A stretch of 62,511 nucleotides of DNA, counting the filler, from Jimgerdemannia flammicorona (Eukaryota), in NCBI GenBank assembly GCA_003990765.1. It is 2 parts of 2 records of this genome, joined end to end, with 100 filler letters (N's around TTAATTAATTAA, not from the genome) between each part and the next. Parts side by side here need not be neighbours in the genome. Positions count along the whole stretch, not along the records: positions 31,316 to 62,511 come from RBNJ01000409.1; 1 more part is not named here. The stretch is one strand, 5' to 3'. Both the position numbers and the translations under genes were made by a program. This document shows, one piece after another, positions 1 through 62,511 of this stretch. The notes under the pieces are model-generated. The model saw nothing but the letters and a program-made list of their open reading frames with translations. It made no database searches and was not told the origin of the DNA. The number at the start of each line of letters is the position of its first letter. Within the stretch, counting starts at the first letter, position 1.

Positions 1-340
1 TCTTAGACTCTGTCTTTATTACCAGTCTATGAATAAGTATACAATATCTCCACCCACTAACTGATCTCCATCGGGGGGCCCCACCCCACCTCTTTATATA
101 TAAAGACTACCCTCTCACCAACAACTCCAACTCTCCCACCACTCTGACTACAGATTTTCACCACCAAGCGACGCCTCCGACCCCCCTGCAGTCCCCAACC
201 ACACCACCAGTCTGTCAAGGTATTCTCCATAAGGAACTGCCATCTTGCTAACCGGCTCCCCAAGCTCTGTCGCTCCCCCTCCTCAAATACAAATAGCCAG
301 TGGCTGGCCAGCCCAACCCAAATAGCCAATACCCAGCCAA
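1..340 (-). mobile_element. 5'-truncated LINE (L1/Tx1-like) 3' fragment, same family as 33192-37558
   Basis: The reverse complement matches 37210-37537 (ORF2 C-terminus AIWVGLASHWLFVFEE..., and 3' tail TAGACTGGTAATAAAGA..AGTCTAAG). The tail runs off the window edge. Confidence 0.85.
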
Positions 341-479
341 GATATATTAGTCCTTATGAGATACTTAAATAAGTATTCTCAGTAGTATATAAGTTAATAT
401 TACTATAGAAATTTGCATACATCCTGTCTTCTATATCTCTCTGCTCAAGCTATACTATAATAGTCTATATAAGTACCTA

Positions 480-1150
480 AACTAGACTCTTTAACCATTA
501 GTACCTCTTTTAATTGATAGTTATATCAAGTATAAAGTTGAGAAGATTCTTGATAAATATATATATTACAATTACACTATAAAATTAGTAAGCTATCCTG
601 AGTATAATAGTACTTAGAAACCTATTGGAAATCTCAAAAATACTCAATGAGCTCTTTATGAATACAAATATTAAAGATAATATTCTTTTTCAAGTAGGGA
701 GAGAATAGATAATCCTCTATATTTTATTTTCTTTTGCCAAATTATCATCTTTTCTTTATTATATTACTTAGTAAAATATTCCAGAATAGTTTAGAATAGT
801 AAAAAATTATTTAGTTATTTGCCAAATATCTATTTACTAAATAGTTTTACTAAGATTCTATTAATTACTAATTAATACTTAGTAACTCTCTTCAATATTC
901 TACTAAGTTCCACCAAGTATAACTCATTGCTTAATATCTAGTTTAGTAAATGTTCTATCTATTTCTTTTTTTCTCTATTTCTCTTATATAAATACTCTCT
1001 CTGAATACTTTAATAAAGTTCAGTCTAGTTAGTTATTATATATTCATCTGAATCTCCTGAAGACAATCAAACTTCTCAAGTTCTATTTCTTAAATCTAGT
1101 TATATAATTCTATTTGGACATTTGCTGATATATAGTCTAAGTCTCAGATT
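480..1150 (+). mobile_element. Highly decayed chromovirus 3' end (chromodomain, PPT, LTR relic)
   Basis: About 530-650 reads YKVEKILDK..Y.IKLVSYPEYNST*KPIGNLKN (chromodomain-like). A purine tract AGTAGGGAGAGAA follows at ~693-705, then TATAAATA and AATAAA at ~987-1017. Boundaries are approximate. Confidence 0.5.
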
Positions 1151-1577
1151 TCATCAAACTTAACTATATTAAAGTACTCTTGCACTTCAATAAATATAAT
1201 TATTTTCTATAATATATATATTTATTATATAGATAGTAGTTTATATATATTCTCAATATTCTATTTTTCTTTTTTATAAATATAATAGATGCTCTATAAG
1301 GAGATACATCTGGTTCAATATATTCTTTATTAAGAAGTATCTTTAGAGTCTCTCTCAAGACTTCTAGCTCTGACTGAGATATAGAATAAATAAGTCTATA
1401 AGGAGATAATAATTCTGAAATTATATTAATCTTATATTTGATTTTTTTCTAAGTAGAGGCTTTATTGGTTCTTAAAATATATTAGAGAATTCTTTTATAA
1501 GAGACTGAATTATTTATAAGATATAAACAGCTTTTTTTTCTTTTAAGACTATCTATATCAAGTAGAGGTAGCAATCT

Positions 1578-3610
1578 TGTAAGCGCACAACCTCCAAACC
1601 ACTGAAATTACATGTCACCCTCTGAACAAATCTGGAAATCACCTGCTTGATCATGAAGCTGAGTCAAACTGAAGTCACAGCACACAAAGCTGAGTCAATA
1701 CGAAGTCACAGAATATAAGATTTATACAAATGGAATCTTACCAATCAGAACCAAATGTATATATACCTAGCACTGAGATACACCGAAACAGAGAACCAAA
1801 ACAAATAACAACCACAAACTTCCAAATACATAAACATGACCACTGAGATCTATATCTGTATCTATGCTGACATTTGGAATGCCATTGTCAACCGAGCCAT
1901 ACTCCCTCTGCCCCTCATGAATATCTATAGTCTGGCACTCCTCTACTTCATGGAAGCCTGATAGAATACTCTGAACATGCTTAGCAAGGCCCACCGGATC
2001 AGACAAATCTCAAGCTACTACCAGATCGCTGCCTTCTGGAAGATATAGTTGAACACCACCACGATACAGATATTACCCAGATGTCTCAACACCAGAAGCT
2101 CATCGCTCGCAAATATCGAGAACTCTTCTATGAGTACAGTACCATTATTCCTCACCTCTGAGTTACTACTAGTGAAATAGTTGCTACCCTGTCTTATGGC
2201 CAAATCGACGACATGATATAAGAACTCAACTACAAGTATCTTGAGTATGTCGAAACTACAGACAGAATCTTCCCACACCCCAATGATCATATCCTACAAA
2301 TGCCCCAAGTTGGATATGCCATAAAGAACATCTATGATATAATCCACTTCGATGAAGACAAAGTAGAAGACAATGATCTCTCTGATGCCAATATGACCTC
2401 TAGCCAAGGATCTCTGCCAACTCTGATCATATCATCAATCTTGCCAATGAACTTACAACAATTCATAACAGTATACGAGACTTATTGGAACAATGACCAC
2501 TGGTATAAATACTAACCCGCGTTCACCCCCAATTACTTCAACTATAATGAAGAGACCGGAGAATACAACCTGTATCTCCAGACAACTCTTGAGATCGAAT
2601 CAACCACTCCACCACCTGAGTACAAGCGATATAAACCACAGTCGCCAGCTTACTATAATCCTGCAACTCATAGTGCTGTAACCTATAGAAGGTATGCAGA
2701 CAGTGAATCCAATGAAAGTGAAGACAACATACCCATTCTTTATCCACTAACACCTTATCTAGTCTATGAGACAGATGATGCTATCTTGTGGGATGGAGAC
2801 GAAGTCCCAATGTATTACTACCTCAGCGAACAAGGAGAAGTAATCTGTAAACCACTCTTCCTAGATGACTACTTCATCAGAGATGATGCAATCGATGGTG
2901 ATATCATCGAGAACTACCCAGACAGTGCCTAAACCATAAATAGCCTAAGCAGTCATAGTATAGTTAGATTAGCTTTGTATGACGTGACTGTAAACTGACT
3001 CAGCAGTCAGACGATCTCTTGACATATCAGATCACACTTGTACTATGTGACTGCATTCCGACTCAGTAAGGTACTTAGTACTACATCCATATCTAGCATA
3101 GTCCAGATAGCCCCTCACTAGTATAAATACCCCCTCCCCCAGACCTCAGAATCTCAGACTCGAACACACAAGAACATTCCTGAATACTTTCCCACAATAT
3201 CCCTTCACACAACTACTCCTAGTATAGCAATATCATGAATAACGAATAAATCTATTCAAATAACCCACAAACTACCCTTAAGTAAATCCACTTCCTGTTA
3301 GGTCCTACTCCTAACTCCATCACGAAATTTCCTAATTGAGTATTGTCTGCAGCGATACGCCAATTCAACTAAGCTGGTCTTAGTTTCTTAAACTTTCTAA
3401 AATATAGAAAATCTTGAATATCTAGAACTAGTCCAAAAGAGGACTTAGGATTGAGATGTCAACCTAATCTTGAAATCAATAAGTGTAGAGGATGTACTCC
3501 ATACGAAATTGATCTTGACCATAAGAAAACAGTCTTCCAGAATATCCAGAACTTCCAGAAAACCCTTCCAGAACTATATAATGATTACCCTAAAAAGCAA
3601 CCCTCTTACA
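1578..3610 (+). repeat. Element A 5' LTR (2033 bp)
   Basis: Starts TGTAAGCGC and ends CCCTCTTACA. Colinear with 4823-6853 and 11953-13986. TATAAATA at ~3123 and AATAAA at ~3245. Confidence 0.95.
1836..2932 (+). pseudogene. LTR-encoded ORF of family A (copy 1; stops and a 1-nt deletion)
   Basis: ATGACCACT at 1836 to GATGCAATC...AGTGCCTAA at 2932. Homologous to the ORFs in the other two LTR copies. Confidence 0.75.
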
Positions 3611-3613
3611 ACT

Positions 3614-3628
3614 TGGTAGCAGTGGTTT
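3614..3628 (+). promoter_or_regulatory. Primer-binding site, tRNA-iMet-like
   Basis: TGGTAGCAG lies 3 nt after the LTR end and is complementary to the ...CUGCUACCA 3' end typical of eukaryotic initiator Met tRNA. Confidence 0.65.
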
Positions 3629-4822
3629 ACAATCCAATTCTGCTTCAAGATGCTTCCTCATCCTGCTACAAACCCTTCTGAGAATTCCTACAAGTTGGTA
3701 TAAAGCCCAACCTCTGAACTGGAATTTATCCTGAACTATCTAACAATCTGGAGAGAATTGAACCTGATGTATAAGGACAATTTGACCTCCACACCTACAA
3801 CAAGTGGGACAAACTTCATTCAAAGAAAGAAGTACTTAGGTTAAACCAGCAAATAGGCGAAACCCTATTCACCGAACTCCTTGCACTACACCCAGCAAGT
3901 CAAGATGAAGAAGGTCTTATTAAAGCCTTCTTTACTCTTCTCAATAAGAGTTTTGTCAGCTCTACAAATCTGAGTGACCTAGGACAATCAGCAGCAGTCT
4001 TTCTAGCCTTAGTTCCTCATGAAGCCCAAGTCTCTGTAGCCAAGTGGCTCAACTCTACTGATTTTTACTGTATCAGGACCAAGACCACATTATACTATCG
4101 ATTCCAGAACAGCAAGACCTGCCATATTCTTAAAGAAGAAGCAAGAGAAACCCTTCATCAACTACCTGACCCCAAACCTGAAGCAGACCCTGCTACAGCC
4201 CTATCTGAATCTGAAACCCAAACCGAACCTGAACTTGACTTTGAATTAAGTCCATCTGAAATCAGATATATGTACAACTGATTCCATCTACTTTGATGCT
4301 GAGCAAACCCAATTACACAGAGACCAAACCGAAGAGGAGGAGGAGTATCTCACTGAATTCGATCTCGGATATACCACCAAAGGAGACACACTCCCATCAG
4401 GACAGAATACACCTACACAACAACAAACAGCTATCTATCAAGCCCTTACTCCAGATCCACAACTACTACTTCAGCAACTTACCCAGACCCAAAGAACCCC
4501 ATCACACTCTGCACCAGTACCTCAAGTAGTACCAGTAACACCACTATCAGTAGTCCAATCACCTCCAGTAAACAACATGGTGAACCAACAGATTCTAGAC
4601 CTCACAGCCCAGGTAGCCATAATGGCAGCAACCATTACTACCTTGGCTGAACAGACCTGACCTACCAAAAATCTGAGCCTACCTACCTTCAATAATACTG
4701 CACAAGAAGTTCAAAGCTTCATTAGTGTAGTTGACACTAACTTCGAAGCCAACCAATGGACCAATGAGTGAGTTGCTGACCGCATTCTGACAAACAATCA
4801 AGACCACACTCTGGAACAACTC

Positions 4823-6853
4823 TATAAGCGCACAACCTCTAAGCCACCGAAATTATATGTAACCTCTGAACAAACCTGGAAATCACCTGCTTGATCACGA
4901 AGCTGAGTCAAACTAAAGTCACAGCGCACAAAGCTGAGTCAATATGAAGTCATAGAACACAAGAATTACACAAACAGAATCTTACCAATCAGGACTAAAT
5001 GCATATATACCGAGCACCAAGATGTGTCGAATCAGAGAACCAAAACAAATAACAACCACAACTTCCAAAACACACAAATATGACCACTGAGATCTACAAC
5101 CACATCTGTGCTGATATTTGGAATGCCATTGTCAACTGAGCCACACCCCCTCTGCCCCTCATGAATATCTATAGTCTGGCACCCCTCTACTTCATGGAAG
5201 CCCGATGGAACGCCCTGAACATACTTAGTGAGGCCCACCGAATCAGACAAATCTCAAGCTACTATCAGATTGGCTGCCTCCTGAAAGATATGATTGAACA
5301 CCACCATGATACAGACATTACCCAGATGTCTCAATATCAGAAGCTCATCACCCGCAAACATCGAGAACTTTTCTATGAGTACAGTACTATTATTCCCTGC
5401 CTCCGAGTTACTACCAGCAAAATGGTTGCTACCCTGTCCTATGGCCAAATTGATGACATGATACAAGAACTCAATCACAAGTACCTCAAGTATGTCAAAA
5501 CCACAGACAGAACCTTCCCACACCCCAATGATTAAATCCTGCAAATGCCCCAAGTTGGATATGCCATGAAGGACATCTACGATATAATCCACTTCGATGA
5601 AGATGAAGCAGAAGACAATGATCCCTCTGATGCCAACATGACCTCTAGCCAAGGATCTCTGCCAACCCTGATCACTCTGCCAACCTTGCCAATAAACTTA
5701 CAACAGTTCATAACAGCATACAAGACTTATTGGGACAATGACCACTAGTACGAATACTAATCCGCATTCACCCCCGACTACTTCAACTATAATGAAGAGA
5801 CCAGAGAACACAACCTGTACCTCCAGACAACCCTCGAGATTGAACCAACCACTCCACCACCTGAGTACGAGCGACATGAACCACAGCCACCAGCTTATTA
5901 CAATCCTGCAACTCATAGTGCTGTAACCTATAGAAGGTACACAGACAGTGAATCCAATAAAAGCAAAAACAATACACCCCTCCTTCGCCCACCAACACCT
6001 TATCCAGCATACGAGACAGACGATACTATCCTGTGGGATGGAGATGAAGTTCCAATGTATTATTACCTCAGCGAACAAGGAGAAGTAATCCGCAAACCAT
6101 TATTCCTAGATGACTACTTCATCAGAGATGATGCAATTGATGGTGATGTTATTGAAGACTACCCAGACAGTGCCTAAACCCATAAATAGCCTAGCAGTCA
6201 TAGTATAGTTAGATTAGCCTTGTACAACGTGACTGTGAACTGACTCAGCAGTCAGACGATCTCTTGATGTGTCAGATCACACTTATACTACGTAACTGCA
6301 TTCTGACTCAGCAAAGCACTTAGTACTACATCCATATCTAGCATAGTCCAGATAGCCCCTCACTAGTATAAATACCCCCTCCCCCAGACCTCAGAATCTC
6401 AGACTCGAACACACAAGAATATTCCTGAATACTTCCCCACAATACCCCTTTACACAAATACTCCTAGTATAGCAATATCATGAATAGCAAATAAACCTAT
6501 TCCATAACCCACAAACCACTTTTAAGTAAATCTGCTCTCTGTTAGGTCCTACTCCTAACCCTATCACAAAATTTCCTAATTGGGTATTGTCTGCAGCGAT
6601 ATGCCAATTCAACTAAGCTGGTCTTAGTTTCTTGAACTTCCTGAAATATGGAAAATCCTGAACATCCAGAACTAGTCTGGGAAAGGACTTTGGTTGAGAC
6701 ATTAGCCCAATCTTGAAATCAATAAGCATAGAAGACGTACTCCATATGAAAGTGATCTTGACCATAAGAAAACGGTCTTCCAGAACATCCAGAATATCCA
6801 GAAAACCTTTCCAGAACTACGTAATGGTCACTCTAAAAAGTAACCCTCTTACA
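4823..6853 (+). repeat. Solo LTR of family A inserted in element A gag
   Basis: Full LTR copy flanked by a perfect 5-bp TSD AACTC (4818-4822 and 6854-6858). Gag reads through once it is removed. Confidence 0.95.
5080..6177 (+). pseudogene. LTR-encoded ORF of family A (copy 2, in the solo LTR)
   Basis: 1098 nt from ATG to TAA. Track ORFs 5161-5535 and 5545-5748 are in-frame pieces of it. Confidence 0.75.
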
Positions 6854-7677
6854 AACTCTTTGCTACAACTACAGTCTATGTCCGCCGAGTTGTTATATTC
6901 TTCCAAGGACCTGCTGAAGAATGGTGGTGAACCCTTCCTGAAAAATCCCTCATATGAGATACCTGATCTGCAGTAGTTGCTCAGAATGCAGCAAACAATG
7001 CCCCAGGATATGGAGCCCATCCTGCAGCCCCTGGACTCAAACAACTCATGATTGCTCAATACTGTAGTGAAATGATGATTACTGAATCTTGAGTAAAACT
7101 CTGCAACCTCAAATTTGATGTACATGGCAAAGAAGAATTTGAAACCTTCTGTATAAAACTCGAGTCACTTCTGAACACTGTTGGCCTAGGATATATCACC
7201 AATGATGAAGCACAAAATAGTACAAGAGCAGACCATTTATTTGATGCCCTGCCTGAATGGCTTACTAGAAAAATCCGAGAACAAGGCTGCCCAGTTGGTT
7301 ATGATCACCAACAATGGTGCCTGGAAAGAATCAAGACTATGGTCAAGTGAATCCTAATAGCTGGATCAATTCTGCCCCGAAGACAATTCAATAACAAGGA
7401 AAAGACTTGGACCAAGAAAGAAGAACCCAAGCATGAAGCATCCTGAGCTCCCTTCACATCCACCTCTTGGACACCTAGAAATCATGAACCCACCCAACCA
7501 AGTATCTTTAAGAAACTTACTGAAGGCGAAAGGAATGAACTTCAAAGAAGTGGAGCATGCTTCTATTGCTGAAAGACAGATCATATGGCCAGTGCCTGCT
7601 CTAACCGAAAACCCCGAACAGCAATAAGAGCAACTGTTACCACTCTACACCACCTCAACAACCTGACCACCAGAACA

Positions 7678-8085
7678 CTAGACTTTGTCAAGTTAAGACA
7701 AACTGCTAAGGCCCCAACCAAAGGAAGTCAGAAAGCAGCTGGATATGACCTATATGCAGCTGAAGAAGTTACAGTTTCCAACCGAGAAGTCAAACAAGTC
7801 TACACAGGAATCAGCATCCAAATCCTTGAAGGACATATTGGAAGAATATGCTGTTACAGCAGCCTAGCATTGAAAGAACTCTCAGTAGAAGGAGGAGTCA
7901 TTGACGAGGATTACATAGGTGAAATTATTGTCCTCATCTGAAACCATAGTTGGACACTCTTCAAGATCTCTATTGGGTTCTGCATCACCCAGATCCTATT
8001 CAAAAAAGTCGAGTCAACTCTGACAGTCAAGGAAGTCCCTGAACTATTGCCTACCATCAGAGGATCCAAAGGATTTGGCTCATCA
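7678..8085 (+). pseudogene. dut: Element A dUTPase domain (between the nucleocapsid and the protease)
   Basis: Motifs AAGYDL, (R)SSLA, GGVIDEDYIGEI, ITQI and RGSKGFGSS, in the gag-pol frame. Confidence 0.9.
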
Positions 8086-8319
8086 AACAAGGCTCCAGCC
8101 CAACCTACCATGAACAAAGAAGAATAATTCTACAAGAAAATCAAAGATGGATATGTACCAAGTGGCTGATGTCCCCATGGCATTGGAATGTACTCTTCCT
8201 GAATAATTGATGATTGCTTCTCTTATATCAATGAACTGGCTTAAAGAAGAACCAACAGAAGGAAGGCTCCTACAACTGAAATCACCACCATTGGATCAGA
8301 CAAACTGCTCACCCTTAAG

Positions 8320-11300
8320 GCTTTTGTCAATGGAGCACCTATCAAGATTATGATAGACAGTAGTGCTTCAGGCAACTTCATCAATGAAGAAACAGCCAAC
8401 AGACTCAAGGTTTTCACCTCCCCAGTACAGCAAACTTAAGCAGTTGCTACAGCTGATGGAACCTCACATGTTATTAGCAAGGAAGTCCACAATCTACCTT
8501 TCCGAATTGGTGACTACTGAGTACATGTTATCCTCCAGATCGTACCACTCTCTGACAACGAAATCATCCTTGGAACTCCATGGTTAAAACAAGAGAACCC
8601 CATGATCAATTGGGTAAACCATTCTCTGACCATCAAGAAAGGACACCACAACTTCAAACTGCAAGGCAAAAAGGACCCACTCAACTCTAGTGACTCTGAA
8701 CCAAAGATCACCCACATCAATAAGTTATAACTCAAGAAATTGACCAAGAAATGCCCTCTCTTCACCATCTCCATCTGTCCATCCAAAGGAGAACCTGAGA
8801 ACTCTGAAGAAGATTTTTCCAAAGTTGACAGCCATGTCAGACCACTACTCCAGAAATTTCGAGACATATTCCCAAAGAAACTCCCGAAAGGCCTACCTCC
8901 TAAATAAGTAGTAGACCATGCTATCAAGACTATCCCAGATGCCAAACCAGCCTTTAAGTCAATCTACCACATGTCTCCGAGAGAAATTGATATACTCAAG
9001 AAAGAAATTGATGAACTCCTAGAGTAAGAATTCATCAGACCCAGTGTATCACCCTATGGTGCACCAGTCCTCTTTGTTGTTAAAAAAGAAGGAGACCTGC
9101 AAATGTGCATTGACTATTGCGATCTTAATGAACAGACCATCAAGAACTATTGCCCACTACCAAGGATCGATGAAATATTCGATAGACTTACCAACCTGCA
9201 ATTCATGAGCTCCTTTGATCTGTAAAATGGTTACTGGCAAATTGCTATGAAAGAAGAAGACATCTATAAGACAGCTTTCCGAACTTGCTATAGACACTTT
9301 AAGTTCCTGGTTATGTCCTTTGGCTTAACTAATGCTCCAGCAACCTTCTAGATACTGATGAATACCATTTTGCATCCATACCTAGACAAATTCATTGTTG
9401 TCTACATTGATGATATCCTAGTCTTCAGCAAAACCCTAGAAGAACATCTTGAACACCTTGAACTAGTCCTACTGAAACTCTAAGAAAACCAACTCTTTGC
9501 AAAACTCAGCAAGTGTGAATTTCTCCTGAAAGAAATTCAATTCCTTAGACACATTGTCTTTCCAAATAGAATCAAAGTAGACCCCAGCAAAATCTCTGCA
9601 ATCAAAGATTGGCCCAGACCCAAGAAGCTGAAAGACCTCCAGTTATTCCTGGAATTAGCAAACTATTATAGGCGATTTGTTGCCAACTTTGCTAAAATCA
9701 CTACCACTCTCACCCAAATGACCAAGCACAGCAAGAAACAAGAACAACCCTGGACCATGAAATAAGAGAAAGACTTCAACAATCTTGTAACTTGGGGGCC
9801 CAAGCAAGATACTGCCTTTCAAGTACTGAAAGATACCCTGATAACCACTCCAGTACTTCAAGCGATAAATCCTGCCTTACTATATGAAGTCACTATTGAT
9901 ACCTCTGATCTAGCCCTTGGAGCAGTACTCATGCAAGAAGGACACCCTGTGGCCTATCACTCCCGCAAGTTCAATGATGTCGAAATCAACTACGCAACTC
10001 ATGAGAAGGAGATGCTAGCCATCATGGACACTCTGATCAAATGGTGACCTTATCTAGAAAGAGCACACTTCACTATATTAACTGACCACAAGTCATTGGT
10101 CAACATCAAGACACAGGCTACCCTTTCTCGAAAGCAAGCCAGATAGATGAAAGTCCTCACCAACTTTGACTACAAAATCCAGTACCGTCCTGGTAAGGAA
10201 AGTATTATTGCTGATACAATCTCCAGACCACCAATCGAAGAGGTTATCCAAACTCTCACCTTGGTTACAAACTCCATCATGGAACAAATTATCACAACAT
10301 GTGCCGATGATAAGGAAGCTTAAGCACTGTGAGAAATCCTGAATAGTGACGATATAGACAAGTATATATAGTATCATCAATACCAACTGAAGGACAATGC
10401 TATCTACTACAAGGATAGACTATATGTCCCAAACAACCGAGACCTCCAAAGGACTATCCTATTCGAATATCATGATGCCCCTATAGCTGGACATTTAGGA
10501 TTTGATAAATGTTATAAAGTTATCTCCCAAAACTTCTATTGGCTCTGCATGGCAGATCAGCTCAAAACCTACATCACTTTCTGTGATGTCTACCAATGAA
10601 ATAAGTCCTCAATACTAGCAAAACCTAGCTTACTTCACCCTATCCCAGTACCATCTGCTAATTGGGAACAAATCTCTATAGACTTCATTATACAACTACC
10701 CTGAACCAAGAATGGAAAAGATGCAATTGTTGTCTTTATGGACTATCTCAGCAAACAAGCTTACTTCATACCTACTATTACTACTGCAATAGCACCAGAC
10801 ATAGCCACACTCTTGTTTAATAACATCTTCCACTATCATGGTCTTCCCAAGATCATTGTTAGTGACTGAGACCCAAAATTCATCAGCCATTTTTGGAAAG
10901 CCCTCCATACACACCTTGGAACAAAACTTGCACTATCCACAGCCTTCCACCCTGAAACTGATGGCCAAACCAAAAGAATGAACCAAACTCTGGAACAAAT
11001 GCTAAGGAACTATATTTCCTATAGATAAGATGACTGGCATGAACACCTCACTGCAGTTGAGTTTGCCTATAACAATAGCAAGCAAGCCTCTCTCGGAATG
11101 ACTCCATTCTTCGCCAATACTGGACAAAATCTAAACACCCCTTTGACACTTATTCAAACCACTGAAGAACCCTCTACAGTCGAAGCTGTTGAAGAATTCT
11201 TACTCTGAATATACAACCTAAGCCAGATTGCTATTGAGAATTTATCATGAGCTCAAGAATAACAGTCACAGTATGTTAACCAACACTGCTGAGAAGAAAC

Positions 11301-11743
11301 TTTTGATATTGGAGAAAAAGTTCTACTGGACATCAGAGAATACCAAGTTGACAACCTCAAGTACAGACCATCTATAAAGCTGAATAGTAAGTTCATTGGA
11401 CCATTTGAAATCATCGCACAAGTCTCTCCAACCTCCTACAAATTGGTGCTACCAGACACCATTAAGATTCACCCAGTCTTTAATGTTCAATATCTCAAGC
11501 GATACAATGAGAATAATGACGAGCTATTTCCAAACCAAACCACCAAACCACCTGCACCTGTCATTATTAATGACCAAGAAGAGTACAAAGTTGAACAAAT
11601 TCTCAACAAACATGGCAACAAGAACTACCCTGAGTACCTTGTCAAATGGAAAGGTTACCCAATCCATGATGCAACCTAGGAACCCAAGACCAATCTCCAG
11701 AATGCTACCAATCTAGTTCAGGAATATGATTCCTTGAATAACT
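8320..11743 (+). pseudogene. pol: Element A pol: protease, RT, RNase H, integrase, chromodomain
   Basis: IDSSASGNFI (degenerate DSG) at ~8353; PLPRIDE; YIDD at 9403; RNase H (KEMLAI, TDHKSL); integrase HHCC and GQT(E)R; GPF at 11398; chromodomain EYKVEQIL...YLVKWKGYP at ~11580-11730. Confidence 0.93.
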
Positions 11744-11938
11744 AGAACTAAATACTCTACACCTATCAGTACACACTATATATTATCCTCCCGAACATTA
11801 TAATTATTGCAAACCAAAAACTCAGCAAAACAAGACAAGAATACTGATCCTCTGGAGAAATGGCAAAACCGAAAGCAAGCCTATTCTCCCTGTACCACTG
11901 AACAAAATTAGAAGGCCCCGACGAGGACGTCAAAAGCT

Positions 11939-11951
11939 AAGAAGGGGAGAG
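11939..11951 (+). promoter_or_regulatory. Polypurine tract of element A
   Basis: AAGAAGGGGAGAG immediately upstream of the 3' LTR TGT. Confidence 0.85.
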
Positions 11952-11952
11952 T

Positions 11953-13986
11953 TGTAAGTGCACAACCTCCAAACCACTGAAATTACATGTCACCCTCTGA
12001 ACAAATCTGGAAATCACCTGCTTGATCATGAAGCTAAGTCAAACCGAAGTTACAGCGCACAAAGCTGAGTCAATACGAAGTCACAGAACACAAGATTTAC
12101 ATAAATGGAATCTTACCAATCAGAACTAAATGCATATATACCTAGCACTGAGATGTGCCAAAACAGAGAACCAAAACAAACAATAACTACAAACTTCCAA
12201 ACATACAAACATGACCACCAAGATCTATATCTGTATCTGCGCTGACATTTGGAATGCCATTGTCAATCAAGCCACACCCCCTCTGCCCCTCATAAATATC
12301 CATAGCCTGGCACCCCTCTACTTCATGGAAGCCCGATAGAATACTCTGAACATGCTTAGTGAGGCCCACTGGATCAGACAAATCTCAAGCTACTACCAGA
12401 TCGGCTGTCTCCTGGAAGACATGGTTGAATACCACCACGATACAGACATTACCCAGATGTCTCAACACCAGAAGCTCATCACCTGCAAACATTGAGAACT
12501 CTTCTATGAGTACAGTACCATTATTCCTCATCTCCAAGTTACTACCAGCGAAATGGTTGCTACCCTGTCCTATGGCCAAATCGACAACATGATACAAGAA
12601 CTCAATCACAAGTACCTCGAGTACATCAAAACCACAGACAGAATCTTCCCACACCCCAATGATCATATCCTGCAAATGCCCCAAGTTAGATATGCCATGA
12701 AGGACATCTACGATATAATCCACTTCAATGAAGACGAAGCAGAAGACAATGATCCCTCTGATGCCGATATGACCTCTAGCCAAGAATCTCTGCCAACCCT
12801 GATCATACCGCCAACCTTGCCAATGAACTTATAACAATTTATAACAGCATACAAGACTTATTAGGACAATGACCACTGGTATGAATATCAACCCATGTTC
12901 ACTCCCAATTACTTCAACTATAATGAAGAGACTGGAGAACACAACCTATACCTCCAGATAACCCTCGAGATTGAACCAACCACTCCACCACCTGAGTATG
13001 AGCAACTTGAACCACAGCTGCCAGCTTACTACAATTCTGCAACTCATAGTGCTGTAACCTATAGAAGGTACACAGACAGTGAATCTAATGAAAGTAAAGA
13101 CAACACACCCATCCTTCATCCACCAACACCTTATCTAGCCTATGAGACAGACAATGCTATCCTGTGGAATAGAGACAAAGTCTCAATGTATTACTACCTC
13201 AGCAAACAAGGAGAAGTAATCTGTGAACCACTCTTCCTAGATGACTACTTCATCAGAGATGATGCAATCGATGGTGATGTCATCGAGGACTACCCAGACA
13301 GTGCCTAAACCATAAATAGCCTAAGCAGTCATAGTATAGTTAGATTAGCTTTGTACGACATGACTGTGAACTGACTCAGCAGTCAGATGATCTCTTGACA
13401 TGTCAGATCACACTTATACTATGTGACTGTATTCCGACTCAGCAAGGTACTTAGTGCTACATCCATATCTAGCATAGTTCAGATAGCCCCTCACTAGTAT
13501 AAATACCCCCTCCCCCAGACCTCAGAATCTCAGACTCAAATACACAAGAACATTCCTGAATACTTTCCTACAATATCTCTTTACACAATTACTCCTAGTA
13601 TAGCAATATCATGAATAGCGAATAAATCTATTCAAATAACCCACAAACCACCCTTAAGTAAATCCACTTCCTGTTAGGTCCTACTCTTAACTCTATCACG
13701 AAATTTCCTAATTGGGTATTGTCTGCAGCAATACACCAATTCAACTAAGCTAGTCTTAGTTTCTCGAACTTCCTGAAATACAGAAAATCCTGAACATCTA
13801 GAACTAGTCCAAAAGAGGACTTAGGATTGAGACATTAACCTGATCTTGAAATCAATAAGCGTAGAGAATGTACTCTATATGAAATTGATCTTGACTATAA
13901 GAAAACAGTCTTCCAGAATATCCAGAACTTCCAGAAAACCCTTCCAGAACTATGTAACGGTTACCCTAAAAAGCAACCCTCTTACA
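11953..13986 (+). repeat. Element A 3' LTR (2034 bp)
   Basis: TGTAAG...CTTACA, colinear with the 5' LTR. Confidence 0.95.
12211..13308 (+). pseudogene. LTR-encoded ORF of family A (copy 3; 365 codons)
   Basis: ATGACCACC at 12211. Track ORFs 12553-12834 and 12895-13308 are in the same frame, and the stops read as sense codons in sister copies. Confidence 0.78.
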
Positions 13987-14500
13987 AAAGTATATGTAGT
14001 AGTAAATTGAACTTATATGTCTTCTTTTATTCTTATGAGTTTGAAGTATTAGTTCAATTGAAAGATCTATATATCTATAGTTAGATCTTCTTAGTGACTA
14101 TCAAAGATATTTGACTTGAATAGCTTGAAGCTAACTAGTATAGCAATAGAATATAATATAGTTGTAATTTTTGTTTTCTGATATTCTAGTTATGTTTGAA
14201 GTTATCAGATCTGGTGAGCCATAGTAGTAATTATATTTTTCAGATTGATTTATAGTTCAGCACCATTTACTTCTTCTATAGCAGAGGGGTCTAGATGATA
14301 GGCTGGTTCTTTATAATTCATTTTGGACTTATATAACTAGTTGTAACTAGTTTTTAAATTTATATAAGATTTCTTAATAAGGTAAGATATAATAATATTA
14401 CTGCTACTAAGTATAATAGTTTTAGTAGACCTAAAGTAGCTCAAAGAGATACTTATAGATTTAAGTATTCTTAAAGGAATTCTGGAAGAAAATATTCTAA
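13987..14500 (-). mobile_element. Decayed gag-like relic of an older LTR element (probably continuing at ~1200-1577)
   Basis: The reverse strand reads I*IFQLN*YFKLIRIKEDI*VQFTTTY, resembling gag 'WIFQ..YF' helices. Extreme TA enrichment. Confidence 0.35.
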
Positions 14501-14513
14501 GCTTTATTTAAGC

Positions 14514-14527
14514 AAAGAATAAGAAAC

Positions 14528-14573
<46 letters not shown>

Positions 14574-14582
14574 AAGAATAAG
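14514..14582 (+). mobile_element. Ultra-truncated LINE insertion (ACTAT + A41) with TSD
   Basis: AAAGAATAAG is duplicated at 14514-14523 and 14573-14582 around AAACTAT(A)41. The tail matches the GACTAT(A)n ends of the LINEs. Confidence 0.65.
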
Positions 14583-15417
14583 GATATTTATACAGAATCT
14601 GAAAGAAAGATCTGGAAGAATCTTAGAAAAGAAGAGAAAAGCTAAGAAATAAGTTCTTGATAAAGATGATTAATAATATTCTATAATGTTTCAAAAGATT
14701 TTATAATTAGCTAAGATAAGATACTTGGCACCAAGAAAAGACAAGAAGGTTTTAGTAATGTCTTGGTGCCAAGAGAAGATTTCTAGGCATTCAGAAGATG
14801 CTAAAATATAGTAAAATGTTTAGAAAAAGATAAGAAAAAACTAGCAAAAAGACATGAAAAGTACTGAGACTAAAATATGACTGTAAAATTATTATATAAG
14901 TAATTCAGTTCAGTTTAATATTATTAAAAATATTCTAAGTTATTAAGATTAATAGTTATTAATAGCTAATTTTAAAATTATAAATATATATTTTATAAAT
15001 CTAATATCTTATAATCAATATAAATATATTATATTAATATATTAATATTATAAAATAAATTTTTGATACATACATATATTTATTTTTAAACCAAATAAAT
15101 TTAAATATATCTGAATACCAATATATCAGATCTAAAATTACTATGTTCCATCTATCTTAGCATGGCTTCTGGCAGATCACGAGACATGGTCTCGGGATTG
15201 ATGGCTGGGCGCGTGAGCATACCTTGATAACAGAAGATTGCAATCTAATTTTCTCGTGCTATTTTATATTTATTTATTGATTAATATGGTTTCATGATAG
15301 CTTTGCATCGGGATGTCTCGTTGACACAGAACTTAAGGCACGGCAGGCTGGTTCGCCATGCTATCATGCTATCGGAATTTCCCATATTTAATTTTGCGAT
15401 CGTTGTTACCTGTAAAT

Positions 15418-16995
15418 CTATTTCTCTTTTTGATCATTTCCTTTTCCAATATCAATCCTTCCAAGTCGTACCTCCAACTCCTCAACCATCTCACCGACCA
15501 CCGATCCCTTTTTCACCGCTGCATCCATCCACATTTTCAGAGGTTTTTTTTTTAAATGCGGAATCTGAGTCAGGTTACTCCACGCCCACTCCAGAAACAT
15601 GACGTCTCCAGCCAACGCAGCGCGCTCAAGCACTCTTTTGCTCAAAATTAATATGCGTTTGCCCCGCTCCCTCAAAAACGCATCAAGCAACCGAATAACC
15701 TTGACAGTGCTCTTGACCTCCACGCAGCGGCGGAGCTTGTAGTAATTGTAGTATCGCACGATCTCCGGCCGCACGTGAAACACGTCGATCTCCTCAACGA
15801 CGTCAGGATATCTGTCGATGCACGTTCGCAACACGTCCACGTCGTTGCTCCTAATCGCGACATACACGATTGGCAGGATGGGTTGATACTCGGGAAGCAC
15901 CCGCGCCACGTAGTCCAGCACGCCGGTGTCACGGTCGCGAATCGCCTCGTGGAAGGCGTTCAACAGATTTTGCTGGCTCGACGGGCATATCAAAAGCCTA
16001 TCATTTAGTACTGCTCTGGCAGCTTGGTCGTCGCCATCAGTCACGCCATGCATGCTCCTCGTTGGGTCGCCATGCGTCTCGTACACGCTTACCATACCCC
16101 ACCACCCTATCCTAGGCAACCATCGCTCCCGGCACTCGGCGCACATGTCCTCTGGGAACATGCGGAGTGTGTGCATGGGGTGAACCCACAAGGGCCTATC
16201 GGTCGGCCAGACTTCCCACCCATCGAAGGTAACCCTCTTGGTATAGATGACGTCGAGCACCTCGTGTCCCCATGTCGTGAAGCGCACGCCGCGATCGTGC
16301 AGGTATCTCAGCGCATCATACCAATTGCAATTGAGCGCGAGCCACAGAATGTAGTCGGGTTGGTCTTCCATCTCGTTGAAGCGCTCGTGCTCATACACGT
16401 ACTCGACGAGTTCAAGCCGCCGGCAATAAGAATAGCACAGCATGTTCCAGTCGAGGAACGCTGGCCGCGTCTGCCGCGCCAATTTGGATCGCTGCAGCCA
16501 CTCGAGAATATCGAATCGGGCCTCGCGTGTCGCCCAAAGGCGGATCATATTGAAGCACGCCTTATGATGTACGTAGCGGGTGTCGGTGGAGCTTGCGACG
16601 TCGAAGAGCGTGTGCAGATACATGTAGGTGTGGAGGTTGTGCTGCTCTACATTGGCGAACATGCATCCGCCATTGGCCGTGATTTCAGGAAAAATGACAG
16701 GAAACATGACATCGGGATGGCCGTAGCCGGAGGGTAGGAGGTGACGGAGGAGGGGGAGGTCGCCCGACTGGAGCGCGTGCTGCAGAGGGGTCAGTTCGGC
16801 GGGATAACAGTTGGTTATTTTCTCGATGACTACTTCCTCGAGCGGTGGAATCTTGACGGCAAAGTCGAAGAGCCCGGCGGCCGAGGCATGTTCGCGGCTG
16901 GTGAAGGAGAAGATGTGTTCTACTATCTCCACAGGACAGGTGGAGAGGAGTTGAACGATAATGTCGATTGGTTTCGTGAAAGTTAGAGGACTCAT
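15418..16995 (-). CDS. Intronless F-box-like plus degenerate ankyrin-repeat protein (525 aa)
   Basis: N-terminal LLSTCPVEIVEHIFSF is F-box-like. Ankyrin-like units include TPLQHALQSGDLPLLRHLL, AFHEAIRDRDTGVLDYV and RAALAGDVMFLEWAW. Long open GC-rich frame. Confidence 0.7.
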   Translation of the reverse strand: MSPLTFTKPIDIIVQLLSTCPVEIVEHIFSFTSREHASAAGLFDFAVKIPPLEEVVIEKITNCYPAELTPLQHALQSGDLPLLRHLLPSGYGHPDVMFPVIFPEITANGGCMFANVEQHNLHTYMYLHTLFDVASSTDTRYVHHKACFNMIRLWATREARFDILEWLQRSKLARQTRPAFLDWNMLCYSYCRRLELVEYVYEHERFNEMEDQPDYILWLALNCNWYDALRYLHDRGVRFTTWGHEVLDVIYTKRVTFDGWEVWPTDRPLWVHPMHTLRMFPEDMCAECRERWLPRIGWWGMVSVYETHGDPTRSMHGVTDGDDQAARAVLNDRLLICPSSQQNLLNAFHEAIRDRDTGVLDYVARVLPEYQPILPIVYVAIRSNDVDVLRTCIDRYPDVVEEIDVFHVRPEIVRYYNYYKLRRCVEVKSTVKVIRLLDAFLRERGKRILILSKRVLERAALAGDVMFLEWAWSNLTQIPHLKKKPLKMWMDAAVKKGSVVGEMVEELEVRLGRIDIGKGNDQKEK

Positions 16996-17724
16996 GGTGA
17001 TGTATGGGTAGTGGTAGTTGACATTGTGTTCTTATACAACTAGGGAGGGTCATAATTTGATATTGATAGAACCACAGGGTGAGTTGATGACTAGGTCGAT
17101 CGTCGATCGTCAACAACCACATCATTAAATTCGTTGCCTTTTTATAATCATTTTTTATTTCAGCTCTCATGCGTGTTTAAAACCGACCCTTCGAAGTGTT
17201 TCCAATGCATTTACCATTGGTTTCCACAATTTCGTTTCCTATTTAAGGAACACTCATCGAGTCATCAAAAGTTGATGCGCTGTATAAGAGTAAAGCCCAT
17301 CGAGCATTCCAAAGAGCCATGAACGAACGAGCTCAAATACCTGTAGCGCCGGGCTGCACAGATGTAAGAGATATCTAGACTGCGTGGGAACCTGAGGTGT
17401 GCCGAAGCACGGAAAGCGCAACTAAGAACTTATAAAAAAAACGAATCAAAGCGGAAGAGATGAACACGAGGGACCAGCAGCGGGCGACGCTATCTGGTAA
17501 TCGTTCTCGCTCCACAGGACTATCAAGTCATCAGGCTTTTCATCCCAAAACCGGAACAATCGTTATCTGACAACTGCCCACCTTTCAACACCCTCTCTCC
17601 ATCATCCGCCTAGACGCCAACAAACCGATCACCTGGGCCTTCCAATTCATCCTAGCGATCGACAACGCCAACCTCACGCCTCCTTTCCACCAACACCGCG
17701 CACATAGTAAACTCAACACCACCC

Positions 17725-17800
17725 GCCACAAGCATCAACATGGGCTACAAGCATCAACATGGGCCACAAGTATCAACATGGGCCACAAGCATCAACATGG
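17725..17800. repeat. Minisatellite, 4 x 19 bp (GCCACAAGCATCAACATGG)
   Basis: Four consecutive units with at most 1 mismatch each. Confidence 0.95.
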
Positions 17801-18874
17801 ACCAGCGAGATACAAGAAGAAATGCAAGAAATCCCAGCCTCGTGCACCAAGGATCAGGGCATCCAGAGCAACCGCCGCCACGAAACTTTCTCGAACGCCT
17901 TTCGAGTTCACCTCTCGCGTTCGTCTCCAATCATCCGGTTTGATGAGGGTGATTGCTGAGACAGCACGCCAAACTATGTCCACGCCGTGTGGACAGTGTG
18001 CCGTGTGCTTAAGAAACCTTGGACGTGGAGAGGGTGGTGTCTGTACCATGAGATGCGTTCGTGATAGATGGGAAATCATCCATACGCATGTAATTAATGA
18101 CAAGACTGCTTCTGTTGTATCACGCACGCACGAAGCTCGAAAATGTGAATAAATCCACGTTCAGTTGGGTTTGGCGCGGAAATGGCCAGGTGAAATCGTT
18201 ACCGTGGACCGTGGAAGCCAAGGAGACGGGAATGCGCGAAAGTGTGCACTCTTACTGGCAACCTAGCTAAACGACGCATTTATTTCAATTCTGTTTTATT
18301 AAAATCGGAGGAATCCCATCGGTCCCCTCAGATGTGTCGCTCCGGTCGCTCGGACAATGTAAAAATTTCCAAAACATGTGCATCCCCAAACAGCTATTAA
18401 CTCCATGAGTATTGGATGAGACCTACTTTTGCCGTTAAAGGTGTCACCAAGACGACACAGACATAATTCCATGAATTCTCTTTGCGTCCGCCGACAGCGA
18501 GGCCCTCGCTCTATTCCTCACCAACACCTTCACCACCATCTCGCGCCCTGCTCGTCTCACAACCAACTCCCTATGAGTCATTTATGACGTGCACTTCGTC
18601 GCTTTATACAACGTGATGAAGAAATTGTGCCGGATGAACAGGAGAATAAAAAAAAAGGTTTATAATGTACAAGTTTTACACAACAAAAAAAAGAAAAAAG
18701 AAAAAAAAAAGCAAAGGAATAGTGCAGTATGTTGGACGGACATGAAAACACACGCGAAGGAAACCGCCATGAAAATAAGTGATGACTGTCGAATACAGAT
18801 CCTCAAGACCAGTCGGCCCTCGCTACACCCACCATCACAAGGCCTGCCTTGTAATCCTTCGCACCCCGCCCCTC

Positions 18875-19879
18875 TCATCCCTCCACATACGTCAACCTAA
18901 ATGTCCGCAACTTCCGCATCAAATCCGCCATCTCGTCCTTAATCTCCTGTGCCGTGGCCTCATGCCCCTTCGTTGCCTCCGCTTCCTTCCCCAGAACTTT
19001 CTTCAGCATCCTCACCTCCCTCTCAACCATCTCCGCCAGATCCTTCTGCCTGCCGACCACGACCTCGTTGGCAGCGCGCACCTCCTTCAGTTCATCCCCC
19101 TTCTCTTCCAGCATCTTCCGCACACGGGCCTCGGATTCTGCCGCGACTTTCAGCGTTTCCTCGGACTCGGCAAGGAACATGTGCTGAGCCTCAGCGATCT
19201 CGGCCTTGATGGCATCGACCTCGGCGCGGTACGTCAGATTCAGAGCGTCGATCTCCTTGCGTACAGACTCGTACTCGCGGGCGGTCTTGCGCGCAGCCTC
19301 TTCGGCATCGGCCTGGGCGGCAGCAGCCTCCTCCTCGAGAACCTTGAATCGTTCGAGTCCGACGCGGGCGGCGTCGATCTCCTCCTCAAATTTCTTGAGT
19401 TGGCCCTCGAAGAAGAAGGAGGTGGCCTTGGACTGCTCTATCTGGCGGTCCTTGCGGTGCAGCAAGTCGTTAAGGGTCTGGACCTCGACGCGCAGGCGGC
19501 GGTTGGAGCGCGAGGCTTCGGCGGCAGCGAGCTCTGCAGCTTTAGTCTCGCGCTTGGTGAGGTCGTACTCGGCGCGCGTGGTGGCCAGCTCGCGCTGTGC
19601 GGACTCGAGCTTGCGCTGGATGTCTTCAAGGTCTAGGGTGACGGCTTTAGAGCCGGAGAGGTGCGGTGATGTGGGGGGAAGGAGGGAGGGGATCTTGTTG
19701 GTACGTTCAAGGGAGAGCGGGTCTAGAGGGGGTTCACAAGTAGCAAGGGTTAAATATACGCGGGGAAAATGAAAAGGACTCGCACGGATTTTGTGGGGGG
19801 CGGAGTGGCGTTCGGCGGGAGGTCTCAGGGTTGACATACCATCCAGATTTTGAACTCTGTCGGGGAGAAGGTTCGCCAT
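18875..19879 (-). CDS. Coiled-coil protein, She3-like
   Basis: Heptad-rich 334-aa frame. LNDLLHRKDRQIEQ resembles the She3-family LLxRKERRI motif. A probable in-frame 63-nt intron lies at 19723-19785 (GTGCGA...TAG). Confidence 0.7.
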   Translation of the reverse strand: MANLLPDRVQNLDGMSTLRPPAERHSAPHKIRASPFHFPRVYLTLATCEPPLDPLSLERTNKIPSLLPPTSPHLSGSKAVTLDLEDIQRKLESAQRELATTRAEYDLTKRETKAAELAAAEASRSNRRLRVEVQTLNDLLHRKDRQIEQSKATSFFFEGQLKKFEEEIDAARVGLERFKVLEEEAAAAQADAEEAARKTAREYESVRKEIDALNLTYRAEVDAIKAEIAEAQHMFLAESEETLKVAAESEARVRKMLEEKGDELKEVRAANEVVVGRQKDLAEMVEREVRMLKKVLGKEAEATKGHEATAQEIKDEMADLMRKLRTFRLTYVEG

Positions 19880-20250
19880 TGGAGTTTGGTTCGAAGGAAC
19901 GGATAAATCATTCTCGGGATTCCGTCTCCAAACAATTAGCCTTCAGTCATCATGTGACCAGTGACGTAGACTTTCTCCATCTTCCAGACCTTCCAGACCT
20001 TCCAAACCTCAACTGACGTCTATATATGCGTCAAACCACCTCAGATCCACTATTCAAATCCATTATTCTATTCAAACCAACATGTATGCCAAACCAATCC
20101 ATGCCAAGACGTATCGTGTAGGATCGACAAACAAGCATCTCATCCTCGGAACTGACTCAGCCTGGCAACCGCGCCACCTTCGGCGAAGCCAGCCCGTCCC
20201 TCTTATTCACACGCTTGCTTTTTCTTCCACCCCCTACTTCGCCAACCAAC

Positions 20251-21352
20251 ATGCCCTCGAATTCTTGGAATCCCTGGAGGCCCAGCCAGAAGAGGCTGTA
20301 CGACGAAGAAAAGGACAGCACCAGTACTGAGAGGGTCCCGCTTGGCCCGCATAAGATCTCGCTGCACATTTCCACAGCCCGGCACCCGCGCCCGCGCCAC
20401 ACGAAGCACAAGCAGAGTACCATTGTCAATTCGTTCCACCGCGACGCCTTCTCCACCCGCCTCCCGGCCTACTACGAGGCCCTGCCCGGTGCCGACGGCG
20501 TGATCCGGTTCGGGCACAAGATTGCATTGAAGCAGGTTCGGAGCGGGAGGTTCTTGCACGCCGACAAGGAACACACCGTGAAAGAGAATGGGGAGCTCGC
20601 GGTACGTACACGTGACGCTGGGTTCGGAAATGGCGCATCACAATCATTTCGATAATTCTACCTTCATCCAATTCATTAAAGCAACACAACCTTCACAACT
20701 CCCTCCTATACAGGCATCCATCCACACCTGGAAACCGCGCGAAGTCGACTACTGGATCGTCCTTCCGCAACTCGGCCAAACGCAACAGATGGGCAAGCCC
20801 ATTCGTTTGAACCGCACGATCCGTCTGCAACACATCACGACACGGGCCCATCTACACACACACAGCACCAATTCCGCGTCATCGACAGGATTAGGTGGTC
20901 TCCCCGAGTACGAGATCAGCCTTCTCCCGGATATACGATCGGACAGCAACGACGTGTGGATCGTGGAGGTATTCAACTTTTCGCGCAAACCGACGGCTTC
21001 TGGCGGGGATGCAGACGTGGAAGACATCTCCCCCGCGCTGAACCACGACACGTTGGAGTCCGCGGATTTCTGGCACGTGGATAATGTCGTCGCGTTCCGG
21101 CACAAGGTCACTGGTCACCGCCTCGCCGGCCGCGCGACCCAGCCGCTGGATAAGGAGGCCGGGCTGGCAAAGGTCGTGGCAGCCAAGCGGTGCGAAATAG
21201 AGAGCGCGTGGAGGGTTGTTGTGCCGAAGGAGGATGAGGACGTGATTCAAATGAGTGCGTCTATGGAAGAAGTGAACACGCTCGATAGGTTCACCGTCGA
21301 GCAGGTCGGCGAAATGGAGTCGTCACTAATCAACGTGGAAATGATTAAGTGA
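20251..21352 (+). CDS. MIR-domain (beta-trefoil) protein, 2 exons
   Basis: Exon 1 20251-20601, intron GTACGT...TACAG 20602-20713, exon 2 20714-21352. Three MIR-like repeats: IRFGHKIALKQVRSGRFLH, IRLQHITTRAHLHTH and VVAFRHKVTGHRL. Confidence 0.8.
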
Positions 21353-21953
21353 GGGGGCCGTATTTACCTTTCCTTTCGTTACGCCTTGAAGGATGTTCCC
21401 ATATATTTTTATCATTGCGTCACTTGGCACCTGAAAACGGATGCCAACCATGATACTAACAAACCACTATCATGGTCTAATCCTATTCAAGAACTCTTTA
21501 AAAGATTTCCTTGGCGTGAGACACATAGACTTGGCAAAACTGGTAAACGGGTAGTGTCGTTTTTTACCTAGCTTGTCCGTCGTATAGCATCCATCCACCA
21601 AAAATGTGTCCGCCCTTATCACAGTTCCATATTGTGTCCGCCCATAATATTCGTCAATGTTCCCCAAGTCAAGGCAATACAATAATCATATATACGTATA
21701 GCGAAAAATGGCATCGACGAAGATACTATCCAACTAATTCTGGTTTCGTATAATCCCGAAATTACAAAAACTATTGCTAAATTACATACCCCACAAATTG
21801 CTGGCCGCCTCCAGCACCCTCCGCCGACAAAGCAACCCTGAAACCGAACCTTTTCTATACCATCGTGCCTTACAGCGTCATTTTCCGACACATTCTCCTC
21901 CCAATACCTGACCAGCTCCAAGGTCTTTACAACTCTCCCCAAATGCATCCCGC

Positions 21954-24219
21954 CTACTCCGGATGTTGGGCCCCGGGGACCGGACCGCCGTGGCCCTGGT
22001 TCCACGAGAGATACGAGTGGTCACCGAGTTTCCTACACGAAGTAAAAACGGGGTCAATCGGTGGGCATTAGTCAACATTCTTTTCGAACCTCGGCTCGAC
22101 CGTAACGAACATCGTCCAAAATATTTATCAACGCATTTTTGACACAACCAAATATCCAAGACACGACCCACCATGCCCTCCATACGACCAGCCACCCTCG
22201 CTCACAAACAAACAGACCGCTACACCCCTTTACATACCTTGGCTTGAAGCAGTTCCCAGCGAGGAAGATGACTCCGAGACCGGCGCAAATACATCCCATG
22301 GTGATCCAGGCGAGGCCCATGAAGGAACTGCGGGTACCCAGGAAAGAGGTGCCGCTGATGACGATGGACTTGGTGCCGCCGTAGACAGTAATGGGGTAGT
22401 CTGCGGGAGGGTGGGGGGCGGAAGGTGTGGGATTAGGTTGGTTCTGAGCGAGAGCAACATGGTACGGAGTGAACAAAGATTATCCTCTACCAGAAAATGA
22501 AAAATAAAAATGCCAATGCGCAAACCATACTTCCTACCCTTACCTTCTCTAAAAGAAAGAAAGAAAAGAAAAGAAAAAAATCAAATCCAAATACTCACTC
22601 ATATCGATCTCGATACGATAGCTCCCCGCTTCCATGGGCGTCTGCGTATTTTTCCCCCACAGTTTCCTGAAGGTGGGGTACCACGATGTGCGCATCCAGA
22701 CCTGAAAGTGTTCGTCGAGGCTGAGATCAGGTGGGGGATACTCTACGGTATAAGTTCCGTTAGGATATCGGAGAGCCCAGGTCGCAGGTGGCAGGGCCTC
22801 GTCGGGCTTGTAGGCCGGCGGTTTGTAGCGGGTCTTATCATCGGGCCAGGCGATGCCAACAGAGGAGAAGTTGTAAGTGATGTTACCGGCTGACGTGCCG
22901 GAGGGGTTGAGAAGAACGAGATTGCCGATGGTGTCTGTGATGAAGAGGCGGGGGATTGTTCAATATTAACTACGTTCGTTTTGTATGTAAATTCCGGGTA
23001 GGACATCCGCATTTTGCTGGTGCCTTTGACTGTTAAAAGGAACCTTCGAGGTAATCTTAAAAGAAATGGAGAAGCACTTGTTCTCATCTGCAACCACAGT
23101 ATATCGCCTTCCCCATCCGCCCGTCTGCCCAACGCTTCACCACATCACAAAGACCATTCCCTCACTTCCTGTTTTCTGTGCAAAAAGGAGCCCAAAAATA
23201 AAATAAACCCATCTCTCATCTACTCACCATTGAACATCGAAGCAGCAATCAATCCGCACGGATAATACGGGGTTTTGGTCGCCTCAACCCCAGCCGCCTT
23301 GGCGCAGTCGAGGGCGATATCATCGTAGGTGGAACCCTTGCCTGCAAGCTGGGCCTGGTCGTATGATTTGACGTACTTGCGGTGGTTCTGGTAGAAGTTG
23401 GTGAGGCGGTAGTAGAGGAAGATCGGAGTGTTGAGGGGAACGGGGATCGAGAACTCAATGACACACCGCGTCACTGTTATGTTGTTAGGGTTCGGGAGAT
23501 TGTCGAGGAAGCTCGTCGTTTGATACGCTCTGTAACCCGGGATCATAGTTTCTGGAGGAAGGTTTGTAAAGGGTGGTCAGAAAGGGCGTTTAAGGTGCGG
23601 TCTTGGCTCGTCTGGTGTTGAAGACTGGGGATCTCGTTTCCAAAGACCCGTGGGGACACTTACTCGTGATGTTTGCGGACGTGAACTTGTACTCCCAGGA
23701 TCCGGTGGGGACTTGCTCCAGACTGGTGCCATTGAGCTTGTCGGCGCAGTGAGTGTAGTCGATCGTGATCTCGTTGAGCTGTTTTTACGGGGGAAGGAAG
23801 GTCGGGAGGGCCATTTGTGAGAGGGGTGGATGAGTCTCGTTATTGGATGCCAACACCATGAAACAAACGACGCCTTATGCTCAGCACTCAGAGGGAGTAG
23901 TGTTAGTTCTGCTTACCGATTCAGACGCATACAGGAACAGACCTCCCAAGGGTGCGAAGATGATGCCGACGATAAAAAGGGTGGGAAGGACGGTTTTGGG
24001 AGTGAGCAAGGGTTGCCAGTTCTTTAACCGCTGCTGCTTGAAAGCAGTGTCTGGGAATGATCAGAGTTCATTTGGTGTATTTTTTAATTCGTGAATAGAA
24101 CACAGTTAGCAACCGCGTATGTTTGAAAGACAAGTAATACCAAGATGTAGGTTCATAGTTGGAGAAACACAAAAGAAAGTTGACGTACTGGCGGGCCTGC
24201 GATTCCGTAGTTCAGTCAT
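21954..24219 (-). CDS. CDC50: Cdc50/Lem3 family P4-ATPase flippase beta subunit (multi-exon)
   Basis: [84 protein letters not shown]; C-terminal KLGDHSYLSWN. GT-AG introns. Confidence 0.93.
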
Positions 24220-24629
24220 GCCAGTGTTGAGGTGGCCTGACTTTCTGGATGACGAAGGGTCGACGGGGGAGTATTTGGCTGGTATTTTGGCAAGCGCTCA
24301 CTTCGGAGCTGGTGGTCAGTCGGGGGTTCGTTTAAATGCGAAAAGGGTCTCTTGGCCAGTATATACAACTCCGGAGCGATCTAAGCCATCCCCAAATTAT
24401 CTCAACGCCCTAACCTACCTGCTTTCCTGTCCCTTTGTCTGTCAATTCACTTTTATTCACTTTGCGCCAACACACGAGACTCCAAGGATTGGGAAGTTTG
24501 AAATGGGGATTTGAATGGTTCATCGACCATTATCTTTTTTTTATTCGAAGAGCGAGCAAGTCACGTGGCAGACCAAACACAAACATTCCAAGGGGACACT
24601 CCCCGCCAGACTGGCAGACTGGAGCCACT

Positions 24630-25934
24630 ATGACCATGACCATGTCTTTGCCCAAAACATTGAGCCATTCATGTCTCCTCCTGACCAGCCGGGGTCAGCT
24701 ATGCTCGCGAGCCCGTCCCGCGTCCCTTCACACATTGGTCTCAGCCCGGCCCACGAAGCAAGCCCAGGATAAGAGACGCGTCCTGACCCACTTCGGTCGC
24801 GCGATCCCTCCGAAACGACCCGTCCTGCCGACCCGCACCCTCCAACGCCGACACCAAATCTCTGCTGCGACCGCCGCAGTCCAACCCCAAGAACCTGACG
24901 ACTACGATCCTGCCGCCCCACCACCAACCACCGCCACCACCTCGCCTCAACCGTCAACCCCCGCCGCAACCCCGACGACAAAATTCAAACCCATCCCTTC
25001 CATCACCCCCGGCACCCTCCCCAACCTCTACCGTGACCTCACGAAAGCCAAGCTCGGCGGTCTTGTCGCACTCAGTACCATGTGCGGCTACGCCATGGCT
25101 CCTGGCGCGACGGACCTCCCTCTCTTCTTCACGACGACGCTAGGCACGGTCCTCTGCATTAGCTCTGCCAACGCCTTCAATCAATGGATCGAGATCCCAT
25201 ATGACGCGCAAATGCTCCGCACGCGCAACCGCGTCCTCGTCCGCCGCGCCCTTTCTCCCCTCCACGCCTTCAGTTTTGGCACTATCACAGGACTCGCAGG
25301 TGTCTCTCTTCTCGCGCTAACCGTCAACCCGCTGACGGCGTTTCTAGGAGCGGCTAACATCGCGCTCTACGCGTGCATCTACACGCCGCTCAAGCGGGCC
25401 TCCATTGCCAACACGTGGGTTGGTGCCCTGGTTGGCGCCATCCCGCCTATGATGGGTTGGACGGCGTGCACGGGCTCGCTGGACCCGGGTGCGTGGCTCT
25501 TGGGTGGGGTGCTGTTCGCGTGGCAGTTCCCGCACTTCAACTCGCTGGCGTGGAACCTCCGAGCCGACTACAGTAAGGCTGGGTACCGCATGATGTCCGT
25601 GACGGACCCGGCGCTGAACGCGCGAGTAAGCCTGCGGTATGCAACGTTGATGCTACCGATATGTTGGGCGGCGCCTGCGTTAGACATGACGAGCTGGTGG
25701 TTCGCGGCGGATTCGACTCTTGTGAATGCCGCGATCATCGTGCAGGCGTGGAGGTTTTGGAAGAAGAGTGATGAGAAGACGGCAAGGCAACTGTTCTTTG
25801 GGAGCCTCGTGCACCTGCCATTGGTGCTGGCACTGATGATGGTGCATAAGGTCGGGGAGGAGGGCTGGGAGGCGGGAGTTGGGGCGGGCGAAGAGGAAGA
25901 GGAGGAGAGAGATGAGAACCGTGAAAGTGGATGA
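24630..25934 (+). CDS. COX10: Protoheme IX farnesyltransferase (heme O synthase), mitochondrial
   Basis: SANAFNQWIEIPYDAQMLRTRNRVL, YTPLKR, WVGALVGAIPPMMGW, WQFPHFNSL and ADYSKAGYRM. Arg/Ser-rich presequence. The ATG at 24630 is preferred over the TTG start in the track. Confidence 0.96.
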   Translation: MTMTMSLPKTLSHSCLLLTSRGQLCSRARPASLHTLVSARPTKQAQDKRRVLTHFGRAIPPKRPVLPTRTLQRRHQISAATAAVQPQEPDDYDPAAPPPTTATTSPQPSTPAATPTTKFKPIPSITPGTLPNLYRDLTKAKLGGLVALSTMCGYAMAPGATDLPLFFTTTLGTVLCISSANAFNQWIEIPYDAQMLRTRNRVLVRRALSPLHAFSFGTITGLAGVSLLALTVNPLTAFLGAANIALYACIYTPLKRASIANTWVGALVGAIPPMMGWTACTGSLDPGAWLLGGVLFAWQFPHFNSLAWNLRADYSKAGYRMMSVTDPALNARVSLRYATLMLPICWAAPALDMTSWWFAADSTLVNAAIIVQAWRFWKKSDEKTARQLFFGSLVHLPLVLALMMVHKVGEEGWEAGVGAGEEEEEERDENRESG

Positions 25935-28068
25935 TGATCTTTTTTTTTTTTTTTTTTTTTTGCGCGAGAGAGGGAGGAGGGCCGGGGCGGAACTGGAATC
26001 AGCCCTCTTGGACAACAATTTGCGATGTTACAGATGAATTGATTGTCAAACCGGCAACTCTACCAATGTAATTACCCCAATCCCATAGACGATGTACATG
26101 TACCTTCCTCATTATTTCGCGCAATCACGCCCTTCCTCCCCTCTGCTTTTTGCGCTTAACGCCCATAATCGCAAAAAGTTTAATGTGGAACAAAAATACT
26201 TATTGAAACGCGAACGAATGGCACAGATAATGAAATATACGTGGCAACAGATATCAATCGCTTCAAAATGTAAAACGGGACATCACTATCGCCCCACCCA
26301 ATGATGAGCCCACCAGTGGATACGATAACGTCAGTAACCACTCACTCAATTGCCCTCTGTTCCATTGCCTTTCTCACACAGGCAGACAAAGTCTATGATT
26401 TCCGGCAAGTGTGTGGAAATGGAGGCGTCTTCGTCCTCCACATGCAGCCTAGTCCTTCACTTGCAGCCAGAGAGTATTCACATACCATTTCAGGGGACAG
26501 AAACCTGGGCCTAGAGCTCGCTGGCCGTTGTCACTCAGGGTAGTGACTGCAGAAATGCCGTGATGGATGATGTCATCAGAATTGGGTGGAATCTATAATG
26601 TATATAATGTAATAATTATATGCAGGGAAATGGCGCGTTATCCTTTCTTACCCAAAGAATGATTCAACTCGTTCTGTGCTGACGATCCAAGCGTGCCGCC
26701 GTGGGTCCGCGCGTGCGCAACTTTGACGGGAACCACGCTGACCCCAACTACATCGTCAACCACAAACTTAACTACGACACATTCGATTTCTCGTGTCTTT
26801 TGTCTCTCTTCTCTCCGTCTGAAATTAAGGTAATTAAGCATGTTATTTTTATCTTGAAATCATCTAGGCGGCTCGTGCTTTTTTATCTCTCGCAAGCGCA
26901 CCATCTCCAGGCCCGTTTAAAAGGCGCCTCCCATCCGTTTTTATTTTATTTTATTTTATTTTATTTATTTTTATCACATTATTGTATGTGTATAATTCCA
27001 ATGCCATCTATATTACTCATGTTACATATGAGCATGAGCCCCTATCCATGGGTATGCTGTACAATGACACATCGCTTTATCATCCCTACCGGTATAAATG
27101 GACTATTGGACACCACATGCTGCGCCCTCTACGCCATGCATGCCCCATGCTTTAATGAAAAAGAAAGAGATTCTTGCCTGTGGTGCCAGTGCCAAACACA
27201 CGAATCCAAGATGCATGCGAGCGAGATGGCGAGATGCGTTCTAAATGGTGAGAGAGATGGAGCAACAGTAAAGCTGTACCCGCGTCTGGCATAGCCAGCG
27301 CGCGAGGTGAGTTGTGTTTTATGGAAAGAACAGAGCCGCTTCTATATTCCAACCCTGCCCACGTCCTAAACCAACTTCTCACGAACGGCCCACACAATCA
27401 CAATCCCAGCTACAACAGAGCCAACGTCTGACCCTGTCTCCCTTCACACTTCCCCAAACGCGACCCCCACAACGCGACATTTACCGGCCAGTACATGCAG
27501 CACACGTAAATAAGCATCCAAGTCCCGACCATCTTATAATCGACCAGTATAAGCCTAACGGCCTGTACGATACTCGTGCCTGACACGACGGCGATGAGGA
27601 CCAGGGCCTGGGGGGACTGCCATTCCCTTATCTGAACACAGAACAATGGTCATTTTCGTCTGTCTACGAGATGGAGATATGAATAGCGTCCGCGATCGTT
27701 CTCCGGCCTTTGCTACATGGAGCTGTCCAGTTGGACATATGATCGTTTAGGCTGTGTTGGCTAGTAATGGCCAATCCTGTCTGAGTGCGACTCCAGCCAT
27801 CCGAAGCCAGTGGAATCACTCGTTTATGACCCTCATCTCATGGGGCATATCGGCAAAAAAAAAAATCTTGCGCATTATAGCAATAGAACCTTGTGCCAGC
27901 TAAAATCTTCAAACCTTTGTGCTTTACCCATTTTTTCCACGCGCTAAGTTACAGAAGAACATAACCAAAGCTAGACTGATAATTTTTTTACTTATTTGGC
28001 AATGACCTGCATTCGAAAAAAAGGAGACTACAAGTTGTCAGGAGTAGGCGTCGTGCAATCATATGTAT

Positions 28069-29133
28069 TCATGGATCGGCAATCTTGACAACCTGCTTGC
28101 CGAAATTCTTGCCCTTCAGCATCCCGATGAAGGCGTCAGGCGCGTTCTCGATTCCAACCACCACATCTTCCTTGTACTTGATCTTGCCCTCTTTCAACCA
28201 CGTCATGACGTCTTTCTGGAATTGAGCTCCGTACTCCGGAATGTGGTCCGAAAAGATGAATCCCTGGATCCGGAGCCGCTTCCACAGGACATTCTCGAGA
28301 TTGTACACGCCCTCGGGTTTCTCGCGGTTGTACTGCGAGACCATGCCACAGACGGCGATGCGCGCGAAATTTTTGGCGTGCTCCAACACGATGTCAAGCG
28401 TCTTCCCGCCCACGTTCTCAAAGTACACGTCGATTCCGCCAGGACACATCTCCGTCAGCGCCTCGGACGTGTCGCGCGTCTTGTAGTTGAACGCCGCGTC
28501 GTACCCGCATTCCTCGAGCACGAACCGTACTTTGGCATCGTCTCCGGCAGATCCCACGACTCGCATCCCCTTCAGCTTTCCGATTTGCCCAACGAGCTGT
28601 CCCACCGCACCGGCTGCTGAAGTGATAAACAGTGTCTCCCCCGGCTTCGCGTCGCCGATCTTAAGTAGGCCGATATACGCCGTAATTCCGGGCATACCAA
28701 GCACCCCGACGTAGTAGGTCAGCGGTAGGCCGCTGTTCTTGGCGTCGTTACGCAGCTGGAACGAGTCGGCTTTGTTGGACCGGACAACCGTGTACTCTTC
28801 CCATCCGATCATGCCCTCCGCGTAGTCGCCCACCGAGAAGCGTTCGTTGTTGCTCCGGATCACCAGGCCGATGCCACCGCCCGTCATCACGCCGTTGATC
28901 GGGACGGGATCGCTGACAGATTTGGCCTTGACGGGATTGGTGTCGATGCGCATCCGCACCCGCATGTACGGATCCACCGAGAGGACCAGGTTCTTGAGGA
29001 TGAAGTCGCCTGGGGCAAGTTCGATGGTGTCGGGTGAGAAAGGCATGCGAGCCACCTCCAGGTGCTCGCCCTTCACCGGGTAGGTTGTTGGGACCTTGCG
29101 GAAGATGACTTGAGTGTTGATGGTAGAAGGCAT
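28069..29133 (-). CDS. NADP-dependent oxidoreductase, zinc-independent MDR family (prostaglandin reductase / 2-alkenal reductase-like)
   Basis: LSVDPYMR, LGMPGITAYIGL, SAAGAVGQLVGQIGK, GIDVYFENVGG and GKNFGKQVV. Intronless, 354 aa. Confidence 0.95.
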   Translation of the reverse strand: MPSTINTQVIFRKVPTTYPVKGEHLEVARMPFSPDTIELAPGDFILKNLVLSVDPYMRVRMRIDTNPVKAKSVSDPVPINGVMTGGGIGLVIRSNNERFSVGDYAEGMIGWEEYTVVRSNKADSFQLRNDAKNSGLPLTYYVGVLGMPGITAYIGLLKIGDAKPGETLFITSAAGAVGQLVGQIGKLKGMRVVGSAGDDAKVRFVLEECGYDAAFNYKTRDTSEALTEMCPGGIDVYFENVGGKTLDIVLEHAKNFARIAVCGMVSQYNREKPEGVYNLENVLWKRLRIQGFIFSDHIPEYGAQFQKDVMTWLKEGKIKYKEDVVVGIENAPDAFIGMLKGKNFGKQVVKIADP

Positions 29134-29412
29134 TGCACAGGTGTTGTTTGGTGCGATATAAAAAATATGGGTGCGTTTTATAGGGTGCGGAGATTTGGGC
29201 GTTTTGCGACACGAGACATGATGGCATCATACCCCATACGTCAATATTCGGTAGTTTTGAATCCGCCTGCCTTAGAAGTAACTCTTATTAACTAATTCTC
29301 CGCGACACATGTTCCCGTGACACTCCATGCCATCCATCCCTTTTATGCGTACATACACACGTAACCCAGAGTCAATTGCCCCGCCGATTTAGCACACAAC
29401 CACTTTCCTACT

Positions 29413-31141
29413 TTAACTCAATGACCCATACTCGTCGTTGAACCGCTTGTACAGCTCCAGGTCCTTGTCACTAACACTGGCCCTAACTGCATTGATTTAT
29501 GGATGCGGTCATAAATACCGCCAAGAGGTGAACGCATTGAGTAATCAAAATGCATCGGGCTAAAAAGAACAAAAAAAAAGGTCCAAGAAAAAAGAACCTC
29601 AAATCCAACATACCCTGCGTTAGAGCGTGCACGAAGTCCTTGAAATTGATTGGCCGCACGTCCTCGGTGGCAATAGTCTGGATTTGAGCGGCGGGGATCG
29701 CTCGAATTGGGCTGAAGATGCGAAAAGGATGCATGAGTAAAGAATGCAGCAAAGGACAGGACGAATCAAAACAACCACTTACCCCAACGCCGCTTCTGCA
29801 GAAAGCGATGTGAGTGCCGGGAACAAGGGAAGAGCGCCACATGAATTCAGTCTGTGCAAAAATTCAACTCCAACAATGATAGCACGTCCTAACTACCTCG
29901 ACACAATCCGTCCATGTCCGATCCCGAGTATCCTGCGAGAGCATGGTTAAACACAGCAGCTTAGAGTCAGCAAACTGATTCCAGCCGAGAACGTCCCAAG
30001 TCCAAGGGTGTCCCCGAGGAATAAAAAGTGCACCAGTACCCACCTTCAGTTTTTCGGCATATCTCCTGCACCTCCTCTTCCGTCAGTGAATGGTTCTGCG
30101 ACTGCAATAGGTTACGGACGATACCGTAACGCCCGGTTTGCTCGGGGAGAGGGATGTAGAGGCGCTTTCGGAAGCGACGACCTTTGACGATCGGAAATAT
30201 CAGAAACTCGTCTATGTCGTATAATATATCAATCGGCAGAATGATGGCCCATGGCACTCAAAAGGTGTGTTTGTATTTGTGTACTCACGCGCAGCTTCAT
30301 CAATCTCCCGTGGCCTGAAGGTCGTCCAATGATGGGTTGACACCAAACGGGGTAAAGACATACTCAATTCTCAGGGACGCGAGTTTCTTTCTCTCCAATT
30401 GCATCAACTTTAATATTACTTTACCGATTCGTGGCACCTACAAAACATTTCAAGTAATACATGAGGCAATAAAGACATTGAGAAAATGCATGCCGTACTA
30501 ATCACCAACGACTCCTTAGTCACAAACTCATTAAAACGACACCCACCAACAATTAAGATCCTGTCCTCCTCGGCCGTGGTCCCGCACCCATCCTGCGATA
30601 CAACCCATTGCAGACATCAATGTTAGCATCGACGCGAGGCACGCTCCATCACACAGATCAGACAGCACAAGGAATCTCTAAGAAAGAATACCCACAAACT
30701 GTATCAAGAATTCGGTCTTAATCCGGCGAGACGCTTCGACCTCTCCGTCCGTGCGCTGCGTGAGAATTGAGTCGATCTGGAGTACGGGATGTGTGCAGAG
30801 GGTGCATGTGTTAAGCTTGGTACGAACCCAGCCTTAATAAGCTAACTGAGCAGAAGGGAAAAATGCGTGCCAGGACTGAGCCTGAGTAAACAATCCACGC
30901 AAGAAACCGTACCTCGTCCACGAACACTACCGCCGGTTGGTTGCAACGCGCAACGGCGAAGAGCGCGCGGACCTATTAATATGCCAAATAAATAAATAGT
31001 AAAATGTCCGTCTGACAACTTCAGTGTTTAATCGGCTCGACAATCACCGGATATTGGGCATCATTTATTGTTCGATACAATATGGATTACATACCATCTT
31101 TTCACCGTCGCCGACCCATTTCGATGTCAACGACGAAGAGC
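29413..31141 (-). CDS. FIGNL1: Fidgetin-like AAA ATPase, 3' part (5' end lost at the gap)
   Basis: Spliced exons give [63 protein letters not shown]...[30 protein letters not shown]...[20 protein letters not shown]...[13 protein letters not shown]. Confidence 0.85.
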
Positions 31142-31215
31142 TGGATGACATGAAAATGGTATGTACGTTGAGAATAACATTTTTTTTTAAAAAAAAAAAA
31201 AAAAAAACTGGCTCG

Positions 31216-31315
31216 NNNNNNNNNNNNNNNNNNNNNNNNNNNNNNNNNNNNNNNNNNNNTTAATTAATTAANNNNNNNNNNNNNNNNNNNNNNNNNNNNN
31301 NNNNNNNNNNNNNNN
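31216..31315. other. Artificial assembly linker N44-TTAATTAATTAA-N44
   Basis: Exactly 100 bp. The central palindrome places stop codons in all six frames. Confidence 0.95.
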
Positions 31316-31612
31316 GGGGTTGGTGACAAGATGGCCCAGTGGGAATGGTTGATGTTGGATATTTTGAATAGCTGGTGGCGGGGTTGGGGGATGGGTGGGG
31401 GGTACTGCAGGGGTCTGGTGCAACGTATTGCCCAGAAGAGTGGTGGGAGGGTTCGGGTAGTGGGTAATTAGGTAGTGCTCAGGCAGGAGGTAGAGGAGGG
31501 GGGGGGTTTGGGCCCCTGGGGCATTGGTTGAGGATAGGGGTGACATTGTATTGTTTACACTATAGACTTCGGTAATAAAGGGCAGTCCAAGAGACTATAA
31601 AAAAAAAAAAAA
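31316..31612 (+). mobile_element. LINE 3' end with poly(A)
   Basis: G-rich sequence ending TAGACTTCGGTAATAAAGGGCAGTCCAAGAGACTAT(A)n, like the other LINE tails. Confidence 0.75.
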
Positions 31613-31893
31613 GGAATATAGGCAAACAGACCTGATTTAGTTTTTTAGCTAATTATATGATATTGATAACTATGCTATACTATATATTCAAATTATCTAG
31701 CTATATTATATTATTTACTTATTATAATATATTATATTCTAATATATAAATATAATATATTAAACTTAGCTTCAGTCTATAGTTTCTCAGAGATTAGATC
31801 ATTATCTCTAAAATACTTATTATTACCAGATTTTTTATTTAGGACTTGAGATATATACTGATTATATATATACTACTATCCTTTATATTAATT

Positions 31894-32081
31894 TATAGGT
31901 AAATTTATCTGTATTTTTTATAAAAAAATTTATATCAAATATTATATTAAAAAAAAAAAATTAAAAATATAATTTTTGAGTTTTATAAAAAAAAAAAAAA
32001 ATTAAAAATTTTAAATTAAATATTATATTAAAAAAAATAATATTAAATATATTAAATTTTTGGTAAACAAATTTACCTATA
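31894..32081. mobile_element. Putative MITE with terminal inverted repeats
   Basis: TATAGGTAAATTT (31894-31906) is the exact reverse complement of AAATTTACCTATA (32069-32081). The match extends 4 nt further with transitions only. AT-rich interior. Confidence 0.55.
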
Positions 32082-32435
32082 TCTGATTATAATATAAGAG
32101 ATATTAATGATCTTAGCCTAATAAAATATAATAGTCTTGTTATATTGATTATTATATATACTATTTCTATGACTATATAGTTAAATTACTCAGTTATACT
32201 ATTCTGCTAGAGCATATAAGATACTGTTATCTAATGATATATATTATGCTTTCTTAGATACTATCTTGAATATACTATTGATATATTTATATCTATTATC
32301 TAAGTATATAGTATATTTTCTACATTTTGTTTTATTCTCTATAATTACTTTAAACTCTTTAAACTTTTTAAAAATCTTGCTCTTTACTAATAAAAAGTAT
32401 ATATATATATTCTTTATAATATAATTATTAATGAA

Positions 32436-33177
32436 TGTGATGAAATATTTCTTCTCACTATAAGAAGTAATATATATCAGACTATATATATATATCTATA
32501 TATATTATAATAGTTGATCTAAATCAAGAATATGAATTAGGGAAATTAAACATTTGATCATAGTAACTGAACCCAATTCTTGATATAGTATAGTCTTATA
32601 AATAGCAGTCATTGTTATTTTGCAACTATTAAAGTTTTCACAAATGTTGAACTCTTCATAGATATTGAAGATTTTACAGATATTGAAAGATTCAATACTT
32701 ACAAAAAGTGACTCATAACATAGCTATAACTTAGCTACCTTATAGCTAGCAAACTTATATAAATAACCCAGTATCTTAGAGTGAATAAACCTCAGATTAA
32801 AATAGTTCAAAGCAAAGAGAAAGCAAAGAAACTAGTAAGCCTGTGGGCAGATACACTTTGAACTCACCCACTCCTACATCCCAAGGACTCTACAGAGTCA
32901 AAGAAGATTAAGTTTTCAAGATATAGAAATCTGATATACTTCTAAGATTAAGTATCTGCTATATTACAATATATATGAGATCTAGATTTCTAGATATATA
33001 TATATTTTAGTCATTTTTCAAATAGATACTAGATTGCTTTATTTTTTGAATATACTATATAGAAACTCTTAAAATATATTACCAGTAACTCTTATATAGA
33101 TTTATTCTCAATTATTCTTTCTAGGCTTATATTGTCTATATATTCTAAGTATAAATACTATATATTGAATGCATTAA
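32436..33177 (+). repeat. Decayed LTR relic
   Basis: Contains at 32743-32795 the same TATA-AATAAA core as element B LTRs. Boundaries are approximate. Confidence 0.45.
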
Positions 33178-33191
33178 ATATAGTTATCATA

Positions 33192-36100
33192 GATGTGATA
33201 ATGCTGGGGACCCATCAGGTGCAATTCGGCATTCCAGAGGTAATGAACAGGGGTCATGTGGTGGCAGTCGGGGAGGAGGAACTGGTGGATGTCCTGGAGG
33301 TGTGAGATGAGGCTGTGAGTGCTGGAGCTGACACCACAATACTGGATGGAGGGAGGCCAGCGACCCCTGGAGGGAAGGAGGTGGGGAACCTACTTTGGAT
33401 GTGCAGGATGATGAATAACCTGGTAGCAGAAGAGTTGGGGGAGGTGGACTTGCGAGTGATGGGTGATGAGCACTAGACATGGATTTTGTAGGGGAATAGA
33501 GTGGTGATGGCATTGAAGGTGGAAATTCTCACAGTATATCTGGAGGAGAAAGGATATGAGGTGGACAAGGAGCGGGAGGCAGAGATGGTGGTTATTGCTG
33601 GGGAGTGGGCTGAGTACTGTTGGAACAAGCATCATAGATTGCAGCTTTGGCAGAAGGCTTGCATTGAGTACAGAGAGGAGTTTGAGGAGAAGGCAGATGG
33701 GGAGATGAATGAGCTGTTGGCTGGATTGGAGGCTCAGAGGGCTGAAGAGGAGGGCAGAACATAATCTGGATACAGCACAGGAGAAGATAAGCATAGAGCA
33801 GTAGAGATCAACTAATAAAAAATCGTATTTCATTATGAACAGTACAACCAACATTTTTTCTTTGAATGTGAATGGGCTGCAGGGCACTATTAGATGTAGG
33901 AACATTTTTATTTGGCTGAAGGGATTGAAGGCCAATCTCTTCCTCTTGCAGGATGTCAGGTGTGAGGATAATTCTGATAGGATGGAATAGACAAAGGAAT
34001 GGGGTGGCATGGTGATTTGGAATAGCAAGGTTGGGATTCTGGTTCAGAAAGGCAGAGGGGAGATAAGAGATGTGAGGAGCTGGGGGGAGAGACTGGTCTG
34101 GGGTGAGTAGATTGGTACAGGCTGAGAGCCAGTTACAGTTGGCTCCTATTACTGCCCTGCCATACAGGGGGAGCATATAGATTAGGTGAAGGGTCTCCAG
34201 GAGAGTGGGATCCTTGCAGAGGCTGGGGTGGATATGCTTGGGGGAGATTTCAATATGGTTCGGGATATACAGATAGATAGAACTAATAGAGGATGGGGTG
34301 CTGAGAGCAGGAGTGGGGGGCTGGTGATGTGGGAGAAAGTCAAAAGACTAGGAGTGCTAGTAGATGCTGGTAGGGAGTACTGGGGGGATAGGAGGGTATA
34401 TATGCATTGGGCTGGAGGCCTGGGGACAAGGATTGACTGGATTCTGATGGCCAACTGTTGGGGCCAAGATGTTTGGAAGTCACTGGAGGTGAAATGGTGT
34501 CCATGGTCAGATCACTGGGGCCTTTTGGAACAGGGGTGCTTTGGGGGAAGTGGAGATGGGCCTGGACATTAGTGCCTAAATTCCTCCTTATTAGATGATG
34601 AGTCCTGGTGGGAGGAGTAGGCTAAAGACATTCAGCTGAGGGTGGAGAACTGGCAGCAGGAAGGGGCCTCGATTGGGGTTTGGTGAATGAGAATGAAAGA
34701 GATGGCCAGGATGTACTGGAGTGAGGCTGGCAGAGAGGCAGGGAAGCAGCGAAGGCAGAGAGTGCATTGGACTTCTACTAGATTGGCTCGGCTTCTGGAG
34801 GAGTGGGCGAGACTGGTGATAGTGGAGAGAGAAGAAGATTAGAGAATAATGAGAGCGAAGATAGAGATTGGAGAACTACAACAGGTGCTGCGGGAAGAGG
34901 AAGAGGCAAGGGTGCAAGGCCTGGTGGCACGGCTTCATTGGCAGGGGCTGGAGGAAGGGGAGAGGCCTTCCAAGTTTCTCATGAAGACCCTTAGGGTGAG
35001 AAGGGTACAGCAGTGGTGGGAAGGGATACTTGACTCAGATGGTGTACTAGTGCATAGTGTACAGGATATCCTTGGATTACTGAAGAAGTGATGGAGTGGA
35101 TTGTGGAGTGAGGAGGAGGGTGGGGCAGATGCTACTGCCATTGACCAAATATTAGAGGATTGGTACCCACCACAAATTGAGGGACTAGGTGACCTGGTGA
35201 TGTCTGTAAAGGAGGATGAGATTCACCAGGTTCTTACTGCGACAGCCTCAGGTACAGCACCTGGGGAGGATGGCCTACCCTGGGACTTCTGGAAGCGAAT
35301 GGTTGGAGTCCCAGGTGTGATGGGAGAGTTGATGGCACTGTGTGACTTTATATTGCAGACAGGGAGATGGATGAGGGAGCAGGATCTTGGGCTGGTGATG
35401 CTGCTTTATAAGAACAGAGGAAGGCAAGAGGATTGGAAGAACTGGCAGCCAATAATGTTGCTAGATATGGATAGAAAGTTGGTGACTAAGGTGGTGGTTG
35501 CAAGGCTACAGAAGGTAGTCCAGCAGATTGTAGATGTTGAGCAGAGGGGATTTGTGGGTGGTCGGCTCATTAGAGATGGCACAACCTGGGTATATGGAGC
35601 TATTAAAGGAGCTAGAGCCTGTGGACTAGATGGGCATCTTGTCTTCTTGGACCAGGAGAAGGCTTATGACCAGATGCGATGAGTCTGACTGGCAAAAGTA
35701 TTAGATAGAATTGGGGTTCCAGTCCAATTTCGGTCAGCAATGGTCAGCCTACTGGAAGGGAGTAGGGCTGCACTCATGTGTAATGGGCATAGAGGGGTAG
35801 CATTCCCTCTGGGTAGGGGGGTACCCCAGGGGGACCCACTGTCTCTCATTTTGTATACTCTTTCCTTGGAACCCCTAATGGACAGAATTCGACAGAGAAT
35901 AGTGGGGCTCTCTATCTATGGCATTGGTTGGAAAGTTGGGGCCTTTGCAGATGACATGGTGGTTGGTTTGGGATTGATTGCTGATGTCGAGGAGCTTAAG
36001 AAGACAGTGGAGTGGTATGAGGAGAACTCTGGGGCAAAGCTGAATTGGCACAAGTGTGAAACAATGATGCTGGGTAATGGTCTGGTGGGAGGAGAAGTTA

Positions 36101-37558
36101 TTGGAACAATTGTCTCCACCAGTGAGGCAGTGCAGTACTTGGGCATCTATCTGTTGATCTATGGGTCAGTTCTGCCCAGGCTGTAATGGGAGCAGCAAAT
36201 TGGAATTTGGGAGGAGGACCTGTGGGGTTGGGGGGAAAGACACTTTTCTCTGATGAGAAGGATCTCAATTTTGAATGTATACTGGCTGCCAAAGCTGCAG
36301 TATTTGGCTTATCATCTGGACTTCCCAGCCTGGGTGGTGAAGAGATTGGTAAAGGTGACCAAGGGATGGATTTGGACTGGCAGACAGAGTCAGATCAGTT
36401 GGGAGACTTTGTCCCTACCAGTGGCAAGAGGTGGTCTTGGGCTGGTGGACTTTTCTAAACGACTACACTACTTGAGGGCATGGTGGCTTAAGAGGGTGGT
36501 GGAGTTGTGAGAAGGGGGTTGGGTTCCCCTGCTGCAGAAGGTCTAGAAGAGGTGGTCATTACTGAGAGACTCAACTGGTGATCTTCTCTCATTGGTTAGA
36601 CTTCAGAACACTGCACAATTGCAATATAAAGGTTTCTGGTGGAGGATAGCAGAGGGGGTACACTGTATTGGTATTCGCTGGCAGGAGAATAAGAGGGAGG
36701 AGGATTGGGACCCGGCAATGTGGAGATGAGATGGTATACTACTGGGCAGTGTACCTTTACTTGGGTTTAATATTGGTGATGGAATAGAATGCCAAAGGGG
36801 ACCAGGCCAGGATCTGTGGCCTAGCAGTTGGCAAGGAGTTGGAATTGGAGAGGAGTGGGACTGGTATGGTGTTTGGACCTAGAGTACCACAGTGCAAAAA
36901 TGGATGCTGCCAAAGTACTGGGTGGTCTAGTGGCATATGCTGAGAAGGAATATGATGCTCAACTTCTGCTCAGGGCACCTTATCATAGGGGGTTGCTTCA
37001 ACTGTAAGGAGTGCCATAATGTAGGGCAGGAAGGGGGCTTTGTACAGATATCAGAACATTGGCTAGGAGAGTGTGAGGTGTTGGGAGACTTTTGGCAGGC
37101 CATCAGAGACCGCTTGGGGGTGAGGCATAGGAGAGATGAAATATGGGGGAGGTGGGAGGACCTGAGGGATCAATTGGTAGGAGGGGTAGGAAAGAAGTAG
37201 ATTACCTTAGGCTGAGCATTGGCTATTTGGATTGGGCTGGCCAGTTACTGGCTATTTGTTTTTGAGGATGAGAGGCGACAGAGCTTGGAGAGCCAGTTAT
37301 TATGGTAGCAGAGCCTTATGGAGGACACCTTGACAGACTGGTGGCTTGGTTGGGGGCTGCAGGGGGGTTGAAGGTGCCAATTGATAGAGAAAATCTATGG
37401 TCAGAGTAGTGGGAGAGTTGGAGTCATTGGTGAGAGGGTGATCTTTATCCATGGAGGGGCTCCCCTATGGAGATCGGATAGTGGGTGGTGATATTGTATA
37501 CTTATTCATAGACTGGTAATAAAGATGGAGTCCAAGTAACTATAAAAAAAAAAAAAAA
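33192..37558 (+). mobile_element. 5'-truncated LINE (L1/Tx1-like)
   Basis: TSD ATATAGTTATCATA (33178-33191 and 37560-37573), poly(A) tail, 3' end of ORF1 (to 33764) and ORF2. Confidence 0.92.
33835..37481 (+). pseudogene. LINE ORF2 (APE endonuclease, RT, C-terminal Cys/His motif)
   Basis: MNSTTNIFSLNVNGL, GGDFN, TRIDW, SDH (APE); APGEDG, FLDQEKAYD, RGVPQGDPLS, AFADD at 35941, YLG; CFNCKEC...EHWLGEC. The end is approximate. Confidence 0.9.
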
Positions 37559-37578
37559 GATATAGTTATCATATATAT

Positions 37579-39255
37579 TGTGACAAGCAGTAGAATTTTA
37601 CTGCCAAAATTATAAATTAGCTATATACTATATCTAGTATACTAAGTAACTAAGACTGCTTTACTGTGCCAACCTATGTAATTAGTTAGAAATATCAGAA
37701 ATAGTATATTTATCTATACTGAACTAGTATATTATACTAGTCCAGTATACTATACCAAACTAGTATACTGTACTGGTCTAGTATACTATACCATCCAAGA
37801 ATACTTATTATAAATAGTTATTTATAATTAGCTATATAATAATCAGATATGTAGTAGCCACAACTATATAAAATACCCCAGAGACAATAGTGAATAAACC
37901 TCAGTTCAAAATTAAATCTAAAGTAATAGCTTTCCTTTTCACTCTGGTCTACTTTTTAATATAAAGCTTGAGATTTACTACTAAAGTTCAAGTAAAAAAC
38001 TTTAAAGAGAAATCTACTACTTAAGGAATAAGCTGTCTTTCAAGAAGTCTACTATATTTTTAATTCACTTATCAGATAAGCCTGAAGTCCCTCTTATTAC
38101 AAAGCTAGTCTGTTAATACAACTTTATAGTAGAGCCAGTCCATCTAATATAACTCTATATAAATAAAGCTAGTCTTGATATAACTTTATCAAGAGAAGAG
38201 AAGAAAATCTGAGTTATTTTTCAGAGAAGCTCACTGATTCAGGAAGAATCTATATCATTCAAGTTATCTAAGTTATTATTTGAGAAACCTGTTATTTCCA
38301 GAGAGTTCATTATAAGAAATCTTGCTATAAGCTAGTCTCTTGATATAACTTTGCCAAAAATCTGCCATCTGAGTTCTCTAAGTTATCTGAGTTATTAAGT
38401 TATTTGTTATTTCCACAAGAGCCCACTGATTTAGGAGAATCTACACTATCTGAGTTATTTTCCAGAACCCCACTAATTTAGAAGAAATCTGCATCATTTA
38501 CTATTTTTGAGTTATCTAAGTTATCTAAATTATTCAAGAAGTTCACTGATTTAGAAAAATCTGTACCAAATCAAGTTATCTACAGAAATTGTATACTTTT
38601 GAAAATGAGATCATCATGCTATATAAGAAGATTATTATGTAAAATTGTATACTTTTGGAGATCATCACCTAAGAAAGAAACTGCTAAATTGCCAGATTAT
38701 CTTATATAAAGAATCCTGCTCATGCTATATAAAGATTGCTACTATTATATGAAATTACCACTATACCCAAGAACTATCTCAATAAGGAAATTAACTATTA
38801 TATCCAGATTGCTTATTATACTACTGAAAACTAATAAGGAATCTAGAATATTTTATTACTTTTTGACAAAGTAACTAGAGACTCAAGCTAACTATATTAA
38901 CTCTCAATCTTGTAATTTGCCTCAATTGAGCCAGATACATTACAATAGGGAGGCTTTTGTACCATTTGATATATCATTGATTATATAAAGATTACCTTAT
39001 TTTGATATTATTAAAATTTTCTTATTATTCTTTAGACTATATATAATTAATCTCTTTAGATATATATATATTTCTTTATTACTATAGGTCATAATTTTGC
39101 TAATTGAGAAGAGGTTCTTTCCTATCATCAAAGTATATATAGTATATCTTAAAAAGTACTAATGAGTTCTGTGATATTTCTATAAAGATATATACTAATA
39201 TTTACTTTCTCTTAAATATAGATAATATTGTTATCTTCTAACTTAATATATATGT
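37579..39255 (+). mobile_element. Decayed gypsy relic (LTR-like part plus RT remnant) hosting element B
   Basis: TATA/AATAAA core at 37854-37905. About 39215-39240 reads like (Y)xD(D)IVIF and appears to continue after 52235. Confidence 0.4.
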
Positions 39256-39387
39256 TGTGATATATACAATTGACAATGGAGTACTGGTGACTGCTAAGAT
39301 CAGACGACATAATGGCGTGACAATCAAATAGATAGCCTGACCCATTAGGTGATCATCCCAAAAGAAGACAAGATGATCCGAGCCAAA

Positions 39388-40449
39388 ATGAAGACCACAT
39401 TATTTAAGGAACCATACTCCGCCTCAGGGATTGGTACCAAAGAACCAAGTACCCACCACACAATGCCTCCCATTCGCCGATCCAACCAGACCTCCCGCCG
39501 CTCTATCCCTTTGCCTGGCCCAAAGACCCTGATCTTTGAAGCTATCAAGAAGGCCATCTGGCGCCCAGATACTTCTGAACACTTGAACTTCTACACTGAG
39601 GACCTTGGACACTTCATCAACTACCAGTATATAATGACCCAACAGCTCAAAGATACTACCGAACGAATGACCCTCTGGTATGACTATGAAATCGGACACT
39701 GCCTTTGCAATGAGACTTAAGAAGACAACCGAGAAGGCCTTATTACCGAATTGATAACCACTAGCCAGCTAATCAAGAGAGCCCTCTGTGTCTACCAAAT
39801 CTTCTACCATATTCCCTGGGCCATAGCACACTTGCAAGGAGTAACAGCTGGCAGCCTCTCCTGCCTTTCAACTGAAGATACTGACTGGATAGAATCTGAA
39901 GTAGCCAACTCTATTGGCAGCAACCGCGTCGCCATAGGAAGCCAACAAACCGAACCTACTCAGCCAGGTTTCCATACCACCCTACTCCAAGACAACCATC
40001 AAGGTCACCTAATGAGTCTTATGGAGATATTTGAAGGACCACTCATTACCATAGAAGCACCCGTTAGAGCTACCCCAACCACCCACCACCCTGCCAGCCA
40101 CAATTCACATCTCATCATTTGGGAACCGAATCAAGAAGAAGCCCAAGAGGTCCCTGTCTTTAAAGAGGAAGCCCAAGAACTCTAAGACCCTGCCCCTGAA
40201 GAAACCCCCTCTGACACTGAAACTGACGAGTTTTCAGAAGAAGAAGAGGAGCAACAGAGAGTCTACCAGTCCTCTGTCCACATTCAAGTTGTTCAAGGGT
40301 TGGAGAATGTTGTTGAAGATGACTGGCCACTTTTCTACCCCCTCACCTCTTGGCTGGCGCTTCCCCCTTTTGAGGAGAGGTATGATGAAGAAGAAATCTT
40401 AACCCAGCAAGATTTGCCCACCATGGATGAAGGGTACTATTTCCTCTAG
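39388..40449 (+). pseudogene. LTR-encoded ORF of family B (5' LTR copy, two CAA->TAA stops)
   Basis: Same length (1062 nt) and frame structure as the intact 49815-50876 copy. Confidence 0.8.
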
Positions 40450-40494
40450 AAGCACCACCTGTCAGTCATGAGAATTGTGCAGCCTTCATGTCAG

Positions 40495-40716
40495 CAAGTC
40501 AGCAAGTCCGAATCCAGCATTGCTACCCAGCACAACCATTTTCAGTGTTTTGTCAGCAAGTCCAAATCCAGTGTTGCTACCCAGCACAACCATTTTCAGC
40601 ATTTTGTCAGCAAGTCTGAATCCAGCATTGCTGCCTAGCACAACCATTTCCAGTGTTGCTACCCAGTGCCACTGTTTTCAGCATTTTGTCAGCAAGTCCG
40701 AATCCAGCATTGCTAT
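40495..40716 (+). repeat. 54-bp tandem repeats in LTR B U3 (also at ~50925-51142)
   Basis: Unit GTCAGCAAGTCCGAATCCAGCATTGCTACCCAGCACAACCATTTTCAGCATTTT, about 3.5 copies. Confidence 0.85.
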
Positions 40717-41811
40717 CCCCTATAACTCAATCCATAGTAAACAATGGCCTGTACCTCACATCGTGCAAGCCAATAGCATAGCAAATGTTCGCCACAATGT
40801 AGTATACCTTAGCTGCATCCATAGCTAGCAAACTTGTATAAATAACCCATATTCTTAGAGTGAATAAACCTCAGTCAGTTTGTGTTTAAAAGTAAAAAGG
40901 ATTATAAAGAAACCACTGCCTCCAAGAGACCGGAAAATTCTGAGAACAAGATAACAATCTAGAGCAACGGATCGCTTGGAAGTTTGAGTTAAGGAATTTC
41001 TCTTACCGCCTGAATTTCAAGTTTTGCCACCACAAAAAGGATTCAAGACCACGAACTGCCCACAAGTCAGTCAGTTTATATTTAAAAGTAAAAAGGATTA
41101 TAAAGAAACCACTGCCTCCAAGAGACCAGATAAATTCTGAGAACAAGATAACTAGAGCAACAATTGCTTGAGGTTTGAGTTAAAGAATTTTCTCTTGCCA
41201 TGGAAAGAAAACATTACCCGACCGCCACCATTTGGACCATGCATTCGACCACCATTCGAGACCTGAGACCCAGCCAAGGATTCAAGACACAACTGCCATG
41301 CATTCAGACTGCCATTCGGACTGCGCATTCGACTGCCATTCAAGATTCAAGACCCAGAAACCCAAGGATACCCAGCCAAAGGATACTAGACTGCCAAAGA
41401 CCGACCCGCTGCCAAAGACTTGAACAACTGCCAGGAACCTTTCAAGTTAACAAGTCAAGATGGACGAGTGAGCTGTCAACCTCTGTTTTCTCAACCTACT
41501 GTGCCACGAACTGCTTAAAGCCAAGCCCGTCATCGCTGCATAAATTCAAGTTCGCTGCCAAGTTATTCGCCGCCCTTTTCCACTAAAGAATTGAGCCATT
41601 GATGTCCTGAGCCAACGAACAATTGAATGACCTCCCCATCGAACAAATCGAAGTTCTGCTATTATCAAATATTGCATGTTTCGAATGACCTGATCACGTG
41701 ACTATCGACCCGTAACCATCGCGAATGCACTCACATCTATCGCGTGCTTCACCAAGTGGCACATTGAGCCATGACAGAAGCAACTAGGGATATAAACCCA
41801 ATGCCACATTT

Positions 41812-41828
41812 TGGAGGCTCAACTGGGA
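41812..41828 (+). promoter_or_regulatory. Primer-binding site (possibly tRNA-Gln)
   Basis: TGGAGGCTCAACTGGGA lies 3 nt after the LTR end. It resembles the TGGAGGTTCCACCGAGA-type complement of tRNA-Gln. Confidence 0.55.
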
Positions 41829-41877
41829 AAGTTTTCAAAAGACTTGACCATTTGGCTCAAGAACCCAGCTATCTACA

Positions 41878-44100
41878 GTGGAGAACTTAGCAGGACCAAG
41901 TCAGCAACCAAACCAGGGGCAGCAACAGCCCTCCTCAGCAGAAAAGAAAGCCCACACCCTTGTCAGAACAGTAGCCAGGACCCTACTCAACACCAGTAGC
42001 CAGAAAACTGAATCAGAAGAAAGAAGTGACCCAGATTACAGTTTGACTTCAAGAGAAAGGAGACAACTCAGAGGGCAATCAGAACCCCCCCTTCAGATCC
42101 AAGACTTAGGCCAAGAAGAAGAAGAGGATATCCCCAAGGAGTATCAGACCCTTATCCATAGGAAGAACTCAGACAGAAGTGACTACATAACTACTGTTGT
42201 TACTCGAGTCACTCCACTAGACTAGGTAAACTTTGAAACATCAGAAGGAGAAGAGGACTACCATCCATATCAACCAGAGCAAGATGATGATTGGGGATCA
42301 GACCATCAAAGGGATGAATTCAACCTATACTATTATCCAGACAGCAACACTGACCCACAACAGGGTGAACAAGACTTCACTACTTCACAACAGTAAGGGG
42401 CAGATGAACTCACTATCAGTTATATCAGTCCACTCCCACCATCAGTTGCTCGAACTTCAGTACCCTGGTCACTCACACCTCGCCACTATCACCAGTTTAT
42501 TAGAAGATCTCCACCACTACCCAGGACTTCAACTCCAGCATTAATTAGAAGAGCCAGATTACCCTCACCCTCACCAAGACACCACCCTCTGCCAGCACTA
42601 CTAGATCATCAAGTACTAGCACCACCACCTTCTCCATCACCCCAAGGATCTGCCAGATCCCCCACCCCTGAACAATACTCAGATAGTGAAGACAAGCCAG
42701 ACATGAGCTACCTTCAGAAGTTCCATGGTGCAGACAATGAAGATATTGAGGAATTCTTTGGAGAAATTGAAGTTCAAGCAGCTGCCAAACAATGGGATGC
42801 TGCAAGAAAACTCAGAATTGTGGAGTCACTCCTGAGAGGACCAGCCCTACAGAGATATAATCAAGCCAAGCAAGCTGGAGGAGGAATCCATATAGAGGAA
42901 CTGAATGATGGCCTTCAACCTGATAGAAACCATGTAGCAAGGTACATAATTCACAAGGCCTGGCTCTGTGCCCAGTTCAATGGATTCGAGCACCAACAAG
43001 AAGTACAGGAGGCTTTAACCTATATGAGCCAAGCTGCCAATGAAACCCCCAAGAGTTTCTACCATCGGATTCAAGCTCAGATGATCAAGGCAAACCTTCA
43101 ACCAGCAGTCCAACTGGCCCTAGCCTCAACTACCTTCCTCAATGGCTTATACCCAGAACTCCAAAGGCAAGTTATCAGGATGGGATATCGAAACATTGAA
43201 CAGCAAGTTGCTGGAGCACAAGGATGTTGGGAAGCAGATTATAGATCAGTACAATAAGTACAAGGCTATTCTGAGCCAATCCGAGCTGAAACCCCAAGGA
43301 CCTGAGGAACAACCATGGAGCAAGAGAATGCCTTCCTCAGAGCCCAGATAGCCAACTATGAGGACAGACCAGCACCTACAAATCTGACTCCATTCAGGCA
43401 ACCACAGCAGCAGCCACCATCAAGAGTTCAAGAAGACCCCATGACAACACTCACCAAGCAAATAAAGGACCTGGCCATCGCGGTTGCCCAGCTGAAGAAC
43501 CAAGGTAGAAGACAATAGGACTACCATCATGATAACAGACCAGACTACTGGCAACAAGACAACAGAGGTCCTGCCCCCGCACTACCAGCTACAACTACAG
43601 CCTCATCATCAACTGGTTCCTATGGTCCCACCTGCTTTACCTGTGGAAATCAAGGCCATATCCAGAGGAATTGTCCAAGGAACCAATCCACCCAGTCCAA
43701 TGACAGAAATGTCAACCTCTTTCAGGTAGATGAAGAGACTCAGGAAATGGAAGAAGAAGCAGCCTGGCTCCATGGTCAAGAAGATGACATCTACCCATAC
43801 TTCAAGGCTTTTCCATCCAAGGTGATATGGGAAGCTACCCCCACAGAGACTAGAGGATGAGGAAGACCATGAAGGAACCCCCCACCTCAACTACCAGTAA
43901 CAGTATCCACCAGTAAGTATCCATGACATGGCCATTCTTCTTCAGATACTCCACAAGAACAGAAGAAGCGAGTTAGAAGAGATACTCCTGAACCAGAAGC
44001 CAGACCATCTAGGACAACCCCCAGCTCTACCCTGCCAGACCTTGAAGAAGATGAGCATATGAGCATAGAATCTTTAGCTGATGAAATGCCCATCAGGAAT
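41878..44100 (+). pseudogene. gag: Element B gag
   Basis: LQKFHGADNEDIEEFF...LLRGPALQRY; QAANETPKSFYHRI; FLNGL; CCHC CFTCGNQGHIQRNC at 43633-43674. Ends are approximate. Confidence 0.85.
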
Positions 44101-44149
44101 GAGAGACTAAACCCCAAGGGACCAAGACACCGAAGAAGCAGCAAGCCCC

Positions 44150-47100
44150 ATGCAGCAGCCTCACTTTGGGAACATATCCGCCTACAATGCTGGTCTTATA
44201 GTTGAGCAAGTCCTCAAGAATATACCAGAGGTCAGGCGAAAATTCCTGAAAGAAGCCAAGAAAGATACCAAGAGACTTCCAGTCCAAGGACCACACACTC
44301 AAGAACCTAGTACTATCCACACAGTCCATGAGAGCCAGCGACATGAACATCAATCTACAAGACTCGCCAATGAAAAAGTGCATGGTGAAAATGCCAGAAT
44401 TCTCGTCAATACTAGAGCAGCAGTATGCATTATCACCCAAAGGATGTTAGAGCAAATTGGATGAGAAATAGATGAAGGAACCAAAGCAAGAGTTATCATG
44501 GCCGACGGATCAGCTTCCACACCCCTTGGACTTGTCAGAGACATCTCCATTCAAGTTGGAAAGGCCTGCCTCAATGTACCCAAAGCTGTCATGACCCCTG
44601 CAATCTCCTATGATCTGATCCTGGAAACTGACTGGTTAAGCCGAGTTGGAGCCAATGTAGATATCAAGAAACAACTCCTGGTCTTCTCCATTCATGGACA
44701 GAAGCACAAGATGCCCATTGACTTGAAAGGATTATCCAAAAAGACGAACCAAGCCTCAGAAACAGAATGGCAAGGATATGGCAACACCCCCACTACTACC
44801 AAGGATGAAAGCGAGGCCAATTTCCTACAAGAACTAGGAAGTGATTTTGATGCCCCAAGGGACCAAGAAAGTGAACAAGAAGACTCTTTCATTGGAGTTA
44901 TTAGTGTTGAAGGCCTGGAAGAAAGCATTGATAGAGCCATTAATGTAAGGGTAGCACTTGAGTTTGCAGGACCTTCTGCTCAACCACCACCACCACTGGT
45001 AGAAAATCGGATCATGCAAGCCTTTTGTCGAGGCATATGTGAACACTTTATCAGCTTCCACTCACCAAGAGATGATTGCAGCAATTGCCGAATCCTGAAT
45101 CTCAAGAAGGTTCCAATGCCAGAAATTGATGACAAGGATGAATTGAAGCAAGCACCATCCCACAGCCGAATACAACCTCCAACCCCAAAGACCTTCAAGA
45201 AGACCTATAAGGAAGGACAGAAGATCCTTGCCTGCCAAACATTCGAGTCCCTTACCATCGAAGGAGAAAGCAACAGCTCCTACACTATCACCCGGGCCCT
45301 CCAGATCACACAGCCCACCTATGACAAGTATCAGAAGAGATTCCCTACCAGTAGGGAGGTCAAACAGCAAAATGAAGACTTTGTCAAGAAGGGACATTGT
45401 GATTGTGGAAAAACCTTTACCTGTTACTGGTGTGAACATCAAGATGTTCACCTCAGTGAAGATGTCTACAAGAGCCGAGTCAAAAGAAAGGATCCCACCA
45501 TGCAAGAACCTCGAATTCGCTGGGCCTGTCGGAAGTGCAAAGAAATCAACCATGAAGGAGATTGCAAGTTCAAGAGCAAGACCTCTATCTGGGACCTACC
45601 ATTGGAAGTTCTTGCCATCATTTGCTGGTACTGCCACTCTCATCAAGGAAAAGAAGGTATCAATCTTACCTTCATCCTTATGGAAGCTCTGGACCCTCTA
45701 GGAAAGACTGGATTCAATTACACAAGAAACTCAAAGACAGGAGCTCATTGGCCTTTCTTCAAACTGGAGCACATAGACTTCTTACCTATAATGACAACAG
45801 CTGAAGCACTATTTCTCAAAGCTCAACCAATTATCCAGGTCAAGCTGCTTTCACCCTGGGCACAGCCACCTCTTGCACAAACAGAAGGATCAGTTGGTTA
45901 TGACCTCTGCCTCCCCTACCAAGCAAGAATCTGACCCAGAAGTACCAGGACTTTTGACCTACAGATCGCACTCACTATACCACCTGGGTATTATGGACAA
46001 TTGGCTTCAAGATCCTCATTGGCAACCAAAGGAGTCACAGTAGAAGGAGGAGTCATCGATCAGGACTACCGAGGTCTCTTGAAGGTCATTATCTGCAATT
46101 CTAGTAGAACCAGCTAATTCTTTAGTCCTATGGAAGTCATCTGCCAAATCCTGTTTATCAAGACATCACAGCTGACCATCCAAGAGGTAGACCAACTAGA
46201 AGATACCAACAGAGGATAAGGAGGCTTTGGAAGCACCAATAGAAATCTATGGACACTACCTATCGAGGTTCATCTAGCAACAGTTGCTCAATTCCGACAA
46301 ATGAGACCTTACATCTGCCATCTAATCCAAGCAAGAGAAGACATCCTCCTGCAGCCCTACCAGCAAAAAGGCCTAGATGTGCACCTACCAGTAGAAGCAA
46401 ACAACTTGATATTTGCACCATTACTGGAGCTTCAAAAGGAATACCACATCCTCCTGGCTAAAGAACGAATTCATGACCAGATGTCACTGATCCACATCCC
46501 TATCAGAAACTTGGGCTTCAAAGTAATAACTATCCCCAAGGGAACAACAATGGGATATTTCGAACCACTGATAGATACCTATAAGGAAGAAGTCTTCGAA
46601 TTCTTGGGAAATGGCAAACCCTCTCCAGTGAGACTGACAGTACCAGGGAGGAAGACTCAGCAAATTCAGCAATCAAAGCCATCGATATCGAGACAACTCT
46701 AACCAAGGACCAGCAACAACAGATACAGGAGTTGATAGAGGAGTATAAAGATATATTTACCACCACATATAATAACTTCCCACCATATCAATACAGAGAA
46801 CACCCTATACATACTGGAGATGCAAGACCAATCCGACAATGACCCTACCGAACACCACATCATCTGATTGAATTTGAACAACAACACATAGATGAAATGC
46901 TATGAAATGGAGTCATCAGACCATCATCAAGCCCCTGGGCTTCACCAGCAATCATAGTACCAAAGAAAGGAGGATGGAGATTAGTTGTGGATTTCAGAAA
47001 ACTCAACAAAGTCACCACAGAAGACACCTACCCACTGCCAAGAATTGATGACCTCATTAATGCCCTCGGAAAAGCCAAGTACATGACCACTACTAACCAG

Positions 47101-49357
47101 TTCCAAGGATTCCAAGTAATACCCATTGCCAAAGAAGATATCTGCAAGACGGCCTTCATCACCAGATGAGGACAGTACAAATATCTATAAATGCTCTTTG
47201 GACTCTGCAATACACTTGCCTCATTCCAATGAATGATGAACTATGTCTACTGGGACCTCATTGGAAGAAATGTACTAGTGTACATAGATGATATAATCAT
47301 CTACTCTGAGACATTCAAGCAGCATTTGCAAGACCTCTGCGAAATATTCAATACCATTCGAAATTCAGGACTCAGACTCAATGCCAAGAAGTGCTTCTTT
47401 GGAAAACATCAAGTTGAATATCTGGGATATGTTGTCTCAGCTCAAGGAATACATGCTGACCCCTGCAAGGTGGAGAAAGTCAAGAACTACCCAATCCTGA
47501 CCTCAGCAAAGGAGACCCTATCTTTCCTTATGCTGGCATCCTACTATCGATGATTCATCCCAAGGTTTTCAGATAAGGCAGCACCTCTCCGAGATATCTC
47601 CAAGAAGGACCAACCATTCTACTGGAAAGAAGAACAACAAAAGTCATTCGACCTACTCAAGAAGGCCCTTACTGAAGCCCCTGTCCTGGTGCGACCAGAT
47701 TTTAGCAAACCATTCATCCTGACAACTGATGCCTCAGCCTTAGGACTTGGATCAATTCTGTCTCAGCAACATGACCAGAAGAGGGAGCATGTTATCGAAT
47801 ATACTAGCAAGGCCACAAACGAAATACAAGTGAACTATGGAGCCACTAAGTTGGAATGCCTAGCAGTAGTTTGGGCTGTGGACCACTTCTGACACTATCT
47901 CTTGAGAAAGAGATTCACCCTCATCACTGACTATCAAGCTCTACAATAGTTGTTCAACAAGCCAGAGCCCTCAGGAATCTTCGCTAGATGGATCATGTCT
48001 CTGCAAGAATATCAGTTCACTATTGTCTACAAGAAAGGTGCTAAGAATTCCAATATCGATACCCTGTCACGAATCCTGCGAAACCAACAAGAAGAGAAGG
48101 AGCCCCCACAAGAGAAGGCTGCTTCCCGCTCACCCAAATGAACCAAGAATTGTGCCTCGCCCTCACCTGGAGTCTGTACCATAGAAGCTTCAAGAAAGGA
48201 ATCCAACCAGCCCACAAGTTGTTTATCCAAAGGAATTTCAAGAAATTCCAAGAAGGCGATGGTGAACTTTGGAGAGTAGAAGGAGAGCAGTACACCTGAG
48301 TTCCAAAGAAGAAGAAATATTGAAGATCCTGATAACAAATCATGACCAAAATACACACCGAGGAATTGGTGCTACAATCACAAGAATCAAGAAGTGATAC
48401 TGGTAGCCCAAGATGAGAAAACAAATTTCAACACACATTCAACAATATGATACCTGCCAAAGATACCGATAAAAGCCTACCAACAGAGCACCATTAATAC
48501 TGATCACAGCACCAGCTAGAGCCTTTCAAAGACTAGGAATAGACATTATTGGACCCCTACCAGTAACCAGCCGAGGAAGATGCTACATCCTCACTATCGA
48601 AGACCACCTGACAAAATGGCCTGAAGCCTTTGCCATTGAGATGGCCGATGCTCAGACAATTATTAGGATCCTGTATGATGAAGTTTTCAGCCGCCATAGT
48701 GTGCCTAAGGAAATCATTACAGACCAAGGCCAAGAATTCATCAACCAAGCCATGAAGACCTTTGTGAGCAACTTCAAGATCAAGCTATGACCAACAACAG
48801 CCTACTACCCTCAGGCAAATGGACTCACTGAACGAATGAACCAGACCATCAAGTGAGGTCTTAGTAGAACTGGAGATCAACTAAACTGGGATATCTATCT
48901 ACCAGCAATTCTGTTCAGCATCCGTACCTCTAAGGCAACCACTACCCAACAGACCTCCTTCTATTTGGTGTATGGCCAGGAAGCACAAGATCCTACTGAA
49001 CCAGTCCAGCTAGATCTGTCAAAACAAGTTACAGAAGAGATCACCCGGTTACACAACATATGCCAGCAAGCACAAGGATTTATCGCCAAGGCATAAGAAC
49101 GACAAAAGAGGTACTATGACCACAAAGCCAACCTTGAACCCCTGCTCATTAGACAAAAGGTTCTGGTGTACCATACCATCATAGAAGAAAATTGGAGTAC
49201 CAAGCTTGAACCAAAATGGGAAGGCCTCTATCTCATACACCAAGTATTCTCGAACCACACTTATCAACTCAAGACCTTGGATGGAGTTATACTCAAGACC
49301 AAGATACATCGCAACCACATAAGACTCTACTACTCAAGAGAAGCAAAACACATTTGA
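44150..49357 (+). pseudogene. pol: Element B pol: PR, Cys-rich/F-box-like insert, dUTPase, dUTPase-like, RT, RNase H, integrase
   Basis: ILVNTRA (DTGA after G->A) at ~44400; PLPRIDD; YIDD at 47281; TTDAS; KLECLAVVW; GIDIIGPLP, TDQGQEF, GLTER; KLEPKWEGLY. Confidence 0.92.
45827..46238 (+). pseudogene. dut: Element B dUTPase domain
   Basis: SVGYDL, LASRSSLA, GGVIDQDYRG, ICQI and RG*GGFGST (all five trimeric dUTPase motifs). Confidence 0.92.
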
Positions 49358-49672
49358 ACAATCCTATTCACTCTGTCTGTGTCATCTCTGCTGGAGATAT
49401 GACAGACGTTTCACTCAGAACTCAAGAAAGCCAACAACATTGGAACCAGACTCAAGCCCATCCACGTGACAGACATTGTTACTAAGAAATTGCCTCAGAT
49501 TACAAGAAATACTATTTCTGATCTGTTCGAATCCCCAGCCGTGACTATGGGAGCCCTCACCCTAGACAAGGATGGCCAGTCCTCACAAATGCACCAGCAT
49601 TCTGCTCATCCCTGGAGTTAAGACCACCCAACTCTGTGTAATCCTCACTGCCAAGGATGGCTCTAATTTTGC

Positions 49673-49682
49673 AAGGGGCAGA
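49673..49682 (+). promoter_or_regulatory. Polypurine tract of element B
   Basis: AAGGGGCAGA directly before the 3' LTR TGTG. Confidence 0.7.
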
Positions 49683-52235
49683 TGTGATGTACACAATTAA
49701 CAATGGAGTACTGGTGACTGCTAAGATCAGATGACATAATGGCGTAACAATCAAATAGACAGCCTGACCCATTAGGTGATCATTCCAAAAGAAGACAAGA
49801 TGATCTGAGCCAAAATGAAGACCATGTTATTTAAGGACCCATACTCCACCTCAGGGATCGGCACCAAAGAACTAAGTACCCACTATACAATGTCTCCCAT
49901 TTGCCGATCCAACCAGACCTCCCACTGCTCTACCCCTTTGCCTGGCCCAAAGACCCTGATCTTTGAAGCTATCAAGAAGGCCATCTGGTGCCCAGATACT
50001 TCCGAACACTTGAACTTCTACACTGAGGACCTTGGACACTTCATCAACTACTGGTATATAATGACCCAACAGCTCAAAGACACTACCGAACAAATGACCC
50101 TCTGGCATGACTACGAAATTGGACACTGCCTTTGCAATGAGACTCAAGAAGATGACCAGGAAGGCCTCATTACTGAATTGATAACCACTAGCCGGCTAAT
50201 CAAGAGAGCCCTCCATGTCCACCAAATCTTCTGCCATATTCCCTGGGCCATAGCACACTTGCAAGAAGTAATGACTGGCAGCCTCTCCCGCCTTTCAACT
50301 GAAGATGCTGACTGGATAGAATCTGAAGTAGCCAACTCTATTGGCAGCAACTGCGTCACCATAGGAAGCCAACAAACTGAACCTACTCAGCCAGGTTTCC
50401 ATACCACCCCACTCCGAGACAACCATCAAGGTCACCTAATGAGTCTTATGGAGATATTTGAAGGACCACCCATTACTATAGAAGCACTTGTTGGAGCTAC
50501 CCCAACCACCCACCACCCTGCCAGCCACAATTCACATCTCATCATTTGGGAACTGAATCAAGAAGAAGCCCAAGAGGTCCCTGTCTTTGAAGAGGAAGCC
50601 CAAGAACTCCAAGACCCTGCTCCTGAAGAAACCCCCTCTGACACTGAAACTGACGAGTTTTCAGAAGAAGAAGAGGAGCAACAGAGAGTCTACCAGTCCT
50701 CTGTCTGCATTCAAGCTGTTCAAGAGTTAGAGAATGTTGTTGAAGATGACTGGCCACTTTTCTACTCCCTCACCTCTTGGCCGGCACTTCCCCCTTTTGA
50801 GGAGAGGTATGATGAAGAAGAAATCTTAACCCAGCAAGATTTGCCTGCTGCGGACAAAGGGTACTATTTCCTCTAGAAGCACCACCCGTCAGCCATGAGA
50901 ATTGTGTAGCCTTCATGTCAGCAAGTCAGCAAGTCCGAATCCAGCATTGCTACCCAGCACAACCGTTTTCAGCATTTTGTCAGCAAGTTCGAATCCAGCA
51001 TTGCTACCCAGCACAACTGTTTTCAGTATTTTGTCAGTAAGTCCAAATTCAGCATTGCTACCCAGCACAACCATTTCCAGCATTGCTACCCAGTGCCACC
51101 ATTTTCAGCATTTTGTCAGCAAGTCCGAATCCAGCATTGCTATCCCCTACAACCCAATCCATAGTAAACAATGGCCTGCACCTCGCATCGTGCAAGCCAA
51201 TAGCATAGTGAATGTTTGCCACAACATAGTATACCTTAGCCACGTCTATAGCTAGCAAACTTATATAAATAACCCATATTCTTAGAGTGAATAAACCTCA
51301 GTCAGTTTGTGTTTAAAAGTAAAAAGGATTATAAAGAAACCACTGCCTCCAAGAGACCAGAAAATTCTGAGAACAAGATAACAACCTAGAGCAATGGATC
51401 GCTTGGAAGTTTGAGTTAAGGAATTTCTCTTGCTACCTGAATTTCAAGTTTTGCTGCTATGAAAAGGATTCAAGACCATGGACTGCCCGCAAGTCAGTCA
51501 GTTTGTGTTTAAAAGTAAAAAGGATTACAAAGAAACCACTGCCTCCAAGAGACCGGATAAATTCTGAGAACAAGATAACTAGAGCAACGATCGCTCGAGG
51601 TTTGAGTTAAAGAATTTTCTCTTACCACAGAAAGAAAATGTTACCCGACTACCACCATTCAGACCGTGCATTTGACCACCATTTGAGACCTGAGATCCAG
51701 CCAAGGATTAAAGACATGACCACCACGCATTCAGACTGCCATTCGGACTGCGCATTCGACCGCCATTCAAGATTCAAGACCCAGAAACACAAGGATACCC
51801 AGCCAAAGGATACTAGACCACCAAAGACTGACCCGCTATCAAAGACTCGAATGACTGCCAGGAACCTTTCAAGTTAACAAGTCAAGACAGACGAGCAAGC
51901 TGTCAACCTCCGTTTTCCCAACCTACTGCGCCACGAACTGCTTAAAGCCAAGCCCATCATCACCGCATAAATTCAAGTTCGCCGCCAAGTTATTCGCTGC
52001 CCTTTTCCACTAAACAATTGAGCCATCGACATCCTGAGCCAATGAACAATTAAACGACCTCCCCATCGAACAAATCGAAGTCCTGCTATTATCAAATATC
52101 ACATGTTTCGAATGACCTGATCACATGACTATTGACTTGTAACCATCGTGAATGCACTCACATCCATTATGCGCTTCACCAAGTAGCACATTGAGCCATG
52201 ACAGAAGCAACTAGGGATACAAACCCAATGCCACA
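49683..52235 (+). repeat. Element B 3' LTR (2553 bp)
   Basis: TGTGAT...GCCACA, colinear with the 5' LTR. Confidence 0.95.
49815..50876 (+). CDS. Intact LTR-encoded ORF of family B (353 aa, unknown function)
   Basis: Uninterrupted frame in the U3 of the 3' LTR. Helical-looking N-half and acidic, aromatic-rich C-tail. An alternative start is the ATG at 49890. Confidence 0.7.
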   Translation: MKTMLFKDPYSTSGIGTKELSTHYTMSPICRSNQTSHCSTPLPGPKTLIFEAIKKAIWCPDTSEHLNFYTEDLGHFINYWYIMTQQLKDTTEQMTLWHDYEIGHCLCNETQEDDQEGLITELITTSRLIKRALHVHQIFCHIPWAIAHLQEVMTGSLSRLSTEDADWIESEVANSIGSNCVTIGSQQTEPTQPGFHTTPLRDNHQGHLMSLMEIFEGPPITIEALVGATPTTHHPASHNSHLIIWELNQEEAQEVPVFEEEAQELQDPAPEETPSDTETDEFSEEEEEQQRVYQSSVCIQAVQELENVVEDDWPLFYSLTSWPALPPFEERYDEEEILTQQDLPAADKGYYFL

Positions 52236-53528
52236 ATGAATATAGAATACTCAAATAGCTCATATATGGAAAACTATTCCTGCTAAGCTGTTATATATTA
52301 TATAGTACTTAAATTTATAAGCTATATATTATTATCATTAACTATATTGATATATACTTTACTTATATTACTTATACTTTTAATTATTATTTTTCACTAG
52401 CTCAAAAATATGTAACTTAGTTATGAATATATTCTTTAGATACTTGGTATATATTACTTATATATAGAATATGTCTTCATCTTAATTATTATTTATTTCA
52501 GCAGTATTTATATTATATTACTCTTTACTATATATTTTTTTCATTACTTTTATACATATTGTTAATACTAGCCTTTATACTTATTTTCATCATTCTTCTT
52601 ATCTTTATAATAGTAGTTATTTTATATATACTTATACTTACTATAGTAATAATAGTGTTAAGATAGCAACTTAATATATCAATATATGATTTATATCATT
52701 CTATCAGTTTTATATTATTCATTAGTAATATGTAAAATATATAACCTATATAAGCTTTAATAAAATATCTCTTCTTACAATAAAGATTATGAGCTCTACT
52801 AGTACTAAGTAGCTATAGTAAATAAATATACCTTTTTAATCTATACTATATTAGAAATATCAAATAATCAGCTTAGTAATATAAGTAGTAATATATATAT
52901 ACTAATTATGAGTATTTCTATAGATATAACCTTAATAAGTATAGAAAACACAGTCTTAGTTATAAGTATAAATATTGTCGATAGGAAGATTATGCTAGTG
53001 GCTACAAAAGCTCAGTTCACTATCACCCTCAATAGTAATGAGGTAAGAGAGTTCTGGAATTCTATCCTTGAGGACAATTCTGATCAATTCTTGTAAGGAT
53101 TGATCTCAGTATTCTAAGGCCCCAGTATTCAGATTAGACCTCTCTAAGACCCCATATTTATTCCTTATTTTGTAGAAGAGAGCTTCATAGATTGGAGAGC
53201 CCCAGATCTCTTTGCTTTCTATGCTGCTAAATGTGATGATATCATCAGTGATGACATCATCCTATATAACATATGTAAAACAGACAAAACATTTATAGAC
53301 CTCATTTTCTTCAAGGATATCCTAACCTCTAGCAGTGATAAAGATAAAGCCTCCATAGTCCTGAACATTCTGCTCTAAGTTTTTAATAATACTAAAATCT
53401 TCTGGCATCCTTTTTCTATATAACTGAATTCTATCAGTATCTTTTTTCTATAATACCCGAATCTTCAGGTACTCTTTTTCTATATTACCAAAATCTACTA
53501 GCATCCTAAACTTGTACAACTACTTGTA

Positions 53529-54276
53529 CAGATATTTGAATTTATACTTACAACTATAGTTTTCTATATTCTAGTATTTTATTTGATTATTGGAATTTAT
53601 ATTTAGCTTTATAACTTAGCAACTATTGAATTATATTTTATATAAATATCTCTCTTATTTTCTTTGAAATAAAGTCAGTTCCAGTTCACTTATACTCAAT
53701 TCTATGCAAGCAATCTAAGAGATAACAAGACAGTTTAAAGAGAAGAAGTTTGAGGACTATAAGATCTTAAGAAGGCACTCCAATAAGAACTTGCTTATAA
53801 TAAACTTATAGTTAGTCTAAGAGATAAATCTTGAAGAGAATCTAATATATTTGAAGAACTCAGCAACTACTATATGATAACAGATACTTGAATTTGTACT
53901 TAGAAGTTTTCTATGTTCAAATATCTCATTTAGTTATTGGAATTTATATTTAGTTTTATAACTTAGCAACTATTAAATTATATTTTATATAAATATTCCT
54001 CTCATTTCTTTTGAAATAAAGTCAATAGTCAAGTATTCAAATACTCAGTATTAAAACTACTCAAGAAGTACAGAAGTTCCAGTCCTCTACTCAATTTCAA
54101 GCAAGCAAATCCAATAGACAACAGAATAGTTTAAAGATAAGAGGTTTGGGGACTATAAGACTTTGGAAAGATACTCTAAAGAACTTACTTATAAGAAACT
54201 TGTAATTGGTCTAAGAGATATACTTTGAAGAGAATCTGATATACTTGGAGAACTTAGTATCTACTATATGATAATA
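53529..54276 (+). repeat. Tandem pair of decayed short LTR-like units (~350 and ~395 bp)
   Basis: 53529-53880 and 53881-54276 are colinear. Each has TATAAATA, then AATAAA, and ends ...TATATGATAA(C/T)A. Confidence 0.65.
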
Positions 54277-54356
54277 TCTAAACCTAAGCCAGAGTTATCT
54301 AAGCTAAGAATAATAGAGATTAAAGATAAAGATATATAATGATAAAATCTCTAGTA

Positions 54357-57300
54357 CCTGCCTTGGACTTCTTTTGCTCAAACCATTCAGAGCGAGCTAA
54401 GCCACACAGACATCCTTTCATGAAAAACAACACATTTTTAAGTTTTCACTTCATTTATACTGGTATATAAGGTGCAGCAGAAGTCTGGCAACAATTCACA
54501 ATAAGTTTTGTCAAAATCCATCAAGTTTTCATAGTATAGTGACCCAAGACTCATCGAGCTCAGAGTGCCTAGAGAGGAGGAGGCCTGGCCTGGGCCTTCC
54601 CAAGAGTTTTGTGGCAGTAGCTGGTCAAGGTGGAGCTGGAGGGCAGGCTGGAGGTCATGGACCAGTAGTAGGATTGGATGGTTGGCACATGGTGGTGGGG
54701 AGTAAGCGGGCAGCTGCTGGGCCTATAGTTGGGGGGCAGCAGGGGCATAGTATTGACAGAGGTGGCCATTAGATGACTGGTTAGCTGGCCAGGGACCCAG
54801 TAGGGATCAGGGGTCCAGAGGTGTAATGGCTGGGACTGACTTTCCTGGGGCTGGGCTGGTGGCTGGGGGTGGGACTGCTGGTGGTATAGTAGCTCCTAGC
54901 GAGATAGTAGCTAGCATATCTAGTAGCAAGAATAAGGCAACTCTAGTAGTAGGAACTGGGGAGCTGGTGGTACAACCATTCTTTCATAAGTTGGTATTAT
55001 CATGGGCAGTCTCTGCCAACTTCTTGGGCCTTGGTCTGTCAGCCAAGGAAGTTCTACAACTGGTGGGTAAGGAGGTTGCAGGGGCTGAGTCACTGAGGTT
55101 TATTCCCTTGGCAGAGGCAGTGGAGGTTGGATTTGTTGAGGAGGGCTATGGTGAAGGCCTTGGAGAAGAGGTTGATAGTCAAGAATGTTAAGGTGGAGAT
55201 AGTGAGATGCCTGAGATGGGACCCACATACAGTGAGGTTGGTGGTGGAAGGACTGCTGATGCTGAGCAGACAGAAGACTAGGATGGTGATTGCTAAGGCT
55301 CTGGAAGGCTTTGGTGAGATGGTGGATTTCGGATTTATGTTCTGGGAGGGCACGAAGTTGAGAAATGGCAATTGTGAGGCAATGGTGCAGCTGGAGAGGA
55401 AGGAGGCAACAGGCCTGGGGTGAGACTGGCTAGAGGTTATTTATGTTGGGGAGCAGAATTGTTGGGTCTGGAGGAGGAAAGGCTCAGAGCAGAAGGAGGA
55501 GGAGCTGTGGGTAGTCCTTGAGGAGCATGATGAGGTAAAGGCTTTGCAGAAAAGAAAATGGGAGGAATTTGCTAAAGATTGGATCTGGATTGAGATAGAT
55601 GATAAGAGAAAGCATTAGTGTAAGGCAAACTGGGAGTGGCTGCAGGCAGTGCTGCAAGTGTCAGCAGAGGAGGAGATTGAAAAGGTAGCATCTGATAGGA
55701 ATCAAATAGAAGGGGTAGAGGTGGCTGAGGTGTCCTTCTCACAGCTGGGGAGAGTGGAAGAATCTGTACATATGCCTGTGATAAGATGGTGAGGAAGAGC
55801 AAGGAGCAGACTTCGAAGAAAATGTTGAGGTGGTTCCAGAAACTCAGATAGAAGACATGATGATGGCTAGGTCAGCAAATGTGCACTGGGAATGTCCAGA
55901 AGCAGGGGAGGTGGTGAGGTTGGATAAGATCTCTGAAGAGGATGAGCTGGTAGATGTTGCTTCAGATGTATCTGTAGACAGAGAATTGCTTCAGGAGCTA
56001 TATAGGACTCTCAGACCTATGACTCTGGGGCCATTGGCGATGGTGGCAGATGGCTAGTTCCAGGCAGTTACATTAAGGAAGTAGATGTGTTTCAGGGTTC
56101 CCCAGAGGCATGGGAAGGATTTCTCAAGATGGTATTACAGGGACTGAAGCTGATGATAGCAATGGTGGCAGCCCTTCTGGAGGATGAAGGGTATGAGGTA
56201 GATGATGACCAAATGGCAGATATCCATAAGGTGGTGTCTGAGCAAGTAGACTTCTTCTGTGGTAGTACCAATGGTGAGAGAATTTGGCAAGCAGTCTGTG
56301 AGGAGCATCAAGACATCATTAAGGGCTGAGCTAAGAAGGTGGTGGTAGTGGCATTGATATCTAAACTCCAAATTTTCTATGATGAAATACAACCTACGAA
56401 TTCTGTCTATCAATATCAATGGTTTGTAAGATAGTATAAAGCAGCGGTGTCTCTTTCGATGGTTGAAAGTCCAGAGGTATGATGTGGTGTTTCTTTAAGA
56501 TATTCAGGTCTATGGTAAGGAGGACTATGAGTCATAGAGTAAGGAATAGTTTGGAGATACTGGTTGGAGTAAGTAAGTTGGTATTCTGATTGGGATTGGA
56601 AAGGGGGAGTTAGTTGATGTGGGAAGTTTTGGTGATTGACTGGTGTGGGGAAGGCTGAAGGAAGGAAAAGGAGATGGACTCTTGGTGGGCTCTGTATATC
56701 TGCCAACAATTGGCAGAGAGCAAAAGCAATGGGTGGAGGAGTGGCTGACTTGGGAGGATTGGGTGACTCTAGGGTTGGACATTTTGGGGGGTGATTTTAA
56801 TATAGTTAGGGACTGTGTGCTAGATCAGTCTGATGGTGGGGCTGGTGTAGTGGTTTCTCCGGGGCTGTCTCAGTGACTTCAGGTGGAAAAGGGCATGGGA
56901 TTGATGGATGGTATATGATTGAGGGTGGGAGATGAGTCAGATCCCTTTACTAGGTGGTATTTTATAAACAATGAGATAGTTGGTACATGGATTGATTGGA
57001 TACTAGTAGCTGAACATTGGAGTAATGTTTTTGATACAGTCAGGATACAGTGGTGCCCATGATCAGACCATTGGAGATTTAAGGTGAGTGGAAGATTCTG
57101 GGGGGGATGGGTGCTGGTGTCTCAACATAGCTCTGCTTCAGCATCCAGTGGAATGAGAGCAATTCATATACTTGGCCTGACAGAAAGTAGGGTGATGGGT
57201 GGCTGGTGGTCTATCTATTGCTGATTTGTGGAGCAGATTCAAACACCTTGCTGGTGCATATTGGAGAGATACCAGGGAGGTGGCAGGAAAGGAGCAAAAG

Positions 57301-60111
57301 GACAAGGAAAGGAGAGTTGAAAGGGGTTTTCAGTGGCAATTGAAGTTATTGGAGGATGGCTCACTGGCAGAAGAGAAGAAGTGTCAACTCACTAGAGAGG
57401 TAGTCAACTTATAGGCAACTTTGAGGGAGGCTGAGAATAGAGTTGTGGATGGGCTCCTGGCATGCCTAAGGGCTAGATGACTGGAAGAGGGTGAACAGCT
57501 GACTAAGTACTTATCTGGTGTCTTGAAGGCAAGAAATGTTTGACACAGCTGGTCATCAGTTTTGCAAGAAGATGGTGTTGAGGTTACCAGTATAGCAGAT
57601 ATATTGGAGGAGATTTCAGGACAATAGTAGACCCTCTGGAGTAATGATAATATGGGAGGGGGTGCTGGAGTAGAGGATGTTGCAGAGGCACCTCTTGTAC
57701 ATAACTGGCCAGTAGTGCCACTACCAGAGATAGGAGCCTCAGTATTAGGCAGAGTGTCTTTGGAGGAAGTATTGGAGGTTCTGCAGAAGGCACCGAGTAG
57801 TTCATCACCAGGAGAGGATGGACTCTCTTGGGAGTTTTGGAAGGAGTTTCAGGTGGAAATTGGGGCTTGGCTTATTGAAATAGTTAATTTTGTGCTAGAA
57901 GAAGGACAGTAGATTGGGAATAGAAGCTTAGGTCTGGTGTCTTTGCTGTATAAGGAGAAAGGTGATAGGAGAGAGTGGTATAACTGGTGACTGATCATGC
58001 TGTTGAATGTGGACAGGAAGCTAGTTTCCAAAATCTTGCCTGGGAGATTGCAGCAGTAGATTGGAAGACTGGTAGGGGAGGAGCAGAGGGGCTTTGTGAA
58101 GGGTCGGCAGATTAGAGACAGTACTGCCTGAGTGCAAAATGTTTTGAAAGGCTGTAGGAGTTGGCAGGTTGATGGGAGGATGGTCTTCTTGGATCAAAAG
58201 AAGGCTTATGATAGAGTGTAGTGGCATTACCTAGAGGCAATACTCTAGAAAGTAGGATTTGATCTTGGAGAGGTTGGAAGGTTGATAGGGCTGGTGTGAG
58301 GCTGTCAAGCAGCAGTGCTGATGAATGGCTGGAGCAGTCCAGAGTTTGCCTTAGGAAGAGGGGTTCTACAAGGAGACCCTCTTTCTCCACTCCTTTACAT
58401 CCTTTTGCTAGAACCAGTGCTATCTGGCTGAGAGGATAGCTGAATGGATTGTATATAGGTGAGATAGTATGGAAGCTAGGGGCCTTTGCAGATGACATGG
58501 TGGTGGGGCTCAGCAGTGTAGTGGATGTAGACATTTTAAGAGACAGAATAGAACAGTATGAGGAGTTAGTAGGTACAAAGTTGAATTGGAGAAAGTGTGA
58601 AATCTTAGAGCTTAGTTCAGGTTTAGGGGTAGTGGGGTTTAGACGAATGGTGCCTAAGGGGGAGGCAGTATGGTACTTAGAGATATGGTTTTCAGTATTT
58701 GGGACCATTTTGTTGAGGGAGTGGTAGAGTTTTATAGTACAAAAATGGGAAGGTATGCTGATGGGCTAGGCTGGTCAAAACTTTTCTCTGGCAGGAAGGG
58801 TGGTGGTCCTGAATGTATACTGGCTGCTGAAGCTGTAGTACCTAGGCTATCACCTAGACTTCCCTGAATAGGTAGTGTGGCATCTCAAAAAGGCTATTGA
58901 AGGGTGGCTCTGGAGGGGTAGATAGCCACAGATTGGATGGGAAGTATTGGTGCTACCAATTACTGATGGTGGTTTGGGGTTGGTGGACTTTTGGTGAAGG
59001 TTGAAGGCACTTAGGGGCTGATGGAGTTGCTGACTAGTAGAGTTAGGGGAAGAAAGCTGGGACAGATTAGTGATGAATAATTGGGAGATCAGATTCTGCC
59101 CCCAGAGTGTGGAGAGGAAGGATTTGTGAGGGCTGCTTCAGGTTGGATCAGTAGGGAGGATGAGGTTCAAAGGGTTCTGGTGAGGTATCATTGAGGCCTG
59201 GCTTATAATAGGCCTAACAGGGCTGGAGGTAGAGGCGATAGAGAAGGGAGTGGACCCTGAGCAGTAGTGGTGGCAACTTGGACTACTAAGAATAGGAGGG
59301 AAGGAGCCAAAGGACTATTCTCTGGTTGAGGCAATGGAATGGACCAGATCAGGCCCTCTTGAGCAGTGGCCAGTAGAATGGCAGATAGCTGGTATTGGTG
59401 AGATGTGGGAATGGAGTAGAATTTGGAGTTGGGTGGCCACTTTGAATAAGGTGGTGCCTCCTCAATATTGGGTAGTTTGGTAGAGATTCCTGAGAAAAAA
59501 TGTTATGTTGAACTATCAGACAGGATGGATGGTGGTCAATGGATGCAGGAATTGTAAATGGTGTACTGAGATCTCTAGAGAAGTGGTTCAGACCCCAGAG
59601 CATATCATAGAGGTCTGTCCAGAGGTAGAGAGTTATTGGCAGATACTGGAGAAACATTGGGGTTCTAATCAAAGGAGGCTGGGAGAGTCTGTCAGTGTCA
59701 TCACCCAGAGGAGACTAGTGGGGGATTTTGGAAACATTTGGAGAGGTGTTGGGAGGATTTTGGGAGTATGGGTCTTAATGGTGGCACACTGGCAATGGGT
59801 CTTTGAAGGTGAAGATTGGATGAGAATTGGGGACCTAGTAGAGTGATAGCATTGGCTAGTATGGGAAGTAGTACAGGATTGGTGATACCAGGGGAGGCAG
59901 CAGGAGTTGGGGGCAGTAAAGAAGGTATAAGACATTGTAGTGGGGAGTCAGGGTCATTTGATACTAGGTGAGGGTGGGGTGCAGTAGAAAATTGAGGTAG
60001 GTTGATAGGACCTATTAGATATTTTGCCCAGATAGTAGGGGATAGGCAGTTGGTGGGATAACTTTGTGGTTTAATTCATATAGACTAGTGGAATAAAGGA
60101 GTCCAAGTGAC

Positions 60112-60142
<31 letters not shown>
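54357..60142 (+). mobile_element. Full-length LINE (L1/Tx1-like), mutated
   Basis: 16-bp TSD GATAAAATCTCTAGTA (54341-54356 and 60143-60158), 5' UTR, ORF1 relic (~54540-56329), ORF2 and poly(A). Confidence 0.94.
56379..60010 (+). pseudogene. LINE ORF2 (APE, RT, Cys/His motif)
   Basis: MMKYNLRILSININGL, GSVYLP, GGDFN, SDH; SPGEDG, FLDQKKAYD, RGVLQGDPLSP, AFADD at ~58482; CRNCKWC...PEHIIEVC. The end is approximate. Confidence 0.88.
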
Positions 60143-60158
60143 GATAAAATCTCTAGTA

Positions 60159-61980
60159 ATGAGAGATTCTTTAAGAAAAATAAGCAAAAGTACTCTAATA
60201 TTTACTAAGAAACTTATTCTGATTTAGGAAGTTATTGAGATATATCAGTAAGCTCTAAATAGTGGTAATATATAGATCATATAAGCTATATCAAAGTATA
60301 CAAATATATATATATTATAATATCTTTCAATAAGCCAAATATATAATAAAGCTATAACTAGCTCTGATAGCAAAAAATAGAAATAAGCCATAGATAAAGA
60401 ATACATTTTGCTCATTTAGAATAATATATAAAATTTACTATCTCTTCTATCAAATTACTAAATGATTAAATCAAAGTAGGTCTATAAAATCAAATATAAG
60501 AGTAATGGAAGTATATAGTAATATAAAGCTCATTTTATTACTAAGAGTTATTTATAAGATTATGATATAGACTATAATGAGATATTTTTATTTATATTTA
60601 AGCTTACTTTATTTAGGATACTCTTTATAATCAGTACAATATAGAATCTCAAATCCTTCAAATAGTATTTCTAAATAGTAATATAGATACTAAACTATAT
60701 ATCTATCAACTATAAAAATATAAAAATGATAAGCTTATATACAAATTATATAAGAAACTATATAGCATCAAACAAACAGCATAATTATAGAATAAAAAGA
60801 TTAATAAATATCTTCTTGATGATAGATTCATATATTGTAAAGCAGATAATTATATATATATCTAGTATTATAATAATAGAAGTATAATATTTATTGATAT
60901 TTAGATTAATACTATTATCATTATTATTAGAAAAAACTAGCTTAACAGAGTTTAAATGAGTTTTATACTAAGAGTTCAAGATAATAGATATAAATGATAT
61001 ATATATTCTTTTTTTTGAGAATATTTATTATATAATAGAAATATATACCATATATCTCTTATAAGTAATATATACTTAAACAATTCTTAAATATTTTAAT
61101 ATAAGTAAATACAAGTCTATTGGTACTTTTATAGATACTTTCATAAAGTTAAGGAAGCCAGATACTATACCTAAGAATGATGATAATATACTTGCCAAAA
61201 ATATTCTCTATTAGTAAACAGTTAGTTCTCTTATATATTTCATACTAGAAATAAGATCTGATATATTATATACTATAAATAAATTGGTACAGTATTTCTC
61301 TTACTATGATAATTTACATTGGAGTATTGTTAAAAGAATTTTCAAATATCTTAAAAGTATGATATACTATATACTTATCCTTAGTAAATTAAGTAGAAGC
61401 AATAATAACAATAATAATATCATATAGCTATCTGGTGTATATAATGCTAATTAAGTAGATAATCTTGACAACTGTCAATTTATAATCAGATATCTCTTTA
61501 TATTAGCAAAAATAGTAAAAAGTCTATTATTTTATAGTAAATATACAAGTAATTATCTGTGGTAATATTATCAATATAGATGAAGTATCAGATATTATTA
61601 AGTATGACAAAGGAAGCCATTTGGCTTTATAAGACTCAGATTCAATCAGAAACAATTATATTATATTAAGATAACTAGTCTATAATTATACTTATTAAGA
61701 ATTTAGTATATTATAGTAAAATAAAATATATCAATATATAGTATTATTTTATATATAAATATATAGAAAACAATACTATATATTTAAAATATATCTCTAT
61801 AGAATATATAATTACTAATTTACTTATAAAACCTCTTTTAAAGCTAAAGTTTAAGTAATATATTAAAGGAGGAATGGGTCTTATAAATAGTATATTAGTA
61901 TTTAGATAATTTTGGAATATTTTTCAGACTATTAAAAGTTATTTATATTATATTTACATATCTCATTAAGCAGGAGTATT
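60159..61980 (+). mobile_element. Heavily decayed Ty1/copia RT-RNase H relic
   Basis: About 60520-60590 reads YKAHFITKSYL*DYDIDYNEIF (= YKARLVAKG..Q..GIDY.ETF). About 61718-61840 reads KIKYINI*YYFI...ITNLLIKPL (= KTKHIDIRYHFI...ADLLTKPL). Confidence 0.75.
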
Positions 61981-62511
61981 AAGATAGTAACTTGATATAT
62001 ATATTTATATATAACCTATACTATTCTATTAGTTTTATATTATTCTTTAGTAATATATACAATATATAAACTATGCAAGCTTCAATAAAATATCTCTTCT
62101 TATAATAATAGTTTTTATCAAACTTAGATTTAGATTTTTAATCTTATTAATACTTCTTACTTTATTTATATAATCTGTAAAATACTTTTTTGTTATTATT
62201 ATTACTATTATCTCCTTGTTCATAAGACTTATTATTATGTAAACATAGTTTGCAAGCTTATTACTTTTATCTAAAATCAAAAAATAGATATTTGATTAAT
62301 ACTTAATTTTAATACTCAAATATAATATAATATTATAGTTAATAGTTATTTAATTTTATATTATAAGAAAATTTGATAATTGTAAAAATCTTATAATTAT
62401 AAAATAACTTATAGAAAAAGAAGTTATAATTTAGTTACTATAACCAGCAAACTTATATATATAAATAATATAATATTTAAAATAAATAAAACTTTGAGCA
62501 AAATAGTTAAA

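Follow-up and report, generated by a model that had tools for sequence, protein, structure and literature searches.

A Probable Accessory Gene Family within the Long Terminal Repeats of Two Ty3/gypsy Elements from Jimgerdemannia flammicorona

Introduction

Retrotransposon long terminal repeats (LTRs) usually count as non-coding DNA that supplies a promoter and a terminator, and gene finders do not see them once repeats are masked. A few vertebrate retroviruses use this space for accessory genes. MMTV sag, a gene of ~320 codons, lies wholly in U3, is therefore present at both provirus ends, and is expressed apart from gag-pol; it encodes a superantigen, a membrane glycoprotein. Accessory genes at the 3′ end that extend into U3 are also known from foamy virus (tas/bet) and HIV (nef). 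The foamy-virus Tas protein binds DNA, carries an acidic activation domain at its C-terminus and transactivates its own LTR; the tas gene has an internal promoter of its own. The open reading frame (ORF) of the MMTV 3′ LTR is mentioned in the accessible part of PMC2118998. Among retrotransposons, the accessible text of PMC5408684 describes ORF3s in the bdelloid elements Vesta, Juno and TelKA and in plant Athila-type elements; these are family-specific, lie downstream of pol (between pol and the 3′ LTR), are mostly expressed from spliced messages, and can be shared between unrelated retroelement lineages.

If a conserved gene family lives in fungal LTRs, an accessory gene embedded in U3 is a design not confined to a few vertebrate retroviruses but also present in fungal retrotransposons, and solo LTRs, usually the commonest remnants of an element, could be coding genes. 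Here we describe two elements, A and B, in a window of 62,511 nt of J. flammicorona DNA (GCA_003990765.1), which joins RBNJ01000408.1 (positions 1-31,215) and RBNJ01000409.1 (positions 31,316-62,511) across a 100-N filler.

Two Ty3/gypsy Elements with Dissimilar LTRs and gag-pol

Self-BLAST of the window revealed three LTR copies of the A family (2031-2037 bp, mutual identity 88.1-91.4%) and two of B (2553 bp each, 92.2% identical with zero indels). Nucleotide coordinates of the pol domains were converted from residue ranges.

1577..3611, + strand: A-family LTR copy L1; 91.4% identical to L3 and 88.1% to L2 (self-BLAST)
4825..6855, + strand: A-family LTR copy L2, 5′ LTR of full element A (self-BLAST, LTR ends)
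6856..11951, + strand: element A interior, one gag-pol frame (Pfam)
7705-8085 dUTPase, 8296-8646 PR, 9082-9546 RT, 9793-10167 RNase H, 10435-10953 IN, 11584-11730 Chromo, + strand: domains of A (Pfam)
11952..13988, + strand: A-family LTR copy L3, 3′ LTR of element A (self-BLAST, LTR ends)
39256..41808, + strand: element B 5′ LTR (self-BLAST, LTR ends)
41809..49682, + strand: element B interior (Pfam and ORF list)
43630-43677 gag CCHC, 44345-44689 PR, 44690-45871 Cys-rich insert, 45869-46237 dUTPase, + strand: domains of B, N-terminal part (Pfam)
46957-47433 RT, 47623-48012 RNase H, 48308-48811 IN, + strand: domains of B, C-terminal part (Pfam)
49683..52235, + strand: element B 3′ LTR (self-BLAST, LTR ends)

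The LTRs run from TGTAAG to CTTACA in A and from TGTGA to CCACA in B, and purine-rich tracts precede both 3′ LTRs. Direct TG...CA repeats with a polypurine tract before the 3′ LTR, a gag with a CCHC knuckle, and PR-RT-RNase H-IN in that order place both elements in Ty3/gypsy (Metaviridae). The Pfam order is gag CCHC, dUTPase, PR, RT, RNase H, IN, SH3 and Chromo in A, and gag CCHC, PR, a 394-residue Cys-rich insert, dUTPase, RT, RNase H and IN in B; env is present in neither. The Chromo domain at the IN C-terminus (PF00385, E 5e-12) identifies A as a chromovirus, and the three sense frames of B gave no Chromo match at E≤0.01, so B falls outside that class. The A and B LTRs do not match each other at E≤1e-20, and identity between the two elements is 33% in RT, 33% in RNase H, 28% in IN and 40% in dUTPase. 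These data agree with a preliminary description of this DNA, which took A for a chromovirus, B for an element without a chromodomain, and their LTRs and gag-pol as dissimilar.

Both families are heavily hit by C>T/G>A change within the window. The B interior is frameshifted, its final pol frame stopping at 49357, and the B 3′ LTR carries a 54-bp repeat three times at 50925-51084. L1 leads into a different interior (3612-4824), not the A gag-pol, and only after L1 is a tRNA-type primer site (TGGTAGCAG...) visible. No target-site duplications are recognizable around the LTRs.

One Long Sense ORF in Each LTR

In every LTR of A and B, a single long ORF in sense orientation precedes a TATA box.

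1745..2932, + strand: A LTR ORF copy 1 (L1); several stops, first ~95 codons out of register (translation, alignment)
4999..6177, + strand: A LTR ORF copy 2 (L2); ATG-to-TAA span of 392 codons, interrupted by 5 stops past the ATG
12130..13308, + strand: A LTR ORF copy 3 (L3); 392 codons, 5 internal stops after the ATG
39463..40449, + strand: B LTR ORF, 5′ copy; same frame as the 3′ copy, from which it differs only by two CAA>TAA stops
49890..50876, + strand: B LTR ORF, intact 3′ copy; 328 codons, within a 355-codon open stretch from 49809

In the B 3′ LTR, 355 codons are stop-free (49809-50876), with 328 from the ATG at 49890 that is common to homologues, against a longest open run of 218 codons in 1000 dinucleotide shuffles. 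The A ORF comes to ~392 codons once stops private to single copies are discounted, each of the three copies holding 5-7 internal stops. The colinear L2/L3 pair has zero internal stops in common across codons 4-395, and the single stop common to L1 and L2, at codon 257, reads CAA in L3. With transitions reverted, the consensus of the window copies has open runs of 435 codons for A, where the five remaining frames reach ≤147, and of 366 codons for B (remaining frames ≤130). All five LTR copies descend from ancestors with an open ORF. One correction to the preliminary description concerns A, whose ORF is open only as an inferred ancestor, every present copy being interrupted.

These ORFs could instead be chance open frames, or captured fragments of host genes, without function for the element. 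The broken state of all A copies would agree with this; an open run far above that of shuffled sequence, and a single long frame among the six in both consensus LTRs, would not.

Position of the ORF Relative to LTR Signals

13498-13505, + strand: A TATA box TATAAATA, 190 nt past the A ORF stop, in L3
13621-13626, + strand: AATAAA of A, 313 nt past the ORF
51262-51272, + strand: B TATA box TATATAAATAA, 386 nt past the B ORF stop, in the 3′ LTR
51290-51295, + strand: AATAAA of B, 414 nt past the ORF

Within the LTR, the ORF spans positions ~179-1357 in A and 208-1194 in B, and the TATA box lies at ~1547 and ~1580, respectively. The whole ORF is thus inside the LTR and upstream of TATA in both families, as sag is within U3. 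The very long LTRs with an upstream sense ORF, and the coding sequence where U3 would lie, as in complex retroviruses, had both been correctly recognized from the outset. TATAAATA and TATATAAATAA are putative promoters. On the classical TATA/AATAAA reading, the accessory gene would be an "ORF3" placed downstream of the polypurine tract, and so inside the repeat; as a U3 gene it would be the 3′-terminal cistron of the genomic RNA and would therefore need its own message, either spliced or begun at TATA-like sites that precede the ATGs by 24-75 nt. Unlike the ORF3s of Vesta, Juno, TelKA and Athila, the fungal ORF lies past the polypurine tract, within the LTR, and is duplicated with it.

Those TATA-like sites also allow the ORF to be assigned to R/U5 rather than U3, with transcription starting no more than ~200 nt into the LTR. 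This would make the ORF the 5′-proximal cistron, either of the genomic RNA or of a short mRNA that covers the LTR alone and ends at AATAAA, and every LTR, solo copies included, would be a self-contained gene. The sites close upstream of the ATGs are TATTTAA at 49828-49834 in B (56 nt), CATAAAT in A (24 nt) and TATAAAAG in L001 (~75 nt), a metagenome locus described below, and an AATAAA follows the ORF in both families. However, a stronger TATA downstream of the ORF, with AATAAA within about 20-120 nt, forms a classical U3/R arrangement in both, and an R region of >1.3 kb, which is unusual, would be needed. We thus judge the R/U5 assignment to be fairly unlikely. In the short assembled transcript contigs examined, no ORF message, splice joint or informative RNA end was seen. 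Contigs from two of five root metatranscriptome runs were placed, on element B only, and the five runs hold 5-9% of host-gene words.

Relatives of the LTR ORFs

A profile of the B ORF found nine proteins at E≤0.001 among 1.84 billion representatives (HMMER). P0013, P0014 and P0015 are B-family relatives of ~30% identity that keep the start codon, and the motifs common to the family are an MPPxR start, DLGHF, W.EYEIGH.L, AKKIHQIFRH.P, DNPDQ.LQ and FEGPPI. The A ORF has a single database relative, P0006, which is 62% identical to copy 2 (tblastn, E 2e-101). All database matches of both ORFs come from JGI or ENA environmental contigs, with none from NCBI or UniRef, an absence that would fit a repeat-borne gene masked by genome annotation. 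Neither Pfam nor further searches matched the LTR ORFs to any known family. Two further features of the window belong with the B ORF.

49553..49599, + strand: conserved block in the pol-to-3′-LTR spacer of B, shared with metagenome locus L001
52626..53375, + strand: third B-type ORF member, heavily mutated, GC 26%; start extrapolated, matched part 52998-53375

The third member sits just past the B 3′ LTR, in another LTR-like stretch; it is 54% identical to P0015 over 126 residues (tblastn, E 1.7e-32), with HMM matches at 52809-53093 and 53148-53375. L001 encodes a distant relative of the B ORF, with which it has the upstream neighbor in common; an LTR location is only putative for L001 and the other distant relatives. 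The block it shares with B (81% over 48 nt, blastn, E 1e-5) precedes the ORF start by ~330 nt at both loci. Since blastn of L001 against the window returns this block alone, while tblastx and tblastn return the ORF, the protein is conserved where the DNA is not.

The A and B ORFs also appear related to each other. Their hhalign score is 32.6, a value reached by none of 200 column shuffles (mean 14.7, maximum 25.8), although these shuffles are a lenient null and the E of 0.001 comes with a probability of 21% by the program's own estimate. Moreover, when 502 ORFs of the window were scored with the B-family HMM, a piece of the A ORF was the top non-family match, and it aligns colinearly. We consider the two ORFs probably homologous, if remotely. 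Such colinear similarity makes a shared or exchanged gene likelier than independent invention, and the convergence of unrelated families that was originally proposed is corrected accordingly.

The lack of a known-family match, and C-terminal ends that differ by frameshift among close relatives, could again be taken as signs of functionless sequence. Against this, homologues of ~30% identity retain the start, length and motifs, and related copies occupy at least two LTR types within one window.

A Predicted Helical Domain with an Acidic Tail

The first structure prediction was poor (pLDDT 36), which would likewise suit a chance frame; the prediction became confident with diverse sequences. AlphaFold2 run on 10 sequences gave a mean pLDDT of 74 and a pTM of 0.66; the segment 20-165, entirely helical, scored near 90. 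The B ORF protein is thus predicted to combine an all-helical domain of ~150 residues with a tail that is acidic, hydrophobic and rich in proline. Taken with the open runs, the homologues and the related copies, this makes an origin as chance frames or captured host fragments highly improbable, and the LTR ORFs likely represent a real, selected, LTR-borne gene family.

The tails have a pI of about 4.05-4.4 and 19-35% D+E, with bulky hydrophobics at 26-34% in all but P0023, and include motifs such as DLISFSDDDDE and EDLIIFEDL. Many DNA-binding domains are basic; the N-terminal domains here are near neutral (pI 5-7). The best fold match, 3w2a_A to residues 72-157 (Z 4.9, rmsd 3.9 Å, 77 residues), does not rise above the noise that the tool itself gives for helical proteins; the row after it stands at 3.7, and several ParB, SopB and KorB rows (Z 3.3-4.2) lie within that noise too, as do all other fold matches. 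The modeled resemblance of residues 72-157 to ParB/VirB-type DNA-binding domains is a weak hint.

On balance, we favor the reading that each LTR of A and B carries a separate accessory gene of a conserved family, for which a trans-acting regulator is our best guess. The protein would be non-secreted and, in the manner of foamy-virus Tas, act on the LTR of its own element, a helical targeting domain (possibly helix-turn-helix) being joined to an acidic tail of activation type. By that analogy a transactivator is a tentative possibility. The fungal proteins, as predicted, share with Tas a folded domain joined to an acidic hydrophobic tail and a 3′ position over U3; yet A and B, unlike foamy virus and HIV, are intracellular retrotransposons without env, and the resemblance is one of layout, not of demonstrated homology. 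Like sag, the fungal ORFs lie whole inside an LTR, but their products look soluble, helical and acidic, with no sequence or fold relation to Sag found. In a broader and fairly unlikely form of this reading, at least two deep fungal Ty3/gypsy lineages would be "complex retrotransposons" that share an ancient LTR regulatory gene, whose product, with a new helical fold and acidic activation tail, switches on the element's LTR; with the gene inside the repeat, every solo LTR left by recombination would stay a working copy, able to provide the factor in trans to the whole family. The protein family, which has no known relatives but a confidently predicted helical domain, may serve to regulate how these elements are expressed in a fungus associated with roots.

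Cys/His Motifs and dUTPases in pol

The preliminary description had also proposed that both elements share a CxH...DDCxxC motif and carry E3-recruiting modules. A six-frame scan of the window for the pattern C.H.{6,12}DDC..[CY], set after data inspection, gave two occurrences, each in a pol frame, against none in 2000 shuffles.

8170..8226, + strand: A motif CPH...DDCFSY, between dUTPase and PR (six-frame regex)
45038..45088, + strand: B motif CEH...DDCSNC, 117 residues past PR (six-frame regex)

The motif is therefore present in both pols, but the A variant ends in Y instead of C and has an in-frame stop inside. The proposal would make the LTR ORFs and these motifs counter-defence adaptors that recruit host E3 ligases against silencing factors, in lentiviral style. 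The in-frame occurrences absent from shuffles would suit it, as would tails rich in short linear motifs, as in viral adaptors. Ligases of the NEDD4/Rsp5 type bind PPxY; PPEY occurs in all three A copies, and PPAY in one of the three (LPAY in another) and in P0013. However, P0006 lacks PPxY, as do 11 of 12 scanned sequences of the B family, leaving neither a conserved motif nor a known ligase-binding domain. Pfam found no E3-related or other domain in the LTR ORFs or inserts; at E≤5 it gave nothing for the A motif region and only Zn_ribbon_10 (E 0.98) for the 394-residue B insert. A PDB sequence search returned nothing meaningful, no similarity extends around the motif, and the pattern was defined post hoc. 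The window copies, being heavily mutated, show no protection. Nothing found ties the LTR gene to ubiquitin ligases or to defence against silencing, and we consider the adaptor proposal, E3-recruiting modules included, highly unlikely.

The dUTPase reported for both elements is well supported, with full-length PF00692 matches of 98 bits in A (E 4.5e-28) and 101 bits in B (E 5.1e-29) against a gathering cutoff of 22. All five dUTPase motifs look present in both, with transition-type damage. These dUTPases are ordinary pol additions of a kind already described in fungal gypsy elements; what is new is the LTR-borne gene. The accessible text of PMC2864245 and PMC6431247 gives the domain a variable position, at the pol N-terminus or between PR and RT, in Tmt1 (Tuber), PosPlaTy3 (Postia) and Phanerochaete elements; independent acquisition has likewise been proposed in print (PMC2864245, PMC6431247). 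Those accessible portions report no protein-coding LTRs for these elements, unlike A and B (PMC2864245, PMC6431247). A and B hold their pol dUTPase at similarly varying positions, before PR in A and between PR and RT in B.

Two retrotransposons with long terminal repeats

The window comprises a host-gene block at ~15.4–31 kb (GC 52%) amid a fungal-type repeat landscape. Self-BLAST revealed a 2.03-kb repeat in three copies with 88–91% identity, and an unrelated 2553-bp repeat in two copies that are 92.2% identical and align without an indel. The repeats end in TGTAAG...CTTACA (element A) and TGTGA...CCACA (element B) and their 3′ copies are preceded by purine-rich tracts, which together identify both as LTRs. 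Domain content was assigned by Pfam on read-through translations.

Retrotransposon features of the window
1577–3611, 4825–6855, 11952–13988: LTR copies L1, L2 and L3 of element A
6856–11951: element A interior, a single-frame gag-pol with CCHC, dUTPase, protease (PR), RT, RNase H, integrase (IN), SH3 and chromodomain
39256–41808, 49683–52235: 5′ and 3′ LTRs of element B
41809–49682: element B interior, with gag CCHC, PR, a 394-residue Cys-rich insert, dUTPase, RT, RNase H and IN
33826–37032, 56373–59582, plus strand: LINE-type (non-LTR) retrotransposon, two diverged colinear copies (Pfam)

Element A is classed as a chromovirus; the B interior carries a few frameshifts and lacks a chromodomain. 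Identity between the two elements is 40% in the dUTPase but only 28–33% across RT, RNase H and IN. Copy L1 is probably part of a second A-subfamily element, truncated by the full element A. The 1.2-kb gap between L1 and L2 (window 3612–4824) is unlike the start of the element A interior. A tRNA-type primer site (TGGTAGCAG...) opens it, its gag-leader-like ORFs lack a Pfam match, and no polypurine tract is present ahead of L2.

Transitions account for almost every difference between LTR copies (195 of 199 in B, and 301 of the 332 variable columns in A) and lie in CpG or CpA context, so the C>T damage noted in the preliminary description is real. Among the LINE-type copies, the first matches Exo_endo_phos (E 2.5e-4) and both match RVT_1 (E 1.1e-27 and 1.6e-13 respectively); their presence accounts for the strong positive GC skew at these positions. 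A Pfam search of the minus strand of 31000–39255 and 52236–62511 found no match, and the genes there lie on the plus strand. An inverted repeat pair (window 2–344 and 37203–37536; 82% over 344 nt) lies outside elements A and B. Two N runs, 31216–31259 and 31272–31315, called assembly gaps, both fall within the joint between the two records.

Each LTR family carries a long sense reading frame

The 3′ LTR of element B contains a 355-codon frame without a stop (49809–50876), compared with a longest open run of 218 codons (mean 102) in 1000 dinucleotide shuffles of the same LTR. The 5′ copy has the same frame, broken by two CAA>TAA changes. In element A the equivalent ORF has 5–7 stops in all three copies, mostly a single C>T or G>A step from CAA, CGA or TGG. 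The colinear pair L2 and L3 share no internal stop; L1 is out of register over its initial ~95 codons, and the only stop it has in common with L2 is at codon 257, where L3 has CAA. When transitions were reverted in a consensus built within the window, each LTR yielded one long frame of six: 435 codons in A (remaining frames at most 147) and 366 codons in B (at most 130). From the ATG, which lies 178 nt (A) and 207 nt (B) into the LTR, the ORFs span ~392 and 328 codons.

Putative TATA boxes lie 3′ of the ORFs, TATAAATA at 13498–13505 (A) and TATATAAATAA at 51262–51272 (B), each followed by an AATAAA (13621 and 51290), with promoter and poly(A) roles read from sequence. The observation of a long sense ORF upstream of the TATA box in the LTRs of both families is thus upheld, outright in the 3′ LTR of B and after transition reversion in A, and the LTR ORFs are very probably genuine genes in both families. 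A 54-bp repeat occurs three times between the ORF and the putative TATA box in B; between the A ORF stop and the TATA box (window 13370–13450), GACTCAGCA occurs twice, once as TGACTCA, the motif of an AP-1/Gcn4-type site.

A conserved B-type protein family

Word-based searches with the B ORF detected close relatives only, a cluster of six on JGI and ENA contigs (e.g. P0004, 76% identity), and with the A ORF a single relative, P0006 (62% identity). A HMMER profile search with the B alignment against 1.84 billion representatives returned nine proteins at E≤0.001, including five distant members of ~30% identity (P0013, P0014, P0015, P0018, P0019). These retain the MPPxR start and the motifs DLGHF, W.EYEIGH.L, AKKIHQIFRH.P, DNPDQ.LQ and FEGPPI, followed by an acidic tail of variable length. 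Contigs bearing relatives include one of 4.8 kb (P0013) and one of 19.4 kb (P0009). With diverse B-family sequences AlphaFold2 confidently predicts an all-helical domain (mean pLDDT 74, pTM 0.66; ~90 over residues 20–165); near-identical sequences alone gave pLDDT 36 and no usable model. That the open frame, the start and the predicted fold persist even at 30% identity points to selection acting on the B-type protein. Among close relatives of the B ORF, P0004, P0007 and P0008 differ from P0011, P0009 and window 50800–50876 over the last ~12–20 residues in a manner resembling a one-base frameshift, and the extreme C-terminus therefore seems weakly constrained.

The preliminary description had called for fold and profile searches of the LTR ORF proteins, and these led to no known family. 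Foldseek against PDB and BFVD gave no match at E≤0.001, a PDB sequence search with both the A and B profiles gave none at E≤10, ESM Atlas queries with P0013 and P0006 gave no usable match, and Pfam gave no real match for any LTR ORF or the nine B-family members (best E 0.044 and 0.046). All relatives derive from environmental JGI and ENA contigs, with none contributed by NCBI or UniRef, a distribution that would fit a gene hidden by repeat masking.

A third member of the family is present in the window:

~52626–53375: B-type family member (tblastn, 54% identity to P0015 over 126 residues, E 1.7e-32)

GC falls to 26% here, and ~350-bp tandem repeats come after it.

Genomic position of relatives

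Two metagenome scans, with query alignments A1 and A5, confirmed 0 of 589 and 1 of 23 pattern matches; among the 41 and 54 matches of two viral-contig scans none was confirmed. The confirmed locus, L001 (1535 nt), carries an ORF at 376–1251 that is ~30% identical to the B ORF. Despite this divergence, bases 10–57 of L001 are 81% identical over ~48 nt to window 49553–49599, in the B spacer that runs from the pol stop (49357) to the 3′ LTR (49683); the block lies ~330–350 nt 5′ of the ATG in both B and L001. Finding the L001 ORF behind the same end-of-interior block supports a B-like element as the conserved home of the ORF, L001 being too short to reveal the repeat itself. The block could be part of an internal promoter or splice acceptor region.

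A shared gene or convergence?

BLASTP of P0004 against P0001, a copy of the A ORF, found no similarity (E 0.66), and profile methods alone detect a likeness between the two ORFs. In profile-profile comparison the N-terminal domains align colinearly, B family residues 22–149 with A residues 41–170, at E 0.0058 with a shallow B profile and E 0.001 with a deeper one. The hhalign score of 32.6 exceeds all 200 column shuffles (mean 14.7, SD 2.7, maximum 25.8) and the reversed alignment (12.0), though column shuffling is a lenient null and hhalign's own probability of A–B homology is just 21%. When the B-family HMM was run against 502 window ORFs of at least 50 residues, a piece of the A ORF (5140–5532) was the top-ranking non-family entry (E 0.25); two other A pieces are also listed, and the read-through alignment is colinear. 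On balance, these data suggest that the A and B ORFs are probably homologous. If so, a gene shared or exchanged between the families would replace the convergence of unrelated families originally proposed.

Predicted properties of the LTR ORF product

By eye, no signal-like hydrophobic segment is apparent at either N-terminus. The tails have a pI of ~4.05–4.4 and 19–35% D+E, with bulky hydrophobics at 26–34% in all except the protein P0023, and include motifs such as DLISFSDDDDE, EDLIIFEDL and LFLDDYFIRDDAIDGD. Acidic activation domains have such an acidic and bulky-hydrophobic composition. The structures closest to the helical domain (residues 72–157) are ParB/VirB/SopB/KorB-type DNA-binding domains, the best being 3w2a_A (Z 4.9, rmsd 3.9 Å, 77 residues aligned; others Z 3.3–4.2), all below the tool's noise level; nor are the N-terminal domains basic. 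The reading we favour, tentatively and at less than even odds, is that the product would regulate the LTR of its own element in trans, akin to foamy-virus Tas. It may instead serve as an adaptor.

dUTPase and the Cys/His motif

Pfam confirms that A and B each encode a dUTPase, already published for fungal gypsy elements: two papers place it upstream of the pol domains in some elements and between PR and RT in others, with independent gains probable (PMC2864245; PMC6431247). The two elements were also said to share a putative E3-recruiting CxH...DDCxxC module. The motif itself stands: the pattern C.H.{6,12}DDC..[CY], defined post hoc, has exactly two occurrences in the six window frames, each of them within pol, and none of 2000 residue shuffles contains it. 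It lies ahead of PR in A and behind PR in B, the surrounding regions show no BLASTP similarity between A and B (E 0.17), and neither region matches Pfam or PDB. The only ligase-type signal is PPxY, present as PPEY in all three A ORF copies and as PPxY in P0013, and not conserved. An E3-recruiting role for the Cys/His motif finds no support here.

Comparison with known systems

MMTV sag is an ORF lying wholly within U3, as are the fungal ORFs in the layout read from sequence; foamy-virus tas/bet and HIV nef are 3′ genes and offer a looser parallel. Among retrotransposons, the nearest kind is the family-specific ORF3 common to unrelated lineages (PMC5408684), whereas in A and B the gene sits within the repeat. 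A search for protein-coding LTRs in fungal elements, with subscription journals mostly outside its coverage, found no report, the phrase surfacing only for MMTV and unrelated uses. The new part is not the dUTPase but the LTR-borne conserved protein family, notable for its unusual place; if the LTR-borne gene holds, solo LTRs may themselves be genes.

Expression and transcript models

On the classical reading the ORF falls within U3; it would then come last among the cistrons of the genomic RNA, and its expression would depend on a separate message. TATA-like sites are found 24–75 nt 5′ of the ATG in A, B and L001. A less probable alternative has transcription starting 5′ of the ORF, placing it in R. 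Candidate RNA runs, all assembled contigs, were picked by the host genes at 16000–25999, and four were compared with 39000–52400 at 80% likeness, yielding 25, 88, 4 and 3 pieces that cover 8, 16, 2 and 4 of 30 bins. The B ORF is covered by low-depth pieces in X1 and X2 only, two of the organism's own sequence runs for which the RNA label is a guess; the two root metatranscriptomes have none over the ORF. Joints in these contigs fall between equivalent LTR positions or inside LTR repeats, and such short assembled contigs are silent on splicing, expression and ends. In X1 and X2, many high-depth contigs carry the part of the LTR 3′ of the TATA box (window 40788–41234 and 51069–51962). Several diverge from the window just upstream, near 40820–40831, which suggests other LTR subfamilies with the same TATA-downstream part and a different upstream half.

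Follow-up and report, generated by a model that had tools for sequence, protein, structure and literature searches.

A frame of 365 codons inside the long terminal repeat (LTR) of a fungal retrotransposon is very likely a real protein-coding gene, or was one when the element was active. The carrier, termed family A here, is a dUTPase-containing Ty3/Gypsy chromovirus, and its host is an early-diverging, Mucoromycota-like fungus. Three copies of the frame are present in the window, i.e., the whole stretch of 62,511 nucleotides that was analysed, each in its own copy of the LTR. To our knowledge, a protein gene located wholly inside an LTR is otherwise known only from mouse mammary tumour virus (MMTV).

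The carrier element and a second Gypsy family

The family A LTR is present in three copies of about 2035 bp (2.03 kb) each, as delimited by self-BLAST and by a MAFFT alignment of 2037 columns. All features described here lie on the plus strand. LTR A1 (1578-3609) has TGTAAG..CTTACA ends and probably bounds the outer family A element as its 5′ LTR. It is 91.4% identical to LTR A3 (11953-13986), the 3′ LTR; the identities of A1 to A2 and of A2 to A3 are 88.1% and 89.1%, respectively. Just 3′ of LTR A1, a primer-binding-site-like sequence, TGGTAGCAGTGG, is found at 3614-3625, and such a sequence also adjoins the LTR end in further family A copies, seen at the loose ends of metagenome and organism contigs. 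Between LTR A1 and LTR A2, and delimited by its junctions, the outer element has a 5′ internal part (3610-4822) with a spacer, the primer-binding site, the leader and the beginning of gag. No Pfam match was obtained for this part, and in translation its frame 3 continues into the gag frame that resumes past LTR A2. The latter (4823-6853) is a solo LTR that sits within gag of the outer element; on both sides it is bordered by AACTC (4818-4822 and 6854-6858), a target-site duplication of 5 bp without mismatch. The flanks of the outer element, AATCT and AAAGT, match at three of five positions.

The family A internal region (6856-11951) holds a single frame, interrupted by 40 stops, with gag (including a zinc knuckle), dUTPase, protease, reverse transcriptase (RT), RNase H, integrase and a chromodomain. 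In this frame, Pfam matches were obtained for dUTPase (284-410), protease (481-597), RVT_1 (743-897), RT_RNaseH (1010-1104), Integrase_H2C2 (1194-1252), rve (1271-1366) and Chromo (1577-1625). Inspection of the junction revealed a purine run at 11932-11951, the polypurine tract, with LTR A3 directly 3′ of it. The repeats are regarded as LTRs because they have TG..CA ends, because this polypurine tract and the primer-binding site adjoin them and because one of them is a solo LTR with a perfect target-site duplication. By its domain order and terminal repeats, the carrier is a Ty3/Gypsy chromovirus LTR retrotransposon. Family A is also abundant in soil metagenomes: in four runs from three studies, each run yields between 690 and 6363 short contigs that match it at ≥80% identity. 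Pfam scans of 1-1577 and 13989-15400, and of the minus strand of 30001-39255 and 52236-62511, returned nothing.

A second Gypsy element in the window, family B, also has an open reading frame (ORF) in its LTR. Self-BLAST delimited a 5′ LTR of 2553 bp (39256-41808) and a 3′ LTR (49683-52235). The ORF copy in the 5′ LTR (39388-40449) has two TAG stops, and the one in the 3′ LTR (49815-50876; its product is referred to as P0001) is intact over 353 codons and has a codon-usage score of +101 bits in frame. Two homologues, P0003 and P0004, show 76% identity to it, and one of the two belongs to a 6-member cluster. Comparison of the two LTRs within the element gives 25/22/23 substitutions over the three codon positions; this absence of bias is uninformative on selection, as it is expected for post-insertion decay. 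The two families are distant, their RT-RNase H regions being 31% identical (107/343), and Pfam places the dUTPase before the protease in family A and between protease and RT in family B. Between their LTR ORFs no homology is detectable (best BLASTP E 0.078; hhalign probability 2.1%), and these are alike only in size, LTR position, charge pattern and helical N-part. A locus related to the family B ORF in viral contigs (L001; 34% over 76 residues, E 7e-4, 16 candidates) was treated as chance.

Position of the frame in the LTR

The three family A ORF copies are located at 1836-2932 (A1), 5080-6177 (A2) and 12211-13308 (A3). A sequence-only reading had taken these coordinates for the LTR copies themselves, which are in fact longer and have the limits given above. 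It had also stated that the copies share the same ATG and TAA, and this was borne out by the alignment, in which the ATG falls at LTR offset 258-259 in all three. As in-frame ATGs occur 81 nt upstream of this shared ATG in all copies, the true start of the ORF is uncertain. Counted from the shared ATG, the ORF spans LTR offsets 259-1356.

Downstream of the ORF, a block that is almost invariant across the three copies contains TATAAATA (13498-13505), the presumed TATA box of the LTR promoter. It is followed, about 115 nt further on and at the equivalent place in all copies, by AATAAA (13621-13626), the presumed polyadenylation signal marking the end of R. The TAA (13306-13308) lies 190 nt upstream of TATAAATA, in agreement with the distance first estimated from the sequence. 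Because the ORF starts about 259 nt past the polypurine tract and ends 190 nt before the TATA box, it is placed within U3, between the polypurine-tract edge and the predicted LTR promoter, an assignment built on the TATA, AATAAA and polypurine tract motifs. The earlier claim of a gene in the U3 of every family A LTR can be kept for the three copies in the window, with U3 understood as defined by these motifs; 'every' extends to those three LTRs.

Alternatively, the gene could be real and lie outside U3. Transcription would then begin within ~250 nt of the 5′ edge of the LTR, for instance after the TATATA hexamer at 12135-12140, so that the ORF would fall in R/U5 and form a 5′-proximal cistron of the ORF0 type, upstream of gag and inside the LTR, comparable to plant Retrosat2/Ogre. 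All family A copies have such a hexamer 71-76 nt before the ATG, a 5′-proximal ORF would be translatable without splicing, and ORF0-type genes upstream of gag are documented for plant Gypsy elements in the portions of the source consulted (PMC3485330). However, this arrangement would require an R of about 1.4 kb if the AATAAA at 13621 is used, and the promoter-like block with the highest conservation, which consists of TATAAATA and a C-rich run (from 13498), is downstream of the ORF. Moreover, family B has only about 130 nt between the LTR edge and the ATG, and the TATA-like hexamer there is absent from one of the two copies. A location outside U3 is thus considered unlikely.

Evidence for a coding frame

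All three ORF copies in the window are broken. A2 is the least decayed, with four internal stops and no frameshift, and A3 has four internal stops in 365 codons followed by TAA. A1 has five internal stops; in addition, a deletion of 1 bp at alignment column 451 shifts its frame after about codon 64, and its codon-usage score switches from frame 0 to frame 2. The family A copies in the window are dead and have decayed mainly via C-to-T transitions, with per-site rates of 0.70 at CpG, about 0.30 at CpA/TpG and 0.05-0.09 at CpT/ApG. Repeat-induced point mutation (RIP) of the ascomycete type, first suggested by raw CpA counts, was rejected, as the rate is highest at CpG and the host is not an ascomycete.

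The stops themselves point to a frame that was formerly open. There are 11 columns with a premature stop among the three copies, and at each of them at least one sister copy has a sense codon. Nine are private to one copy, so that the stops do fall mostly at different positions, as first noticed, and two (codons 43 and 227) are common to two copies. The sequence-only reading had added that sisters read CAA/CGA/TGG-type codons at these places. This applies to ten of the 11 columns, which are a single C>T or G>A step away from a sister CGA, CAA or TGG; at codon 152 (CAT vs TAA) two changes are needed. In the 366 codon columns of the claimed frame, the terminal TAA is the only stop common to A1-A3, whereas the two other plus-strand frames have 13 and 22 common stops and the three minus-strand frames 3, 24 and 22. 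No other frame is comparably open, with 3-24 shared stops against zero internal ones, and the ORF frame is far more open than chance or the remaining frames would permit.

Codon usage was scored with a model trained on the gag-pol of the family A element itself, as log-likelihood in bits. In-frame scores are +96.9 bits for the A2 ORF and +105.7 bits for the A3 ORF; the out-of-frame scores are all negative (A2, -70.8 and -29.7; A3, -78.0 and -8.0). As a positive control, the second half of pol reaches +166.9 bits over 849 codons. The non-ORF tail of the LTR scores at or below zero in every frame.

Substitutions between the copies also bear the mark of coding sequence. Within the ORF, non-CpR substitutions are distributed 17/9/32 over codon positions 1/2/3 (chi-square p=0.0009), and outside the ORF 15/16/22; the third-position excess on which the sequence-only reading had made its claim depend is therefore present. 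The A2 branch includes evolution between active elements, and the A1 and A3 branches reflect post-insertion decay. Synonymous and nonsynonymous changes number 38/32 on the A2 branch and 39/72 on the A1 and A3 branches together, a synonymous excess on A2 (Fisher odds ratio 2.19, p=0.014) that is a moderate signal, as branch tests on these three copies give p about 0.01-0.02. The same contrast in the two other frames yields odds ratios of 0.42 and 0.75. For the first 114 codons, the branch odds ratio is 1.46 and not significant, and no divergent homologue was found for this part; codons 1-114 are less well supported as coding than the remainder. In four metagenome or organism runs, the 12 indels listed out of 35 all fall outside both the ORF and gag-pol, mapping to 12120-12191 and 13309-13826.

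Among 1,835,955,588 representative proteins, two are related to the family A product. The first, P0002, is a metagenomic protein on a 998-bp contig, with 156/250 identities (62%) and 201/250 positives (80%). It is open over 247 codons and has the same C-terminal end as the ORF, and the two gaps in the alignment are both whole-codon. In simulations of neutral drift, the identity level of P0002 was reached without a stop in 12/2000 cases with kappa 2 and in 38/2000 with kappa 6, figures to be read in the light of an ascertainment bias, since P0002 exists as a database entry owing to its openness. As there are only two related proteins among 1.84 billion representatives, a large hidden pool of broken relatives is not indicated. 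Neutral drift reached 80% positives in 0/1000 simulations at each kappa; the replacements between the ORF and P0002 are more conservative than under neutral drift. Taken together, the openness of this frame, its codon usage, the excess of synonymous change and the conserved divergent homologue are as expected of a protein-coding gene under purifying selection. The second, P0005, is an independent copy of the ORF. Its codons 1-128 are intact, it has the same start Met and 111/128 residues are identical. The N-terminus of the consensus protein proposed from the three copies is close to this independently found protein. A related-locus search for family A in metagenome contigs, genome contigs and viral contigs gave nothing further. 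A candidate intron at 12406-12475, based on a single-contig joint in run X6 (68 nt skipped, GT..AG ends), was discarded, as 68 is not divisible by 3 and the reading of P0005 continues across this stretch without a break.

It might be argued that the ORF is passenger cargo: a captured host gene or a fragment of a foreign gene that is merely carried along by the LTR and for which the element never had a use, with the apparent constraint as a remnant of an earlier life. LTR retrotransposons are known to capture host sequences, and the ORF has no similarity to any retroelement protein. Against this, the search of 1,835,955,588 representatives brought up no cellular homologue, only P0005, a near-identical ORF copy, and P0002, and neither bears a name that ties it to a cellular gene. 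In addition, the codon usage of the ORF fits the gag-pol of the element, its frame is open and conservatively substituted in a subfamily that is 38% diverged at the protein level, and the very distant family B has an ORF of like size, position and charge pattern. The cargo explanation is accordingly held to be improbable. That there is no gene at all, and that this stretch of an A/C-rich, G/T-poor LTR strand is open by chance, is most improbable. The strand is indeed 35% A and 15% G, the antisense in-register frame has few shared stops (3) as well and the confidence of the structure models is very low. However, the two other plus frames have 13 and 22 shared stops, and codon usage, the third-position excess, the branch contrast, the homologue and the conservative replacements all favour coding in the claimed frame only.

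The protein, its counterparts and its possible role

The protein has a net charge of -2 over residues 1-170 and of -28 over the remainder. Its C-half consists of 11% Asp, 11% Pro, 10% Tyr and 9% Glu, which upholds the first description of this half as acidic and Tyr/Pro-rich. No hydrophobic or membrane segment is present according to Kyte-Doolittle hydropathy with a 19-residue window, the maximal mean of which is 0.9-1.15. AlphaFold2 predicts helices at 2-141 with a mean pLDDT of 32, and its models on 3- and 4-row alignments, with mean pLDDT 32 and 35, are unreliable. A helical N-terminal third to half followed by a disordered Pro/Tyr/Asp/Glu-rich tail may be suggested, but the picture is weak given mean pLDDT values of only 32 and 35. 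No protein family had been recognised at first, nor did the later searches return one. Pfam gave no family at E≤10 for P0002, P0005, P0001 and P0003, and none at E≤0.01 for the ORF reads of the window. PDB sequence profiles gave no match for family A, and rows for family B only at E>0.5. The ESM Atlas contained no usable match for P0002 and, for P0005, only sub-threshold leads to helical viral proteins (recognition 2273, ≤155 shared features). The LTR proteins of families A and B are orphans.

The closest counterpart in layout is sag, the superantigen gene in the U3 of the MMTV LTR. Like the family A frame, sag is a complete ORF of about 320-365 codons that lies wholly in U3, is present in both LTRs and occupies the 3′ end of the genomic RNA. 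There are clear differences as well. No sequence similarity links the two proteins (no Pfam match at E≤10), Sag is a type II membrane glycoprotein while the family A protein lacks a hydrophobic segment, and the family A host is a fungus and its element a Ty3/Gypsy retrotransposon without env. As judged from its motifs, the family A ORF has the sag-type layout, i.e., a complete ORF between the polypurine-tract edge and the predicted LTR promoter, and its product is not a member of the Sag protein family. A second comparison is offered by lentiviral nef and by bel/bet and Tas of spumaviruses, which are 3′-terminal after pol/env, extend into the LTR and encode proteins that have regulatory roles or interact with the host. 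The acidic activation domain of Tas recalls the tail of the family A protein with its net charge of -28. In contrast to the family A ORF, which lies wholly within U3 and is known from sequence alone, these genes overlap U3 only partially and have mapped spliced or internal-promoter mRNAs; no homology to them was found.

In the literature searched, consulted in part (e.g., PMC9412291), MMTV sag is the only LTR-borne ORF found, and phrase matches in open-access text for LTR-borne ORFs or accessory genes of fungal LTRs turned up no fungal or retrotransposon case. Extra ORFs of Gypsy-type elements are described in the sections consulted of several papers: ORF0 of rice Retrosat2/RIRE3/RIRE8, upstream of gag-pol (PMC3485330), the antisense ORF brtn of Botrytis Boty/BcGypsy1 (PMC8365987), CERV of Caenorhabditis elegans Cer1 and ORFs of bdelloid elements (PMC10309623, PMC5408684). 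As far as these sections go, such accessory ORFs are lineage-specific orphans that evolve fast and are of unknown or regulatory function, as the family A ORF appears to be, and Retrosat2 shares with family A its unusually long LTRs (>3.2 kb; PMC3485330). They differ in that the ORF is internal where its position is stated there (ORF0), while that of family A is inside the LTR. Gypsy chromoviruses of Tuber (Tmt1), Phanerochaete and Postia resemble family A in combining dUTPase and chromodomain with the order gag-PR-RT-RH-IN. According to the part of the source consulted, the position of dUTPase varies among fungal elements; an 'add. ORF' occurs in a figure legend, and in that part none is described inside LTRs (PMC2864245).

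On the genomic RNA, the LTR ORF would be a 3′-terminal accessory ORF downstream of pol. Because it is located behind the polypurine tract, it would be copied into both LTRs by reverse transcription and survive in solo LTRs. The protein, which would presumably be translated from a 3′ mRNA of subgenomic or spliced type, is most likely an accessory or regulatory protein encoded by the element. Tentatively, its N-domain might bind or oligomerise and its acidic tail might mediate activation or the binding of host factors; the protein could, for example, transactivate the LTR promoter or counteract host silencing.

LTRs are usually taken as non-coding promoter and terminator modules and are masked by transposable element annotation pipelines. 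A gene in the LTR would mean that solo LTRs can carry complete genes and that fungal Gypsy elements can have accessory genes like those of complex retroviruses. It would also place part of the LTR under protein-level constraint, while the dating of LTR pairs assumes neutral evolution. For the sister family, the ORF at 49815-50876 provides an intact natural copy. It is conceivable, albeit rather doubtful, that the long-LTR, dUTPase-bearing Gypsy elements of early-diverging fungi form a class that keeps a protein gene inside U3, either since the split between families A and B or as a result of two inventions. Every LTR, solo LTRs included, would then be a gene-plus-promoter cassette, and the helical/acidic proteins would be element-encoded regulators, i.e., LTR transactivators or antagonists of host silencing or methylation. 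If so, this class would be the retrotransposon counterpart of the accessory genes of complex retroviruses, and its elements would be a source of dispersed orphan genes in the genomes of early-diverging fungi.

Architecture and decay of the family A element

Family A is a decayed Ty3/Gypsy element with a direct repeat of approximately 2035 bp that occurs three times in the window, as determined by self-BLAST and a three-way alignment. These LTRs, A1 (1578-3609), A2 (4823-6853) and A3 (11953-13986), all have the ends TGTAAG...CTTACA, and their pairwise identities amount to 91.4% for A1-A3, 89.1% for A2-A3 and 88.1% for A1-A2. The intervals that the sequence-only reading had taken for the LTRs themselves (1836-2932, 5080-6177 and 12211-13308) are actually ORF copies inside these longer repeats. 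Upstream of A3, an internal coding region (6856-11951) consists of a single reading frame with 40 stops and encodes, in this order, a zinc-knuckle gag, dUTPase, protease, RT, RNase H, integrase and a chromodomain. A purine run, the polypurine tract, is located directly 5′ of A3 (11932-11951), and a primer-binding-site-like sequence, TGGTAGCAGTGG, is present 3′ of A1 (3614-3625). The latter is also found after the LTR end in other family A copies on metagenome contigs.

A2 interrupts gag and has a perfect 5-bp duplication, AACTC, on both flanks (4818-6858). Together with the context of A1 and A3, this suggests as the simplest architecture one Ty3/Gypsy chromovirus of approximately 10.4 kb (A1 to A3) with A2 as a nested solo LTR of the same family. 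The three repeat copies noticed earlier are real, but they represent one element plus this solo LTR. The flanks of the outer element, AATCT (1573-1577) and AAAGT (13987-13991), do not form a matching target-site duplication; the element may be recombinant, or its true ends may lie elsewhere. The LTR copies display C-to-T decay: 302 of the 326 two-state singleton differences are transitions, with per-site rates declining from 0.70 at CpG to about 0.30 at CpA/TpG and 0.05-0.09 at CpT/ApG.

The region 15418-29133 is an ordinary host-gene island of about 52% GC, with genes for an ankyrin-repeat protein (15418-16995) and a zinc-type alcohol dehydrogenase (28069-29133) on the minus strand; it also contains those for a MIR-domain protein (20588-21352) and heme O synthase/COX10 (24435-25934). 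No relative of the heme O synthase exceeds 75-76% identity, and among named organisms the best matches are from Lichtheimia, Basidiobolus, Mortierellaceae and Glomeromycota. This places the host, which lacks a close named relative, among the early-diverging, Mucoromycota-like fungi. Elsewhere, the window contains two runs of N, 44 bases each (31216-31259 and 31272-31315), inside the filler joint, an inverted repeat of approximately 337 bp (2-338 versus 37536-37210; 82% identical) and a tandem duplication of approximately 400 bp (53528-54274; 73% identical), and the AT-rich stretches around these features have no match in Pfam.

Coding capacity of the LTR reading frame

Each family A LTR carries a copy of a 365-codon ORF (12211-13308 in A3), and the claim that all three copies have a common ATG (LTR offset 258-259) and a common terminal TAA is correct. 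The ORF sits 3′ of the polypurine tract and 5′ of a conserved TATA/AATAAA pair. Its stop codon is located 190 nt upstream of TATAAATA (13498-13505), the distance to a TATA box estimated before; TATAAATA belongs to a block that is near-invariant across the LTR copies, with AATAAA downstream in all three (13621 in A3, equivalent sites in A1 and A2). All copies contain a second in-frame ATG 81 nt 5′ of the annotated start (12130-12210 in A3). Between the two, every copy has a TAA where a sister has CAA, which suggests that the ancestral ORF may have been 27 codons longer. The annotated start codon is not certain; P0005, a related database protein, does begin at that Met.

The ORF is interrupted by four internal stops in A3, four in A2 and five in A1, which additionally has a 1-bp deletion. 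As the sequence-only reading had noticed, these premature stops read as sense in sister copies: this holds in at least one sister for all 11 stop columns, and 10 of them are one C>T or G>A step away from CGA, CAA or TGG. Over the 365 codons, the claimed frame contains no stop common to all three copies. There are 13 and 22 such stops in the other plus frames and 3, 24 and 22 in the minus frames, so that none of these frames is equally open. A codon-usage model trained on family A gag-pol gives +96.9 bits in frame for A2 (-70.8 and -29.7 out of frame) and +105.7 bits for A3 (-78.0 and -8.0 out of frame); in A1 the score changes frame at the deletion. The positive control, pol, reaches +166.9 over 849 codons, and the LTR tail outside the ORF scores at most 0.

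The two LTRs of one element diverge neutrally after insertion, and differences between them therefore cannot show selection; the family B pair, from the second Gypsy element of the window, differs at 25/22/23 sites over codon positions 1/2/3. For this reason the private changes of A1 and A3 were used as neutral control, and compared with the A2 branch, which spans evolution between active elements because A2 is an independent insertion. Synonymous and nonsynonymous changes number 38/32 on the A2 branch versus 39/72 in A1 plus A3 (Fisher odds ratio 2.19, p=0.014), with odds ratios of 0.42 and 0.75 in the two other frames. By codon position, the counts are 19/10/41 versus 49/20/42 (p=0.021). Codons 115-365 carry the signal (odds ratio 2.68, p=0.013), which is non-significant in codons 1-114 (odds ratio 1.46). 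The third-position excess of non-CpR substitutions that had been proposed as a check is found as well, at 17/9/32 within the ORF (p=0.0009) versus 15/16/22 outside.

Relatives of the protein are scarce. One match came from a word-indexed search across 5.8 billion proteins and two, P0002 and P0005, from a HMMER profile search across 1.84 billion representatives. The alignment of P0002 (247 aa, from a 998-bp contig) to residues 115-364 contains two 2-residue gaps; identities are 156/250 and positives 201/250, and the C-terminus coincides. P0005 (128 aa) aligns to residues 1-128 with 111/128 identities. In simulations of neutral drift that started at the A2 copy and ended at 62% identity, the frame remained without stops in 12/2000 (kappa 2) and 38/2000 (kappa 6) runs, with a mean of 4-5 stops, P0002 itself being ascertained as an ORF by its presence as a database entry. 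However, as the entire library contains no more than two related proteins, there is no large unseen pool of broken relatives. Simulated positives averaged 72-73% with a maximum of 78.6%, and the observed 80% was reached in 0/1000 simulations at each kappa. Four runs from three studies (soil metagenomes and one organism) were mapped onto 6856-13988 at at least 80% identity, giving between 690 and 6363 short contigs in each run and covering all 30 bins. Among the 12 indels listed, out of 35, none falls in the ORF or in gag-pol; all 12 are at 12120-12191 or 13309-13826, just 5′ of the ATG or 3′ of the stop. Altogether, openness, substitutions, codon usage and the homologue support the idea of an LTR-borne gene, and the family A ORF is very probably a real protein-coding gene, now or formerly.

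A second LTR reading frame in family B

Family B has LTRs of 2553 bp (39256-41808 and 49683-52235; 92.2% identical) around an internal region of 7.9 kb (41809-49682), in which pol is divided between two frames. Family B encodes its dUTPase between protease and RT, family A ahead of the protease; the two families are unrelated, and their RT-RNase H identity is only 31% (107/343). The 3′ LTR contains an intact orphan ORF of 353 codons (49815-50876; product P0001) that begins 133 nt into the LTR; the copy in the 5′ LTR (39388-40449) is interrupted by two TAG stops. Another in-frame ATG is present 5 codons farther 5′ in the less decayed copy. The family A pol codon model gives the ORF +101 bits in frame, and its homologues P0003 and P0004 show 76% identity, the P0003 cluster having five further members.

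Between the family A and B proteins no similarity is detectable by BLASTP (E 0.078) or hhalign (probability 2.1%). They are alike in size, LTR position and a strongly acidic tail, the net charges of N-part and tail being -2/-28 in A and -11/-34 in B. A helix-rich N-part common to both is predicted with low confidence.

The protein and its proposed role

The family A protein had been assigned to no recognised family, in agreement with the lack of a Pfam match even at E<=10. PDB contains no relative, ESM Atlas gave no usable match, and the family A protein has no membrane segment. AlphaFold2 predicts helices at 2-18, 30-76, 80-118 and 121-141, followed mainly by coil. Of the proposed helical N-half and acidic, Tyr/Pro-rich C-half, the composition is borne out (Asp, Pro, Thr, Tyr and Glu are abundant in the C-half) and the helices appear only at a mean pLDDT of 32. 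The product is an orphan, neither Env-like nor Sag-like.

The superantigen gene of mouse mammary tumour virus, MMTV sag, is a complete ORF inside U3 and the closest functional parallel. It is also the only LTR-borne ORF retrieved by a phrase-match search of open-access text, in which no report of a gene within the LTR of a fungal or any other retrotransposon was found. In lentiviral nef and spumaviral bel/bet/Tas, the overlap with U3 is partial, whereas the family A ORF lies between polypurine tract and TATA. Other additional genes described in LTR retrotransposons include Retrosat2 ORF0, which precedes gag-pol within the internal region (PMC3485330), the antisense gene brtn of Boty (PMC8365987), and Cer1 CERV and the extra ORFs of bdelloids. 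Fungal chromoviruses with a dUTPase are already known (PMC2864245).

Probably located within U3, the ORF would be carried 3′-terminally on the genomic RNA; reverse transcription would copy it into both LTRs, and solo LTRs would keep it. Translation would require a subgenomic or spliced mRNA, or alternatively a start site within 250 nt of the 5′ edge of the LTR. This stretch contains a TATATA hexamer (12135-12140) as well as a branch-point-like CTAAA followed by TAG. As to function, the element would encode an accessory or regulatory factor whose helical domain could bind or oligomerise and whose acidic tail would be the effector. A specific role as transactivator or silencing antagonist is a tentative option, somewhat less likely than not, the remaining probability being spread across other accessory roles. 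The copies in this window are dead and the function is a proposal; the evidence supports the family A ORF as an LTR-retroelement accessory gene with a rare U3-embedded layout, carried by a fungal Gypsy element and encoding an orphan product.

Follow-up and report, generated by a model that had tools for sequence, protein, structure and literature searches.

Can the long terminal repeat (LTR) of a fungal retrotransposon carry a gene of its own, and if so, what would its protein do? The question is raised by a locus of Jimgerdemannia flammicorona at which an uninterrupted frame lies inside the 3' LTR of an element whose other genes are broken. The window analysed here is a stretch of 62,511 nucleotides, filler included, that joins parts of two records of this genome. 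An earlier sequence-only reading of this window had reported an open frame of 353 amino acids at 49815-50876 and had taken it for a transactivator-like or anti-silencing accessory protein. The frame was re-found on the + strand, and below we examine its carrier, its history, its relatives and its possible roles.

An open frame within the LTR of a degenerate Ty3/gypsy element

The carrier, element B, is a fungal-type Ty3/gypsy (Metaviridae) LTR retrotransposon. Its two LTRs form a single ungapped alignment with 92.2% identity, start with TGTGAT and end with GCCACA (TG...CA), and the Pfam domains between them follow the order zf-CCHC, RVT_1, RT_RNaseH_2 and rve on the + strand. No clear 4-6 nt target-site duplication is visible at the flanks (...tatgt / atgaa...), which may reflect decay or recombination. 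As the sequence-only reading had described, the neighbouring pol region is riddled with stops: over gag-pol each frame of 2624 codons contains between 69 and 128 of them. The principal features of the element are as follows.

39256..52235, + strand: element B, a degenerate Ty3/gypsy LTR retrotransposon of 12,980 nt (LTR pair, Pfam domain order, TG..CA ends)
39256..41808, + strand: 5' LTR, 2553 nt
39388..40449, + strand: 5' LTR counterpart of the gene, interrupted by TAA at 39718 and 40183
41812..41823, + strand: putative primer-binding-site-like sequence TGGAGGCTCAAC, 3 nt beyond the 5' LTR
43519..43860, + strand: gag zinc knuckle, CCHC (Pfam zf-CCHC, E 7.3e-06)
46906..47892, + strand: reverse transcriptase and RNase H pieces (RVT_1, E 1.2e-07 and 7.2e-14; RT_RNaseH_2, E 2e-32)
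48473..48790, + strand: integrase core (Pfam rve, E 1.2e-11)
49673..49682, + strand: polypurine tract aaggggcaga, adjoining the 3' LTR
49683..52235, + strand: 3' LTR, 2553 nt
49815..50876, + strand: uninterrupted copy of the gene in the 3' LTR, 353 codons counted from its first ATG; family start methionine at 49890

From stop to stop the open frame covers 355 codons. A chance origin for a frame of this length finds no support, since 353 codons were attained in none of 3000 first-order Markov simulations of the LTR, whose longest frames averaged 119 codons and peaked at 270. The distribution of G over codon positions 1, 2 and 3 (0.29, 0.12 and 0.15) is coding-like, and the strand skews of the frame agree with those of the gag-pol region of element B and are unlike those of host genes. 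Homologues, described below, begin at a methionine that matches codon 26 of the frame (49890), so the native product is probably 328 amino acids long.

CpG decay of the two LTR copies

The two copies of the frame differ at 70 of 1062 nucleotides, with 69 transitions and no indels, and the stops of the 5' copy at codons 111 (39718) and 266 (40183) both read TAA where the 3' copy reads CAA, all in agreement with the earlier description. The openness of the 3' copy among stop-ridden neighbours might be read as a mark of constraint, a view that the pattern of substitution does not bear out. Since insertion the two LTR copies have accumulated 16 and 15 derived residues, an equal rate. Differences between them are spread evenly over codon positions (25:22:23) and affect 16 codons synonymously and 44 nonsynonymously, while the divergence of the frame is not significantly lower than that of the rest of the LTR (70/1062 versus 129/1491; chi-square ~3.4). 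With ~1.9 new stops expected per copy, the probability of acquiring none is ~0.15. Because decay has been neutral and equal in the two copies, and a stop-free copy arises this often, openness carries no weight as evidence of selection. The open copy is a decaying relic that stayed open by chance and has lost two thirds of its arginines, having kept 7 of the 21 found in its closest homologue. As a point of method, an open frame among broken neighbours is, by itself, no proof of selection.

Mutation in element B has a marked sequence preference. The LTRs differ at 199 of 2553 columns, 195 of these differences being transitions, and the changes fall on 130 of the 236 CpG-compatible columns versus 69 of the remaining 2317. 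CpG observed/expected ratios are 0.41-0.45 in the LTRs and 0.2-0.45 across the element, compared with 1.04 in the genic block. CpG-targeted transitions have struck both LTRs equally since insertion. Classical ascomycete RIP was considered as the mutational process and dropped because the changes cluster at CpG rather than CpA; we read this concentration as deamination of methylated CpG, a process described for transposons of rust fungi (PMC8063080).

This decay revises two details of the earlier reading. An HCLC motif had been singled out in the open copy, yet close homologues read HRLR (the closest) or HHLR at this place, indicating that CpG decay turned arginine codons into cysteine; HCLC was accordingly dropped as a candidate zinc motif. 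Decay of arginine to cysteine, histidine or tryptophan is also visible in close database copies. The basic N-terminus that had been quoted, MPPIRRSNQTSRRS with ...AIWRPD, exists in the window as reported and belongs to the broken 5' copy, the corresponding stretches of the open 3' copy being MSPICRSNQTSHCS and ...AIWCPD.

Protein family, predicted fold and acidic tail

A profile search of 1.84 billion representative sequences returned eight proteins at E<=1e-3, among them P0003 (342 aa, E 1.6e-22), and across three database searches the family yielded 2, 8 and 9 matches. Four of the eight (P0003, P0004, P0006 and P0009) are 28-31% identical to family member P0001. These relatives have frames of 214-342 amino acids with conserved blocks and a homologous start methionine, common to P0003 and P0004, and P0003 and P0006 terminate in acidic tails. 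Preservation of the frame, the start and the predicted fold at 28-31% identity argues for selection on the frame in the master lineage. A pattern scan of bacterial and archaeal contigs with the frame gave 20 pattern matches, none of them confirmed.

We consider it very probable that the frame is genuinely a gene, the third of a Ty3/gypsy family and located wholly within the LTR, the LTR residence of the homologues being assumed. That it has no function, being either a chance frame or a captured fragment that evolves neutrally as a passenger of the LTR, would fit the neutral substitution within element B, the divergence that it shares with the rest of the LTR and the small number of database members; when close copies were tested with BLOSUM for conservative replacement, just one of six comparisons was significant, and one ran in the opposite direction. 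However, neither version of this explanation accounts well for the remaining observations. The simulations speak against chance, and the recent capture of a host fragment, which had been named as the case that would overturn the earlier reading, is not what the family looks like: relatives at ~30% identity have kept the start and the acidic tail, together with an N-terminal domain confidently predicted to be helical, and the strand composition of the frame fits the element and not host genes. We therefore regard a non-functional frame as highly improbable. Long LTRs are commonly handled as non-coding and masked in annotation, which is probably why so few members of the family are found in databases.

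Domain and structure searches place the protein apart from known families. AlphaFold2 applied to P0004 (9 sequences) gave an entirely helical model with a pLDDT of 72.6 and a pTM of 0.65, in which 135 of 214 residues have a pLDDT >=70; the full-length model of P0001 was poor (pLDDT 42.8) and was left out of the fold search. Pfam assigned no family to the frame or to six homologues, and at E<=1 it had no match for P0001, P0003, P0004, P0006, P0009 or P0014. Pfam includes the Tas/Bel and Tax families, and at that threshold homology to either was absent for these six members. A Foldseek search of PDB and BFVD with the N-terminal model gave nothing at E<=0.001, and neither Pfam, PDB sequence nor fold searches detected a DNA-binding or other known domain. 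Several candidates were discarded along the way, namely an arenavirus glycoprotein that was the sole match of the PDB sequence search (E 0.82), nuclear-receptor and talin-like folds that amounted to helical noise among the listed PDB targets (E 1.2-4, TM score <=0.26), and matches from the ESM Atlas, where P0001 had none that was usable and the best score of P0003, 0.88, fell under the 0.9 line. The predicted helical domain is without a known relative. Overall, the protein would comprise ~325-340 amino acids: a short N-terminus that bears arginines, then the predicted helices over ~145 residues, and finally a disordered, extremely acidic tail containing bulky hydrophobic residues.

The tail had been described as very acidic with aromatic residues, and this holds. 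Its last 100 residues contain 27-30 D/E versus 3 K/R, the net charge of the most acidic 40-residue window ranges from -16 to -20 among B-clade members and from -12 to -14 in P0003 and P0006, and clusters of Trp, Phe or Leu follow the acidic stretch (EDDWPLFY, DDFQPMVLNF, DDDDEAPLILNF). Strings resembling nuclear export signals occur near the C-terminus of B (LENVVEDDWPL), P0003 (FQPMVLNFTI) and P0006 (LHDEFADLISF), all of them weak regex matches. At the other end, residues 1-160 of P0001 are basic (pI 8.1). In a regex search for basic clusters, P0001 and the 5' LTR copy share an N-terminal RRSNQTSRR, P0006 has RRAMRTRSRR, and P0003 gave no match. By eye, the family sequences inspected have no hydrophobic N-terminus of the signal-peptide kind.

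An acidic-hydrophobic tail would also suit export signals, histone binding or other short linear motifs.

Place in the LTR, possible roles and known parallels

The frame occupies LTR positions 133 (or 208) to 1194, and is followed by repeats and by a cluster of promoter-like motifs.

50925..51154, + strand: tandem repeats, 54 nt x 3 and 28 nt x 6, directly 3' of the gene (LTR ~1243-1472)
51197..51295, + strand: motif matches CCAAT at 51197, TATAAAT at 51262 and AATAAA at 51290 (LTR 1515, 1580 and 1608)

The CCAAT, TATA-like and AATAAA motifs are kept in both LTRs (40770, 40837 and 40863 in the 5' LTR), and judging from these matches the cluster is a putative LTR promoter, while the tandem repeats have the appearance of enhancer-like U3 repeats. 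Since the gene lies upstream of the repeats, the CCAAT box and the TATA-like motif, it is probably in U3. Under the classical LTR model, the 5' copy would lie upstream of the start of transcription and be silent, and the genomic RNA would bear the 3' copy at its 3' end, a position from which expression requires a spliced or subgenomic message.

This arrangement bears directly on one possible role, that of a post-transcriptional regulator similar to Rev/Rex or CERV, in which the N-terminus would bind genomic RNA and the tail would export unspliced RNA, the protein itself being made from a spliced message. Elements that splice need a means of exporting their unspliced RNA, as CERV provides for Cer1 according to PMC10309623. 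A branch-point-like CTAAT followed by CAG at 49663-49681, just 5' of the 3' LTR, resembles a splice acceptor, and the arginine clusters of P0001, the 5' copy and P0006, together with the export-signal-like strings, are the elements that such a protein would use. On the other hand, no donor of the GTRNGT consensus occurs in the leader (41809-42450), the basic cluster is short and missed by the regex in P0003, the export-signal matches are weak, and neither Pfam nor the PDB sequence search links the protein to a known family. The strongly negative tail is also out of keeping with Rev and Rex, for which we know of no tail with a net charge of -16 to -20 per 40 residues. Taken together, we find a role in RNA export unlikely.

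The transactivator or anti-silencing idea of the sequence-only reading draws solely on the composition of the tail and the position in the LTR. We tentatively favour a self-serving nuclear regulator, most plausibly of the transactivator type, as a possibility that falls short of being probable and that has RNA export and anti-silencing as serious rivals. In composition, the tails of P0001, P0003, P0006 and the copies in the window match an acidic, hydrophobic activation region, a likeness of composition only. In active elements, the protein would enter the nucleus, where its helical domain would bind the LTR of the element or its chromatin, the 54-nt repeats at 50925-51084 being a candidate target, and the tail would recruit co-activators, serving as an activation domain. 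Transcription from the LTR would then be under positive feedback, in a genome where transposons are methylated and silenced.

The same tail might instead bind histones or the silencing machinery, so that the protein would shield new copies from CpG methylation and heterochromatin, or steer integration. VANC proteins of plant VANDAL transposons are analogous to such a factor in outcome. The host assault on transposons at CpG sites is evident from the excess of changes at CpG columns and from the CpG depletion of element B relative to genes, with a precedent in the rust-fungus transposons cited above (PMC8063080). A common selective pressure of this kind would also fit the presence, in the unrelated Gypsy family A of the same window, of an LTR frame of like size and layout. 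This support is circumstantial, however: searches of Pfam, PDB and BFVD provided no domain or fold link to methylation, RNAi or histone-binding families, and elements A and B have each undergone heavy decay, so these copies at least were not saved by the gene. An anti-silencing function is improbable on this balance. It is rather doubtful, though there is nothing specific against it, that the gene encodes a genuine accessory protein that does something else, be it as part of the particle, in the control of copy number or directed at the host; composition is not enough to tell which. The failure to detect a fold analogue is consistent with this, as is the fact that all functional inferences derive from low-complexity features.

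Whole genes within LTRs are rare, and the only textbook case known to us is sag of MMTV, a superantigen gene in U3 whose product acts on host immunity. Like the B gene, sag is a complete sense frame of ~320-350 codons inside the LTR, lies 3'-terminally on the genomic RNA and depends on a message of its own. Unlike the helical and acidic protein of a fungal-type Ty3/gypsy element, it comes from a vertebrate retrovirus and specifies a membrane glycoprotein, and we found no likeness of the B protein to a known U3 gene product in sequence or fold (no match in Pfam; none at E<=0.001 in BFVD or PDB). Foamy-virus Tas/Bel1 and Bet, HTLV Tax and HIV Nef are products of 3'-end regulatory genes that reach into U3; Tas and Tax, of roughly 300-350 amino acids, possess acidic activation regions and transactivate the LTR of their own virus. 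Tas/Bel1 and Tax resemble the model proposed for B in being 3'-terminal accessory genes in or overlapping U3. The viruses concerned differ in having env and known splicing, and the B family matched none of these proteins in Pfam (E<=1) or BFVD. Accessory genes mark the divide between "complex" retroviruses and simple retrotransposons.

Among retrotransposons, one parallel is CERV of the C. elegans element Cer1, which is required for export of genomic RNA and is made from a spliced mRNA (PMC10309623). Both CERV and the B protein are novel, family-specific accessory proteins of Ty3/gypsy-type elements encoded apart from gag-pol; they show no sequence relation that we could find, and nuclear action for the element's own expression, described for CERV, is proposed for B. 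Additional frames have also been described between pol and the 3' LTR, or in antisense, in plant elements (aORFs; PMC7264820), in the internal region upstream of gag-pol in rice Retrosat2, RIRE3 and RIRE8 (ORF0; PMC3485330), and as an 'add. ORF' in fungal chromoviruses (PMC2864245). Their carriers resemble element B in being Gypsy elements of >12 kb with LTRs of ~2.5-3.2 kb, and the frames resemble the B gene in being extra, fast-evolving and lineage-restricted with no assigned function, yet the portions of these reports available to us describe placement inside the LTR for none of them. Our searches of the LTR retrotransposon literature, much of it accessible in part, likewise turned up no conserved gene inside an LTR, and its position as a whole accessory gene in the LTR makes the B gene a rare case.

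The LTR frame of element A, a chromovirus with a dUTPase, offers a comparison within the window.

5161-6177, sense: LTR frame of element A, broken by stops
12292-13308, sense: second copy, broken by stops
2054-2932, sense: third copy, broken by stops

This frame of ~338 codons runs from LTR position 337 to 1353, ends ~190 nt before the sole TATA-like motif kept in all three copies (~1545), and has a single database homologue (62% identity). Its C-terminus, PLFLDDYFIRDDAIDGD, is acidic and aromatic. The earlier statement that the layout of B mirrors that of A is therefore sound as regards size, sense orientation and C-terminus, and fails if read as kinship. Carrying out the profile-profile comparison suggested with that statement gave an hhalign probability of 1.4-1.5%; tblastn found no match between the two LTR proteins, and HMM scores of 2.3 and 1.9 bits were equalled by 56 and 86 of 2000 shuffles. 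A collinear hhalign stretch (YEIGH..L versus YYQIGCLL etc.) was no better than chance, and homology was dismissed. The two also differ in their carriers and in that every copy of A contains stops.

It is speculative, and on present evidence rather doubtful, that at least two unrelated Gypsy families, A and B, have each gained a U3-embedded gene for a nuclear regulator of ~330-340 amino acids that drives or de-represses its own LTR against silencing by CpG methylation. We would attach similarly little confidence to the joint reading in which each protein combines a lineage-specific helical domain with an acidic effector tail and the elements show 'complex' retroelement behaviour. Should such genes govern transcription, silencing or the export of RNA, they would make it easier to understand how Gypsy elements expand in fungal genomes whose repeats undergo methylation and deamination. 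A gene within the LTR would also make each solo LTR a potential stand-alone copy of that gene.

Element B and the gene in its LTR

Element B is a degenerate Ty3/gypsy LTR retrotransposon, as its LTR pair, the order of its Pfam domains and its broken frames together establish. Its LTRs, delimited by self-comparison, form a single ungapped alignment at 92.2% identity and run from TGTGAT at the start to GCCACA at the end. A PBS-like TGGAGGCTCAAC lies 3 nt after the 5' LTR and the polypurine tract aaggggcaga immediately precedes the 3' LTR, while the flanks carry no clear target-site duplication. Within the interior, Pfam recognizes a zinc knuckle, reverse transcriptase, RNase H and integrase core in Ty3/gypsy order, spread across frames that are broken by 69-128 stops each (2624 codons per frame). 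In pol, several hundred residues after a protease-like motif (44465-45934) have no Pfam match; they include the cysteine-rich strings CDCGKTFTCYWCEHQ and CRKCKEINHEGDC and end in a dUTPase-like GSVGYDL, a motif not called by Pfam, so that the dUTPase is only putative.

Features of element B
39256-41808: 5' LTR, direct repeat of 2553 nt
49683-52235: 3' LTR, direct repeat of 2553 nt
49815-50876, + strand: open copy of the LTR gene, 353 codons from ATG to stop (355 from stop to stop)
50925-51084: three tandem repeats of 54 nt that immediately follow the stop codon of the ORF

The LTR gene corresponds to LTR positions 133-1194. An earlier sequence-only reading had described a 353-codon frame inside the 3' LTR, next to a stop-rich reverse transcriptase and integrase, with a 5' copy that differs by transitions, two CAA to TAA stops and no indel, and we confirm this description. 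Between the copies, 70 of 1062 nt differ within the gene, 69 of them by transition (195 of 199 differing columns over the whole LTR), and the 5' copy contains exactly two premature stops, at codons 111 and 266, where TAA stands against CAA in the 3' copy. The N-terminal peptide strings quoted in that reading come from the broken 5' copy, not the open one. When the LTR was simulated 3000 times with a first-order Markov model, no run reached 353 codons in any of the six frames; the longest frame averaged 119 codons and was 270 at most. The codon-position composition is of coding type (G = 0.29, 0.12 and 0.15 at positions 1, 2 and 3). The LTR gene was a real ORF when element B inserted.

Decay of both copies after insertion

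Intactness of the 3' copy could be taken as a sign of constraint, an inference that we reject from comparison of the two copies. Differences are distributed 25:22:23 over codon positions 1, 2 and 3, and the differing codons comprise 16 synonymous and 44 nonsynonymous cases. The closest database homologue served as outgroup for polarising residue changes: the open 3' copy has 16 derived changes and the broken 5' copy 15, with 8 more not polarised. Divergence of the ORF (70/1062) is not significantly lower than that of the remaining LTR (129/1491; chi-square ~3.4). CpG-compatible columns account for much of the change, as 130 of 236 differ (55%) against 69 of 2317 others (3%). These two rates, applied to the 41 sites that lie one transition away from a stop, predict about 1.9 new stops for each copy and a probability of ~0.15 of acquiring none. 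Both copies behaved as neutral DNA after insertion, and the open 3' copy, lucky rather than protected by selection, is a relic.

The decay has also altered the encoded protein. Only 7 of the 21 arginines of P0001, the closest database homologue, remain Arg in the open copy, while 8 are now Cys, and the pI of the first 160 residues has fallen from 8.1 to 5.0. The HCLC motif, one of the features singled out earlier, reads HRLR in P0001 and HHLR in P0002, another relative; we rejected it as a metal site, since it is a product of CGN to TGN decay. The same Arg to Cys/His/Trp pattern is seen in the close database copies, which have probably decayed themselves.

CpG-targeted transitions are confined to transposons, as seen when 39256-52235 is compared with 15000-31000, and observed/expected CpG is 0.41-0.45 in the LTRs, 0.20 in the element B interior and 1.04 in the genic block. 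The LTR gene shares the strand asymmetry of element B (C > G and A > T on the sense strand), which is absent from the host-gene block at 15-31 kb. That island (15418-29226) has long uninterrupted frames and a GC content of 44-60%.

Genes of the host-gene island
15418-17031, - strand: ankyrin-repeat protein
20582-21352, + strand: MIR-domain protein
24414-25934, + strand: UbiA prenyltransferase
28069-29226, - strand: zinc-type alcohol dehydrogenase

A protein family of the element

Nothing else within the window resembles the LTR protein, and a collection of prokaryotic contigs gave no homologue match. A word-indexed search of 5.8 billion proteins identified two relatives among 851 candidates: P0002 and P0001, the latter 325 aa long and 76% identical. 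When 1.84 billion representatives were searched exhaustively with a profile, 8 proteins matched at E<=1e-3, 6 of them at E<=1e-10, including P0003 (342 aa, E 1.6e-22), P0004 (214 aa), P0006 (247 aa) and P0009 (149 aa), and a profile search of a larger set gave 9 hits among 6760 candidates, adding close fragments and P0014. We assume that these homologues are likewise located in LTRs. P0003, P0004, P0006 and P0009 are 28-31% identical to P0001, and the relatives have in common the blocks LN....D.GHF, W.EYEIGH.L, HQ.FRH.P..I, LS....LE..VA and FEGPPI; P0003 and P0006 also end in acidic tails. P0003 (MPP.R...) and P0004 (MPALR...) start at a methionine homologous to the one at codon 26 in the window ORF (49890). 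The 25 codons that precede it (49815-49889) are open and ATG-initiated in both LTR copies and absent from the predicted protein of every homologue.

Retention of a frame of 214-342 codons with the same start across 28-31% identity requires selection on that frame in a master lineage, an argument that holds whichever decayed copies were predicted as proteins. One test lent no support, in that the amino-acid replacements separating the window element from six close copies showed no consistent bias towards conservative change relative to random single-nucleotide changes: the observed mean was reached in 18-70 of 5000 simulations for P0010 and in 415-723 for P0001, P0013 ran in the opposite direction (4648-4743 of 5000), and the remaining three copies were unremarkable. 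On the evidence available, the LTR gene is a genuine gene of the element B family, and we consider a non-functional frame very improbable.

The family and its fold have no known relatives. Pfam contained no matching family for the ORF (E<=0.01) or for six homologues (E<=1), the sole hit of a sequence profile search of the PDB had an E-value of 0.82, and the ESM Atlas yielded no usable match. An AlphaFold2 model of P0004, built from 9 sequences only, has a mean pLDDT of 72.6 and a pTM of 0.65, with 135 of 214 residues at or above 70, and its all-helical domain at about residues 20-165 supports the presence of a real domain in the LTR protein. Foldseek searches with the N-terminal model found nothing at E<=0.001 in either the PDB (best E 1.2; TM score at most 0.26 for any listed target) or BFVD (best E 0.49). 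Modelled at full length, P0001 gave a poor result (42.8), its long C-terminal half being of low confidence.

LTR context, possible functions and element A

Downstream of the ORF, 28-nt and 82-nt periodicities related to the 54-nt repeats extend to 51154, followed by CCAAT (LTR position 1515), TATAAAT (1580) and AATAAA (1608), all present in both LTRs despite 8% divergence. We infer that U3 reaches to about position 1600 and would hold the whole LTR gene. The gene adjoins what looks like the enhancer and promoter of element B. Under the standard LTR model, the 5' copy would lie upstream of the transcription start and the 3' copy would be the final cistron of genomic RNA, so its translation would need a message that is spliced or subgenomic. 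Immediately 5' of the 3' LTR, at 49663-49681, a CTAAT that resembles a branch point precedes a CAG; the leader (41809-42450) contains no GTRNGT donor.

The protein begins with a short, arginine-bearing N-terminus (RRSNQTSRR in P0001 and the 5' LTR copy, RRAMRTRSRR in P0006), followed by a helical domain that is basic in P0001 (pI 8.1). In P0001 and in the open 3' copy, the C-terminal 100 residues include 27-30 Asp/Glu against 3 Lys/Arg. Net charge per 40-residue window reaches -16 to -20 among B clade members, compared with -12 to -14 for P0003 and P0006. The acidic runs are adjoined by clusters of Trp, Phe, Leu or Ile (EDDWPLFY, DDFQPMVLNF, DDDDEAPLILNF, DEDDSLFL), a composition that we take to be that of acidic activation domains. 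Because of this tail and the adjacent apparent enhancer and promoter, we tentatively rank first a self-transactivator, one of the two roles proposed from sequence alone. These features would also suit an export factor of Rev/Rex/CERV type, which we regard as unlikely; the available part of the CERV report offers a precedent for a novel nuclear accessory protein in a Ty3/gypsy-type element (PMC10309623). They are equally compatible with a chromatin or anti-silencing factor, the other role proposed. The CpG-directed attack on transposons in the window, of a sort described for rust-fungus genomes in the accessible text of PMC8063080, makes that role attractive, and we hold it to be about as improbable as export. 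Some other role, beyond what composition can reveal, is doubtful but ranks next after self-transactivation.

Genes in this position are familiar from retroviruses: MMTV sag lies entirely within U3, and HIV nef and foamy-virus bel and bet are 3' regulatory genes that overlap it. For LTR retrotransposons, fungal or other, the literature searched contained no conserved gene inside an LTR, which does not prove absence. In the available portion of a plant review, extra ORFs sit between pol and the 3' LTR or antisense, and none is described inside an LTR (PMC7264820). In rice, Retrosat2, RIRE3 and RIRE8 combine ~3-kb LTRs with a rapidly evolving ORF0, which, in the part of the article consulted, occupies the internal region upstream of gag-pol (PMC3485330), whereas the element B gene lies within the LTR. 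A survey of fungal chromoviruses mentions, in the sections available, an 'additional ORF with unknown function', dUTPase domains and elements >13 kb (PMC2864245). The LTR gene is a retroelement accessory gene in an unusual place. This is of note for the biology of transposons, all the more since the window contains two unrelated families with such an arrangement.

The second family, element A, is a chromovirus (SH3_Tf2-1 plus Chromo) with a dUTPase domain.

LTRs of element A (88-91% identical) and their ORF
1577-3611, 4825-6855 and 11952-13988: LTR copies
5161-6177, 12292-13308 and 2054-2932 (partial), sense: LTR ORF of ~338 codons

Between its first and second LTRs lie a PBS-like TGGTAGCAGTGG, next to the first, and 1.2 kb of internal sequence, and a polypurine tract precedes the third LTR only; the whole looks like a recombined or nested arrangement. 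Each copy of the ORF carries 3-4 stops but stays in frame throughout the spans given, and the single database homologue is P0015, at 62% identity. The ORF occupies LTR positions 337-1353, ending ~190 nt before a TATA-like motif (~1545) that is the only one present in all three copies, and its C-terminus is acidic, aromatic and strongly conserved. The resemblance noted earlier between the A and B proteins thus stands for size, position and the acidic aromatic C-terminus and does not extend to detectable homology: tblastn found nothing, the profile-profile comparison suggested earlier gave an hhalign probability of 1.4-1.5%, and the B superfamily HMM scored 2.3 and 1.9 bits on A copies, values reached by 56 and 86 of 2000 shuffles. 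The two proteins may be convergent, or diverged beyond detection.

Elsewhere in the window, AT-rich flanks (GC 19-30%) occur at 14-15, 31-33, 52-54 and 60-62 kb. Very strong positive GC skew (+0.30 to +0.50) marks 33000-38000 and 54000-60000; the former holds plus-strand pieces of a non-LTR retrotransposon (weak Exo_endo_phos; RVT_1 E 1.3e-15), and nine ORFs scanned in the latter gave no Pfam hit. An inverted match at 82% links positions 2-338 with 37536-37210. Downstream of element B, the AT-rich flank contains a diverged tandem duplication of ~350-400 nt (53528-54274, 72.6% identity).
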